A DNA stretch of 64,000 nucleotides from contig OZ320313.1 in the NCBI GenBank assembly GCA_976226885.1, forward strand, positions 47,492,001-47,556,000, in the 5' to 3' direction. The stretch comes from Iphione sp. A-MEVVRFRX5 (Eukaryota). The position numbers were made by a program, and so were the translations under genes. The notes below the pieces were generated by a model. It was given only the letters and a program-made list of their open reading frames with translations, did no database searches and had not been told where the DNA came from. The stretch's first letter is position 1, and each line of letters opens with the position of its first letter. Below are positions 1 to 64,000 of this stretch, one piece after another.

Positions 1-1
1 T

Positions 2-3000
2 CACCCAACGCGGCTTCCTCCCGTTACCCCGGTTATCGCCCATATGTGCGGCTATCAACGGTGGATTCCTCACCTCGTGCTGCCGCGGCGAATCCCTCGA
101 CGAAGTCAGACGCTGAGTGGCGGCGGCTTCTCCTCGGTCGCTGCGGCCCTGGGTCAATGTTTTCTGGTCAGTGGGTGTAAGTGCGTCCGGCCGGCGCTCG
201 ACACGTGTGGCGTAGATCACAACGCTGTGGATCGTGTGGTGTCGCTCGGGTGCAACTTCCTGCGGCTCCCCTGGCGCCGCCTGGAGTCTAGCGGTCGAAT
301 CACGCGGTATTGCGGTCGGCGGGGTGGGGCCCAGCGCGCTGCCTCTTATATGCAGAGATGCGGCTGCGGCGCCCCCTATCGTCATGGTAAGGCCAAGCGG
401 CTTTGCGGCTTCTTCTCGAACCCGCTGCACCTCGTCCTGTGCCGCTGCGGCTTCTTGAACGCCGCACGTCACCTGGGGGTCGAGATGGGCGATCTTCAGG
501 CGATCAGCATGGACCACTCTCTGCCGATGTCCCCGACTGACTCGGTACACCACTTCGGACAACGCCTTTTCCACGGTCCAAGGCCCCTCCCACCAACTCT
601 GCAACTTCGGGGAGATTCCTTTCTTGCGGGCCGGGGTGAAAAGCCAGACTCGGTCGCCCTCGGCGTAACGTTGGTGTCTCACCCCTCGGTTATACCAGTC
701 CTTCTGCTGTTCGGCCACACGACTCAATTTCTCCGCTACCTTCTCATGCGCCCGGCGGACCTCTTCTGCTATCCGGTTCGCGTACTCCCCGCGATCCACC
801 AGGGGTGGGGCTGGGCCACCATAGCGCAGTTCCACCGGCAGTGTCACCTCTCGGTGCAGCAGCGTCTGGTTCGGTGATTCCCCCGTAGCGTTGTGGGGGG
901 TGGCCCTGTAGGCGGCCATCACAAACGGCAGGGCTTGGTCCCAGTCCTTCCGGCGCTCCTCGGCTAGCGTGCCCAGCATGTTCCCCAAGGTGCGATTAAA
1001 TCACTCGACCACCCCATCACTCTGGGGGTGGTAGGGGGTGGTTCGGGATTTCTCTAACCCGAGGAGTCGTAGTACTTCCACGAACAGTGCCGCCTCGAAG
1101 TTACGGCCCTGGTCCGAATGGAGTACCCGTGGAGGGCCGAAACGGCAAACCACTTCCCTCACGATGATGTCGGCGGTGGCCGCCGCGGTGGCCTCCTCCA
1201 GAGGGAACGCCTCTGTCCACTTCGAGAAGTGGTCGGCCACTACCAGGATATACCTGTTTCCTCTCTCCGTCACAGGAAGTGGCCCCAAAATGTCTGCCGC
1301 CAATACTTCCCACGGCTCCGACACGGGGCGTCCTTGCAGGTGGGCCCGGTGGCGCCTCCCTGGCCCTTTCCTTTGTTGGCATGCCTGACAGCACTGTGAC
1401 CAGCGTGCGACGTCGCGCGACATCCCGGGCCAAAACCAGCGCCGGCGCAGCGCTGCTCCAGTCCTCTCCGGACCAAGGTGGCCACCCACCGGGCCTGCAT
1501 GGGTCTCCTGCCAGAGGCTCTTCCGTATGGCCCGGGGGACGTAGGTCTGAGGGAGCCTCTGCCGGTCCTCTTCTTCCCAAAGGCGCACCAGTGCTCCCGA
1601 TCGGAGCTCAAGTCTCGGGCCCTCCGCTCTGAGCTGTCTTTCTTCCCAGGTCAGTCCAGCCCGCAGCCCAGGGAGGGGCCCCCCTCCTTCCAGCGCTTGG
1701 ATGAGCTCGCCTGTTGCCGGTTCCATCCTCTGCATCTGGCACACGTCTGGACCACCCTCTACTCCGGCGATGCCTACCGCCGCCGCACTCTCGGACTCCA
1801 GGTCTCGCCGGCCGCACTGCTTGCATTCTTGCCGTGATAGTCCGTCAGCGTTACCATGGCGCTTCCCTGGCCAGTGCGTGATCCGAAGGTCATGACAGAA
1901 GACCTCCTCCAACCACCTGGCCAGCTGACCCTGTGGTTCGTGGAAGTTGCACAGCCAGCGCAAGGAATCGTGGTCGGTGCGGATGTCAATGGCCCGGCCC
2001 CCCACATAGCATCTAAACTTCCGGAGGGCGAACACCACCGCCAAGAGTTCCTTCCTCGTAACGCAATAGTTCCGTTCTGGGCGGGTCAGTGTGCGACTGG
2101 CGTAGGCCAGCACCCGCTCGCGCCCCTCCTGCAACTGAGACAACACCGCACCGATGCAAGTGTCCGAAGCATCGGTATCCAGGAGCAGCTGTCCCACAGG
2201 TGTCGGATAACCCAGGATGGGGGTAGTGGACAGCCGGGCCTTCAGCTGTTCGAAGGCTTCTTGACAGGCTGGGGACCACCGAAACTCCTGTTCCGCTCCA
2301 GCCAGGGCATGCAGGGGTGCCGCCAGGGTGGCAAACCCCTCCACAAAGCTGCGGTAGTACGAGCAGAGTCCTAGAAAGCTTCGAAGTTCTGCTACGCACC
2401 GGGGGCGGGGCCATCGCGAGACGGCCCTGATCTTCTCTGGGTCGACTCCCACTCCTTCCGCCGAGACCCGATGGCCCAGGTATGCCACCTCTCTTTGGAA
2501 TAGTTGACACTTGGATGCTTTGACGCGGAGTCCAGCCTCCGTCAGCCTCTGGAACACCGTGCCTAGTCGGGTGCACATCTCCTCCACCGAGTGGCCCAGG
2601 ACGATCACGTCATCGAGATACACTAAGCACTCGGTGCCCACGAGGCCCCGCAGCACGGACTCCATAAGCCGCTCAAAGGTGGAGGGCGCGTTGCAGAGGC
2701 CGAACGGCATTACCCGGAACTGGTAAAGGCCGTTCGGGGTGCACACCGCCGTCTTCTCTGTGTCCGCCGGCTCCATCTCGACCTGCCAGTAGCCGCTGGC
2801 CAGGTTGATCGCGGAAAAGTACTGGCTGCCCTGTAGAGCATCGAGGGTGTCGTCTATCCGGGGGAGGGGGAACGCATCTTTCTTGGTGATGGCGTTGAGT
2901 TTGCGATAGTCGATACAAAACCGCAGTCCCCCATCCTTCTTCTGTACGAGCACCAGCGGGGATGCCCATGGGCTTGTGGAGGGCTCCAGCACCCCCTTCT

Positions 3001-3470
3001 GCACCATCTTGTCTACCTCCGCGCGAACTGCCTCCCTCTTGTGAGGGGGGAGGCGCCTTGCTTGTTGACGAATGGGCGGGTGGCCCTGGGTGTCGATGCG
3101 ATGTCGAACTTCCGGGGTACGCCCGAGCAGACCACTGGCTGTCTGGAAGACCTCGCGATGGCACCGTAGCATGGCCGCTATCTGCTGCCGCTCTGGATCA
3201 GTGGTCTCTACCGGCAGTTGCCCTAGCAAGTATTCTACCGCTTGCTCTTGTTCTGCCTCCACCTGCTCCTGGGGAGCCTCGGATAGTCCAAGCACCGCGG
3301 CGACCTGGCTGAGCTCGGCCAGCCGGGTTCCCTCGAAGACCCGTGTCGCCTGGGGGCCGGGATTCCACACTGGAACCCACACCCTCCCCTCCTAGGGTCG
3401 TACCAGCGCGCGCGCCACTCGTAGTCCCGAGCGTGACTCGAACTGGGCGTCAGCCTCTGTCAACCCTTCC
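2..3470 (-). pseudogene. pol: pol (RT-RNaseH-integrase) with in-frame stops, no protease
   Basis: RT: PWASP, LRFCIDYRKLN, MPFGLCNAP, YLDD. RNaseH: DTDAS, ELLA, TDH, NADGLSR. Integrase: HHCC finger, DILGP, SDQG, VE*FNRTL and a GPW (GPY/F-type) motif. TAG at 3394-3392 and TGA at 1003-1001. After the TGA the frame stays open to the window edge in my hand translation. Confidence 0.95.
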
Positions 3471-4205
3471 AAAGAGTTGCAGCGCCTGTTCCGCTTCATC
3501 CCATCGGTTGGCCCAGGCCACCAGGGAGAAGTGATGCAGATACTCTGCAAGGGGGACCCCTCCACTGAAGGGTTCCGGCTTGACGTGGAACCGGCGCGTC
3601 GGGAGCGCCGGGGGGGCGGGCCGGAGAGCGGTCTGGATCTCATCCATCAGTCCCCGCATCAACTGTACAGCATTTCCCTGTCCGCCCCCGGCCGGGCTCG
3701 GGTTGGGCGGGGAAGGGCCGGCCGGCGGGGCCGCTGGCGGCGGGGGGGCCGGGGTAGCAGGGTCGCGGGGGTTCGCCGTCCCACCTGCCTGTCCTCCTAC
3801 CCCGGTGGGGGTCCCAGGTGTGGTGTCATCACTGCCCCTCCCACGGGGCGAGCCGGCCCCACTGGGCACAGAAGAATCCTCACTGCTGCTGCGGCTCGAC
3901 GAATGGTCCTCGTCGGACAGTGCTGTGCCGCTGCGGCACGACGGGGTGCTGCGGCACGGTCGGGTGCCGCGGCGCAGTGGGGTGCTGCGGCCCCGCGGCA
4001 CACGGTGCGCCCCGAGCCGCACCCCCTCGTCCTCAGTGCTGGAGTCTCCTCTCGTGGGGGACCACTCATGGGGAATGGTACGTCCCACGCGTCCTCCCCG
4101 GGGATCAGGGCGTGCCCCTCTTCCTCGCAGTCGCGGCGCACCTGTGGGTAATTCCTCTATCCCACCGCTGCCACCAATGTAGCGTCCGCTCCGCAAGTAA
4201 GACAT
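3450..4205 (-). pseudogene. gag: Truncated gag
   Basis: ATG at 4205 (MSYLRSGR...), a Pro/Gly-rich linker, then the gag-like block KPEPFSGGVPLAEYLHHFSLVAWANRWDEAEQALQL. The frame then runs out of register at about 3472 with no zinc knuckle. Confidence 0.75.
4159..4176 (-). promoter_or_regulatory. Primer binding site complementary to tRNA-Leu(AAG/TAG) 3' end
   Basis: Minus strand TGGTGGCAGCGGTGGGAT directly after the LTR. It matches my recollection of the metazoan tRNA-Leu 3' end ...ATCCCACCGCTGCCA+CCA. Confidence 0.85.
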
Positions 4206-4487
4206 GACTCCAGTTAAGATAAAGAGGTTTATTCGATAAGAACGATAAAGGCACAAGCAGTAAGCACCAACAGTGAGCACCAAAGGTAATCTGAACTGCC
4301 CGGGTGGGCCAACTCCCTTATATACCCACCCCCAGTCTCCTCAGCATCCGGGTACCGTCCCCTCATACTCCGCAGCACCCCTTCGAGTGCCGCACGGGGG
4401 CGTGCCGCTGCACCCCACCGGTCCGGTCCACTGTGCCGCAGCACCCCTGGCGTGCCGCGGTGCCGCAGCCACGCAGTGGCTCCAACA
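4178..4487 (-). repeat. 5' LTR (about 310 bp)
   Basis: Plus strand begins TGT at 4178 and ends ACA near 4487. On the minus strand TATATAA (4324-4318) lies upstream of AATAAA (4233-4228), and the LTR ends 1 nt before the PBS. The outer boundary comes from the GC drop only, as the second LTR is outside the window. Confidence 0.8.
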
Positions 4488-5839
4488 ATTATGTAGATTA
4501 ATCTTTAACTCATATTCGTACACAGAATCAGTTCTAGAAAAGATATTTTAAATGGTAGCAGTCCTTAACAGGGTATTCATCCTATTATTTTCTGCCTTGT
4601 ATAGACATTTACAAGAATTCTCAAGTTATGTCAATATCCTAACCTAATATATGTATTTATGTGAATTAGCTTATTTACATGACATTTACATGATCACATA
4701 ACTCAAATTTTCCTTGTAAGGAACAAGAATTTCCCAAAAGTAATTTTTACAAAAGATTTTACATGAAAAATTGGCAAAAATAGTTTTTCATAACTAGATA
4801 TCCATTTCCTTATTTTGAACTTTAATATATTTGGTAACCCTTTTCCCATGGCTGCCTGCTAAGATAATGCCAAAAAATACATGTAGATGAGAGGGAACCA
4901 CTGTCAAATTGGATAAATTGGAGCCTCTGTTTTTCTTGTCAGTCTTCACGCCTCGCTGGTTCCTGTGATTGCAGCAACGAACTAGTATTAATTAGATCTG
5001 GCGCTATGGATTATCCTCAGACAAGAATAACTTTGTTTATTCTGTTGTAGTCGATAAATATTCGAATGTACCTAGGTTTGTGCACAGAAACATCTGGAAT
5101 CTTTTTCAAGGATATTGATTTGAAGACACTTTGGACTTTAAATCTGTTTTCGCGCGTTACCCAAATCCCAGCAAACACATAATGTTTTCACAATGTTTTC
5201 AAAAGGTTTTGAAAAGGTTCTCATAAAATGTTATTGTAAAATGTTTTTATAATGTTTTTAAAAGGTTTTCATAAAATGTCATTGTAAAACATTTTTACAA
5301 CATTTTAACAACATTTTCACAATGTTTTGAAAAGGTTTTGAAAAGGTTTTAAGAAAATGTTATTGCAAAACCTTTTTAAAATGTTTTCAAAATGTTTTGA
5401 AAAGGTTTTCATAAAATGTTTTTGTAAAACATTTTTACAATGTTTTTACAACATTTTCAAATTTCACAACATTTTCACTATGTTTTGAAAAGGTTTTGAA
5501 AAGGTTTTAAGAAAATGTTATTCTAAAATGTTTTTAAAATGTTTTCAAAGGGTTCTGAAAAGGTTTTCATAAAATGTCATTGTAAAACATTTTTACAACA
5601 TTTTTACAATGTTTTCACAATGTTTACGAAATGTTTTCAAAAGGTTTTGAAAAGGTTTTCAGAAAATGTTATTATAAAACATTTTTACTATGTTTTTAAA
5701 ATGTTTTCAAAAGGTCTCAAAAAGAGCTTGATAAAATGTTATGAAAATAACGTTTTCAAAACATTTTAATAATGTTTTAAGAATCTTCAAAAGGAGGTCA
5801 GGAGTGATGACAACATATTTACTGAGCTAGTAAGGGGCA

Positions 5840-5917
5840 GACTCAGTGGCCAAATGGATAAGAGTACTGACACCATCAGTGATGCAGAGGACATGGGTTC
5901 AAATCCCCATCAAGGTA
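5840..5917 (+). pseudogene. tRNA-derived segment (tRNA pseudogene or SINE head)
   Basis: A box TGGCCAAATGG (5847-5857), B box GGTTCAAATCC (5896-5906) and an ACTGA/TCAGT stem at the anticodon position. The acceptor stem is degenerate and the loop lacks U33. Confidence 0.65.
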
Positions 5918-5920
5918 ATA

Positions 5921-6604
5921 CAGTAGACTCCCTCGATTCCGGACACCCTTCGTTCTGCGTCAAATCGTCCGCATTTGAGACGCGTCCGCATTGGAGACGC
6001 AGGGTACATACAGACCTGGGGTCAAACTAGAAAATGAACTCCCTTTCTCCCTCTCTCTCTAACCAGTTCAGGTCCAAAAAGTACTGAATTTGACCAGTAA
6101 AAGTCCTAAAAGTACTGAATTTGACCAGTAAAAGTCCTAAAAGTCCTGAATTTGACCAATTTAAGTCCTAAAAGTACTGAATTTGACCAGTAAAAGTAAA
6201 AAAAGTACTGACAACTTGAGCCTTCTTGGAGCCTCCCTGCAGCCCCAAATTCGCGCGACAACACCTCGTCCACAGGGGTTATTCATATCTACCTTTGAAA
6301 ATCACTCCTGGAGCCTCTCTAGGGCCCCAAATTCGCGCGACAACATATACAGAGGTCACCAGACTGATTTCAAGGTGTGAATTCGCATTTAAAAGTGTGA
6401 ATTCGCCCCCGTTTGAAGTGATTTTAGCTGTTTGTCGCGCGACCTTGAGCGTCCGGAGGGAGGCGCCCCCCTCTTTTTATCGTCCGCATTGGAGACGTCA
6501 GCTCATAATGCTTAACAATAGGTAACCAGTTCGTTCTGCGTCAAATCGTCCGCATTTGAGACGCGTCCGCATTGGAGACGCGTCCGCGGGGAGGGAGTGG
6601 CCTG
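5921..6604. mobile_element. TA-flanked pogo/Tc1-mariner-type MITE nested in the CMC-like element
   Basis: TA at 5919-5920 and 6605-6606. Imperfect TIR CAGTAGACTCCCTC / GAGGGAGTGGCCTG. Confidence 0.75.
6072..6212. repeat. 31-bp minisatellite, about 4.5 copies
   Basis: Unit GTCCTAAAAGTACTGAATTTGACCAGTAAAA, preceded by TTTCTCCCTCTCTCT. Confidence 0.95.
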
Positions 6605-8312
6605 TATTTCAAATCATGGAAAAACTAAAACACTCCTGCATAAAAAGTGAAATTACGCAAGAAAAGAGTATTCTAGGAGGATGGAAGTATATATTAAGAG
6701 AAACCAAGGATTATTTACATTTTGAATTTTGAATTTAAATGTTATATAGAAACATTTTGAAAACGTTTTCCCAAAACGTTTCGAAAACGTTTTTTAAAAA
6801 AGGTTTTTTGAAAACATTTGAAAAACATTATTAAGACCATTCACTTTAACATTTTAAAAACATTTTTTTTAAAACATTTTCAAGACATTTAGGAAAACGT
6901 TTTAAAAACGTTTTTGTGTTTGTTGGGAATAGCACCAGTAATACAAAATATACAAATATACAGTATATCCTCACAATTAGGGACACACTTTGTAATGGAT
7001 GTCCCTTATCGTCTGTTTTGGATGTCCCTTATCATCTGTATTTATTCCCACAGAACAATGTCTACCAATAACAAATCGATTAAGAGTAATATCTTTACAG
7101 GACTTTGTTTTACGAGAATTTACTTTCCCAAATGTTTCATACGTTAAATTGATGGTTAATCACTGTCATTCACCAAGCATTTTGCCTTTGTTCAATTTAG
7201 CCCATTATTGTTCCGTCTTTTATGCACGAGCATTCTTCCTTTCGAGTGGAGTGTAAATGGACTTGATAACAGTTCCTTGCCATTTAATGTGACCCAGATA
7301 CGTTTATGCAGCTGTACAGACATGCTACACACTGGCATAAAGAAGACAGACTAGTTCTGTTTTCCCTGCATCGAAAGCCTACAGCCGTATCCTATAAGAC
7401 AAAATGCATTATAAGAGAGAAATAAATTCTTTATCAACGCAAAGTTTGGCGAGTTCTTGGAGCCTATAAACGGTATACTCCTGCAAAGCAGAGAATGTGG
7501 CTGGTCTGTTTGTTTTAATATTCAGTTACCAGGTACCAAATGCCAACGTACCTATGTTGTATCAACAGGTGTGAAACATAGGGAACATTCTACGTACAGC
7601 TGTATGAAGTAGCAAAACAGTGAAAAACAACAAAATGCGGAGAAAATACAAGAAATAAACGAATCCCAAGGGATGGGTGGGAGAGATCTTACAGTAAAAT
7701 GCTGAAAGTATCATATGATTGTTGTCTACAAATAATATATGTAGCTGGAAACATGGATATTTTTTTTCTAGGCCTCACCATATCATAGATTAATGCATTT
7801 ATATTCTTACGTTTTGTCGACAGGCGACTCAATAAAGGCATTGGTAACAATGTCACAGATTTCTTTTATAGAATTCAACGGATTGTGTGAATTAAGCTTA
7901 TAGTAAGCTTGGGAGCATTTACAGATTTTATCACAATTTTATTGAATTTTTCCAATAACGATAGCAAGTCAGAAAACTCATCTACATTTTGTACCAAGGC
8001 ATGACTTCCACTACTGAAATATTTTTGTACTCAGGTCTTTATAGGAAGTGACAACTGTTATGTTTCATGGGCCCCCAAAAATATCTGTTTCTGGTAACAA
8101 GTCGACAAAAAGTCATTAGGTCGCTGGGTTTGTTTTAACACAAATTGTCCAATGAAAGGCTGGACAATACAGGAGAAACTCACTTTGCGACCACCACTTG
8201 GGTCGGCCCAAAATGGTCGTAATTCTGAATATGGTCGCAAAGTGATTGTGGAGGGGGGTCTGGGCTTGAAATCATATCCGTTTCTCCCTCTCTCTTTATT
8301 AACATATGAAAC

Positions 8313-8440
8313 GTCCAAAAAGTGCTGAATTTGATGACTTTAGGTCCAAAAAGTGCTGAATTTGATGACTAAAAGTCCAAAAAGTGATGAATTTGATGAC
8401 TTTAAGTCCAAAAAGTGCTGAATTTGATGACTAAAAGTGA
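8313..8440. repeat. 31-bp minisatellite, 4 copies
   Basis: Unit GTCCAAAAAGTGCTGAATTTGATGACTAAAA, preceded by TTTCTCCCTCTCTCT. Confidence 0.95.
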
Positions 8441-8467
8441 CTCAAAGAGGTGAGACATCAGAGAGGT

Positions 8468-8736
8468 CGCCCCCGACATCCCGCGACCACTCTCGGCCTC
8501 ACCCCTCCAGGGTGAGAGACCATCAAAGACGTCCCCATTGACGCCCCCGACATCCCGCGACCACTCTCGGCCTCACCCCTCCAGGGTGAGAGACCATCAA
8601 AGACATCCCCATTGACACCCCCAACACGCCCGCGACCACTCTCGGCCTCACCCCTCCAGGGTGAGAGACCATCAAAGACGTCCCCGTTGACACCCCCGAC
8701 ATCCCGCGACCACTCTCGGCCTCATCCCTCCAGGGT
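8468..8736. repeat. 74-bp GC-rich tandem repeat, about 3.6 copies
   Basis: Unit anchors at 8475, 8549, 8623 and 8698. Each full unit contains CTCACCC-ctcca-GGGTGAG. Confidence 0.95.
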
Positions 8737-9205
8737 CGGTTGCAAAGTGATATTAAAATGTACTAAAAAGGACCCTAGGAGGTGTGGTCGCAGGGTGAAT
8801 TTGGTCGCAAAGCAATATGGTCGCAAATTGATATGTAATCATATGGTAAATGTACTAAAATTGCTTCCGTTCCGACCCAAAATGGTCGCAATAGTCGATT
8901 TGGTCGCAAAGTGAGGAGGTCGCAAAGTGAGTTTCTCCTGTACTTTACAACCCTGACACAACCACTTCTACAAGTTACTAAAGTGCAGGAAGGAGAGAGA
9001 GGTGAGGACGAAGACAGAGGTAGTCTACGAAGGACTAAAAGAAGGGTGACATAAATGAAGAGATGCATGAGAAGGCTCGACAGGTTGAGAATAAAACAGC
9101 GAGTGGCAAGGAAGGGTAGTAGTGATAGTTTGATTAATTTAATGATTTGTAGGAGACCTGTATAAGATGGGCCGAGGCCCATACATGTTTGATGTTATGT
9201 TGCAG

Positions 9206-10568
9206 AGGAGATTACTTATGGTATTCGTGGAAGGATTTTCAAGCGATGCAGAAGAGGATGGGTACTCAGGAGACAACATGGAGACAGACGAAGATGAAGA
9301 CAACAATGAGTGGAGCACACCAGATGGTCATTATATGACGGACACAATGAATGGAAGCAGGAGAGAGGTAGGTCGGTTCGTGGAGTACTATGCGGGATTG
9401 AAATGTGCTTGTCGATGTGATTAGACGGTAATGGAAGATAGAAAACAGTGCAAATCATGATATGTATTACAGAATTTATGGAGCACTCATAGGAGTCAGT
9501 GGAGATTTTCAGGAATAACCACGTGTCAACAATTTCAACAAATGTAACAAGTGTAATGATAAATCCAGCAAATAGGTGTATAGGTGCAAGCCACAAAGCA
9601 ATGGGCGATGATGATGGTGATGGTGTTAATGGCGGTAGTGGAAGCAAGCCAAGTACATCGAGGCAGGGACAGTCGAATGGGCCCCGAGTCAAGAGTGATG
9701 GATCGACAGCAGCAGCAGCAGGAAGGGATAATGTTGTCAGCATGGTAGAGGCAAACGGTCAGAGGGTAAGGAGTACTTCGCACTTCCTGTATCATTGCAG
9801 TCACCATATGGAATTGCAAAGGTGTACAATTAACACATAATTGACTTAGTTATGTTTGTTACAGGGCAAGAGGAAAAGAGTCGACAGTACAACATCGCAT
9901 GAGATTAACATGACATACACATCTGAGAGCACAGAGCATCCTGTAAGTGTAAGTTAGGCAAGAATGGAAAACATATTAGCTAATGTCATGCAAAAAAATG
10001 CATTTATCACATATGGTACAAATGTATATGCACACTCAATGTCAGATGACACAACAGGAATGCACGCACTGTAAGTATACATAGTCGACTATGTATACTA
10101 TTTATGATGTACATATACACAAAGTTACATCCTGCAGTGATACTCTAGCCCTACAAATGACCCATGTAACAAATACGTTATGGCATGCATTTCATATTTG
10201 CCTGAAATGCTGACCTGCTCTCCAAATATGAGTGCAGTGTAAAAAAGAAAGTTCCTAATCCATCGTCCAACATTATACTATTACTATACTACTTGTATTG
10301 CAGAGTGTTAATAAACATTTTTCAATCCACTATTACATATGACTACTGGTACTGTATTCACCACCACCACCTTGTTTTTACGAATACAAAACATCAACTC
10401 CTATTTGTGTCCCTTCCTACTAATAATTGTTCTTTGATAATACACCCAGCTACTAAACAAGGTCACCTGACTCTACCTACACCTAGTGGTAAAAATTCAA
10501 AAATCAAAAATCAACAGTCAAAAGCAGAGAGGTGTAGCAGAGAAGACAACAAAATTGGCATTTTACAG
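9206..10568 (+). CDS. Putative spliced gene fragment, low-complexity/disordered protein (exons 9206-9371, 9584-9765, 9865-9942, 10046-10070, 10450-10568)
   Basis: All introns are GT-AG, and phases match without stops: 1, 0, 0, 1. The last three introns have good donors (gtaagg, gtaagt, gtaagt). The first junction (gtcggt donor, tatag acceptor) is weak. Start and stop were not found. Confidence 0.55.
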
Positions 10569-10752
10569 GTAAATATTGTTTTCTTTCTCCACAAGTTTTG
10601 TGATATTGAGCATGAGTAACCAGGGATTCACTAGGACATTTGCTAGTGCATTGCTAACTTGAATATATTTGAAGAATGGTTGTAAAATACCGCTACTCTT
10701 AGAATATGGTAGTGGGTGATAATAGGGGGCTTTATCAATTGTAATGAGAAAT

Positions 10753-11419
10753 CCCGCTAAAGATTCCTATAATGGACTTGTACTGGACCAGTACCGTTTA
10801 AGATAATGGTCCAGTACAGGCTATGTACTGGGGCAGTACAGAAGTGTAAATTAGCTGCCCAATGGCATGGTACTGGCAGTCCTGCACAAGTGCAGTGTAG
10901 GTCTGCCATTGGCCCTGCACTGGAATATATACCACAGGAAAAGTACAGTTACATTTTTCTTTTTTCTCCAAGTATTAAGTATATTTAAATCAACAGCATT
11001 ATGGCAAGCTTAATAAGAATCTACACAGAAATGATTTGGATATTATCACATTATTTTAAGCAGGGGATCTTTTAAATCTAAAGTAAAATTTTAAGTGGTT
11101 GATTTTTTTTTAGATCTGAACTAGCTGTACTGTTCCTATAGTATACATTCCAGTATTGGGCCAATGCCAGACCTGTACTATACCTGTATAAATTGCAGTT
11201 ACTGGGCCAGTACCAGTGTAACTGTACTGTCCCTGTAGTATATATTCCAGTACTGGGCCAATGTCGGACCTGTACTGTGCCTGTGCTGGATAGCCAGTAC
11301 CAGCCTGTTGGACAGCCAATTTGCAAATCTGTACCAGCACGGTCTTGATATCCTGTACTGGGCCGTTACCTTAAACTGTACTGGTCAGGTACAGGTCCAT
11401 TACAGTCATGATTACTGGG
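10753..11419. mobile_element. Fold-back MITE with CCC...GGG ends (CMC-like)
   Basis: The left arm CCCGCTAAAGATTCCTATAATGGACTTGTAC aligns with the reverse complement of the right end, CCCAGTAATCATGACTGTAATGGACCTGTAC. Arms are rich in CAGTAC/GTACTG. No clean TSD. Confidence 0.65.
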
Positions 11420-14400
11420 AGTCTGTGAATAGCAGAAATACCCAGATGATCTATAATCAGCTTTCAACAAGGCAAGAACATTGTTTCCCCTGTTCTTGTT
11501 AGTGCTTCTGCCTACGAACATGTGCCAGGTTCTAAGATTACATTACTTGTACGTTACTCTTTAAATTATGCAATGTACCGACGATATCGGAATGGATATA
11601 TATCTGTATCCTCAAGAACACAAGGATGGTATGAATGAATATAGAAGGGATGCTGGATATACACAGTCACATTCTTGCAAATATATCAGAATATACCCAG
11701 ATTTCGGGCGTTAGAGCTGATTTAATCAAACTACACGTAATAATTCTTAATCGGCATTCATGGTTTTCACTGAAACGCTACAAGAATTTGCCTGTCTTCA
11801 CTGCCGGTGACGAAGCTCTTTGTCCCCCCATATTCGTCTCCTGCCTATATTTTACAATATAAGCTGCAGTGACTCGATATTTAACTGGAAGACTAACAGA
11901 AATAACAGCACGGAAAGGATTGTTGGGTTAATACTATAATAGATACTTCTTACTGCTGAAAGATACATTGTATTGTTAGAGCAAGAATCCAACATTAATC
12001 TTCTTCCCTTTTTGGTTCTGTCAAACAGAAGCAAATGTTTCACTGAAAAAGGCGAACCGTATTCTTAGAATATATCCACCTCTTTTCAGAAGATCCGGGA
12101 GGCATGGATAGTGTATGCCAACTAGTCAGGCCCTTCCAGATTCAAGATGATGCAGGTATCAATTACATGTGACACATAATTATATGACTATATGTCTGGC
12201 GTATGGGACAATCTTCACTCAGTATTTCATAACCTTGGGTTGTCTAATTAGATTATAAATGTTTCCACCTATAATATGACATGTACATGTATATCCCGTT
12301 GGAACGCCGGTGTTCGTACAAGCAGCATAAGCAGACTGCCAAACATAAATGATGGCATATACATGTAGGCTAATGAAGGTTCTCTGTCGAGCGTAATGTA
12401 TAGCTTCTGTTGATGATCAATAAAAGTAATGAAGATTTGAATTCTCTCTAAACAATCCACATGGCTCACGTTTCACTATGGTTTAACGTCATAAGGACGA
12501 GCAATATCACTCCAGCTAGGCTATAGTCAAGAGCATTAGCCACTTATAATTGTTTGGAGTAGTACAAACTCGGGTAATTCATTATAACGTGTCCTTGGGT
12601 TTAATCCCAAAGGCACATGCACATGCATCTTAGGAATGAAATCAAGGAAAAACTACCATTATATTACGAGTGCACAATGCTAGGGAATTTCAAATTGAAA
12701 ACGTCATGTACATTTAGACACACTTATCATAGTTTCCGTCTCATTTGCGACAGAATGGAGACCCACAGATCGCCTAAGATCATTGCACCAAAATTCATGG
12801 TTCATTATCCCTTCTGGACATTCAAACCTCCTTTGTAATGATATTATGCACAAGAGATAGAGATACTCTGAAATCATTGAGCAGAGATGCCTTCCTACAG
12901 TACTGCCAGAGATGTTTGAGTAGATGCACCTCAGATCCCCACAAAACATGTAACATATACATGTAAATTGAAGGAATGCTTATACTGTGCTTCTTTTGAG
13001 GGTTAGTTGTATTTCTTTGTCAGTCTTGCACGTGTTTTTCCCTTGTTTATTTCTGTATTGTATTCCCCTCCTAGCCTCAGTCATGCTGTTGATCTCCTTT
13101 AAAAATCCCAATAAAGTAGCAATAAAATATTATTTTGTCCAAAGTGCCTTGTTGTGTACTATCGCTCTCTTCCCTTTTTTGAGCGAAGTCATTACCACAA
13201 CATGGTCTGTATTGCTACAAAACATTTGTGACCCACAAATACACTATACATAAAACATCAACAATGGTCAGATCTTTTGAAACAAATCTCTCCCTCAAAT
13301 CTACCCCTTATGGTAATTACATGACCCTTTTATCGAGTAGAAAAACAGTACCTTTTAACTAAGCAAAAGACCCCCATGAGTGTATGCTAACCTAGGATGT
13401 TTATGTATATATTTTTTATGTATATTCAAACTTGATATTTTTTTTATATTCAGTGTTTATTCAACTGTCATTATTCTACTGTTTAATATTGTTTCTAACA
13501 TGGACGTTCTGAGTTTACAGCTTATATTTCAGAACGTTACCCCTCAAGGACTTGACGAGGGGACTTCTAAATTATAGTGGCAGCCATCTTTTTTACAAAA
13601 GATAATTACAGCATTCTTAATTCATAAATCATAAATCAAAAAAAAATTGAACCAACCTATAATATACCGATATTATAGGGAGGATCAACTTTAACAAATC
13701 CACTTAAAAAGTAACCCATTGATATAAAAAAAACCTTTGGAAAAAATCTCCACTGCTATGCCTGATGAGACAGTAGTCGAAAGCATGTTGAATATGTGTC
13801 TACAACTATGGCCATTATTATCCACAAAGAACTGACATGGTGACACCTAAAGGGAGTATCACCATAGCAACAAGGAAACCCATATATTATATGTAACAAC
13901 AGACATAGGCTGGCCCAGTCACAACTCGGTATCATACCCACAAGCACAGAGCATTGCCACGTCAAATGTTCATTCATAAATCATATGTAAATCAATTAAA
14001 ACAAGTAAACCAAAGATTCCTGTATAGATAGCTTTATTGCCGATTGTACAGGGCATTTATGTACAAGAGACATTCGGTTACATGGTTAAGCATAGGAGCA
14101 TATTACAGTCTTCTAACAACTCAAAAAGGTACTGCAGTACCAACCTTTTAAACCTTATTACCCATTTAAGAAGGCCCTCTGAGGCCAAAATGCCAGATTC
14201 ATTTGTGAATGAAGCCATCCTTATTACACACACTGTTTTGTCATCAATGTGGGGCAGTATTACCATAAACACAAAACATATGAATATATGCATTCAGACA
14301 AAGGAAAACGTGAGAGACAAGAAGTCGGTTTTCTAAATATTGTTAGGATATTTTGCAACCATTAAACAGAGAATATACTTGATATATCATTTTAATCAAT

Positions 14401-16301
14401 CGTCAAACAATGTCAATGTGTAATACACTTAGGACAAACAGTCAGAAGTTGCTACTATAGTATGTGTGTTTGTCGGAGCGGTAAGTTACATAGAAAATGA
14501 GGTCACCGGGAGCAGCTCCATTCCCGTGGGTCACCGTCTGTCTGAATGCGTAAAAAATTAGCCTCAGATGAGCTAGCTCTGCACAATAACTAGCCAACGA
14601 ACAACCGGTCCTTGAAGTCTTTTTGACAGCTAATCAATTATGCTGTCAATCGTTGACAGTGGGCTCAAATATTTGGGGCAAAGCGCTAGGTGACGTACTA
14701 AATATGTAAGAGCAGCCTCTAGGGGTTAACTAAGGCTGGCACGTCAACCGCACCCACGAACCCGGACTTTTGGCCTTTTAACTACCCACCCATCCATCGA
14801 CCCGATTAATTTCACCTACAAAATTGTTGTCTGACTGGACAACGCCTTTATGATGTCTCTGTTGCATGCAGAAACTTAACAGGAGCTCACAATTTCGACA
14901 TTATAGTGAAATCATGACTCCAACAATGCCCTGCCGAAAACTCAATGTTTTTAAGAGAGGAGAGGGTTTTCACTTAATCGGTTCTGAAAGGGCGTTCATT
15001 GTAAAAGTAACTATGATTGAAATGGAAGTATATTCCTAACAGTGTTATATCTTCCTAGTAACAGGATGCTTTAATTTGTCTCTCGTACCTATAGCAGCCA
15101 AGATTTGTTTTCACAGGATTGAAAACAACATTAAGAGTCCAACAGTGATTGGATGAGATATAACTGAATATTTCACATGAAGTGCATGATATAATGATAT
15201 TTTATATCTACATTATACATTGCATTGTAATGGACAAAAGCGCCAAGGAACGAGAGTAAGATTGTGGGAAAAGCAAAAGGTGGTTGGCACAGACAGAGAA
15301 TGGTGTGTTGGTTGGCCAAAAGCATCCATGGAATAAAGATTTGGAATTAAGATCTGGAATTAAGCTTACTGACTCTGTTGCATATTTAGATATTCATGGA
15401 AGTGGAAATGTGTTAAGTAAATTGGAGCTTCTGGAGAAGGGAATCACTGAAGCTTGAAGAGCTGAAACTGATGATCACCTTTGGTGATGAAAAAAAGGAA
15501 GGAAGAGAATTGGATAACAGACAATATTAGGGGCTTGAGACAAAACAAGGAATATTACTTTTCTATTTTAAAGTTAGTGACAACATCGATAATATAATTT
15601 GGGAAGTTTTACAAGCAATTAGTCTCCAAGTAAACTAGGAAACTACACAAGGCCTATTTGCTACCGAACTCTGTTACTGCCGTTCCTATACCTTCGATAC
15701 ACATTAATAGTAAATACGTTCGGGTCCATGGAATATCCGGTCTATCCCTTTGGCGTCATTTTTCCCAAAGCGAAGTATGACTTGGATGAATACTATACAT
15801 ATATATGTTGACGACTGTGGATACGATGCCACGGGTTGGTATCATCTCTAAGAGGCTGAAAGATTGTGTTGGATTATGTTGGATATTATAGAACTAAAAA
15901 CGCGTCGCCTAAACAATATTCAACATTCTTAGATGGGTTAGCTACTGTTGTTGTCTCACTATATGATCAATACTTAAATACAGTATATAATATCAGCTGC
16001 AAATACTTCAGCGTATCTTCAGGATTTGGTGCTTATTTCATGACCCGGCGCCCTGACAAATATGAAATGTACATCCTGCTTTTCATATACTAAAATAGAT
16101 GTTGTGGTTTTAACAGTTCTGCTGTTATGTGCTATACCCACGTATGCAAGTACATAGTTCAGACCTGCCCCCAGTAGTGTGGACTGTGGGAGGACCACTC
16201 TAGGGTACTTTCATAGCGGTGTACCCATGTACATGGGTTGTCCAGACACCCTCCCGGTGTTGGACTACCAGATCAGTGAAGGAGTGGTCCACAAGTACAC
16301 C

Positions 16302-16528
16302 TTAACATATGTTAATTCTTTAAAATTTATACCAGAGAAAAAAATAGATGTGTTTGTTGAAAGTGAGGCTTATCAGTGGAAATTTTTGGCTTTTTGTTGA
16401 AAGTGAGACATATTGACAGACATTTTATGGCTTTTGGTTGAAAGTGAGGCACATCTGTGGAAATTTTTGGCTTTATATGTAAATGATATACAAATTAGAT
16501 AAATTTTAAAGAACTTAACATATGTTAA
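16302..16528. mobile_element. MITE with about 29-bp TIR and internal 40-41-bp repeat
   Basis: TTAACATATGTTAATTCTTTAAAATTTAT (16302-16330) versus its inverse at 16499-16528 (1 indel). Three internal GTTGAAAGTGAG units. Confidence 0.75.
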
Positions 16529-19500
16529 AGCCTATAGCCCCAGAGGCAGATTTTCAACTCATGAACATGGGGATAGGGCCTTAGTATTTTGAGCTACATT
16601 TTGTAAGCTCCTTTTCTTTGCCATAGTTTGTCATGCTTACTAAAGTACTTTATACGCCCATATATATGGCGGATTACAAATCCGGTACTATAATTATTTG
16701 TTTTGGGTGGCTTCTAATGGTGTTGGCCCCCTTCAGATATATGTATACAAACAATGACGTTTATGGTACATGGATGATACAGTACAGCAACGCACCCCGT
16801 GGGAAACTCAACAGAGGCAGTGTTTACATGTATCCATATTTTCCTACATCTGCAGGTCTGTAAATGCAGAAAATACCTATCCTATAGCAATCAAGTAAAT
16901 CATTCACTTGTAGCTATGTCCATATTTTTCTATGGATATGGAGATATAGACACATCTCCCAAACCGATCCAGGACGGATTTTGTACGTCTATGGATCATT
17001 TTCTATAGAAGCACTAGTACAGAGGCATCTGGTTAACATATATAAGCAAATAGTATGTACCCAACAGGATGTTCCTACGTATTTTGCATATGGATACGTG
17101 TAAACTCCACCTTAAAGGGCTGCACACAATTAAAGGTAACTTTTCCAGTCCCAATACTCAATATTACATATGAAAAACAACGCTACAATAAGAGCAACTG
17201 TTTGCAAAGCAGCTAGAGTTGCAGTGTTTCATCATTCATGTTGCCTACCATGTACATATTGTATAGGTTTGCCAAGGTTTCCATTGGAATCTTATTATAA
17301 CACCTGTCGTCCCACAATGTAGCCTTTTGCTATACAAGACTGAAAGATTTGTATGCAAATGTTTATACGTTTTTGCCATTTGTCTTGTAGCATGCATTCT
17401 CCTGTAGTGTGTCTAGAACTTGCTATTGTGCTTATTTCTGAGTGTAGTGTGTTTTATTAATAATGAGCTTTCCCATTTAGGCCAAAAATGCATTAGTTTC
17501 TCTTTGCCTTACATTGAGCTAGTGCTTTGGTTTTTGGAGGTTGACCCCTACAGGCTTTGATCCACAACCTGCCGCTGGTGCAGGCCCTGCTGCTGTTCCT
17601 GCTGCAGGACCAACTCTGGGTGAAAGTCGAGGAACAGGCAGCCCATGTGGACCACCTGGAAGAGCATGTCACTGCCCTGGAGGCAAGGCACCAGCAACAA
17701 ACCTTCACCAAACGGGCTTTGGTGTCTGATCATAACCAATGTAATTAAGGAAAGGTGCCTGCCTGTGTGCACCATCAACCAGTCTACCACGTTTGCACAG
17801 TTGATATAAATTTATTATCAGAAATAGATAATTCCTACTCATCTTTTAGCTATGGTCTCCCTGCTTCGAAACTCAAATAATGGGTTGACTGCAACCAAAA
17901 CATCTGGTCCAGTTACATATATGAAAAATGTTGACCGCAGAGATACGTAGTGTTCAAACACACGTGAAGGCTCTTTCAAAATTCACAGAATGGATGCTGT
18001 AAATTTCCGCACATTCAGACATGGCTTAATAGGGGGCAGATTCATGAGAACAGTCCCATAGTGTACGTTAGGCACCGGTATGAACACATCAGTAAGAAGT
18101 AGTTGGGATTGTCTACACATATAATCAGTAATACATCTAACGAACTAATTTTTAAAAAGAATTTAAAACACATTGTAAATGTATATACCTGTCATCACAT
18201 TTAATGTCTTTTAAATATATGACTATAATGGTCGATCAAAAATGACAGATTAATATAAAAAAAAAACAGAGCGGGTATAATTGTTTGTTTCAAGACACTA
18301 CGGAGGGACTCATGAAGCAATTTTCGATGACTTGTTCATATGCGAGGAAGATAAGGATGGTATTCATGATAAAGAGTCTATAGTGACAATACGTCCCATA
18401 GCAATGATTCACATTTCATATTATTTTCATAGCAAGCATCCTGTTTCTTAAGTTTGGCTTGACATACAGGACATGTTGGCTACCAATGAAGACGTAATTA
18501 TAGTTTGATTTCTTTATTATGTTGATCTGAAATATCTCATTTGAATCAGTCTAAACGCTGTTACATCTCTATCACTTGAAGCAGTATGCCTCGTTTCGTA
18601 GTCATTTCCGTGACAACTGGACATGTGATCGGATAATCCGACTAAATTATTATGGAAGTTGTACCGTGTTTCCAATGATGGCTTCCACACATTTACAAGC
18701 TGTTGGTAAGTGAGCAATTATCTTGTCACTATTAGTTCATCCCGGGATGTGATCCATAATTAGAACACCACTATTCAATCATTATACAAACATCATACAG
18801 GAGCGTGGCGGAATAGGCTGTATTATATATATTTGCAATAATCATCATCTGTTGCCGTGTGTGGTAGATCTATTGCAAGTGTCTGACATTAGAAATATTT
18901 GTGCAGAAAGACAATTACAACGTGATCTTCTGCCCAACTTGCAGAGAAGACATGGGCATAAAGACACTTTCTACACGGTGACATTTCATGGGTAACGGAG
19001 AAAAATGTCATTACCATGATTCCCCTCCGAGTTCACAGGCTGTATGCATGCATATATACAGCAGTCTATGTATATGTACTCTTTGTAATAGTATTATCAG
19101 CGGAGCCCTTCTATCATTGTCCAGCAAGTATAATGGTAGTTAAAATATGATTTTTGAATGGATGAACGGGGTTGTTCCTCAAACAACATTTATTCTAAAA
19201 GGTTAGTCGAGAGAATCTAGGAAGGGATACACATCAAACTGCACATAAACAAAAAGGTCCCCCAGTGAATATATCCACTGTAACATGTAAAACTAAGTCC
19301 ATCTAGGTTAGTCCTTATATGATTAACCCTGTCCTTAAAAGATAAATCTAACCACAATCGTAGAGTAACTTTTGTCCGAATTTGTGTCTAAGTTAGTCAG
19401 TTCTTGTTTAGGTGAATATTTTATCTTGTTCCCATCGGACTGAGCGTTTTAAGTAGGCAACGTTTAGACAAGTCGCTTGACATCACGCGGCCTCTTATCC

Positions 19501-21174
19501 TGCCCTTAAGCATCTCGCCTCAAAAGGACCCACCCAATTTGCCCCGTAGCTGACACAACCGTTAAGCAATAAATAGCTAATACTGATTTTCCCCCATTAT
19601 TTTCTTTAAATGTTGCGGACTTTTTTCCAGAAATTCAACTCATGGATTAGGTCAGAGGTCATACATGCTTTTTAACGTAGCTCAATATATACTCTAAACT
19701 TCTAATGGCTCACCATATATGCAAATAGTTATCTCCACAACTACAAAAAAAATGTTTCTCTACTCAACAATCCAACAGGTTGGCTTCTTATATAAGGAAA
19801 CACATTTTTTTCGGTCAGTCTAAAATCAGCAGCGAGGGACCCTGATAATGACATGCTGTGGGAGCATTTTGATACATACGTCCTTCTCAAGCCTGGGATC
19901 AAAACTGCGTCAGGCCTCATACCAAGTTACCTATGCTGAAAGGAATTCATCTACTGTTGGACTAGATGTCTTCTGGTCCATACCCCTCAACTTGGTTAGC
20001 AAACCTGACCACCCTTTTAGTTCACCAAAACTGTGGCCATATGAGGGTTGGTTGGTATCTTATAGTCATCCAGCATTTATGCTTTTTGCTTGAGAATGGA
20101 GCAGACTACAGCCCCCAAACGTCTCAGCCAGTTGATGTTTTGATCGTTTGCTATGGCCTTGACCATCTTATATACGCACCATCTTGCTCTAGAACGTAAG
20201 GTTACGGCTCTTCAGGGTTTTTGCCATTGTCAAGAGCTTGGTCAATATAAGTTGGGGACTGCATTCTCCTTCTCTGTTGGCTCCTTATATCCCCATCGGT
20301 GGACCATGGTATGAAGACAGATACTGAAACCATTAGAGCTGTATGCCGTTCATGGAACGCCCTACGACCATATGAAGGAGTTTTCTTGCCTCCCTGAAGT
20401 CGATAGGCGTGAGGAACACCTCCTGTTCATGCACATTCGCATGTGAGCTACTCTGAACATTGCCCATGCTCACTCTCTAAGAGACTGCCTAGATTTCTTA
20501 TATTCATAATAACATTGGTGTTCTCAGTCAGACGCCTCATTGAAAGTAGTGATTACGTAGTTGATCAATCAGTATCATGCCTATACACGTGGTTGGTTCT
20601 TTCTCAAACTGGTCATTTGGGAGTGTGTTCGCTTCCAAGACGTCATCAAGAGTTCAAAGTCTAGTCTATGTCAAACAAGTGAAGGCATCTTGCAGCATAT
20701 GTTCCTGATTCCGCATCACATCTTTTATATTTGGTTTTCTACTTTAAAATATATAGTACCATGTTTTAATCTTAAAAATATTAATCTTTCACAGAACACA
20801 AATTATAAGGTCTAGAAAGAATCTCTTACACATGAGATCTTCACCTATGGGTACGGACTACATTTGGGAGATGTTTTTAATAGGTAGTGTAATGAGACAA
20901 AGCTTTAACTCTCTTAAATTTGAATTAAATGACATACACAATAGAGGGATATACACAACCTGTATATGTTTATTCTCAGCATTTTCCCGTGGATAGTCCC
21001 TTAAATCTGATGAGGCTGAGGGTGATAACCACATGGATTCCACTAACTGAGTAAATTAAAACTAAGCTGTACACCTCAACATTCACCTTAAAAAAAGGCC
21101 CCTCAGGCATTTATTCCATTCTATAACTTTGCTGACATGCCTATACATCAGGAAATTGCAAAGATGGGTTCATC

Positions 21175-21850
21175 TTAGTGGCGTTTCACATGTGTCCATA
21201 CGGAAAATGTGCACCCGTATACACACACAGAGAACCCCCTTGCAGTTTTCCTATTTTAATTACCAATATATATGTTAACCAGATGTCCTTTATGATTGCT
21301 TCCTATGGAATCCACCTGTGGGTGCAAACCAAACCCAGAATTTCTACTTTATAAGTAAGGAAGTGTGAATATGGATACATATAAATGGGCCCTTAGGCCC
21401 TTATCGCATGTGTCCATAAGACTTTTGGATGAAAAATATGTCTATGTGTGCAGAGACATGGATTACCTCTTGTAGCTTCTATTTTAATTAAGAACATGTA
21501 TGTTAACCAGATGTCTCTCTTCCATTGCTTTCTATAAATTTGCATCAGCAGCTAGAAAATCCATTCCCGAGCAATTTGTTATCTACGTATACACATATGT
21601 GGACATAGACTAATACATATATGTGTACATGCAAATGCTCATAAGATTAACAATTGAGAAAATATGTGTATGCATCCGTGGCTGCATCCGTAGAAAAACG
21701 CACACATGCGCCTAATGTAGGAGATGCAGTAAATGTATGCAAAACTAATATGTATGGTACAAAATGAAATTTGTATATCGGGTTTTCATAAACAAATATA
21801 CATATATGCCGTAATCTATATACATGTATGTGAAACATGATAGCCCTATT
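21175..21850. mobile_element. Two degenerate Harbinger-like MITE copies in tandem
   Basis: Two related blocks begin ...CACATGTGTCCATA / CGCATGTGTCCATA and share TATTTTAATTA...GTTAACCAGATGT. They are joined at GGGCCC-TTA-GGCCC (about 21386-21399). Confidence 0.4.
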
Positions 21851-22161
21851 GCAGATACGTAAAGATAGAAATACAATATATTTAGATCATTTATATTTAG
21901 AAATAAAGATTTATGCACGCTGTCGGTGCATATGTTAGCACCTAGAAAAAGTCATGTGAGACTACATGAGTCACGTCGTCTCCATCCCTAGAATAGGGCT
22001 TTTTCTTAGCACGGCAGAAGTGCCTCCTTTTCAAGTCCCAAACAACCTGATTGACCTTGACAGCTGTGGTGTGTGTAGCAGGCCTAGCTCACTTCGTTTT
22101 GGTCAGCTTCCATACCACCAGTCGCATGATGTCCCTTTAACGGTCGGCCGTCTCCAGAACC

Positions 22162-22175
22162 GTTACCATAGCAAC
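22162..22175. promoter_or_regulatory. RFX X-box-like motif
   Basis: GTTACCATAGCAAC fits GTNRCC-N(0-3)-RGYAAC and lies upstream of the 23029 gene, across an assembly gap. Confidence 0.45.
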
Positions 22176-22285
22176 CAGGACAGAGACCCGACTTCTTAGA
22201 TTTCATTCATGACTGGCAGAGGGTATCGCTGTGACATCCTTCCCGGATCACAAAAGAAATGAAAGTTAAAACAGGAACCCGGCCC

Positions 22286-22452
22286 NNNNNNNNNNNNNNN
22301 NNNNNNNNNNNNNNNNNNNNNNNNNNNNNNNNNNNNNNNNNNNNNNNNNNNNNNNNNNNNNNNNNNNNNNNNNNNNNNNNNNNNNNNNNNNNNNNNNNNN
22401 NNNNNNNNNNNNNNNNNNNNNNNNNNNNNNNNNNNNNNNNNNNNNNNNNNNN
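22286..22452. other. Assembly gap (167 N)
   Basis: Run of N. Confidence 1.
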
Positions 22453-23028
22453 TTCACTCGCTGTCCCTGTCAGAACTACTCTCCCTCCCCTGTTTTTCTC
22501 CTTTCGAAACTTTCCAAACTTTCTTTCTCTTCATAATTGCAAAAAAGTGTCTCGTGTATAATGTGCATTTGGAAGAATGTATATAATGTAGTTCATATAC
22601 CCTCTATGATATCAGTGCCTTTACTTTGTCTCTCCCTCCCCCTCCAATCAATCTAAGTTCCATGCGTCTCGGTAGCGTCCCTACGGAACGTGCACCAACG
22701 TCCCATACTGAACCGACACATCCTCCCCCACCCCCTTCCCCCTCTCATCCTCTCAACCCCCACCCCACCATCTACGCCCACCCTCCGCCTCTCTCCCTAA
22801 GTGCCAATCGCATCTCTGTCTCCGAGACAGGGACGCTGCCCATGAGCCGGTCCACTTCGCCACGAGCCACTCGCATGAACGCGCGTCCCTCAGGAGCTCC
22901 TCAGCATCTCTAACCGTTTTCACCATCTTCCATCTATAGTAACCCAGGACTCGGGCGAGAGTACTGGACTCTTTTGTGACACTCCTACAACAGAAACGTA
23001 TCCAAATTGTTAACAGAAACTAAGAAAA

Positions 23029-23293
23029 ATGGCATCGTTCGGAGACGCCTCGCGCTGGGTACGCCTCAACTTTTTTCTCACCCTGCTGGGTTTTCTGCTG
23101 GCACTGTTCGGCATTCTGTTTGATGCGACTCAACTAACAAGCAAATCCGTCACCCTAGCCGTGGCTTTCCACACACTGGCCTTCCTTTTCTACTTGCTCG
23201 CTGTTGCTCTGAGCTTCTCCTGGGCCTGCGTGGACGAGGCGCGTGATAACAAGGGCGTCCAGATCAGCACCATCATCTTCGATTTTCTTGCAG
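23029..23293 (+). CDS. Four-pass membrane protein (claudin/PMP22-like), coding exon 1
   Basis: ATG in AAAATGG context, two hydrophobic helices plus the start of a third (DEARDNKGVQISTIIFDFLA), and donor GCAG|gtaggt in phase 1. Confidence 0.85.
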
Positions 23294-24023
23294 GTAGGTG
23301 TCCTCCGCCTTTGATTTATCCAAACACTCTATAGGTGTATATACTGTGATATTTCTCTAATTCTACTAATTCCTCCATTCTTATATGTTCTGTTGCAAAT
23401 TCTAGGTCTACGATATTTTGAAATTTTGAGGGTGGGGAGAGCTCACGAGTAGAGCACTGGTCCAATAATTGAGAGTGTTCAGGTTCAATCTGGGGCCTGG
23501 GACTCTTGATCATGACTAGACAGATTTACTGTAGCCCAAACCCAGAGTGGTCCATGGTGTATAGGATTCTGTCTCCAATGCACAGAAAGCCCCCAGAAAC
23601 TTATTCTAAATAAGAGTAGGGGGCAACCACAGATATTCTAGTCTCTCAATTCTCAATAATAGATGGTAGTATGCTTTCCTAGGAGTATATGGAAGAACCC
23701 TGTAATGATGAAAGGTGAATGAATATATTCCTGGTTAAAGATACAATGAAATGAAATGAAATGTCAACTATTCTACTGCATCAACTGGCCAGCCCTTCTC
23801 ACAAATACCCAGTCAACGAAGGCACATACCGCATGATTCTAGATTTCCTATATATCAAATAATAATTAAGTCACATAATGGGCCTCTCAGATTTCCCAGC
23901 CTTATCAATTAAGAATCTTGGCTTATTGTGGGGGTGTCCCCAACATCCCATGCATTTTATTTTAGAATTATTGTTTAATGTAGGGGAGGGCCCCCCCCAC
24001 ACACACACACTCCCCTTTGGTAA

Positions 24024-24331
24024 GGCGCTGTTCACATATTATAACCAGATTTTTCTGTTCCGCATCCACACAAAGGTGCAGATTTTTATCCAGCCTGCTC
24101 TAACCACTCTTGGCATTCACATACATACAGATTTTTCTGCATCCACACATGGGTGCAGATTTCTTTCCATGAAACATGCAAAAAATCCAGATGTGGATGC
24201 AGTTTTCCATAGACACAATGGTGAAGGGACACCTGCAGACTGGAAGCAATTAACTAGCGAAATATGCAGGGCGTACCTCCGCGTCCACACATGGGTGTGG
24301 ATTTTTTGTCCAGTTTTATGTGAACAGGGCC
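24024..24331. mobile_element. PIF/Harbinger-type MITE
   Basis: TIR GGCGCTGTTCACAT / ATGTGAACAGGGCC with TAA on both sides. Confidence 0.8.
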
Positions 24332-24983
24332 TAATTGAGGACATTGCAGTGAAATTCGAAGGGGGGCCCTAAACTTCAATCTACTCGACTGGGGGGAGGA
24401 TGGCCACTTGCATCAGGAAAAATAAAACACCCTCGACGAAGATAATTTTATCTCTAAGGCACACCCATGTCCATATGAGGTGAAACCATAATAACGTGAA
24501 TTATACTTTAAGTACTATACTTAATTTGAGTTTTCAATGGGGTAATCTTCCAATCAAACTGTCGTGTTTCAAACAAAAAAAGCTTAAATGCTCCACGCAT
24601 TACCAACAACTAGTTTCATCTTTATAAGAAAACGACCATGTATAACAAAAAGACAATCAACACATGTTGATATGTCTTGCATTTCCGTTTTCTGCAACAA
24701 TACTACTTCTAAAAAACGCATTTAGTGTGAGTCACTCGTCTAGCCTTTTTCCAGTGGAGTGTCCAACAGATGAACTGGGAAACTCTTTTATGTGACACGC
24801 AATTCTCTTTACTTATCAAGAGCGACTTCTTTACAGTGGCTCCAAAAGTCAACAGTGGAAGAAGAGTGAATTTAATTTATTGTCATTTCATATATTTTTC
24901 TCATTAGGAGGTCCTTGGGGGAGCAAAAACACTGGACAAGGAAAGATTTAGGGGCACTTGAAGTTTAGGGGCCCCCTCTTTTA

Positions 24984-25633
24984 GGCCGGCTTTCCATGCA
25001 TACGGAGTTTTTTCCGCACTGCGTGACCCATCCGGAAATTCGGCCCATTTTCCCGTATCTCCGGACAGGTGCTTTCCATGTGTGCGTGCGTGCGTGCGTG
25101 CGTGCATGGGTGCATGTATCAGTTGAAATTGTGAAATTTTTTTTGTGGAGCAAATCAGTGGAAATTGTGCGGTTTTTCATGGAGTTTGAAGCAGATCTGT
25201 GGAAATTGTGCGTTTTTTCATGGAGTTTGAAGCAGATCTGTGGAAATTGTGCATTTTTTCATGGAGTTTGAAGCAGATCGGTGGAAATTGTGCGGTTTTT
25301 CATGGAGTTTGAAGCAGATCGGTGGAAATTGTGCGGTTTTTATCCAAATGATATGCAAATTAGAAAAAAATTCACAACATCTATCATGTGATAGACAGTG
25401 TCTATCCAGCTGAAAACATCCATCTCTCTATTCTGTTGGACTTCATGGCTCTCCGGAGTCCGGAATCCGGAGAAATTTACGGCCCAGGTTCGTTTTTGAC
25501 CTCCGGACCCGGACCACGGATACACGGACACGGATACATGGGTGGCTCTCTGTTAAAATCAGTGAGTTCGTTTTTTTCCGCATTTCCGCACACGTGCTCC
25601 GGATGCATTTTCCGTATACATGGGAAGCCAGCC
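24984..25633. mobile_element. PIF/Harbinger-type MITE carrying (GCGT)n and a 41-bp tandem repeat
   Basis: 22-bp TIR GGCCGGCTTTCCATGCATACGG / CCGTATACATGGGAAGCCAGCC (3 mismatches) with TTA on both sides. Confidence 0.85.
25158..25360. repeat. 41-bp tandem repeat, about 4.6 copies, ending in AAATGATATGCAAATTAG
   Basis: GTGGAAATTG recurs at 25158, 25199, 25240, 25281 and 25322. Confidence 0.95.
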
Positions 25634-25639
25634 TTAGTC

Positions 25640-25745
25640 TTGATGTGGGGGGAGACCCCCCACACCCCCCCTCTGTACATTAGGATCTTACCTTAATGTG
25701 GGGGGAGACCCCCCACACCCCCTTGTACATTAGGATCTTAACTTA
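25640..25745. repeat. About 50-bp tandem duplication
   Basis: ATGTGGGGG(G)AGACCCCCCACACCCCC...TGTACATTAGGATCTTA occurs twice. Confidence 0.85.
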
Positions 25746-28700
25746 TTGTGCACATATGAATGCTTTTAGGCGAAAATCAAAGGGGGGCCCTAAACTTCAA
25801 CCTACCCAAGATTTAAACACACCCTGACATATGACGAGGGAGTTCATGTGATCACGTCCTCCTAATATCTCTTCCTCTATATAATGTTGACCGTTTTCGT
25901 CTCATATTTTCTGTTTCCCGCAAACATTTTGTCGAGACAGAGAAAGGAAAACTTCCTAGGTCGCAGAACGCTCTGTTTTGGTTTTATCTTTAATATTTCA
26001 TATCGCCTTTACACTATTTCCACCCACAGGAGAGTGCATTTATTCCTAAACTGTCAACGATAATTACACATATATTCTTAAAGTGCCGAGACGTTCTGTA
26101 CAGACAGACCTTTGAAATCGTAGGCAACTTATTACCCCCTTTGCACGTTTCGGTGATTTACATATAAGGTAATAATGTAGTGATCTACCTTGTTATTTTG
26201 CTCTAATTATATGAGCAGAAACGGGAGGGGAAAGAATAACGAAACCGATACATATTGTATATTGTGAATGGCCGCCCTTCGGTGGGTGTAGTTCCAATGC
26301 GGGAAGGTTGCATCAAAGAGACTAGCAAGTACCCGGATGTCCTTATGCACGTTGTGCCAAATTTGATACAATAATTCTGTGAGTCGGGAAGTAGGTCAAG
26401 AGAGGACGAGACTGGTGGTTCAAACTATGGACCTGCTACATATAGTTCAGAGTATGTTGTATCTTTCAAAGTAATGTCGCTGTTTACAATTGCTTTGTTT
26501 TTCCTTCCTCTAGTGTACAAACTTTACATGTTCTTACCTGAATATGTACAAATCTTCATTTTAGTGTATCCCTCACGTGATTGTCAGAGACGTTTAGTCA
26601 ATGATTCTTATATGTATGTGCATATAATTATGTATGTTCATTTTAGGCTTCCTAAATGTAGGCCCCCTATGCTGTGTATTTAGCTGGAAGCATTGAAGAG
26701 AAAACAGAGAGAAAGGTGAAGATAATTCCTAGAGCGTTTAAAGGTATTTTCAAAGCAAGTTATCGAAATGGATATCAAGACGCAAAACAGTAATACCGTG
26801 CCAGATAATCATAAGATTTGTAGAGTATTACAGTGCAATGATGTATGCTGGTAATGGGGAATTTTCATGGAACGGACCCATGACAAGTATGATGGGTTAC
26901 GAGGTCAAGATAACTCCGATTTGTCTTCGTTACGACTAGCAACGGGATATTGCCGTGAAGATCATTAACGACAGACTGAAAGTCAAAAAGGCCTAAGTAC
27001 TGCCATCATCTCAGCATACAATGGCTATTGTATACAGCAAGGCAATAGCCGAAGTGGAGACAACGTGGTGTCCAGACCGTTCTGTGAGAAAACTTTACCG
27101 CATCGGGATGAACACCTACTCCATGAAAAAAAACATATCTCTCTGTGCTGTGTTATTAATTAAAATGGTTACAGTTTTGGGCCTTTCATATGTTAACAAT
27201 GTTTGTTGTGGGAAAATTGGGGGTACTTGCACATAAAACAATTATACAACATTTTTAAAATTCTCTTCTATCATTGCACATATCGCTCGCTCTCCAAAAG
27301 ATATCTATTTTCTCACTATAATCGATCATGTATTTTTTATCTTCATTTTACCACAATGCTTGTGACCACATCAGTCAGGGGTATAATGACACGACATTTG
27401 TCTATTTATCATAACTGGCCTCATTGCTGAATTGGCCTGCATAGTTTCGTAATGGTTGACACTGACTGGCACCCGGCGGGTCACTATGCCAAGGTAATAT
27501 GCTACAAAAAGGGGCGATGACTGCCCGTTTCCCTCATAATGAATATGATAAAAACTGATGCCTGTCTGCTGTTTTATTATATTACCCTATCCATGCAAAT
27601 GATTTCTCATTATCATTCTGGACGCACGTGAAGTATTAAGTAAGCATTTTAAACAAGTATGTGAGTTTTCTTTCAACTGGGCAGAGGGAGCCAGATCATT
27701 GTATGGGGTTCTGTATCCTAGCTTCCCCGGTATTGTCGTACAGTTAAAGCAGAGGGAACTCTTTTTTATGTGACATAGAGGAAGTATGGAGGGGAGCCAA
27801 CGACAACAAAAAGCGAGATGCTTTATTTCATGTTCAATTTATTGAATTCTTTCACAAAAAGGTGACAGGTTTTACTGACATATTAGGGTGCTTATCCAAT
27901 CCTTTCCCGGGTTCCACCGACACATTCTACATCGTATACAATCAACTTGGCCAAGCCTCTCCTGTGTAGTTATAAGGGTTAGAATGTCTAACTACTGAGA
28001 GTAGAAGCAGGAGGTCTGCACGGTGCCAAGGACCGCCATTACAGAGACATGCCACGCATACCGGCTTTGACAGGACACAACGCTAGGGGGCGTGGCAGTG
28101 TCTATTGGTCCAAACGTCCGCCAGGAATGTATGGACGTCTCCAGTGTGTCCGGAGCAAATTGATGGGTTGAAGATAGGTTGCCATGAGGGATTGGGAAGG
28201 GGGGGCGACTAGGCGCACATGTATGTGATCATCATCGCTACGATTCGCATATATACGGCGCAGTGGTCGAGGAGGCTGTAGGTGAGAGGATCGCTAGGCA
28301 TGGGTAGAAATGAAGAGGCCATTCAAATATAAAAAAAAAACATACATACTAACAATAAGAGAAAACATCAAAGGCCGTACGGACCGATAGAGACAAGCAA
28401 GGAGCGGGGGGAACAGCCTGGAACACAGAAACAGAGAGATGTATTAGGCTGAGATGAGGCATAATTACGCTTAGAAGAGAAGTTGGTTGTGCATGTGTAC
28501 AGGCATGTAGTGGGTCTAATAGTTACAGAAAGAGTGCCAGAACAACTACACAAATAACAATAAAATGGTGGGAGGTTCCACTACATGCGGATCTGAACAG
28601 TTTGTGTAAACAGACATCAAGTCACAACGAGGACACGTGAACATTTTTAAGCGGTATCTATGAAAACACACTAATAGCAACAATTAGCATCGGAGCAGCT

Positions 28701-28761
28701 CTACCAAACTATTAATATGAACGTGGCAGCTACAGAGCTGGACTCGATGGGAAAGAGCGAA

Positions 28762-28932
28762 NNNNNNNNNNNNNNNNNNNNNNNNNNNNNNNNNNNNNNN
28801 NNNNNNNNNNNNNNNNNNNNNNNNNNNNNNNNNNNNNNNNNNNNNNNNNNNNNNNNNNNNNNNNNNNNNNNNNNNNNNNNNNNNNNNNNNNNNNNNNNNN
28901 NNNNNNNNNNNNNNNNNNNNNNNNNNNNNNNN
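28762..28932. other. Assembly gap (171 N)
   Basis: Run of N. Confidence 1.
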
Positions 28933-29749
28933 TGTACCCGGTTTCCAAGACCAGGGTAGCTCTGCGGTAATTCCGGTGATTTTTTTTGTGTGGCGTAAAT
29001 GCCTACGATGTGAATGTGCAGGAAAAAATGTGGAGACTTCGCGTGGTAGAGCCCTGCTTGATGTATAAACGAATGTCCCATCCTTTACCACTCTACATAG
29101 CGCAGGAAACCAAATCTTGACCCAAGATAACGGCGAACTTGCTCTTGCTGAGGACATAGCAGTAACAGTTCTCATCAAGTCATAAAATATGTTGTCTCAT
29201 TCTTGCACTCCTGAATCACTCAACAAAGCCCCGCCCCCTTTGTGCAGACTAGCACGCCCCCTTCAACTTAGCTGGTAGTAGACGTTTCAAATCTAGCAAT
29301 TTGCCTCCAGTTCCAGTGAAATTGATAATGAATTTTGTCTATCGTTGATGATTAATTAAAAAGAGACGAATAATGTGTTTTTAATCTGTAGAATTCTGCA
29401 AATTAGTTTATATTTTCACAGGCCTCACTCTATATTCCATACTTTTGTGCTGCAATTATTTTCGTCCACTGTATATGGCCTTGCATTGGCATTCGAGCTT
29501 CGTTCCATCTTATACTGCTGGAAGTCATTGTTCAAGAGATTGTCACACTTGTCACGTTGGGCAGACAGAGATTTGTTCTGACGGAAGGCTAGAGGCCAGC
29601 AGTGGAGTGTGAATGTTGGTAGTTTAGAGGATCTGGGTGCAGACAGGGTAGAGGTGAAGGATAAACCGTGCTGGTTTATGGGTGTTGGGATGATAGTGTT
29701 GATAATGTAGAAAAGGTGGCTTACAGTCTGTGACTAAGCAATTAGTGAT

Positions 29750-29960
29750 GGCATCGAGTGACAAGTCAAGAGGTTTAGACACTAAGTCCAACCCCTTGGC
29801 TTTCCTGTATAATCCTCAGACTAGTCATGCAATAAAGTTATTAATCACGGTTCCGATATTTTTATACACACGTGAGACATCCAAGGAGACGAGGATGCTG
29901 ACAACAGGTTCCCTGCTCGCATTTTGAAAACAAACTACCATCTTAGAGAGTGCTAAATCA
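29750..29960 (-). mobile_element. Possible Penelope-like RT relic
   Basis: The minus frame reads DETYDL...ILVSLDVSRVYKNI (29896-29855), resembling Penelope RT ILVSLDVxSLYTNI. Flanks are degenerate. Confidence 0.35.
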
Positions 29961-31576
29961 TATGTCTCATCCAATCAGATTCTATGAAGTGCAATAAATA
30001 TCAATGACTTATCCTTACCCAATGCCAATTTACGTTTGCCATGACTAGTCTCAGGTTTAAAGACACTTTAGGGACATTGAAAGTATGGGAAAGTCACGGC
30101 TAACCATATTAGAACTCAAGGGAGTATTTGGTACTGACGACCTAATGATTTACAGTTTGTGGGTGCACAATAGGTGTCTTTATGGAAAGTCAGATAAATG
30201 TGAAAAAAAGCCAAACGCGAGGAGTTCCTTTAACTTAGTTGAGCGCAGAGTGAGGGTTTGTGTGTTTATGAGATATGCATTACTGAGGCTCTGGGCTGGC
30301 AATGCGTCGCTTGAGTATTGGATGACGTAGCCATTACTTTCGTGCCAGCTGGGTACGATGTCTTCTTGATGACGGACGGGTCAGGGGGTAGGACGCTTCG
30401 CAGCGGGGAAGGACATTTCACTAGGAGAACTCATGATTGCTAACTTGTTGAAACTTCTTTACACTACGAAAATTGTTGTTCTCTAACTCAAAATTTCCTT
30501 CGTTCGTCATCTAGTTGCTCCCAGACATCAACATTCCTAGAAACGTTTAATCTAACTCGAAGATGGACAGATATCTGCATTCACTTCTGTTAAGTACAGG
30601 GACATCCTAGGTACAAACTTAGGCTCACTTTCCATGTGTATGACCATATAGCTCAACAGGTCTGTTGCCATGTACATGTATACAGGTCCATGCCCCATGT
30701 TCCACAACCCTCCAGTGATTCAAGATGAATGTTGTCCATAAATTGCTCCTGATGCCAGATTCTCACACAGACCAGAAGGATAGAGATATGGGTTTTCAGC
30801 TGGCTAGTCACTTTCTATCACATGATAGATGCTGTGAAATATTTTCTAGTTTGCATTAAAAACTCGCCATTTACACAATTGGGCTGGGTTAATTCCTCCC
30901 AAACACACACAACACACACATACACACACATGCCTTTCCCTAGCGCGTTTATACTGTGATTCGGCAGGTTTATACCACAATTCAGCAGGTCTACACAGCC
31001 AGGCCTCTCCCCATGCACAGGATCACATGGAAATGCACATGGACACCAACACAGATATAGAAACCTTGCCTTGAATGCCTTCAGCAGGCAAGCGAAGCTC
31101 CATAATAAATACTGAATGAAAGCAAAACATTACTTTGTTGTAGAGGTTATATCAATACGGAGGGCACTATCCACATGACTGTTTGATGCAAGCCTACTGC
31201 ATTTATTCTGCTTTATCCCTGTTCACATCAGATAGACCTACTTATCAGATACCATTTTTTTTCCTCCAGTGAATTCGGCATGAGAGTATGGTGCTTAGTG
31301 TACCTGGGGTTCTGCCCTCGTGGCTCTTGAAATCTTCAGAGATTAGCTTGAGGATGTTTATACGTGGATAAAGGGTAACGGCAAATGTAAACAGAACCGA
31401 AAAGTTACGTAACGCAATGATAAATAACGAGATTCTACGGTGAATAACCGCAGGAGGGCAACATCCTGGCAGTTATGTGCGAGTGTATGCGCGTGTAGGG
31501 ATCGGGTGGGGGAGGAAGTTAGCGTTGAAAAGGAGCAGTTAGGTATTGGGTTAACAGTTTTGACATCCGTCTCGAC

Positions 31577-31597
31577 CTGTCTCTCTCTGTATTTGTC

Positions 31598-31666
<69 letters not shown>
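31577..31666. repeat. Compound microsatellite (GTCT)n(CT)n
   Basis: Direct reading. Confidence 0.97.
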
Positions 31667-31669
<3 letters not shown>

Positions 31670-34600
31670 CCTCTCTCGTTCACTTGTTCGCTCGATCCAA
31701 AGAAGAAGTTTTGCTGAAGTCAAGCAGAGGTAGGAGAAGAGGTGCGAGGCCCAAATGCGGATGTCACCCATACATTGTGCGGAATTTGCGGCCGTGATAT
31801 CACAAGCCGCCATCTCAACCAGAGCCATCTACATGTACATGTTTCTTTTTGTCTGAGTGTGCTTATGGTTGATGTCGTTTAATTGCAACCCGGATTAAGA
31901 TTCGGCAAATAGAACAATGTAATGTGAATGAGTACCATGTTTATCACTGCAACAAACCTGAAAATACATGTACGTGAAAATAGGTTTGAACTAGCGCAGC
32001 CTGGACCCATGGGGGTTCAATTGTAGCCGTTTCGATTCAGTTTTAAGTTATCGTGAACTATGTTAACTGTACTATCTTGTTTCAGTTACATTGCCGACTA
32101 TTCAATATAATCTCTATAGCGTCCTTCCGTCCTCTCCCCTTTGCCACTCTCTCTATCCACCTCTTGACACAACCATCTAAAGCGCTCTCCACCAAGCTCT
32201 CCTTGTCCAGTGGCAGTCCGCCTGTTTTCAATTATAATGAAACTGTACACGTCGAAAGCGCAACACCCCTTGAGATCAGGCGACACACGTTGCCCTGACC
32301 CCTTGACCCTGGCCGGATTTGTCCAGATAATCTCTCCCCTTCCCCCATTGGTAGATCCCCTTTCCGCTTCCGTGACCATCCGCTGGACCCCTGCAGAGCA
32401 GGTTGAATACGGACAGAGATAATCTCTAGGGAGAAAGATGATGCTGGGAGAAGTAAGTTTGAATGGTACCGCCCTTGAAGTGGGTAGCAGAGGGTCTCCT
32501 ACGTGTCATTAGGGCGATTTAGGCAGTTTTTTTCCATGTACACGAAAAATACACACACTCCCGGATCCAAAAAGTACGCACGGTCACACACGACACCCGC
32601 TAGGCCGTTCCATGTGTGCACAAAGAAGCTAATAGCAACAGAGACTCCTAGGGGGAAGGGAGAGAAGTAATTTTGGTACGGAATGTATCAATTATGCACG
32701 ACGGACATGTATCTGGATGCGTAAAAACTGGTACCCAACCAATCGACACGTAATTCACAGCCCACGATGCATATAATGCACACAGATGGGTATGGTCCAT
32801 AAGATTACAGACTTGGCATTTCATATACTCATAGAACATTGTGCAGTGTGATCAACATACACATGGAAAGACCACCTTAGTCCCATAGTTACAGAACATG
32901 TAATGCCATTTTGATACTAGAAGGCCACCTCTAGATTATTAAATTTGTCTTGTTACCAATGCACTAAACAATGAATTTTAGAGCTAATCCTGGGTTAATC
33001 TCACTACTTTGGGCGTTGCAACATTAACACATACATGCAGCTCCGTACTTTTGGTACCGATGTTTTACCTCTGAATAACTTTAGTACTTTGAGGATTAGA
33101 AGTGTTTTACTGCCCTCCCCTGATAAGGGCGTATACATTGTGTATAAATGTACTGCCCCGGATTTGGAGAATAGTGCATAACTGTCCTATTCAAAAATCT
33201 AGAAGGAAATAAAAATGAATACCAACATAATGTATGTACGCTTTTATGACATAGTGGACCAATATAGAGAAGCAAACGAGATGTTGACACAGATCCCCCC
33301 CCCCAAAATTATCAGTTATAATTTTATGATGGTATCATTCAGCCTTTTCCAATGTATATGAATCATGGGGCGCCATATTCAATTTATTCAACTTTATATG
33401 ACTATCATATATACCTAGAACTGAAACGAAAGATCCAGTTTGTTCTATTGGGATGGCAAATGAAACTTGCAAATTATCGGCTCAGGAGTGCCAGACAGTG
33501 AACGCATGGAGTTTTTGTAGACATCACTAATGTTTGCAAATAGAAAAAAATGTTTTTCACTCCATGTGGATGTGTCTTTTTCGTGATACTTTCCAAGTTG
33601 ATAGGTAGCAGCACATTCACAGGATCGAGAAAGCGACCGGTGTATCATAGCTATGTAGAACATAGATTCAATCGTCCATAAAGGTACCATCTGTCTAGTA
33701 ACTTCCGAATACTTGTCGTTGTTTTTGTGCCCTTGCCCGTTTCTATGGCTTGGGAAGTTGAGGCCAGTAAAAGAGAGTTGCCATCGGCTTCCCCAACAAA
33801 GATACAAAAAATTGCAAGGAGGATAGCTTATATTCATATCAATTTAAAATAGTATCTGTCTTTAAACTGACCAGTCAAAATCGGTAAGCGGCTGATTCCT
33901 CTGCGTGATAAAAATTCTACCCACATTTGCTTGATCGTATTTTGTTATAACAGTTTCATTTGACGATAGAATTAGGTGGCGAGGGCATAGGGAGAAATAA
34001 ACCAACGGAGTTGTAGGGTAATTTGGTAAGGGTGCGAGGTGGTGATGGCATGTTCTTCCTCTAGCCTTCATAGTTCATGTTAACAGATGACCTTGATTGT
34101 GCAGCCAATGTTTCAATTACACGGCAACAAATGCAAAGGCTTCTAAATGCACATAATGATACCAGCATAAGGAGAGTAGTTTTTTAAACACGGTATATTT
34201 CACGAAAAGAGGGGCACTGAGGAGGTAACACTTGGTCATTGGTGCTGGACACTTGCCTAGAGAAACCACTTGGTCCGCAGCACCATGCAGCTGTGAAGCA
34301 GGCCAAATAGGCTCGTAGGGCCAATGTGGGACAGAAAGAGGACAGAGTATATGAGCCATCCTTCCTGACCACCCAGGTGCCTTCTAGATTTTATTTCGTC
34401 GCCCCAACAAGGTTTATTCATGTGTTTAAGAACATGTGGTTAGTATATAAGTCAGTGCACCACACTTCTCTTTCTTACAGGCGACCTTTCCCTTTTTTAA
34501 GTAGACGTAGGAACACGTAAACAACCAGTTGTCCTGAAAACATCTTAGAGTAAAATGTCTTACTCCTGACATGAGAACTGGCAGGGTAACTACAACTTAG

Positions 34601-37600
34601 GTATAATAACATAAATGTACCTCGTGGATATGTCTTCTCCGATACACTGTAGTTTCCTTCATGTTATCTACTCTTTTATATGACAACCCAATTTATGTTG
34701 TACCGAGATAGGTTTGTCAAAGGTTTTCGTCACTGATACACATAGACATATATACCCAATTGAATAGACCCATGTATTAAGATACATGCATATTAGAACC
34801 ATATCGATGATAAAGGCATTCAACTATAAAAGAAAAGAGATTGAGGTCTTACACTAACGGTTTTCACTCTTAAAAGCTGACACTGTTCACTGAGCGGTCC
34901 TGGCCCATTGAAGGTTCATCGCATGTGCCTCTGAAGATGCTAGTTTGTCTCAATGGGGTTGTCAAAGATACAGAGCACGAACACCATCCAGCAAAGGGAC
35001 AAGTAATTCTCTATCAGGGGTTCAGCTTATGTTCTGCAAGGGTAGCGCACGGCTTTACGAACCCACGCGCATGTTTGATGAGCCAGAGTTTACAACTGCG
35101 GGATTCTACATACAACACTGCTATCTCAGCTGGAATCCAAATGTTCTAATTCTGATAGATGGATCACAGTATTGCGCACGGCTTTATATATTTTTGGCGA
35201 CAGTATTATATGTTCTTGGCGTGTTTTATAACTTGGGCAGGCTGGTTGTAAGAAACACATCCCCTTGCGGTGTGATCTTTCCTGAGTACGATGATTTGTA
35301 AAGGGCAAATGCAGGTGCAGAACTTTTTCCAAAAAGTATTCACGATTATACGCGGAAATAGCTCTATTGACGGAATAGCAAGCGAACCTAAATGCCTATG
35401 CCAGCACTGTAATTTCTGATTAACGCAGCGAAAGACGCCTGTTGTTGATGAAATCGAAAGTCCACAATGTCAGGTCATGCTCGGTGAACGGCATCTTCTC
35501 ACAACTGTTATGAATATCATATGTCGCGTTACGGATGAGTGTACATCATATCCCGCATTGACGCCTTCTATAGCATCTTTTTAGGATCCATTCAGAGACC
35601 ACAAGGTCAAAAACGATGGAACACCCAAGCAGTCGCGCCTTGAGAAGGGTTGGTGAGAGAGTTTTGTTATGAGTGTGTGTGTGTATGTGTGCGTGCGTAT
35701 CTGCCCTAGCAAGCTGGCATTAGGCTTGGATGCCTGGTGTGAAGAAGAAAGTGTAAATCTTAAAACATGAGGAACTCTCCTGCATATGGACATGGACATG
35801 TGTATGATACTTTGAATGGTTTTGTATGGGTTTGAAAGGTCAAGGCATGGGGGGGGCAAGTAAGGATGGAAAGAGCTTCAGTCCTAAAACGAGGGTTAAG
35901 GGATCGACGAAGGGGATTGAGGGGCGGGGGGAGAACACTAAACGGTCAAGTGTCACAACACCAAGCAAATTCCTTACATGCCTATAGAAGTATATCTCGG
36001 TCAAACGCGGGTGTAAAATGCTCACAGCTTACATGCAGAATTCTATAATGATAATATTTTCTTCACGCGACACGATATATCTTGGAAATACTAAAGGTAA
36101 TAACACGAAAATATTATGATAATTATACATTTTGTATTAAGTGATGCACGCAACCTGATAAAATGGACACCTGTGGTAAAGAAAAGGCGACTTGATATAT
36201 GCGGGTCAGTGTTGCTTTTATGGAAATGATATTTTCAAAAGTACACTAGACAATTTGAGCTTGCATACTCCATTGATTAAATAACTGAAGTGAAATATAT
36301 ATATATATACATTCCTTTTGTTTCGGAATGAATTCCTCCAGGCTACAGAGATATCCGACTTGGACTAAAAATGTTTTGCTGAATTTAAGAACATTTCTTC
36401 GCTGGATGAAAATAAACTGTATTGCACATAATATGTAATCGATATCATCCGACAAAATTCCTCACAGAAAAACACTCCGCACCAATTCTGGCGGATCGCA
36501 TATCCGGGGTTGAAAATTCAAGATGACGTGCAGTACATGTACATTATAAAGCCATCAATACAACAGAAGATGTTTACATATATTGAAATAAGTGATGCAT
36601 TTTGGTTTCTTGGGCCCATTTGCCAAGGTGCAGACATTTCTGGGAGGCCCAGTTTATGTGAAACCCTTTTGACAAGTAAAGTACTGCACTATATGGTGAC
36701 ACCCTTTTCCAATGTGATTAGCATGAGTTATGCACAGACCTTGTATTTACTTGCTCCCTTCCTCGTCGTGATGGTCCCCTCTTTCCTTCCGACCCAGTTC
36801 ATTTTGGATTGCATCAGCATATTTTGAGTTCGCCACTCAGTACATGTGCACTCACTTATGGTTCATCCCACCCTAAGGTCTCTCTGTCTCTGTCTCACTC
36901 TCCCACGATAATAACCCACAGTATTAGGTCAGTTGTTCCGTGACAAGAGCCCAAGCCATCGCCCATACGTCACCATGTCGGATCCCCGCATGATGACAGC
37001 AGCCCTGACAAGTATGCACAGTCCATCCTTGAATTATATTTATAGAAACATTAATAATATGTATCATATGCACCGACTTGGTCCTGGACTTGCACTTAAC
37101 CATTTATTTAAGTTGTCCAGTGTTACATACAGTGAGTATGATACTGTCAAATGTAACGGTATATTGCACATGGAACAATTATGTCTAGAAATGTAGTAGC
37201 AGCAGCAAAAGCATCTCTTGTCTCTTTCATTAAGTGGAACGTGTATAAAGTAAGACGTTTACCCTGTATTCTACACACCTAACAGTTTGATCTTTGTGAT
37301 TTTCCATCTCACAATTACCGTCTAACATATGCCTTTTGATTATTAAGTAATCAACTCAATCTATATAATACTGGCCATTTCATCGTCCGTGGGATGGGAA
37401 TGTTACTGATAACCAACAATGACGTGACAATAACACTTAGTTTTGCTGTATGTATATGTGGCCTCTGGCCTGCTGTGTCCCGCAGGGTCCTAGGGTAGCT
37501 CCAATTGTTTTACCATTAAGGTGACATGAAACACCCGACACCGTGTTCACACAACGCTTGACACAATGTACAATGGGGCTCGGATACTGCGCAGGCGCCG

Positions 37601-40600
37601 GCCTATTCTGATTGCCACGGGTCAGTTTAGGGAATGTCCTATATGCTGGCGTCCCATGGGTTTTAATGGCAAAGGACCCCACTGGGGCTATTTCAGAAAC
37701 CCGTAACAGTCTCTCTCTTGCTATATCCCCTCTCTGTCCCTCTTTCTTCACCTCCCTTGTGTTATCCTTGTCTTTTCTGAATCTACCATATACATGAAAT
37801 CTTTTAACTGTCGGTCTCATAAATTCTGGATTATATGTTTATCCCATGTCTCCTGCTGCTACCTATTCAATTTCATTTTTTTTTGATTGTCAATTGGCAT
37901 GTATTTCCTTTCTCTGTTCAACAAAGCCCGATATCTTCCAGCCTCCATGTCTTCTCTTCTCCTAACATTTATTCTAGCTTTCTAGCTTTTTTCTCCATCA
38001 TGCCTCGCCTTCCCTGCTTGCAATGGTTCTGCCACTACCATTTCTCAATCTTTCAGCCATGACATTCCACTGGTCTTTTGAAGTTCATGCTCTACAGTTG
38101 TTGGAAGCATCTTCTCACTACCGTCACTCGGCATGTCACTGTCCGTGGCCGTAACTAAGGAGCTGGGAGGCTGCTCACCACCCCTCACACTGTGTAGATG
38201 AAAACAGATGTCCTATAATGTTGGATACAGAGATGGGAAGATAGTTAAAGAGACAGGGGGAAGGAGAGGAAGGGGAGAGAGAAGTATGAGGTGAGGAGAG
38301 TAGGAAGAAAGAGGGAAAAGTGCCGTCTCTGCTTGTCTCTCTTAATTCATCCATCTCTCGGTTTCGTTATCTTTCCTGAATAATATTTGGTTTAAGTGCG
38401 TATGTTTATCTGTTCCCATGTGACCCTCTAATCCAGATTCATGCACGCTGTCACAGGAATGTGGATAAAGCACCTGTACTCTGATAGTGATTTATTGTGG
38501 ATTAGTTGAGAGTAATGGGTGGAATACCAAAGTAGTACATCACCGGGGTTTTAACTTTCTGGTTCACATGTGGTGGGTCCACGGAAGGCTGGGGTCGAGA
38601 ACCCATAGGAAGGTTTGGAGTGCGGATGGGAAAGTATCAGCCGTTGTTGAGTGGGATGTAGGTTGCAGGGCTGGATGGAGGTTAGGGTAGGAAGGAACCT
38701 TGAATCCAGGCGGCGTAACATGGGGCTGTCATATTTCATCCATTCTCAGGGTTCCCGCCCGACCCTACTCTAGTCTCTGTTACATTAAATGTACCCGTGC
38801 GTGTGCATCCTTTCTTGACCGCTTGATCTAGAGGAAATACCCAACAAACCACGCCTAAAAAATATAAATACCTAGGTATAAGCTCCAGCTGTTAGAAGGC
38901 TCCAGCTGTTAGAAGTCCACCTCTAGGCCTTGAAAATTATACAAAGTTAGGCTGCTAGGTATATGCTGAAGCTGTTAGAATACTAAAATCCACCACATGG
39001 CCTTATATGTATCACACAAAGTTGGACAGTGTCCATCGCAAAAATAAGAAAACGGGACGATAAAGTTCCCCTAAGCCATGTAAAATGCTGTCTAGATGTA
39101 TTTATTTGTACGTGGTTTGAACACGTTTAGACTCTGTGGGAAACACATGTCGTCCACCAGGTGGTACTTTTTAACCCTTATATGCTCCTCGTGATTTACT
39201 GTCATGTCCAAATGAAATCCGCAGGCTGTGCTTGTTCCGATGAAGTAAACACATACAACAGAGTAGGATGTTGATATTCACCAACAGTGCCCTTCCCAAA
39301 CCTATGCCGTCACAAATAGATGAAACATGTTCCGAGCATCATTATGGAACCCATTGAACATCTAGCGATTAAATCGTTTGGCCAGGGAGAGGGAGAAATT
39401 TCGTCGATGGCAATAAAAGCAACAATTCCCACTCGAAGCAAAAATAAAAGAGTCACCTGGCTTCGCATAAAGCGGAAATATGTAAGGTCTACCGTGATGT
39501 GAAATCACATAACTTTCGAATCCAGAAGTCATATACAGCCGACTAGAACAAACCAAGATGTGTAGAAAAGATAATTTTTCATTACAAATCGTGAGAGAAA
39601 GCTACAGTTATGAAACAATGTCAGGGGCCTTATGTATACAAGCCACGTGTCGCTTACAACACAAAACACCCTCGCTGGTTATCAGATTTTATTATAGATT
39701 ACGTACCGTCGTGTGTCAACCCTTGCAGAGGTCAATGAGTGCACCAACAATCTATTGCATACACCCATTACGTCCTTGCTATCCGAGACTAAGTGGACGT
39801 CCATGTTACGTTCTCTTGTGGCGTCGGAAGTTGGTCGTGCCCTCTGGTGCTTTCATTCATTACCAGTTCCGACGCGTGCACGTTGACAAGGTGACAGAAG
39901 GAGTGTCCCATGTTTGACCGTTTGCATAAAGCCGCTTCAGGTTTGCGTATATTTGATGAAGGAAAGCAAAGGAGGAGTTTTTTTTTAAACGCAGATATTT
40001 TTACTGTCATTATATGACAGGGCGTGGTGTATAGGCCGGGGGCCAGGAATTTCTGTGGGGGGTATCTGAAATTTGAGTGGTATAACTCCATTCAGAATTT
40101 TAAACAGGAGTATCTCATGAATTGCTGGATAGATTCCCTTCAAACGTGGTAGAAATACAGATATATGCTGGCTACTCAGTAAAAATGTTAAATGTAGATC
40201 AGGTAGAGCCCCTGTTGGAATTTGTCTACATATAGAGTGCACCTGATATGAAGTTTTGGATTGATGAACAGCTCGTGCGTTATCAGAATGGCGCCTATTT
40301 TGATTCTGAAGCAAAGTAAACCTGACAAGATAAAGACGGGATTTTACCTTCTCATGATCCATTCGATCCTGACTAGACTTGTTCAGCACAGTTATCGTAA
40401 TTGGGACATGCAACAAGGGCTATAAGCAGTTCCGATCGAACTGCAAAGATCTCCTTTACTGTAATGAACAACCTGAAATCGATCATGCTTGAACACTAGA
40501 GCAAATGATAATGCTCTAGATGATTGGATTCTTTTCAGGCATTTTATTTATTAGCAGGACTGATGCTCCATACCACGTGCCTGGCAGATGGCGACCTCTT

Positions 40601-41540
40601 GACATATTCGCCACGATCTGAAAGGTCACTGGGCTGCGATTAAAATTCCGACCCCATTAAACATCGATTTAATGTTGCGATCTATGTAAGCAAACATATC
40701 CATATTTGGTTGTAGGCCATTAGCATTAAACCGGCATGGAAGTTCACCTCCAGTCTGTAGACTGGAATGTATAGAATGCTCCCCTGCGGTCTTTTTATGC
40801 TCGTGTTTTTTCTGGGGGAAATGGAAAAGGAACAATTTACACGTGTGTTAAATACGATTAAAGTATATCACTGAATGCTATGTTGAAAAATGCCAGTTCC
40901 CAGGTACGTCTGTGTCATGCCTGTAAAGATTTTGGCTAGGCATAAAAGCGGCTATAACTATAGACATATTATATATGCATGTATATAAGGGAACGACGAG
41001 AGACAGATACATACAGGTCAAGCCAAACAAGCTAATGACTGGGTCAGTGGGAAGGAGGTGGGAAGAGATAACGCGACACCCCTCATGGTAACCAAACGTC
41101 TGACAGGCAAACTCCTGACAGACACTGATTGATGGATGCTGAAAGCCCCAAGACAGAATGTCTTGCTTATCAAGGCATGGCGGGCAGAGGTTAACGATCT
41201 ATCGCACGTGTCTGGACTGGAGGGGGTCTGATGTTCCACTGCTCTCAGATGTCATCATATCAGACTTTTCGCGAGAGTTTACAATCAACATCACTGAATG
41301 ACGTGCCATTATCCTTGTGGGAAATATGTTGCGTTCCTGTTTAATGAGTTCCCAATTTAATGATTATTGATAATGCTTTGTTTAACATGTACTTAAACGT
41401 CCATATTTTAGAGCGAGAACACTACATTTTAGGAATCTAAGTGTATGTAATGACCGTCAGGAAATATGTCAAAGTTGGGGGCAAGGGCTTTTAACACATG
41501 CTACCCTTTCCGACCATCAGTCTGTCTTTCTCAACAACCC

Positions 41541-41543
<3 letters not shown>

Positions 41544-41598
<55 letters not shown>

Positions 41599-41616
41599 AT
41601 CTCTCTCTCTCTCTCT
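41544..41616. repeat. (CT)n microsatellite
   Basis: Direct reading. Confidence 0.97.
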
Positions 41617-42015
41617 GTCTTTCACGGACAGGTTATTTTGTAAGAAGTGACCTAAAGTAGGCAGATTTGTGAGCGGATGAAAAGCCTGTCAAATATTGCT
41701 GTTACTCACAAGCTGTGGCTATTGTAATAGTCTACATTTGACATATAATAAAATAAATAGGAAACACCAGAACATTTTTATACTTTTACGTCTGCACGAT
41801 AAAGGCTTTAGACACATCACTCGTACTAGCCAACATTCCTGGTCTTGAATATAATATTCCTAAAACTCGATTGACTGTTATGATGCAGATTATTCCTATA
41901 CAAAATATCCTTTTATTTCAAAACAGAAGTAGCCGTTTTAGGCCTGATTCTAGGCGATGTCACTGTTACAAATACAAGAGTAAGAATGATATGTTTTGTA
42001 TTTTCTTCTTTCCAG

Positions 42016-42413
42016 CCATCTTTACCATCGCTGATGCGGCCAAACTATCTGCTGTCGTCTACAGCAACTACCTCATCATGTTGGCCGCTGCCATCTTGCT
42101 TGCCCTCCTGGCGGCAGCGTTCGGCATCGTGGAGGTAGCAGGCACAGTCAAGGTGACCATGCCAAAGATGCCAAGCCCTCGCAAACTGAAGAAGAGCCCG
42201 AAGAAAGATAAGGATGTAGAGGCCGCCGGTGCTGATGCTGAGGTTGAGCAGAAGGAGGAAACGGTGGAGCTGGAGGAATCACCGAAGGAGGAGGCAGCGG
42301 CGGCGGAGGCAGCGGCGCCGAACCAGGAGGAGGAGAAGCCGGAAGAGGGCGCCACGAACGGCCACGTCGTGAAGGAGGAGGCGCAGAAGCAGGAGGACGC
42401 TGCACAAGAGTAG
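42016..42413 (+). CDS. Four-pass membrane protein (claudin/PMP22-like), coding exon 2 with acidic C-terminal tail
   Basis: Strong acceptor ttttcttctttccag|CC in phase 1, matching exon 1 (G+CC = Ala). It completes TM3, adds TM4 (YSNYLIMLAAAILLALLAAAFGIV) and ends at TAG 42413. The joined protein is 220 aa. Confidence 0.85.
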
Positions 42414-42742
42414 ACCTTGAAGAAGCCGAGTCTTCGTAAGATGTACAGAGCGCCAGGAAATTTTCTTCTTTAGCATTTTGAGATCGTACGGAAAGATTCT
42501 TTATCGATCTCAACGGCAGTAGAAGTATTAAGAACAAGAGAATCATCATTAAGATAACAGCATCAAGCAAAAATGCCACTGAAATCATCAGGCGACTGAG
42601 TCTGAATTTCGTTTCCTGACTGATGTTTAAATATTCAAACTTAGAATTTATACATTACTAAAGATCAGAATACAATGAACAGCGTGATGAATGTCAGAGT
42701 TTTCCCGACACATTCCCCTGTGGAAAACAATACACCATGATT

Positions 42743-42748
42743 AATAAA
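42743..42748 (+). terminator. Candidate polyadenylation signal
   Basis: AATAAA about 330 bp after the stop, followed by GT/T-rich sequence. Confidence 0.4.
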
Positions 42749-44124
42749 GTGTATGTCACATTTAGCGCATGATTCCATAAAACACATTTTCCGAAGTATC
42801 AAGTTGCTGTCGGTTTTGTAAAATTCTAGAGCTATGTTAGTATGAACAGTTGTCACTGGAGCATTTTCGAGAGACCAGCACTAGATGGCAATAGCGTCTC
42901 CGCGGTGGTGTAGCCTAGCGGAAAATGTGTCTCTGTATTCTTTGTTTTATTTTACTGGGATATTCTAATATAATACAAGCAAGAAAATAAGGACTCCGTT
43001 GATGACTTACTCATGTTTTATGTTTAGACCAGACAAATGGGACACCATGAATGGTGTTTGTTTTTAAGAAATACTGTTGATGTGAAGTTTAAGTAGCGGT
43101 AGCATATGATAATCTTGAACGGTTCAGTATTGAATACATGTGCAATTATGAAGACATTGTGCCTTGAAATGCAAAAGCAATTGTGGATGGCATTTTTATC
43201 ACAAAGAGGAATCGGCCGGTGTGTCTTGCATGTTTACCAACAAAATGCTAGTCGTAGTCTGTTTGAATATGATTAGGAAACAATTATTCTGAGCTTTTAC
43301 TTTTCTTTTTTGAATGGCTAACATTATATATTGGCAAAGGGAGGCTGGCGTGAAAAGGAAAATGCATGTGTGCGTGATGTCCATGTTGTAATACGTTTTT
43401 GGCGAAGTTGTACACGAAGTGGATTATATCGACTAGATCATCTACACATGTTATTGAGTTTACTATCATGACCGATTGTACATTAAAGGCTTGTTTTAGA
43501 AATATAAAAGAACTACTTTTCTATATGCTGTTGTGTTTCCTGCTTTGTACACATGATTACATATTTTTATCAATTTGACAGGGACAAACACATGTATTAT
43601 CTTCCTTTATCCACAGAGCAAGGTGAAACGTACATGTATATATCAGCGCTGACTATGAATTTCTTTATACCAATGATAATTAATTTATCATTGACTTTTG
43701 GCGGATAATATTTAAATTTCTCTATGGGTAAATAATACCCAGACATTGCCCTAGTGTGGCCGAATAATACATGCATGTAGTCAAATGACATATTTAACAA
43801 TTATGAATCCAGTTGGTAGTGGCAAGGCTCTTGGGTAACCAACTGGGGTTGGCAAGGGTCTGGCTGTTTGGACCAAATTTATGTTTGTACATCAGATCAT
43901 TAAGCAGACAGTGTACTAATTGCTGGGGGTCAGTTCCCAGTGGTTGACATATGTAGGTTTTAAAAAATAACAGAGTAATGAAGAAAAGATCAATAACATG
44001 CAGATAATATCAATGCTACTCCTCTAAGGTGATGGCTGGCAGTCTGCAGGAGGTAGATTTTGAAGTACCCACGGATGGCACAGTGGATATCAAATAGGAA
44101 AAATGGATGGAAAGATGTCACCAT

Positions 44125-44495
44125 TATTTTAGACAGGCTTGCTCCTATGTACTACTAAAATAGTGGAGGATATGGAATTATATGGATTACTAGGATTATT
44201 TTAAGAGGAGATTGGTGAAAAAGGTATTACTCATTATAAATTAGCACAAATTATAATACAAATGGAGTAAATGAAGCTATAAGCATCGCTAGGAAAGCGT
44301 GTCTTCCATTGGATGTAAGAGAATCGATTAGGTATGAGACGACATTTTGTAGGGTGATTGAACAAGAGAAAATCTGGACAGTTAACCAAGGAATTGAAAT
44401 GAGCAGAAATAATATTACCTTAGCAGGTAGAGATGTTACCAAAGGGATTGATATATGGTTTACTGATACTGCAGAACAAATAAGCAGCCGACAGT
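44125..44495 (+). mobile_element. Degenerate CR1/L2-type LINE ORF2 fragment (endonuclease-RT linker)
   Basis: LDRLAP...IWITRII...VNEAISIARKA...FTDTA with several stops. This parallels the LDKHAP...PWIT...RNKVN..IRKAK linker of CR1/L2 ORF2. Confidence 0.5.
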
Positions 44496-45244
44496 GCCTA
44501 CAGATGTATCTATGCATAGGGATAAATTTCCTTATTCAGTGAGGTAACGTATGTCGCTGTAGTAAAACTGGTTAGGAGAATGAAGCAAATGCAATTTAAG
44601 TCTCGCCCAAACCGAGGGACCCGGGCGGGGGACAGGGGATGCTTTGTGAAACGAGATGTTGCAGTTGGTGCCTACGAGGAGGTACGTATCTTGTATATAT
44701 CTGGATATTCGAAGGCATTCAACTTAGTGAACCAACAATCAACTATCTAAATTAAATGGTTTTGGTATTCGGGGGAAGGCATGTCCCCAAACTCTGATTA
44801 GTCGATTCCGATTATGATATGACAATTCGTAAAAATTACGTCCGCAGTCCCCATTTTATTAACCATCGACGATCAGCTCATTACTGTGTGGAATAGGCTT
44901 CCACAGGCATTTTGCTGTTCTACCGAAGAAGATAATTAAAATTAATATGTTATGTATCAGCTGATACCGGCCAATAAAAAAACAAATTTGTATCGTGGCC
45001 GAGTTTATATTGAAAAGTGTCCACAAATATAACATACGCAGCCAATGAAAGATTAATACCGAAATTAATGATATTTGGTCGGAGAAATGTGCGAGGCAGA
45101 AAACAAACCCTTGAGATGATAGAGAAACGAGTTCAAAACTCAGCTAAGAGCGGTCAATGTTGAATACGGGCATATATAGCTGTATCAATTATGAAGACGT
45201 TATGAAGATAAATGTTCTGTTGAGCATATAGAGAGTCTATGCTT

Positions 45245-45400
45245 TCAGAGATAACTACGAGTGAAGATGGTATAAGGGTCTTCAACATGGATGAAACGGG
45301 ACTTTCTACAAGCCAAAGCCTATACACCAGCTACTACGCTTCCAGGGAGTGAAATTAAGCAAAGTAGTGTGCATTGGCAGTATACGCTAACCCCGCACTA
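45245..45400 (+). mobile_element. pogo/Tigger-family (DDE_1) transposase relic
   Basis: IRVFNMDETGLST at 45272-45310 is the first-Asp motif of pogo-type transposases. The surrounding frame is broken. Confidence 0.45.
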
Positions 45401-45910
45401 TTCAGCTTTTGCTACCACAGTGTAAGACAGTATCAGACCCCTTATAGATCAATATGCCTTGCTATTCAAGAGAGTGTGGAGACCTTCAGGTTGCTACACC
45501 GTGTCCTGCCCTCTTCAGATGTTCCTAACATCGTGCCTAAGTGCAACTCTAAACCTTGCAGCTTGGCATGCTCCTCTGAAATAACCTGTAAATAGTTCAT
45601 TACGCTGTCTTGTATACTAAAGATAGCTTTGAATATAATCAATATTTATTTTTTACTACTAAGGGATGAAACATACAAGCGCTGCAAACTGTCTACGTCT
45701 TCATGAGACAGTCAAAGACAAATCCTTCAGTATTACAGGCGTAATAATATGGACTCACGCAAAATTGCAATATGGAGGGCTAAGGCGATATCCCCATTTA
45801 TGCAGGTTGAAAACCCACATCAGGGTGCAGACTGCAGGCTGTCCACATGAGCCCACCACAGCGCCCATGTGCCTGGGCTACATGCACTGTCTTAATTGGC
45901 TTTACCAGAT

Positions 45911-46120
45911 GAGTACACCTTACATAAGTTAATTCTTTAAAATTAATGTAAGAGAATACAATATAGCCTTTTTGTTGAAACTGAGGCACATCAATGGAAA
46001 TTTTGGGTATTTTTGTTAAAGGTGAGGCATATTGTGGAAATTCTGGGTCTTTTTGTTGCAAGTGAGGCATATCAGTGGACATTTTTGGTCTTTTTATGCA
46101 AATGAAATGCAAATTGGGGA
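45911..46120. repeat. Second copy of the 16302 repeat family (one arm plus 40-41-bp units)
   Basis: AGTACACCT...GTTAATTCTTTAAAATT, three GAGGCA...TGGA(A/C)ATT units, ending ATGCAAATGAAATGCAAATTGG. Confidence 0.75.
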
Positions 46121-47256
46121 AAAAATGGAAGGATATCTTTCAATGACTGGGCTGTGCGTACATGTGGTAACAGCCTCGTGCTTTGTGATAAAAAAGGAGA
46201 GATTTGTTAAGGAGAAGGACATTTTCCATAGATCAGAAAGCATATTGGCATCCAACACTCATCCATACCCCACCCCTCGCTTCTGTTCCAGTCACCGTAA
46301 GCTCACCATATTTGAACAATGCCAGCATGGGGTACCCATCCTCCCCAGCCCGAACTCAGCGACTCAGCATACATTGAGGGAACTATTTCAGGGAACTCAT
46401 TCAAGGAATTCTGCAGACCGAGGCATGGGGACAATGTCTGACTTGGCAAGCACCATCCAGGAAACAAAAACTACAGCAGAAACGAATAACTAGACAATAT
46501 AATTCTTCTGGTGACGTACAAGAGTGGACACCCGGATGGTATGAGTGAACCTGCAACTGATCCTGTCGTTCAGGAGAAAGGTTTGCAGGGATAGATCATC
46601 ATTCTGGAAAGACTGATAAACTGACGCGTTCTTCTCCCTGAAACGTAAGACCATTTGTAAGACCTATACAAGGAGAAGTAACGCTTTTAGATGTTCCTAA
46701 ACCAAAAGATATTGTTTGATAGCCATAATGATATACGTGTAACAGTTTTATTGAAATAAAGTCCATATCACACTTTAAATATGAAATCCGTATCAATCTC
46801 AAGATTTCTTTATTAGAAGAAACATAGCACTCAACATTGTTTCGGCAATTTCATAGTAAAAGTTCGGCTTGAGAATGTATGTACAGGCACGAGTCAAAAC
46901 CACGTATTGGGAAACGTGTTGTTTCATCCACATCCATAAATCTTCAAACATTTTTCTACTGTCGGAAAATATAAAATGGAAACTCACGACAGCTTTGTAA
47001 AATACACAAAGGGTCGCGGAAGACAGGTAGTACAAACGTACGCTAAAGATTTCCAGCTGGGTTTTTCCCTTCACAGATAACGTGTTCAACATAAAGGCGT
47101 TCTTCATTCATTTGTTTTGTCAGGGCAAGGTATATCAACTTATTGATGTAAACAAGACCATAAGTGCTATTGATTTTCTCTTGACCACACTATCTACACT
47201 GACGCATGTCAATATTGAAAGTATTCTGATGTTCATTAGACCATGATAGAGAAATA

Positions 47257-47437
47257 CAGTGGAACCTCTGTTCTATGGACAGCAAAGGGACTGACCGATT
47301 AAAAAGTGTCCAAAAGAGGGGTGTCCTTTATAGCAGGGGTATTTAAACATGCTTATATAGCTTTGGTTCTGTTTCCAGCCTGTACATACTATAAGGTGTC
47401 CTTTAAGGGGGCCTCCCTTAGTGGACAGGTTCCACTG
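47257..47437. mobile_element. 181-bp TA-flanked pogo/Tigger-type MITE
   Basis: TA-CAGTGGAACCT ... AGGTTCCACTG-TA. Confidence 0.88.
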
Positions 47438-47551
47438 TATATTGCATAAGTGGGAATATTCTCTTTTCAAATATAATCATTTAAGACAAACTGGAAATTT
47501 GGACACATACTTTAGGACATTTATAATCAGATTAATGGGCAAAATAGAAAC

Positions 47552-48148
47552 ATGAAGCCATGTAAATTCAATTCAAACTTGCTTGGCTATTTGGTAGATG
47601 TGAACTTGAAGTTCAAGGACAGTATAAAGGAGTTGCGGAAGAAGATGTGGGTAACATCGTTGAAGATTGGCAGAGTTAAACGAGTTCTTCCTATGGGTGT
47701 CAGAGTAAAGCTCTTTAAGGCACTCGTGGTTCCACTAGTGTCCTACACATCCATACTCTACTATGGTGTGAGCGAATCTGATATTTGCAATCTTCAAATA
47801 CATGAAAACAGGTGTGTACGTGTAGCGATTCAATCAGGTGCGTACATCAGTTCGAGGATGCTGGAGTCTCGCTTTGGGATCGAACGGATCAAGGACCTAA
47901 TCGAACATAAAGGACTGGCTGCTGGACATCATCAGGTGAAGCTGGACCTGCTACCAGAGGGAAGTGCCACTATAACTCAAGGAGGTAGGAGCAGAAGAGT
48001 GACAACTATGAAACCAAAGTCAAGCCGCTTTGCAAGGACGCTGAGATACAGGGGTGTCTCCAACTGGAACAAGCTGCCTCCAGAGATGAAGGCTGTGTGG
48101 AAACCGGACTTCAGAAGGTTTGAGAGGACGAAGCAGCAACGGGGATAA
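47552..48148 (+). mobile_element. CR1/L2-type LINE ORF2 C-terminal fragment (RT thumb and C-terminal domain)
   Basis: LGYLVDVNLKFKDSI, KLFKALVVPLVSY, NLQIHENRCVR and YRGVSNWNKLP are typical CR1/L2 C-terminal motifs. Confidence 0.85.
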
Positions 48149-49110
48149 GACAAGCTTTATGAGGATCTAGTGAGGGCACAGGAGTGCTGGATGTATTTAA
48201 GTCGTGTCCGGAGTCCGGATCAGCTAGTCACAGGTGCTGGTCCCTATTGCACCAACGAACAGGCCGAGTCCTTCTTGTGTGGCAGCCCAACCAGCCACCA
48301 TTCAACCAACATAATGATTCACTAGGTAACATTCCAACAAGCTTTAAACTGTCAGTTTAAGTGTACACGTATAAAAACAAACAATATGCTCACTTGACTA
48401 GGGGAGTGGGGCGTACATGTGGTATATGAAAGAGTCACTAAGACGGCAGTACTACAATAGTGGGAGTTGTAAAACCGAATGAAGTACATAGCCTGTCGAT
48501 GGTAACCAGTGTACTGGATGCTGTTTTGACAGACTACTGCATTTTGATTGTATGTATGAGGATCCGCTTTTGGAGAATTGTATGATTGCTTTAAAGTCTC
48601 AGTCATGTGTTGAGTATGGCTGAGCCAATGCCCAATTAGATGGTGTACACATGTATTTGCCAGATTTGTAAGAGGATGTAAGAATGTGGTTCTTTAAATT
48701 TTGGTCACTGGCATAGGTGAGATCTGGTTATATGAGCAAGGATAAAATGGACATGTCTGGACCATTAGCAAAGTGAGAATAGATGCTCTGTGTACTGTGT
48801 AGTTATGTCTTACTGTGATCTGTCTGTAATTGTTACGCTGTTGCTCATCTATGTTGTCATATTTTTTCAAATTATATCTACTAGGTGTCCTTGTTTCTAT
48901 TGTGCAAATGCAAATGTGTAGCTCGATGTACTTATGCGTCTTCTGATTGTTGTGTGTAGTGTATGACTGCATTGTTATTGTCATGTGTTGTTTTGGTGTC
49001 ACTGTAATGTACTCTATGTTAGGTCGTCTGATGTCAATGTGAACACGTTGTCAATGTGAATACGTTGTTTATAATCGCCTTTATTTCTGTTCAACTGCAT
49101 CCACGGATAA

Positions 49111-49159
49111 CTTTGTAAACATTACAAAGATTGGGCAATAAACAAATACAAATACAAAT
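49111..49159 (+). mobile_element. LINE/SINE 3' tail: stem-loop, AATAAA, (CAAATA)n
   Basis: CTTTGTAA-aca-TTACAAAG hairpin, AATAAA at 49137-49142, then CAAATACAAATACAAAT. Confidence 0.65.
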
Positions 49160-50601
49160 GACATATGGTCTTCATAGTGAGATAATGAATAATACTAATG
49201 TAATATGATTCTCTGTAAGTGATTTTAATTTTCTTATCAGTATCTGTATCGGTGTTCCACACAAGGCTGATCATGTTAATAAACTATATGTACTTAACAA
49301 CTTGGTCCTGGTGTGTACCACGCTTGACTTTTTTGAAGTACATGTATATGTAATAACAGAAACAGAAGTCATCGGTAAACTGCATTTTCTGTAGTAGAAG
49401 CTGCCAAAACAGTGAAAATTGAGCAATGGCTTGATTTTGGCTCAATCTATCTGAATACAAAAATGTTGACGTGTATCAGACGGAAATAAATATATCACCT
49501 GGGAGATGTGGAACGAAACAGAGCAATCTGTGTAACTTCATTTAACTAATTATTTATCGGGTCATCTGGCACATAAGAACATTTCTGTGTTGTGCTAGAA
49601 CCGTTTTTGCTGGATCTTCAACAGAGCCACAGAATCAAGTACATGTATTAATTTAAGATGGTAAGTGATCAGCATAAAATTGCAGGTACGGGTATACCGA
49701 AGATATGAAGCATTGTAATTGTCTTAAATTCACACAGCTTTGTTTTCCTTCCGGCAACAAGAAAAGTAAGCTTTTGACATCATCAACATACAATACTTCA
49801 TTGTTTGCTTTCATGACCGACTTATCAGAGAGTAGACGATTCCATATAAGAAGGGCCTCTTATTGATAAGGATCTGATTAAAACATGATCAGAGGGCCAA
49901 CGTGAATCCTATCATTATTTTGTACTTTCTATCAATATTGCGGTCTATAGAGAACAAAAGAAGACAAATATATCGATATATAGTTACACCTCGTATAAAA
50001 AAATATGTTGCTACAGCTGCCTACTGATATTTCGTACTTGCTTAATCTTTATTCATTGAAATACATAAGCAACTAGATATTGATGACTATCGTTTAAGGG
50101 AAACGGACGGTGACTTCATTAATCGGGTGATGATCTCACCACAACCCTCCCGGGATATGATAATATAGTGGGAAAAACTTCCTTGTGAGTATATATGCAA
50201 CTGGAATTGGTTATTGTTCTCTTGAGGAAGCCTTTACGTAAGCCTCAGACAAGACACCAAAATGCACCTTCGAGTAGCATGATCTCATGACTGCCCAGCT
50301 GGGGAGGATGTCTTCGTGGTGGAATCCCAATACCTGCGGTTATGGAAGCCCACCGCCTCCTATAAGAAGATCTTGCCAAGCTAAGCCCGCCGTTATTATA
50401 CTCAGTAAGGGGACACACGTTCCTCCTCAAACTGGTAATATTAGTACCTAAAAGGATTTCGTGAGTTCGAACGAGATATTACACTCATCAGCACAACGGC
50501 TGACGTTTTTGTCACCACTGTAACCAAGATCTAAAGCCTACAAGCAGCTGCACACAGATAAGTAGCGTGAATTGAGGAGGAAGCCAAACACAAAACCTAA
50601 T

Positions 50602-50605
50602 ATGG
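50602..50605 (+). CDS. Candidate start micro-exon (ATG G) of the MS4A-like gene
   Basis: ATGG|gtaagt is a consensus donor in phase 1. The matching acceptor is ambiguous. Confidence 0.4.
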
Positions 50606-51170
50606 GTAAGTGCCCTGTGCTTCATTTTTGTATGTAAGCAAAATCATTGAACAGTTGAATCACGGAATTAAACTATATATTTTTCGGGTATTGATTATAA
50701 TACTATAAATGCTATAACTTACATGAAAAAATAATCCCAACAATAGTCGTCTAAAATGCCAGTTTGAACAATCAATCGTATCCAGTTGTCCTTTTTTAGA
50801 ATGTTGGTTCGTCTTAATTCTAATGCTGTGTCTGATGTATAGTAGTAGTCAAAATATCTTTACTTTCGATTGTCCTTGATTCTTTCACCAGACAAAGTTA
50901 AAAGCTTCTTCAAGACGTCGACTGTAGGAGGAAACGCTAATGTGAGCAAATGACGTATTCATTCGTGTATGCAAAAACACCAAGTATATTTGGAACTCAG
51001 AATGAATTATTGCACTCTATTGGTAGGAAATTGCTGAGACCTTTTGAACGATACTATGGAAAGAACCCTGACTCAGCAATACTTATTGCATTTACATTTC
51101 TGGCATTAGTTGTTTATCAAAAATCACTTATATACATATTTATATAGATTTGGGATGTAAGTGTCCAAAG

Positions 51171-51547
51171 CCGAAGCGCAGGGGATACTGAATATCTTTC
51201 TTGAACATTCCATCCAGAATCAAGCTAATGCCCCAGGGACAGAATTAAACCACCTTCACCAGCAGCGGTCTGTTTCCAACGGCAACTATCGGGCAGTAGC
51301 CCAGGCGGAGCGATCACGACCTGACGGCAGGAACCAGACCAATCAGGACGAAAGCAGATGCTGTGGCTTTCTGTTCCATGTACTGGATGAGTGTGGCTTC
51401 AGGACTTACTATTCCATCCGTGTACTTCGTCTTCTGGCAGGCCTCCAGTTGGCTTGTGGTATGATTATGATCGGCCTCCAGACACTCGCTGTGATGAAGG
51501 GGCTGGCACTAAGCAAAGCGTTCTCCGGCATTTGGTGTGGTTGCGTG
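51171..51547 (+). CDS. MS4A/CD20-like tetraspan protein, exon with N-terminus, TM1 and start of TM2
   Basis: LAGLQLACGMIMIGLQ...FSGIWCGCV matches the CD20-family LGxxQIxxG...GxxxWxG pattern. Donor GTG|gtaaga in phase 0. The 5' boundary is uncertain. Confidence 0.8.
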
Positions 51548-52104
51548 GTAAGAGCCTCACAAAAGTGAGCCCTACATTGTTATTTCAATATGGTTCTATA
51601 AAACGGAAGGACGATATAGACACTGATAAGTTAACCTTCTGTAACTGGAGCTCCCAAATTTGATACCTCTTGATGATTTCCCAGCACACAGTAATATTGG
51701 GCCGCTTTTAACCGTGCACCCTAAATCTTTTTATCTGACGTCAACAGAGATGGTGGGAAGCAGGTGAAGCATGTGATTCATCATCTCTATTAAGATTCGC
51801 TATTACAGTTAAGGTATACATTATATTTCATCATCAGAACAGCCTATTATCCGCGGCCTCGGTGATGGGGTCAATTTTAGCACCAAACCTAGAAGCTCTG
51901 CTCAAAGGGTTGGACGAACGGGAATCAGGGGACTATTAGCTAAAGCCTCGTATATGTGTCACCGAAGCTGAGGACTCAACGCTTTGAAACGATCCAAAGT
52001 TTGAATCCTCATAGTCAAAGAACAGGTAGTGATCTACTATATATACACATATACATATATAAACAGATTTACACGTCTTTTAACTTTTTTTGTTAATCTT
52101 TCAG

Positions 52105-52164
52105 ATTATTATGACTTCAATCCTTGGATTTGTAACAGCGCATAAAGACAGAAACTGGAACTGG
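52105..52164 (+). CDS. MS4A-like exon (IIMTSILGFVTAHKDRNWNW)
   Basis: tttcag| acceptor, |gtaaga donor, 60 nt, phase 0-0. Matches the family FIISGxLxI segment. Confidence 0.85.
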
Positions 52165-52390
52165 GTAAGATAGTTTTAACGATTTTTGGAAATGGGTAAG
52201 GCATTGGAAAGTGTGGGGGTTGACAGATGGTAACATTTTGAACGCAAGAATTTACGGTTGGCCAACACTTCCTGAATGGGGGTCTGTTTCACCCAGAGTC
52301 ATCCAGATATGGAGATCATTTGGGTATGGAAGAAAGCCCTCTCACACCATCTAGCAGGGAAAATTTGCAAAATAGTAAAGTATGCATACA

Positions 52391-52615
52391 TTCTCTGATG
52401 TCATCAGGCCCTAATTCGCTGCTAAACCTTTATTATTTCAGTAATTATCACACTCGATATACCCTCGGTCATTCTCCCTGATGGCCTCAGGCAGCAATCC
52501 AATGATAAACCTTTGTTATTTTAGTCATTGTCACACTTGATACACCCTCACTCGTTCTCTCTGATGTCCTGAGGCCCTAATCCAATGATAATCCTTTGTT
52601 ATTTCAATGTTTATC
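52391..52615. repeat. 83-bp degenerate tandem repeat, about 2.7 copies (intronic)
   Basis: CTGATG anchors at 52395, 52478 and 52561. Confidence 0.8.
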
Positions 52616-53039
52616 AGGCATGGAACACTCTCATTTGTCAATTATATGAAAACAGAGTATTGAATTACTTTGGTGGATTATAATATCAAGCGTTCAGGTT
52701 GAAACATATGGAAACAGAGTATTAATTGATAATATAAAAGGTTGGTTGCATGTCTGGACATTCAGATATGAAGATCATTCAGATACGGAGTGTTCGGAAA
52801 GAGCGGGCTGACTGTACTGTTTGAATAAATGCTTTACATTCACTATTTATTCTGTATCTGACCTGTTATTATGTAAACCAATGCAGCAGTTGTAACTTTC
52901 AACCACTCTTTCCAACAATAAGTTCGTTCCTAAAAGTAAAATAATGTAGTGTGCGCATGTAATAAGAGCGTATAGTGCTAGAAGGATGGTTGGTCCGTGA
53001 GAACGGTCTGTGACGGAATCCGCGATCCGGGATAGGGTG

Positions 53040-53155
53040 CAGTCCGTGACGACTTCCGGACTGGTAGAGATATTGCGTAATAGAGGTACCTCACAGATTG
53101 TGATACTGCGTAGTAGGGGTACCTCGCGGATTGTTTATTTACTGCGCATAAGCAG
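53040..53155. repeat. About 33-bp degenerate tandem repeat
   Basis: TGCGTAATAGAGGTACCTCACAGATTGT / TGCGTAGTAGGGGTACCTCGCGGATTGT. Confidence 0.7.
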
Positions 53156-53429
53156 ACGTCTAGACATCCTATTTTTAGCAACTCTTATGTAACACTGTCA
53201 TATATAAACCCATGTTTTCTGGAATAAACAGACCCTTTCTCTTTGCACGCTGGAGAGAGACCATTCCATGCACAACAATTTAGTGTATTTTGGAGTGAAA
53301 CTGATATTCTACTTTTTCTCAAGATTATTTTACTCAATCCGTTGACTTCTCATTTCTCTCTACGCTAGTCACGTTACATTTATATTCAGATTGACACCTA
53401 TATCTTTACTTATTTTTTTATCCTTGCAG

Positions 53430-53585
53430 CTTAGAGGGTTTCGTCTTATGTCACTTGTTTGTATCCTTTTCGCTCTTGGACCTTTAATCAGTGCAATCCT
53501 AGATATGATAACAACCTGCTGGCCAAAGCTACTTCCAGATATTGTCCAGAAACTTGGAGGCTTGCGAATTTTACCAACCTGTCGT
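53430..53585 (+). CDS. MS4A-like exon with TM3 and extracellular loop
   Basis: tttttatccttgcag| acceptor, |gtaagt donor, 156 nt, phase 0-0. Reads LRGFRLMSLVCILFALGPLISAILD. Confidence 0.85.
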
Positions 53586-53840
53586 GTAAGTACCAGTACC
53601 CATAGACATGATTAATATCTGCACACTTAGATTCTTGTAATATCATTCTGAATATAGAGAATAAATTGGTAATTCCATCATGAACATTTATCGTAAAAAG
53701 CAACACCAATAATAGATCGTCATAGGGCCAATTCGGTAAGCTGAAGCAGTTTTCTACGTGTTTGAGGAAAAGTTACAGCCACAGATGAGAACTGTTTGTG
53801 AGCACACATCACTTTCAGTCCTTAGTAGGAAGAACATTTA

Positions 53841-55563
53841 GGCCAAAAAAATAAGTGTGTTTCTGGTTACATTTAGCCAAAAACCTAGGTAGGGAAGGGA
53901 ATCTTTTTTTTATTTTTTTTACATTTCTCTTCTAGTTTTGAACAATAATAAGGACAATATGGAAAAGCCCTGGGTTGGTTTCATCACTACATGCCTTGTA
54001 CATAGGGTACACATACTAACATTTCTCAAAATAGATTTGCTCCTTTCTGCACCTGAGCCAGCACAGTAGTAGTATCATACCAGCCAATGGAAGAGCCATC
54101 ACATGAGGTAACCATGTGGCCCTAACAGGCCATCTTTATAAGATAAGCTAAAATATCACTTGCACTCTATACAAATAATTCACATTGCTTTGCTAAATTT
54201 TAATATTTAAAGTCTATTATTTTGGTATTGGCCTTGCATATTTCCCTCCTCTTCTATCTTTCACCTAAATGGTGAATTTCCTTAGATACATGTTTCGCTG
54301 GCCAGTACTCTGTATTTTGTGAAACTATGGATCATACCAGGACTGTTTCCTTATACATGTACTGTGTAGTGTGTACAGTACATACACTTGAGTGTCTACC
54401 TCCGACCAGTGGTTGGGGCTGACCTCAAATGGTCAGAATATCAAGTTTGGTCAAAAATCAATTGGATAGGTGGTCAATCTTAGAATCAATATGTATAGAT
54501 GAATACTCAATAATATGTATGGAAAACGGCTGTGTTAATGAATAAATTTCTACATATCACAGGGCCCCTCCAAATATTGGCAAAACTCAACCAAATTAAT
54601 CTAAAAGTCGGCAAAACTCAGCCAAACTCGTCCAAAGATCAACAAAAAGAGAGGGGGAGCCATGACCAACACCTGGGGGTGGCACGAACTATTCAATGAG
54701 TAGCTTAACCCTTTGATACATTAACTGGTGGAAGGGAGTGGTGACAAACACCTGGAGGAGGTGCGAACTCTTCAATGGGTAGCTATCCCTTTGATACATT
54801 ATGAACTGGTGCAAGGGAGGGGAGCGGCAGCCGTGGGCCGGTCAGAAATCAATAGAAAAATAAACTAGATTTGATCTTTTATCAATTGGTCATAGGCTCA
54901 AAATTGCCACAAACCAATCTGGTCACTAATTGATAACCTATCATATTGATTTTGTATAGGCAAACCTTTGGTTCCCAGCTCAACTGCTGGCATTGGCCCA
55001 TTGGGTCGGAAATCGATGAGGTCACAAATAGGGACTTGACTGTATAGCATGTTTTCATGTGTAACTATGTTTTTGAATTGGAAGGTTCCCATTTTTCATG
55101 GCCATGTATAGATGTTTTGTATAGCAGTACAGGAGAAGTGGGATTGAAATGACCTTGTTAGCTATGTTTCATATTAAAAAGCAAGATATTTCCTCACAAC
55201 TGTTCCAGGGTTTCACCATTTTTCTGTAATATTTGCATGATTTCACTGTTTTTCAGTAAAAATTGCAGGAGTTTTGTCATTTTCTACCCAAATGGGCATG
55301 AACTTTGTTTATTTCTTGCCCACTTTAGATTCACTATTCCTCTATTTTTTTTACCACTTTGTATGAACTTTTCAGGATGATTTTGTTGAAGTTGCATCAA
55401 TTTTGTTGTTTTTCTATTAAATTTACCAAAATACACACTGTGAAAAAATGCATCTAAGGAAATTCAGCCTTGGGAACTCTTTGAGGCCAAAACATTTTTA
55501 GGTAGGGAGAGGTTTTACTAGGTAGGGGTGGGTAACCAGAAACATGCCTATTTTTAGGGGGCC
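53841..55563. mobile_element. Degenerate Harbinger-like element in an MS4A intron
   Basis: The left end GGCCAAAAAAATAAGTGTGTTTCTGGTTAC resembles the inverse of the right end GTAACCAGAAACATGCCTATTTTT...GGCC. Flanks TTA/TAG are not identical. Contains a roughly 79-bp duplication at 54655-54830. Confidence 0.5.
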
Positions 55564-55772
55564 TAGTCCATGTGAATGACTTGCTCTTTAGCACTTAGAG
55601 ATTAAATCAAAGCCAGTATCTTTTCTTATTCAAAATTTTCTTCTTATTCCTGTTTTTCTCCATCCACAGTCCATCCCAACTGGACTGTTCCACTCTGTTG
55701 AAATGGGGATAGCCAACCGTATTCAGCCCAGTTTTACTCATCAGAACTTGTTCTTCTTCCTTCCTTTCTCAG

Positions 55773-55883
55773 TTGGTGGAGAGCATTGACGGCCCAATGA
55801 TAGCAATTAGTATAGCAGAAGCTGGTTTCGCCTACATCTCTGCCAAGGTCACATGCTGCTGCTGCATACCATGCCTATGCTAA
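55773..55883 (+). CDS. MS4A-like terminal exon (TM4, Cys-rich C-terminus)
   Basis: Long pyrimidine tract plus ag| in phase 0. Reads LVESIDGPMIAISIAEAGFAYISAKVTCCCCIPCLC*, where IAE corresponds to the family TM4 xxE motif. Confidence 0.85.
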   Translation: MVESIDGPMIAISIAEAGFAYISAKVTCCCCIPCLC

Positions 55884-57139
55884 CCGGGAACACTCTGTTC
55901 GCTAGAATTGCTCATGTTATGCAGGATATTTGTAATATATAAACTCAGTTCTTTATAATTTCTATATTGATACACAAGTAGTGCCTTCTGCAATAATGGA
56001 GCTGATTCTATTCTGTGGGTGTGCAAAGGCCACTCAATAAGGGATGTGCTGCATTTTCAAATGTACTGCACAGTCAGGGCCTCATCTACTGTTTCTCTGG
56101 ATTTCAGTTTCCATTTTTCTAAAGGCATAGCAAAAAGATCTGGTGTAGTAACAATGAACCGGTATAGTCTGGATATTTATATGTGTGTGCACAGTTTCAG
56201 CTTGAAATAGTACAGCACTTAGCCATACAATTTGCTCGTCTGTGATATGATTCCTATCGTTCAATATGTTCATAGACATGACATGTAGACACTATCTACA
56301 CGCATGACAAGTGGAAGTGGTGAAAGTGCTGGCCAAAATCTCTGAATGCACCTTTAGACTTATCTAAATTATGTAATATACACATGTACAGTCTATTGCT
56401 GGTTTGCAACCACCCCTCTATTTAAAGCTCAAGTGGTCACATTTGTGGTTGCGGTTACATAACAGTCTGAGCTCAAATATCACAGGATTGCATCATCAGA
56501 TTATATCTTATCATGAGTTTTGCCATTTTTCAGTTGGATCTGCATGAATTATACCATTTTTTGGATGAATTTCCATGAGTTTTGCTGATTTTGCAGCCAA
56601 AATTACATGAATTTGACCATTTTTTAGCATTAAATATAGTGTCAAAACCCCCACAAAGGTGCGAAACATCATGGTCACACCTCTGTACCTAGACAATGAA
56701 TATTCTTTCAACTCCCTGAGCTTGGACTTCTGATGTGTCACTTTCATATCTCTCCCCACTAATTTACACTGAAATCCAATAGAAACATGTGTGGTGACAG
56801 GCTGATTTGGCTGCAAAACAGTCTGCCTGAATAGCAATATCTTGTTAAACATGTTAACAGCAAAAATAATTCCATTCCAAGCTCAAGCGGTCATATTCAA
56901 GGTTTTGGTCACTAAATGGTATGCTCGTAAATTAACATTTGACTCTAACTAGCTTCGCTTTTAATATAGTTTATTGTTCGATATCTTGTATTTTTTCTGC
57001 TCATATGTACATTGAAGATTTAAGGGAAGATTAACTCTTAACTTAATTATGTTACTCTCTATTATTGACGTGAGATGAACGTCAAGAATGAAAGTTCACT
57101 AGTTTATGCCAACAATAAACCGTGCTGCAAAAAAACAAT

Positions 57140-57795
57140 AGCTGGGTAAATGGGGATTTCTTGGATTTAGTTAGAGAAAAACACTGAGCAGTAAATATTT
57201 TCTGACAGACAGGAAGGCTGGAAGATAAACTCAAAGCTAAACTGGTGGTGTACCTTGTCAAGAAAATGGCTACTTCGCTGAGGTAGCGACATTATTGCAT
57301 TGCATTTTTTAGCAGCATAGGAGCTACAATCAGCTGACAGTTTACTGGCAATTCCATCGAAGCACCTGAAATCTATTTTCTTACTTGTACAGAGATTCTA
57401 GATATTATGAACTGTTTGCTTGGAAATGAATTCTATACCTGCAAGTTTGAAGTTAGCTAAAGTGACACCGTTAATTATATCTGGAAGTAAAGGTTCTTAT
57501 GAATTATAGATCTATTAGTCAGCTGTCCAATTCAGGTAAAAAGCTATAATACAATAGAATTTTCTCCTATCTGGAGGATAATAAGTTACTGACTGATTAT
57601 CAATTTGGTTAATAGAAGGACTGATGATGCTGTGTATGCTTTGACCAATACTGTATGTAAATCTATGACTATGAGCCTTTTGACTCAGGTTTTCATGCAA
57701 TCATTTTGAAGAAGTTGCTGTACCTGGGTTTGACTGAAATTGTTCCATGAGTTAAATGCCATTTGACCAATACAAAACAACAGGTTACGGTAAAA
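57140..57795 (+). mobile_element. Degenerate CR1/L2-type LINE RT fragment
   Basis: WVNGDFLDLVRE (PWIT-like), IPASLKLAKVTPL, YRSISQL and HAIILKKLLYLG...HLTNTKQQVTV, with stops and frameshifts. Confidence 0.7.
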
Positions 57796-58319
57796 TAACG
57801 TCACTTAATGCAAATCGTGGTAAAATGACGTTATTTTACCGTGACTTGTGGCAAAAATGTTCCTAAAAAGTCATGCTATGGCTCAGTTTCTTCCTTGGGT
57901 CATTTGAGCTATAGCATGGGAACATTATGAAGGATATTCAGTGGCCCTTTTGGGCACAAACTTGCAGAAAAATGATGTTGTTTACAAACAAAGTGGCAGT
58001 CTTCAACTTGATCCTGTCAACAAATGTTCATAGGGCCACATACTCCTTCATAATGGTCCTAAAGAGACATACTATGAGCTATTTTTTTCCTTAGACCATT
58101 AGCTTTGATATATATGCTTCATTAAAATTGGACAATTAAAAGTGATGGTTTCAGTCTTGTGTATCACTGAGTGAGGGGACATGGTACATTTGAGCCCAGC
58201 TTATCACTAACCCAGTCAGAGGGACTACCTAAACTTGGGTTAAACCACAGCTTAGTCAATCACAGGATTAACTTTAATCTTATGTGCTAACATCCAGCCA
58301 TAAGAGTCATTTAAGAATA

Positions 58320-59287
58320 CAATCGAACCTCGTCAACCAGAGACTTGACAACCGAACTACCACATTAACCATATGCTTTGGTTGTACTACTATAACTTGT
58401 ACTAGAGTTAAAACCCTATTTTCAACCATCACTTCAGCCCAAGTTCAAATGGTTAGAATAGCGAGAATGGTTAGAAATCGATCTTTACACAGTTCCCATT
58501 TAGTGCTAAATTTCACAAGTAAAAGTCCAAAAAGTGCTGAATTGGACAAGTAGAAGTGCAAAAAGTGCTAAAATTGACGAGTATTCAGGTTTAAAAGTGC
58601 ATACTAACAACTGTGGTGTCACCTCGTAGGTCCCTTTCACACTTCTGTCATTTTAGTTGGAAATCAATAATCAAACACAGTAGAAATGACGCTAGGGTGG
58701 ACGGTCAGAAGCTGAGATTGATGGAAAATTGATTTGGTCAATCCGTTTGTATATTGATTTACTTTAGGAAGTATTTCCGTTCCAATCTCAAGCAGTCTTA
58801 CTAGCAAATTTGGTTGGAAATCGATGTAGTTGGAAATAGGGTTTCAACTACATTTAACCGGATGTTCATTTTCTGTAAGCAAACTGTATTTTCCAAATTT
58901 TAGAGATAAATATAATCGAATTAATGTTGTTTTAACTGGATTTAATGTGTCAGAGCAGGAGCAACTATCACATATACATGTGCGATTGAGGCCACAACCC
59001 TTAAACAGTAGAAACAATAAAGGTCATCAATGTGGAGGGGAGGGATTCTCTTTCATATTGCCACTAGAGCAAAAGAAACATTAATTCTACTAACAGAGCT
59101 GTGTGAATGCATAGAACATGTCTGGTTCAATTAAAACAACATTAATTCTACTCTAAATTATGTATACTTTACTATCATGCAAGTTTTCCCCACTAGATGT
59201 ATGTTTGCTTAGTTCAACAACTGGGTTATTTGGTATCTGGACAAATTTGGCAGGAATTTCAGTTGTCCGGTTGATAAGGTTCAACTG
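58320..59287. mobile_element. TA-flanked pogo/Tigger-type MITE with 31-bp minisatellite remnant
   Basis: TA-CAATCGAACCTCGTCAACCAGA versus the inverse of TCCGGTTGATAAGGTTCAACTG-TA. Internal AAGTCCAAAAAGTGCTGAATTGGAC at about 58522. Confidence 0.7.
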
Positions 59288-60350
59288 TACGTTTTGGGTT
59301 TGTCAGTGGACCCTCGAGTACAGACCACATCATTGAGAATCTAGACCGTGGGAGAGACCAGATTTTCATAGAATCAACGAGAGTCCTGTACATGTCCTAT
59401 GTAAGAGACCAGCTCACAGAGGCCGCTAGACCAACAAAAGGCCACCAAAAAGGAGACCCAATAACTATATAGGAGACCGCAAAGACAGCGAAATGGAGAT
59501 GACAGATCCTTGAGAGAGAGGGAGAGAGAGAAAAAAAAAGATAAAGAGGGACACACACATACACACACATCACAATTGCCCAGTTGTTATCAGGGGTGAC
59601 CAGATTGCAGGGTTAACCTCATTCCTCCAGTACCCCCGGCTGGTCGCATGTGCAGATGGTTACCCTAGTATCTTGTCATACTCATGTCACATACAGTCAT
59701 GATCCATTAACCAAACACCACCCGTTTTGCACATATTTTTTCCACATACTGGATAATCGAGTTGTCAAACCAAGCACATTCGCACCTCCTGTTTGGGATA
59801 TTGCATAATAGTAAAATATACATAATTTTTACATGTCATCTGTGCCTGTACATCTCTGATAGTCACTCTGATGTTACACAGTAGTAAAGAAAATGTAATT
59901 TATATGTGTTCTCACAGTATTATGAAAGAGTATCCCTCCCCTCCACATTGATGGCCTGTGTTGTTTATATTGTTAAGAGTTTGAGGTGCACATTTAGCAT
60001 GTATACATAATAGTCAATCTGACGTCAACCCCCTTTGTTATCCTTTGCATGTGCCACATCTGGTTCAAGATCATTATTTCCATTATAAATTAGCTAATAA
60101 TAAAAAAATACAGTCCAGTCATGGTTCAAAATGTCCAGTTAAACAGTACAAAATATAGTGAATATATCTCGGTTACTCGATTCACATACAGTTAATATGG
60201 TTTTCTGTTGGTTGAGTCCCTGGATGGCGAGGTTCGACTTTACTTTTCAAATCAGAACTTACGACTCACTACAGTAATTATTTTAAAGGCATAGTGACAG
60301 AAGCGGCACCCATATTATTGGAGAGAAATCAATAAACTGTACAATATATA

Positions 60351-60529
60351 CAGTCGAAACTCTATTTGCGCGCCACAACTTGGTACCAAGCTCAAGTGGT
60401 CATAATGAAGAATTTGGTTGTAAATAGTTGATTGTTTATATAGAAATCTATACTTTAGTCCCCACCTGAAATGGTTGTAATAGCAAGAATGGTCGGAAAT
60501 CGATACGGTCGCAGATAGGGACTCCACTG
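60351..60529. mobile_element. Short degenerate pogo-type MITE related to 58320-59287
   Basis: TA-CAGTCGAAACTCTAT versus the inverse of ATAGGGACTCCACTG. It shares AAATGGTT..AATAGC.AGAATGGT..GAAATCGAT with 58447-58482. Confidence 0.5.
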
Positions 60530-63500
60530 CAATGATATTAATAGACTTACTTAACCATCAATAAAGGCGTTCCCAAGAACAGTAAAGGTCAGAGAAACTT
60601 TACATTCAATGTTACCTACATGACAGCTACATATTTCGGAGCCTCATGGTTGAGGTAAGTACACATATTGATTCATTATATACCCATAGAATGCCACTAA
60701 AAACGTATACCTTACTTCCTGTAGATGCCTGTAGTATTCAGTTTCCTCTAGGAGGTGAGTTTAGGGCCTGACTTTGCGGAAAGGTTTAAACACAATGTAC
60801 CACAACTACGAAGCAACTCAGCCTGTGGACAACTGTGGGGCACACGTGAATAACTACACATTTCCTGTGGCAGTTGCTGATTAATCCCCCACATTTGGAG
60901 GTGATTTCGTTTTTCCTGCAGTCTTTCAAGTTAGGGGTTCCCCAATGATCTTACACGCCCTGCAGTCTTTTCTGATGTTCCATGGGGTCTGGTCTTTAAC
61001 CTGAGGTCCATTGTATTAGCCATGTCTTGAGGAAGGACAAAGAATCTCCCCAGATTTCTTTCTCATAAGTATTCATTTTGATCATTTCTTTTGTGTCTCA
61101 GTGTCTTTTAAATCATGTGTTCAAGTGCTTCATCAACATAAGTGCATGTACATGGAATTTCCATTAAGTCAGTGGTGGGTCTATCCTCACATGATGGGTC
61201 CATTGGAATACTAAGAAAGCTTATTGACAGCTGAATGACAATCATTTAATGTAAACATTTGACTGATAATGCTAAACCCATACATTATATGTAATTAATT
61301 TGACATGAGACCATGACACTAGAGATAATTCTGTGACAAGTATTTTTACTGTGACAAGGATACAGTAATTATTTAATAGGTTTATGATAATCTTCTTGTC
61401 AAAAGAAGTCAATAAGGCCATGCAAAACTAGAGACAATCTTATGACTAGTTTATAATTATGGAAATTCTACAATAGTCATATCATACAGTTTTTAGAACG
61501 TCCTTGTCGAAGGCTTTTATTATTAATTCTAAAATCATACATTGTTACAAGACCCAGGACATGTTTATCTTTTCACTGTGAGTCTATGCTGCCCCGGAAT
61601 CGCCTTGGTGATACTGATGTCCGCACGCAACAAAGTTAAGAGGTACTGTCGAAAAAAATACTTATCAAAATAACCCCTCTGGTTCTCACACTCTCCGAAC
61701 CGCATATGATCAAAACAGCTATGCAAACATTTGGCAGTACTAAGATTATCCCGAGAAAACAAAATTTCAGATGGGAAATACTGCAAAAACTCAAATCTCT
61801 TCAAACACTAACGCCTGATGTCTCGTATTAACGTATACCTGGCCATAGATGGACAATCATTTCCTAAATATTCATGATTAGGGTGATGTACCAGTTTTAT
61901 AAAGACGTGTCATATCGCACAAACCCCTATGACTAGCACATGTATATATATACGCATCCTCTACCATATGTATGTGACGGAGTTCTAAAGAGCCTTCAAC
62001 CCAAACTGTTGCATGTTCTCGCTTTTGGCGAGGAAATTATCTGCTTCCAGCGGTTGTTGCAAAATAGGGTACAAAATGGATATCATAGGTATGCATTTAA
62101 GGCATTTAACTTGCTCATCTTGAAAATAAAGGTACGGAGGTTTCTACTCACCCAGGCTGAAACTACCTGGGACACTCTAGTGTCTAGTTACGGGGGGCAA
62201 CTATTTTGGTGAAGCGTTATTGGCCATTTCAATTCACCGCTGACCGTTATTTGCATCCCTCTAAATAGGTGCGAAGTACTAATCGGCAATTACTTGTTAA
62301 GTGCTACCCAATAATCGATTCTTGGTAAAGTGTTATGTGCTTGTTCTTGTTCTTTGGTGAAGCGTTATGAGTAATTTGAATTATTGGTGAAGCGTTATCA
62401 AGTATGCCCTGACCCCCTGTTTAGTTACTTCGATCTTTGGTTAGGTCGGTGTGTGGCCATGTGGGTCCTTTATCACTTAATCAGATCAGGCTGCTGGGGC
62501 TGACGGAAGCGGTTGGGATGACCGGTCTGCAAGCAGAAGAGCTTCGGTATGTTTGTCTATTCGGAGCAGTTAGTTCGGATTTTTCATTTTGAAAGTTTGA
62601 TCTCACTTGGTAAGTTTTGTTGGAATTTTGTTCGCCTGGATGTATACCTTAGTAACACACTCGGACAAATCCCCCCTCCTATATGTTAGGAAATACATGT
62701 AACATTTCCTGACATGCTGTAGTGATCGAGAGGTATGAAAGTCCCCCAGTTATAGAGGAGTACCTTGATATTGCACGATAGGCTTTACAGACAGGCGATG
62801 CTTTATACGTTTTCTCCTTCTCTTTTAGACCCAAAATTCTAATTTACATTAATAATATTTCCTCATTCATGAAATTGCTTCAGAACGTGTATCTTAGACT
62901 GCTGAAATGGGCTGCCTATTTTTCTTAGTGTCTTATATATGTTAAATACTGCTTTGTGTTATTATGTCGCCCAAATTAGCGTTTACGATCATGCGACGGC
63001 CGAAATGTGTCGTTCTCATGCCAACAATCCTCCATTTGTGTTTGGTTCACCAGCGTTGCACTTACAGTAGCATGTGTGCGTCTAACATTCCTCAAAACAA
63101 GATGGAATTGTTCACTCTCGTAGCCACTCTTCGAAGTGTAAATTACCACATTCACGACCTGCACCTGAGATAACAGATTATAGAAATAGCACGTAGACCC
63201 TACAATGCTCCCTATGATTAAATTATTTTGATATTCATCACCAAATCAGTGAGTAATTATTGCATTGTTCTACATCTGTAGACGGCCAGTACCTAAAAAG
63301 CAATAGTTCATTTTCGCCTGATTATTCTACTTTGCTTTGCTGATTTGTATCACTAGCTCAAATAATCGGCCGCCTGATAATCCCAGCTTTTGTTCTTGGC
63401 CTAGATCCATCTGGGTCAACGATACTAGAATCCAAGGTCAAACCAGTAGACATACATGGCAGTTGATTGTATACTTGAAATTGCTGGATGGGAAACTGAG

Positions 63501-64000
63501 ACAAATAGGTATCTGTCCCCTATCTCACTAAGCATCCCATTATCTACGAGCCAAAGGGTCTTATTCGCTGTTTCCGCTGCCTTTCAAGTATTACTTTAGA
63601 TTCTACTGCACCAGTATCTTAATGTTTTTGCAGATTCAGTGACTGGCGACATCATCTTACACATTTATAACACTTGGGACACAGACGACCCAGTACGTTA
63701 TTGACCAGGTGAGGTAAGGTATTTAAGTTTCCTTTGTACAGCGTGGCATCGCCTTGACAAAAAACAATTCACTCTTGCCAGTATTAAATCGTACAAACGT
63801 CTATACAGCAACCACTACATCGTAACCAACACGTCAGAAGTATCAGCGCTAAGACATTGAAATAATTTTTATTCCGATCCTCACCCTGAGTAGGGCATTG
63901 TTATAGATACAGATATTTGCATAAAGTATAATACAGAGAGACGAGTTTCGTACACTATACCATATTGTCAGAGATCAAAGATTAACATTTCGTAAAAAAG

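What the first reader, a model, noticed from the sequence alone, without database searches (positions are those of the whole stretch)
6040..58590. One 31-bp minisatellite module is carried by three MITEs with different TIRs
The unit GTCC(T/A)AAAAGT(A/G)CTGAATT(T/G)GA... occurs at 6072-6212, 8313-8440 and about 58520-58580. Each array lies inside a separate TA-flanked element whose TIRs differ (CAGTAGACTCCCTC, CAGGAGAAACTCACTTTGCGACC, CAATCGAACCTCG). The first two arrays share the upstream anchor TTTCTCCCTCTCTCT, and each array has its own homogenised variants (CCAGT versus TGACT). Inference: an end-less repeat module that spreads by being copied into, or captured by, several pogo-type MITE families, or a Helitron-like core that prefers such elements.
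Basis: partly seen in the sequence, partly recalled or inferred. Interest (0 to 1): 0.7.

Follow-up and report, generated by a model that had tools for sequence, protein, structure and literature searches.

The report
Shared minisatellite in pogo-type MITE superfamily
A 31-letter tandem repeat sits inside thousands of small jumping-gene relics with differing ends, but those relics are diverged, recombining members of one pogo-type family group, not unrelated elements that each captured a free module.

Summary
31-bp arrays lie at 6072-6211, 8313-8438 and 58502-58583. The first two sit in clean TA-flanked TIR elements, E1 (5921-6616) and E2 (8170-8941). Family copies place E3 at about 58405-58850, with a different, decayed TIR.

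Genome-wide, the 22-nt core of the unit occurs 22,892 times against 2 for the control. In a positional sample of 40 arrays, every one lies in or beside arms of this MITE group. None is free-standing.

The ends are not unrelated:
- Family consensuses of E2 and E3 align over their whole length.
- E1 aligns with both over the left arm.
- All share one layout: arm, G-box, (CT)n, 31-bp array, a longer repeat, arm. The array always has the same orientation.

E2's terminal 30-mer lies 670-830 bp from pogo (DDE_1) transposase hits at seven loci.

There is real reassortment. Among E1-armed copies, array type (CCAGT or TGACT) conflicts with the arm tree.

Verdict: this is a diversified, recombining pogo-type MITE superfamily with a conserved interior. 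It is not an end-less or Helitron-like module. The 22-nt core is more conserved than the arms, and that is unexplained.

The parts
5921..6616 (+). E1: TA-flanked MITE, 696 bp. TA at 5919-5920 and 6617-6618. TIR at 5921-5934 and 6603-6616.
   Evidence: The family has thousands of first-look candidates. Twelve aligned copies share exact ends next to TA.
5950..6001 (+). E1 left subterminal block holding the 17-nt CGTCCGCATTGGAGACG motifs. It is repeated in direct orientation at 6531-6582.
6018..6061 (+). E1 pre-array anchor: a G-box followed by (CT)n.
   Evidence: Anchor similarity among the three family consensuses gives z = 5.8-9.8.
6072..6211 (+). 31-bp array, 4.5 copies, CCAGT spacer type.
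6531..6582 (+). E1 right subterminal block, a direct copy of 5950-6001.
8170..8941 (+). E2: TA-flanked MITE, 772 bp. TIR at 8170-8195 and 8916-8941. GGTCGCAAAGTGA motifs lie in both arms.
   Evidence: The left-end 30-mer has 2,532 hits in the genome.
8253..8295 (+). E2 pre-array anchor: a G-box followed by (CT)n.
8313..8438 (+). 31-bp array, about 4 copies, TGACT spacer type, with alternating TTTAA and TAAAA endings (62-bp dimer).
8470..8736 (+). CpG-rich 74-bp tandem repeat, 3.6 copies. This is the second repeat module of E2. A diverged 63-bp version occurs in many E1-armed copies.
58405..58850 (+). E3: decayed copy of a third MITE family, with boundaries taken from the family alignment. This copy lacks the G-box/(CT)n anchor.
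58502..58583 (+). 31-bp array, 2.6 copies, decayed, CAAGT/CGAGT spacers.

Best explanation
The three elements belong to one diversified superfamily of non-autonomous, pogo-type DNA transposons (MITEs). They have a TA target duplication, CAG termini and repeated subterminal GTC-containing motifs.

The superfamily has a common modular interior, always in this order and orientation: a G-box, a (CT)n microsatellite, the 31-bp minisatellite, and usually a longer 63-83-bp repeat.

Families differ mainly in their arms. The arms form a graded series of related TIRs and presumably track different pogo transposases (inferred). E2's terminal 30-mer is found next to pogo DDE_1 genes (shown by coordinates only).

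On top of common descent, interior segments reassort among lineages. The likely route is template switching or recombination at the shared internal homology during repair after excision (inferred). As a result, array type and arm type disagree.

The array is a resident part of these MITEs. It is not a mobile unit of its own.
For: Abundance and arm types:
- The 22-nt core has 22,892 hits against 2 for the control.
- Left-end 30-mers: E1 2,193, E2 2,532, E3-like 1,016. Controls give 0.
- Of 40 arrays sampled by position, 31 have both arms of type E1, E2 or E3. Two have further arm types with the same layout. Seven are truncated or interrupted. None is free-standing.

Homology between families:
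- E2 against E3 consensus gives z = 18.6 (left terminus), 6.0 (middle) and 14.1 (right terminus) relative to dinucleotide shuffles.
- E1 against E2 and E3 gives z = 5.1 and 5.6 for the left terminus, and 6.7 and 9.8 for the anchor.
- The first 28 nt of the TIRs are 68-79% identical.
- The commonest E3-like TIR variant is intermediate between E3 and E2.
- Orientation and order of modules are constant in all classified copies.

Reassortment:
- All four combinations of array type and right-arm variant occur.
- The arm tree needs 6 changes of array type. Starred branches force at least 3 to 4.
- The AU test rejects a single CCAGT clade, p = 0.011.

Pogo link:
- Seven perfect E2 30-mers on contig C1 lie 670-830 bp beyond DDE_1 hits. 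I estimate about 0.02 such pairs by chance.
Against: - E1's middle and right arm show no significant similarity to E2 or E3 (z from -0.2 to 3.2). Common descent of the whole E1 element is therefore not shown.
- Unit consensuses are 84-90% alike between families, while arms are 57-77% alike. Plain vertical descent does not predict this.
How far MITE and pogo agree is unknown.
- The array sample was drawn from perfect 22-mer hits on one 14-Mb stretch.
- The CCAGT group was named after the first tables were seen, which weakens the AU test.
Confidence: 0.68

Rival explanations
1. Cargo-centred descent (re-arming). The conserved interior (G-box, (CT)n, array) is the lineage that persists. It has repeatedly acquired new termini from different but related pogo transposons or MITEs, by recombination or abortive gap repair. 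The arms look homologous only because the donor pogo families are related.
For: - The interior core is more conserved than the arms.
- At least five arm types carry it.
- E2's 30-nt end is identical to that of elements carrying DDE_1.
- Arms and array are discordant.
- TGACT arrays are 91-98% identical across E1-armed and E2-armed copies, while neighbouring modules are about 70% identical.
- Zero of 7 pogo-associated ends have the exact E2 linker-array junction, against 29 of 57 other perfect ends.
Against: - E2 and E3 are also homologous through the middle region, not only the arms.
- The divergence order is roughly the same for arms and units.
- No autonomous sequence was available, so it is unknown whether the arms are copied from pogo ends.
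Confidence: 0.2
2. One reading: a free, end-less minisatellite module, or a Helitron-like core, that is copied into or captured by unrelated MITE families independently.
For: Copy-to-copy blastn between the three window elements finds only the array, plus a short anchor between E1 and E2. Some E3-family copies lack the array.
Against: - No free array was found among the 40 sampled.
- Orientation and position are constant.
- The arms are homologous at consensus level.
- The shared block has no termini of its own.
- No Helitron-type ends were seen.
Confidence: 0.06
3. Simple deletion derivatives. The whole MITE interior, including the array, is the non-coding end region of the autonomous pogo element, so the array is just a pogo UTR or promoter repeat.
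For: An earlier scan note, which I did not test, reports pogo elements in this genome with a repeat-built 5' region. E2's 74-bp repeat is CpG-rich.
Against: None of the seven pogo-associated E2 ends has the exact 35-nt linker-array junction at the MITE distance, while half of the other perfect ends do. This is a coordinate argument only, and a diverged junction would be missed.
Confidence: 0.06

Closest known systems
Tandem-repeat-containing MITEs of bivalves (DTC84 of Donax trunculus, pearl elements of Crassostrea virginica); Satovic and Plohl 2013, PMC3879986
   Same: Composite high-copy MITEs with a central short array of tandem repeats, a microsatellite at one end of the array, and flanks holding inverted repeats. 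Copy number is variable. The paper already proposes that the flanks act as a 'cassette' for the internal repeats (abstract).
   Different: Those elements have a putative AA target duplication and core repeats much longer than 31 bp (my recollection, not checked here). Here the duplication is TA, the ends are 14-26-nt CAG TIRs, one family is linked to pogo transposase, and the unit is 31 bp.
Satellite-like arrays carried by Helentron non-autonomous elements in Crassostrea gigas; PMC7492417
   Same: Short tandem arrays are dispersed genome-wide because they ride in non-autonomous DNA elements (title and abstract).
   Different: The carrier there is a rolling-circle Helentron. Here it is a cut-and-paste TA/TIR element. 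I read only the abstract.
pogo/Tigger-derived MITEs (for example the human MER2 group and plant Emigrant/Lemi1); from my own knowledge, not checked here
   Same: TA duplication, CAG-starting TIRs, and termini shared with a pogo-type DDE_1 transposon.
   Different: As far as I know, those families are not described as sharing a conserved internal minisatellite across several TIR types.

Membership tests
pogo-type (Tc1/mariner superfamily) MITE | TA target-site duplication | tested here: met
   E1: 11 of 12 left flanks and 12 of 12 right flanks are TA. E2: 11 of 12 left and 12 of 12 right. E3 family: TA at most copy ends. No empty site was examined.
pogo-type (Tc1/mariner superfamily) MITE | Terminal inverted repeats, here starting with CAG | tested here: met
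   In the window, E1's right arm and both E3 ends are decayed.
pogo-type (Tc1/mariner superfamily) MITE | Termini shared with an autonomous element that encodes a DDE_1 (pogo) transposase | tested here: inconclusive
   E2: seven perfect 30-mers lie 670-830 bp from PF03184 hits with 526-614-aa open frames. This rests on coordinates only, because the sequence could not be fetched. E1 and E3: no coincidence among the places listed.
pogo-type (Tc1/mariner superfamily) MITE | Small, non-coding and high in copy number | tested here: met
   The elements are 446-772 bp. The window has no ORF of 250 aa or more outside 44-4283. Each family has thousands of ends.
pearl/DTC84-type (Helentron-related) tandem-repeat MITE | Microsatellite next to a central tandem array, between flanks holding inverted repeats | tested here: met
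   (CT)n lies directly upstream of the 31-bp array in E1, E2 and most family copies.
pearl/DTC84-type (Helentron-related) tandem-repeat MITE | AA at the termini as the putative target duplication (PMC3879986) | tested here: not met
   The flanks are TA.
Helitron or Helitron-like core | 5'-TC and 3'-CTRR ends with a 3' hairpin, no TIR, no duplication (from my own knowledge) | tested here: not met
   The shared block has no termini of its own. Its left edge varies between families. It is always enclosed by TIR arms.

The most novel reading that the evidence does not exclude
The 31-bp array may be a cis element that works regardless of which transposase is used, and that is kept by selection in the master copies of several MITE families. 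The 22-nt core is nearly invariant across arm types. Each 31-bp unit carries three 5-nt A/T tracts, one per 10.3 bp, which is in phase with the DNA helix. A typical array of 4-5 units could therefore be intrinsically curved and help the two ends of a short element meet, or it could bind a host factor. Under this reading the conserved cargo, not the termini, is the unit that persists, and it is repeatedly re-armed with ends from different pogo lineages.
Probability: 0.15. Interest if true: 0.7.

Novelty: new variant of a known kind. Interest (0 to 1): 0.42.

Why it matters
MITE families are usually defined by conserved ends and free-drifting interiors. Here the reverse holds: at least five arm types share one interior, and its 22-nt core is better conserved than the TIRs.

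This gives a tractable system of thousands of copies and several arm types, with a likely active pogo partner for at least one family. It could be used to study how non-autonomous elements exchange parts and switch transposase. It could also test whether an internal repeat can be selected for helping transposition.

For annotation, it warns that repeat libraries built on TIRs will split one evolutionary unit, and that libraries built on interiors will merge several.

Tried and rejected
- The unit is not a copy of the subterminal motifs. Local alignment of unit dimers to the arms is no better than for shuffled units (z from -1.2 to 1.9).
- Rfam has no match inside the elements' arrays. The only hits are sub-threshold and lie in or beside the neighbouring AT-rich repeat.
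- Two pairs of E2 copies lie 2.6 kb apart. Only the MITE parts match, so there is no larger composite unit.
- In-place homogenisation of arrays after insertion is not indicated. Within families, identity to consensus is similar for the array and the left arm (0.973 against 0.953, and 0.986 against 0.978).
- Helical phasing of the A/T tracts is only suggestive. Power at the 10.3-bp harmonic is reached by 1-5% of shuffles. It is not significant once all periods are allowed, and the idea was formed after seeing the data.
- The per-position conservation is biased, because units were picked by their core. I rely on the family consensuses instead.
- A full-text search for the unit found no paper.
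- No sequencing run was listed for the window.
Full report
**What is in the window**

TRF reports 31-bp arrays at three places:
- 6072-6211, 4.5 copies
- 8313-8432, also read as a 62-bp dimer over 8309-8438
- 58502-58583, 2.6 copies

A 17-nt core pattern hits ten times, all inside these arrays. Shuffles give 0.78.

The first array lies in E1, 5921-6616. E1 is flanked by TA and has CAGTAGACTCCCTC on the left. Its right arm is imperfect in this copy. It also has a 52-nt subterminal block that recurs in direct orientation at 5950-6001 and 6531-6582.

The second array lies in E2, 8170-8941. E2 is flanked by TA and has a 26-nt TIR. Many GGTCGCAAAGTGA motifs lie in its arms. A CpG-rich 74-bp repeat spans 8470-8736.

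Both arrays are preceded by TTTCTCCCTCTCTCT.

The two assembly gaps (22286-22452 and 28762-28932) are far from all of this. They play no part and were not touched.

**The third element**

Fifteen of 100 shuffles do as well.

Genomic copies of window 58250-58950 match only query positions 152-608. Aligning nine of them gives TA-flanked ends with the consensus CAGTCGAAACCCTATTTCCGACC and its complement.

The window copy, about 58405-58850, is old. Both termini are mutated and it lacks the (CT)n anchor.

Within this family some copies have the array, some have only the anchor, and some have neither.

**Abundance and where arrays live**

| Pattern | Hits in the 1.18-Gb assembly | Control |
|---|---|---|
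| 22-nt core, up to 2 mismatches | 22,892 | 2 |
| E1 left-end 30-mer | 2,193 | 0 |
| E2 left-end 30-mer | 2,532 | 0 |
| E3-like left-end 30-mer | 1,016 | 0 |

Full-length copies of E1 and E2 include the array. Their alignments end exactly at the TA.

I took the arrays listed first by position on contig C1 (0.39-13.8 Mb). That gave 40 arrays in loci L037-L086. I compared their flanks with the family consensuses. They classify as follows:

| Class | Arrays |
|---|---|
| Both E1 arms | 22 |
| Both E2 arms | 8 |
| Both E3 arms | 1 |
| Only one arm, or interrupted | 7 |
| Further arm types, same layout, CAG ends next to TA | 2 |
| Free-standing | 0 |

In every classified copy the left arm is upstream of the array and the right arm downstream, on the same strand.

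Conversely, 15 of the 17 perfect E1 left ends in the first 14.4 Mb of C1 have a perfect unit within about 250 bp.

**Are the ends unrelated?**

Copy to copy, blastn sees only the array, plus about 40 bp of anchor between E1 and E2. Family consensuses tell a different story. The table gives z-scores against dinucleotide shuffles.

| Pair | Left terminal 83-96 nt | Anchor | Middle | Right 130 nt |
|---|---|---|---|---|
| E2 vs E3 | 18.6 | 5.8 | 6.0 | 14.1 |
| E1 vs E2 | 5.1 | 6.7 | not significant | 3.2 (2 of 300 shuffles as high) |
| E1 vs E3 | 5.6 | 9.8 | not significant | not significant |

Identities:
- First 28 nt of the TIR: 68-79%
- Left terminal region: 67-77%
- Right 100 nt: 58-70%
- 31-bp unit consensus: 84-90%

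The commonest E3-like end in the genome carries TTTGCGACC, as E2 does. It is therefore intermediate between E2 and E3.

All arm types share the same order of parts:
1. TIR
2. Subterminal GTC-containing motifs
3. G-box
4. (CT)n
5. A short linker
6. The 31-bp array
7. Usually a 63-83-bp repeat
8. Subterminal motifs
9. TIR

**Reassortment is nevertheless real**

Among E1-armed copies there are three array types:
- CCAGT, as in the window
- TGACT, the same as E2's, including the alternating TTTAA and TAAAA endings
- Older AGT-type spacers

TGACT arrays in E1-armed copies are usually followed by a diverged version of E2's second repeat.

All four combinations of array type and right-arm variant (GCGGGG or GCAGGC) occur, and left-arm variants are mixed as well.

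On a likelihood tree of the concatenated arms (34 rows, 177 columns):
- Array type needs 6 changes, where 2 is the minimum.
- Well-supported branches force at least 3 changes for CCAGT and 4 for TGACT.
- No bootstrap tree makes either type one clade.
- The AU test rejects a single CCAGT clade, p = 0.011. I had seen the tables before naming the group.

TGACT arrays are 91-98% identical across E1-armed and both E2-armed subtypes. The alignments that run on into the neighbouring module fall to 72-80%.

One E2 subtype lacks the G-box and (CT)n, and joins the array through the same CTCTCTGAAAC linker seen in many E1-armed copies.

So parts are exchanged. The exchange is between related elements, and it keeps order and orientation. 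That fits recombination or template switching at shared homology (inferred), not insertion of a free module.

**Link to pogo**

A scan of the genome for Pfam DDE_1 (PF03184) gave 3,156 first-look candidates. 150 were scored, most with long open frames.

Seven of the 64 perfect E2 30-mers on C1 lie 670-830 bp beyond the end of a DDE_1 hit, facing inward. I estimate about 0.02 such pairs by chance, from 64 ends, 31 hits, a 2-kb window and a 179-Mb contig.

None of those seven ends has the exact 35-nt linker-array junction at the distance seen in MITEs. Twenty-nine of the other 57 perfect ends do. The autonomous element therefore probably lacks that junction. A diverged one would escape this test, and I could not read the sequence.

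No such coincidence was seen for E1 or E3-like ends among the places listed.

**What remains unexplained**

The 22-nt core differs at only 2 positions among the three family consensuses. The 9-nt spacer differs at 5, and the arms are 57-77% alike.

Within a family, array and left arm have decayed about equally since insertion. The conservation therefore acts on the master copies, not in place.

Two ideas were tested:
- The unit does not resemble the arm motifs.
- Each unit has three 5-nt A/T tracts, one per 10.3 bp. The three between-family changes inside those tracts are all A/T swaps. The matching Fourier harmonic is reached by only 1-5% of shuffles, but this was noticed after the fact and does not survive correction for all periods.

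I keep this as the novel case, not as a finding.

**Comparison with what is known**

The layout is that of the tandem-repeat MITEs described in bivalves: a microsatellite next to a short internal array, between flanks with inverted repeats. The authors of that work already called the flanks a cassette for the repeats (PMC3879986).

Dispersed satellite-like arrays on non-autonomous elements are also known from the Pacific oyster (PMC7492417, abstract).

Those carriers have AA ends and are Helentron-related. Here the carrier is a TA/TIR element, and one family is tied to pogo.

I therefore rate this a new variant of a known kind. The concept is published. New here are the carrier type and the number of arm types sharing one interior. 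It is also new that the internal core is better conserved than the TIRs.

A full-text search for the unit itself found nothing. The organism is not known to me, and no sequencing run was listed.

**Earlier notes of this scan**

A first-reader note on another piece of this genome reports the same 31-bp cassette in four TA-MITEs with different ends. It is not independent evidence, but it fits the genome-wide counts.

Notes on pogo elements with repeat-built 5' regions, and on several Tigger lineages in this genome, are untested leads for the partner question.

Noticed in passing
window 5181-5780 and 6750-6915: AT-rich tandem repeats based on an 11-bp AATGTTTTTAA-like unit lie on both sides of E1. 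The two sides have inverted similarity (for example 5709-5783 against 6745-6896). E1 and its near flanks may be nested in another, foldback-like element. A sub-threshold Rfam MIR6140 hit (35.6 bits against a gathering score of 140) lies at 6746-6917.
   Followed up: no
window 16353-16508, 45968-46105 and 25149-25341: A second dispersed minisatellite. Arrays of 40-41 bp at 16353 and 45968 have closely similar consensus units (…GTTGAAAGTGAGGCATAT…GTGGAAATTTT…). A 41-bp array at 25149-25341 (4.7 copies, 95% matches) shares the GGTGGAAATT core. These may be MITE-borne too.
   Followed up: no
L060 (G000:C1:5412730-5415751): An E1-armed copy whose CCAGT array runs directly from a truncated unit into an E2-type GGTCGCAAAGT motif, followed by E2 interior. 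This is either a nested truncated E2 or a template-switch junction inside the array.
   Followed up: partly
L077 (G000:C1:10072254-10075275) and L084 (G000:C1:13546789-13549810): Two further arm types carry the same G-box, (CT)n and array. One has ends CAGTAGAACCCCGCC / CAGGAAAACCCCTC and GTCCGCTGT motifs. The other starts CAGCAGACACCCACAGG and has GAGTGGTCNCCC motifs.
   Followed up: partly
L050+L053 (G000:C1:3032693-3038353) and L086 (G000:C1:13824934-13830702): At two separate places, two complete E2 copies lie 2.6 kb apart in the same orientation. Only the MITE parts are similar, so this may reflect local hopping or chance.
   Followed up: yes
genome G000: There are 3,156 first-look candidates for the pogo DDE_1 domain. 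144 of the 150 scored hits have no stop inside the matched domain, and most lie in open frames of several hundred aa. This suggests a large and possibly active pogo population.
   Followed up: no
window 44-4283: Long ORFs of 277, 793 and 277 aa lie at the left edge of the window.
   Followed up: no
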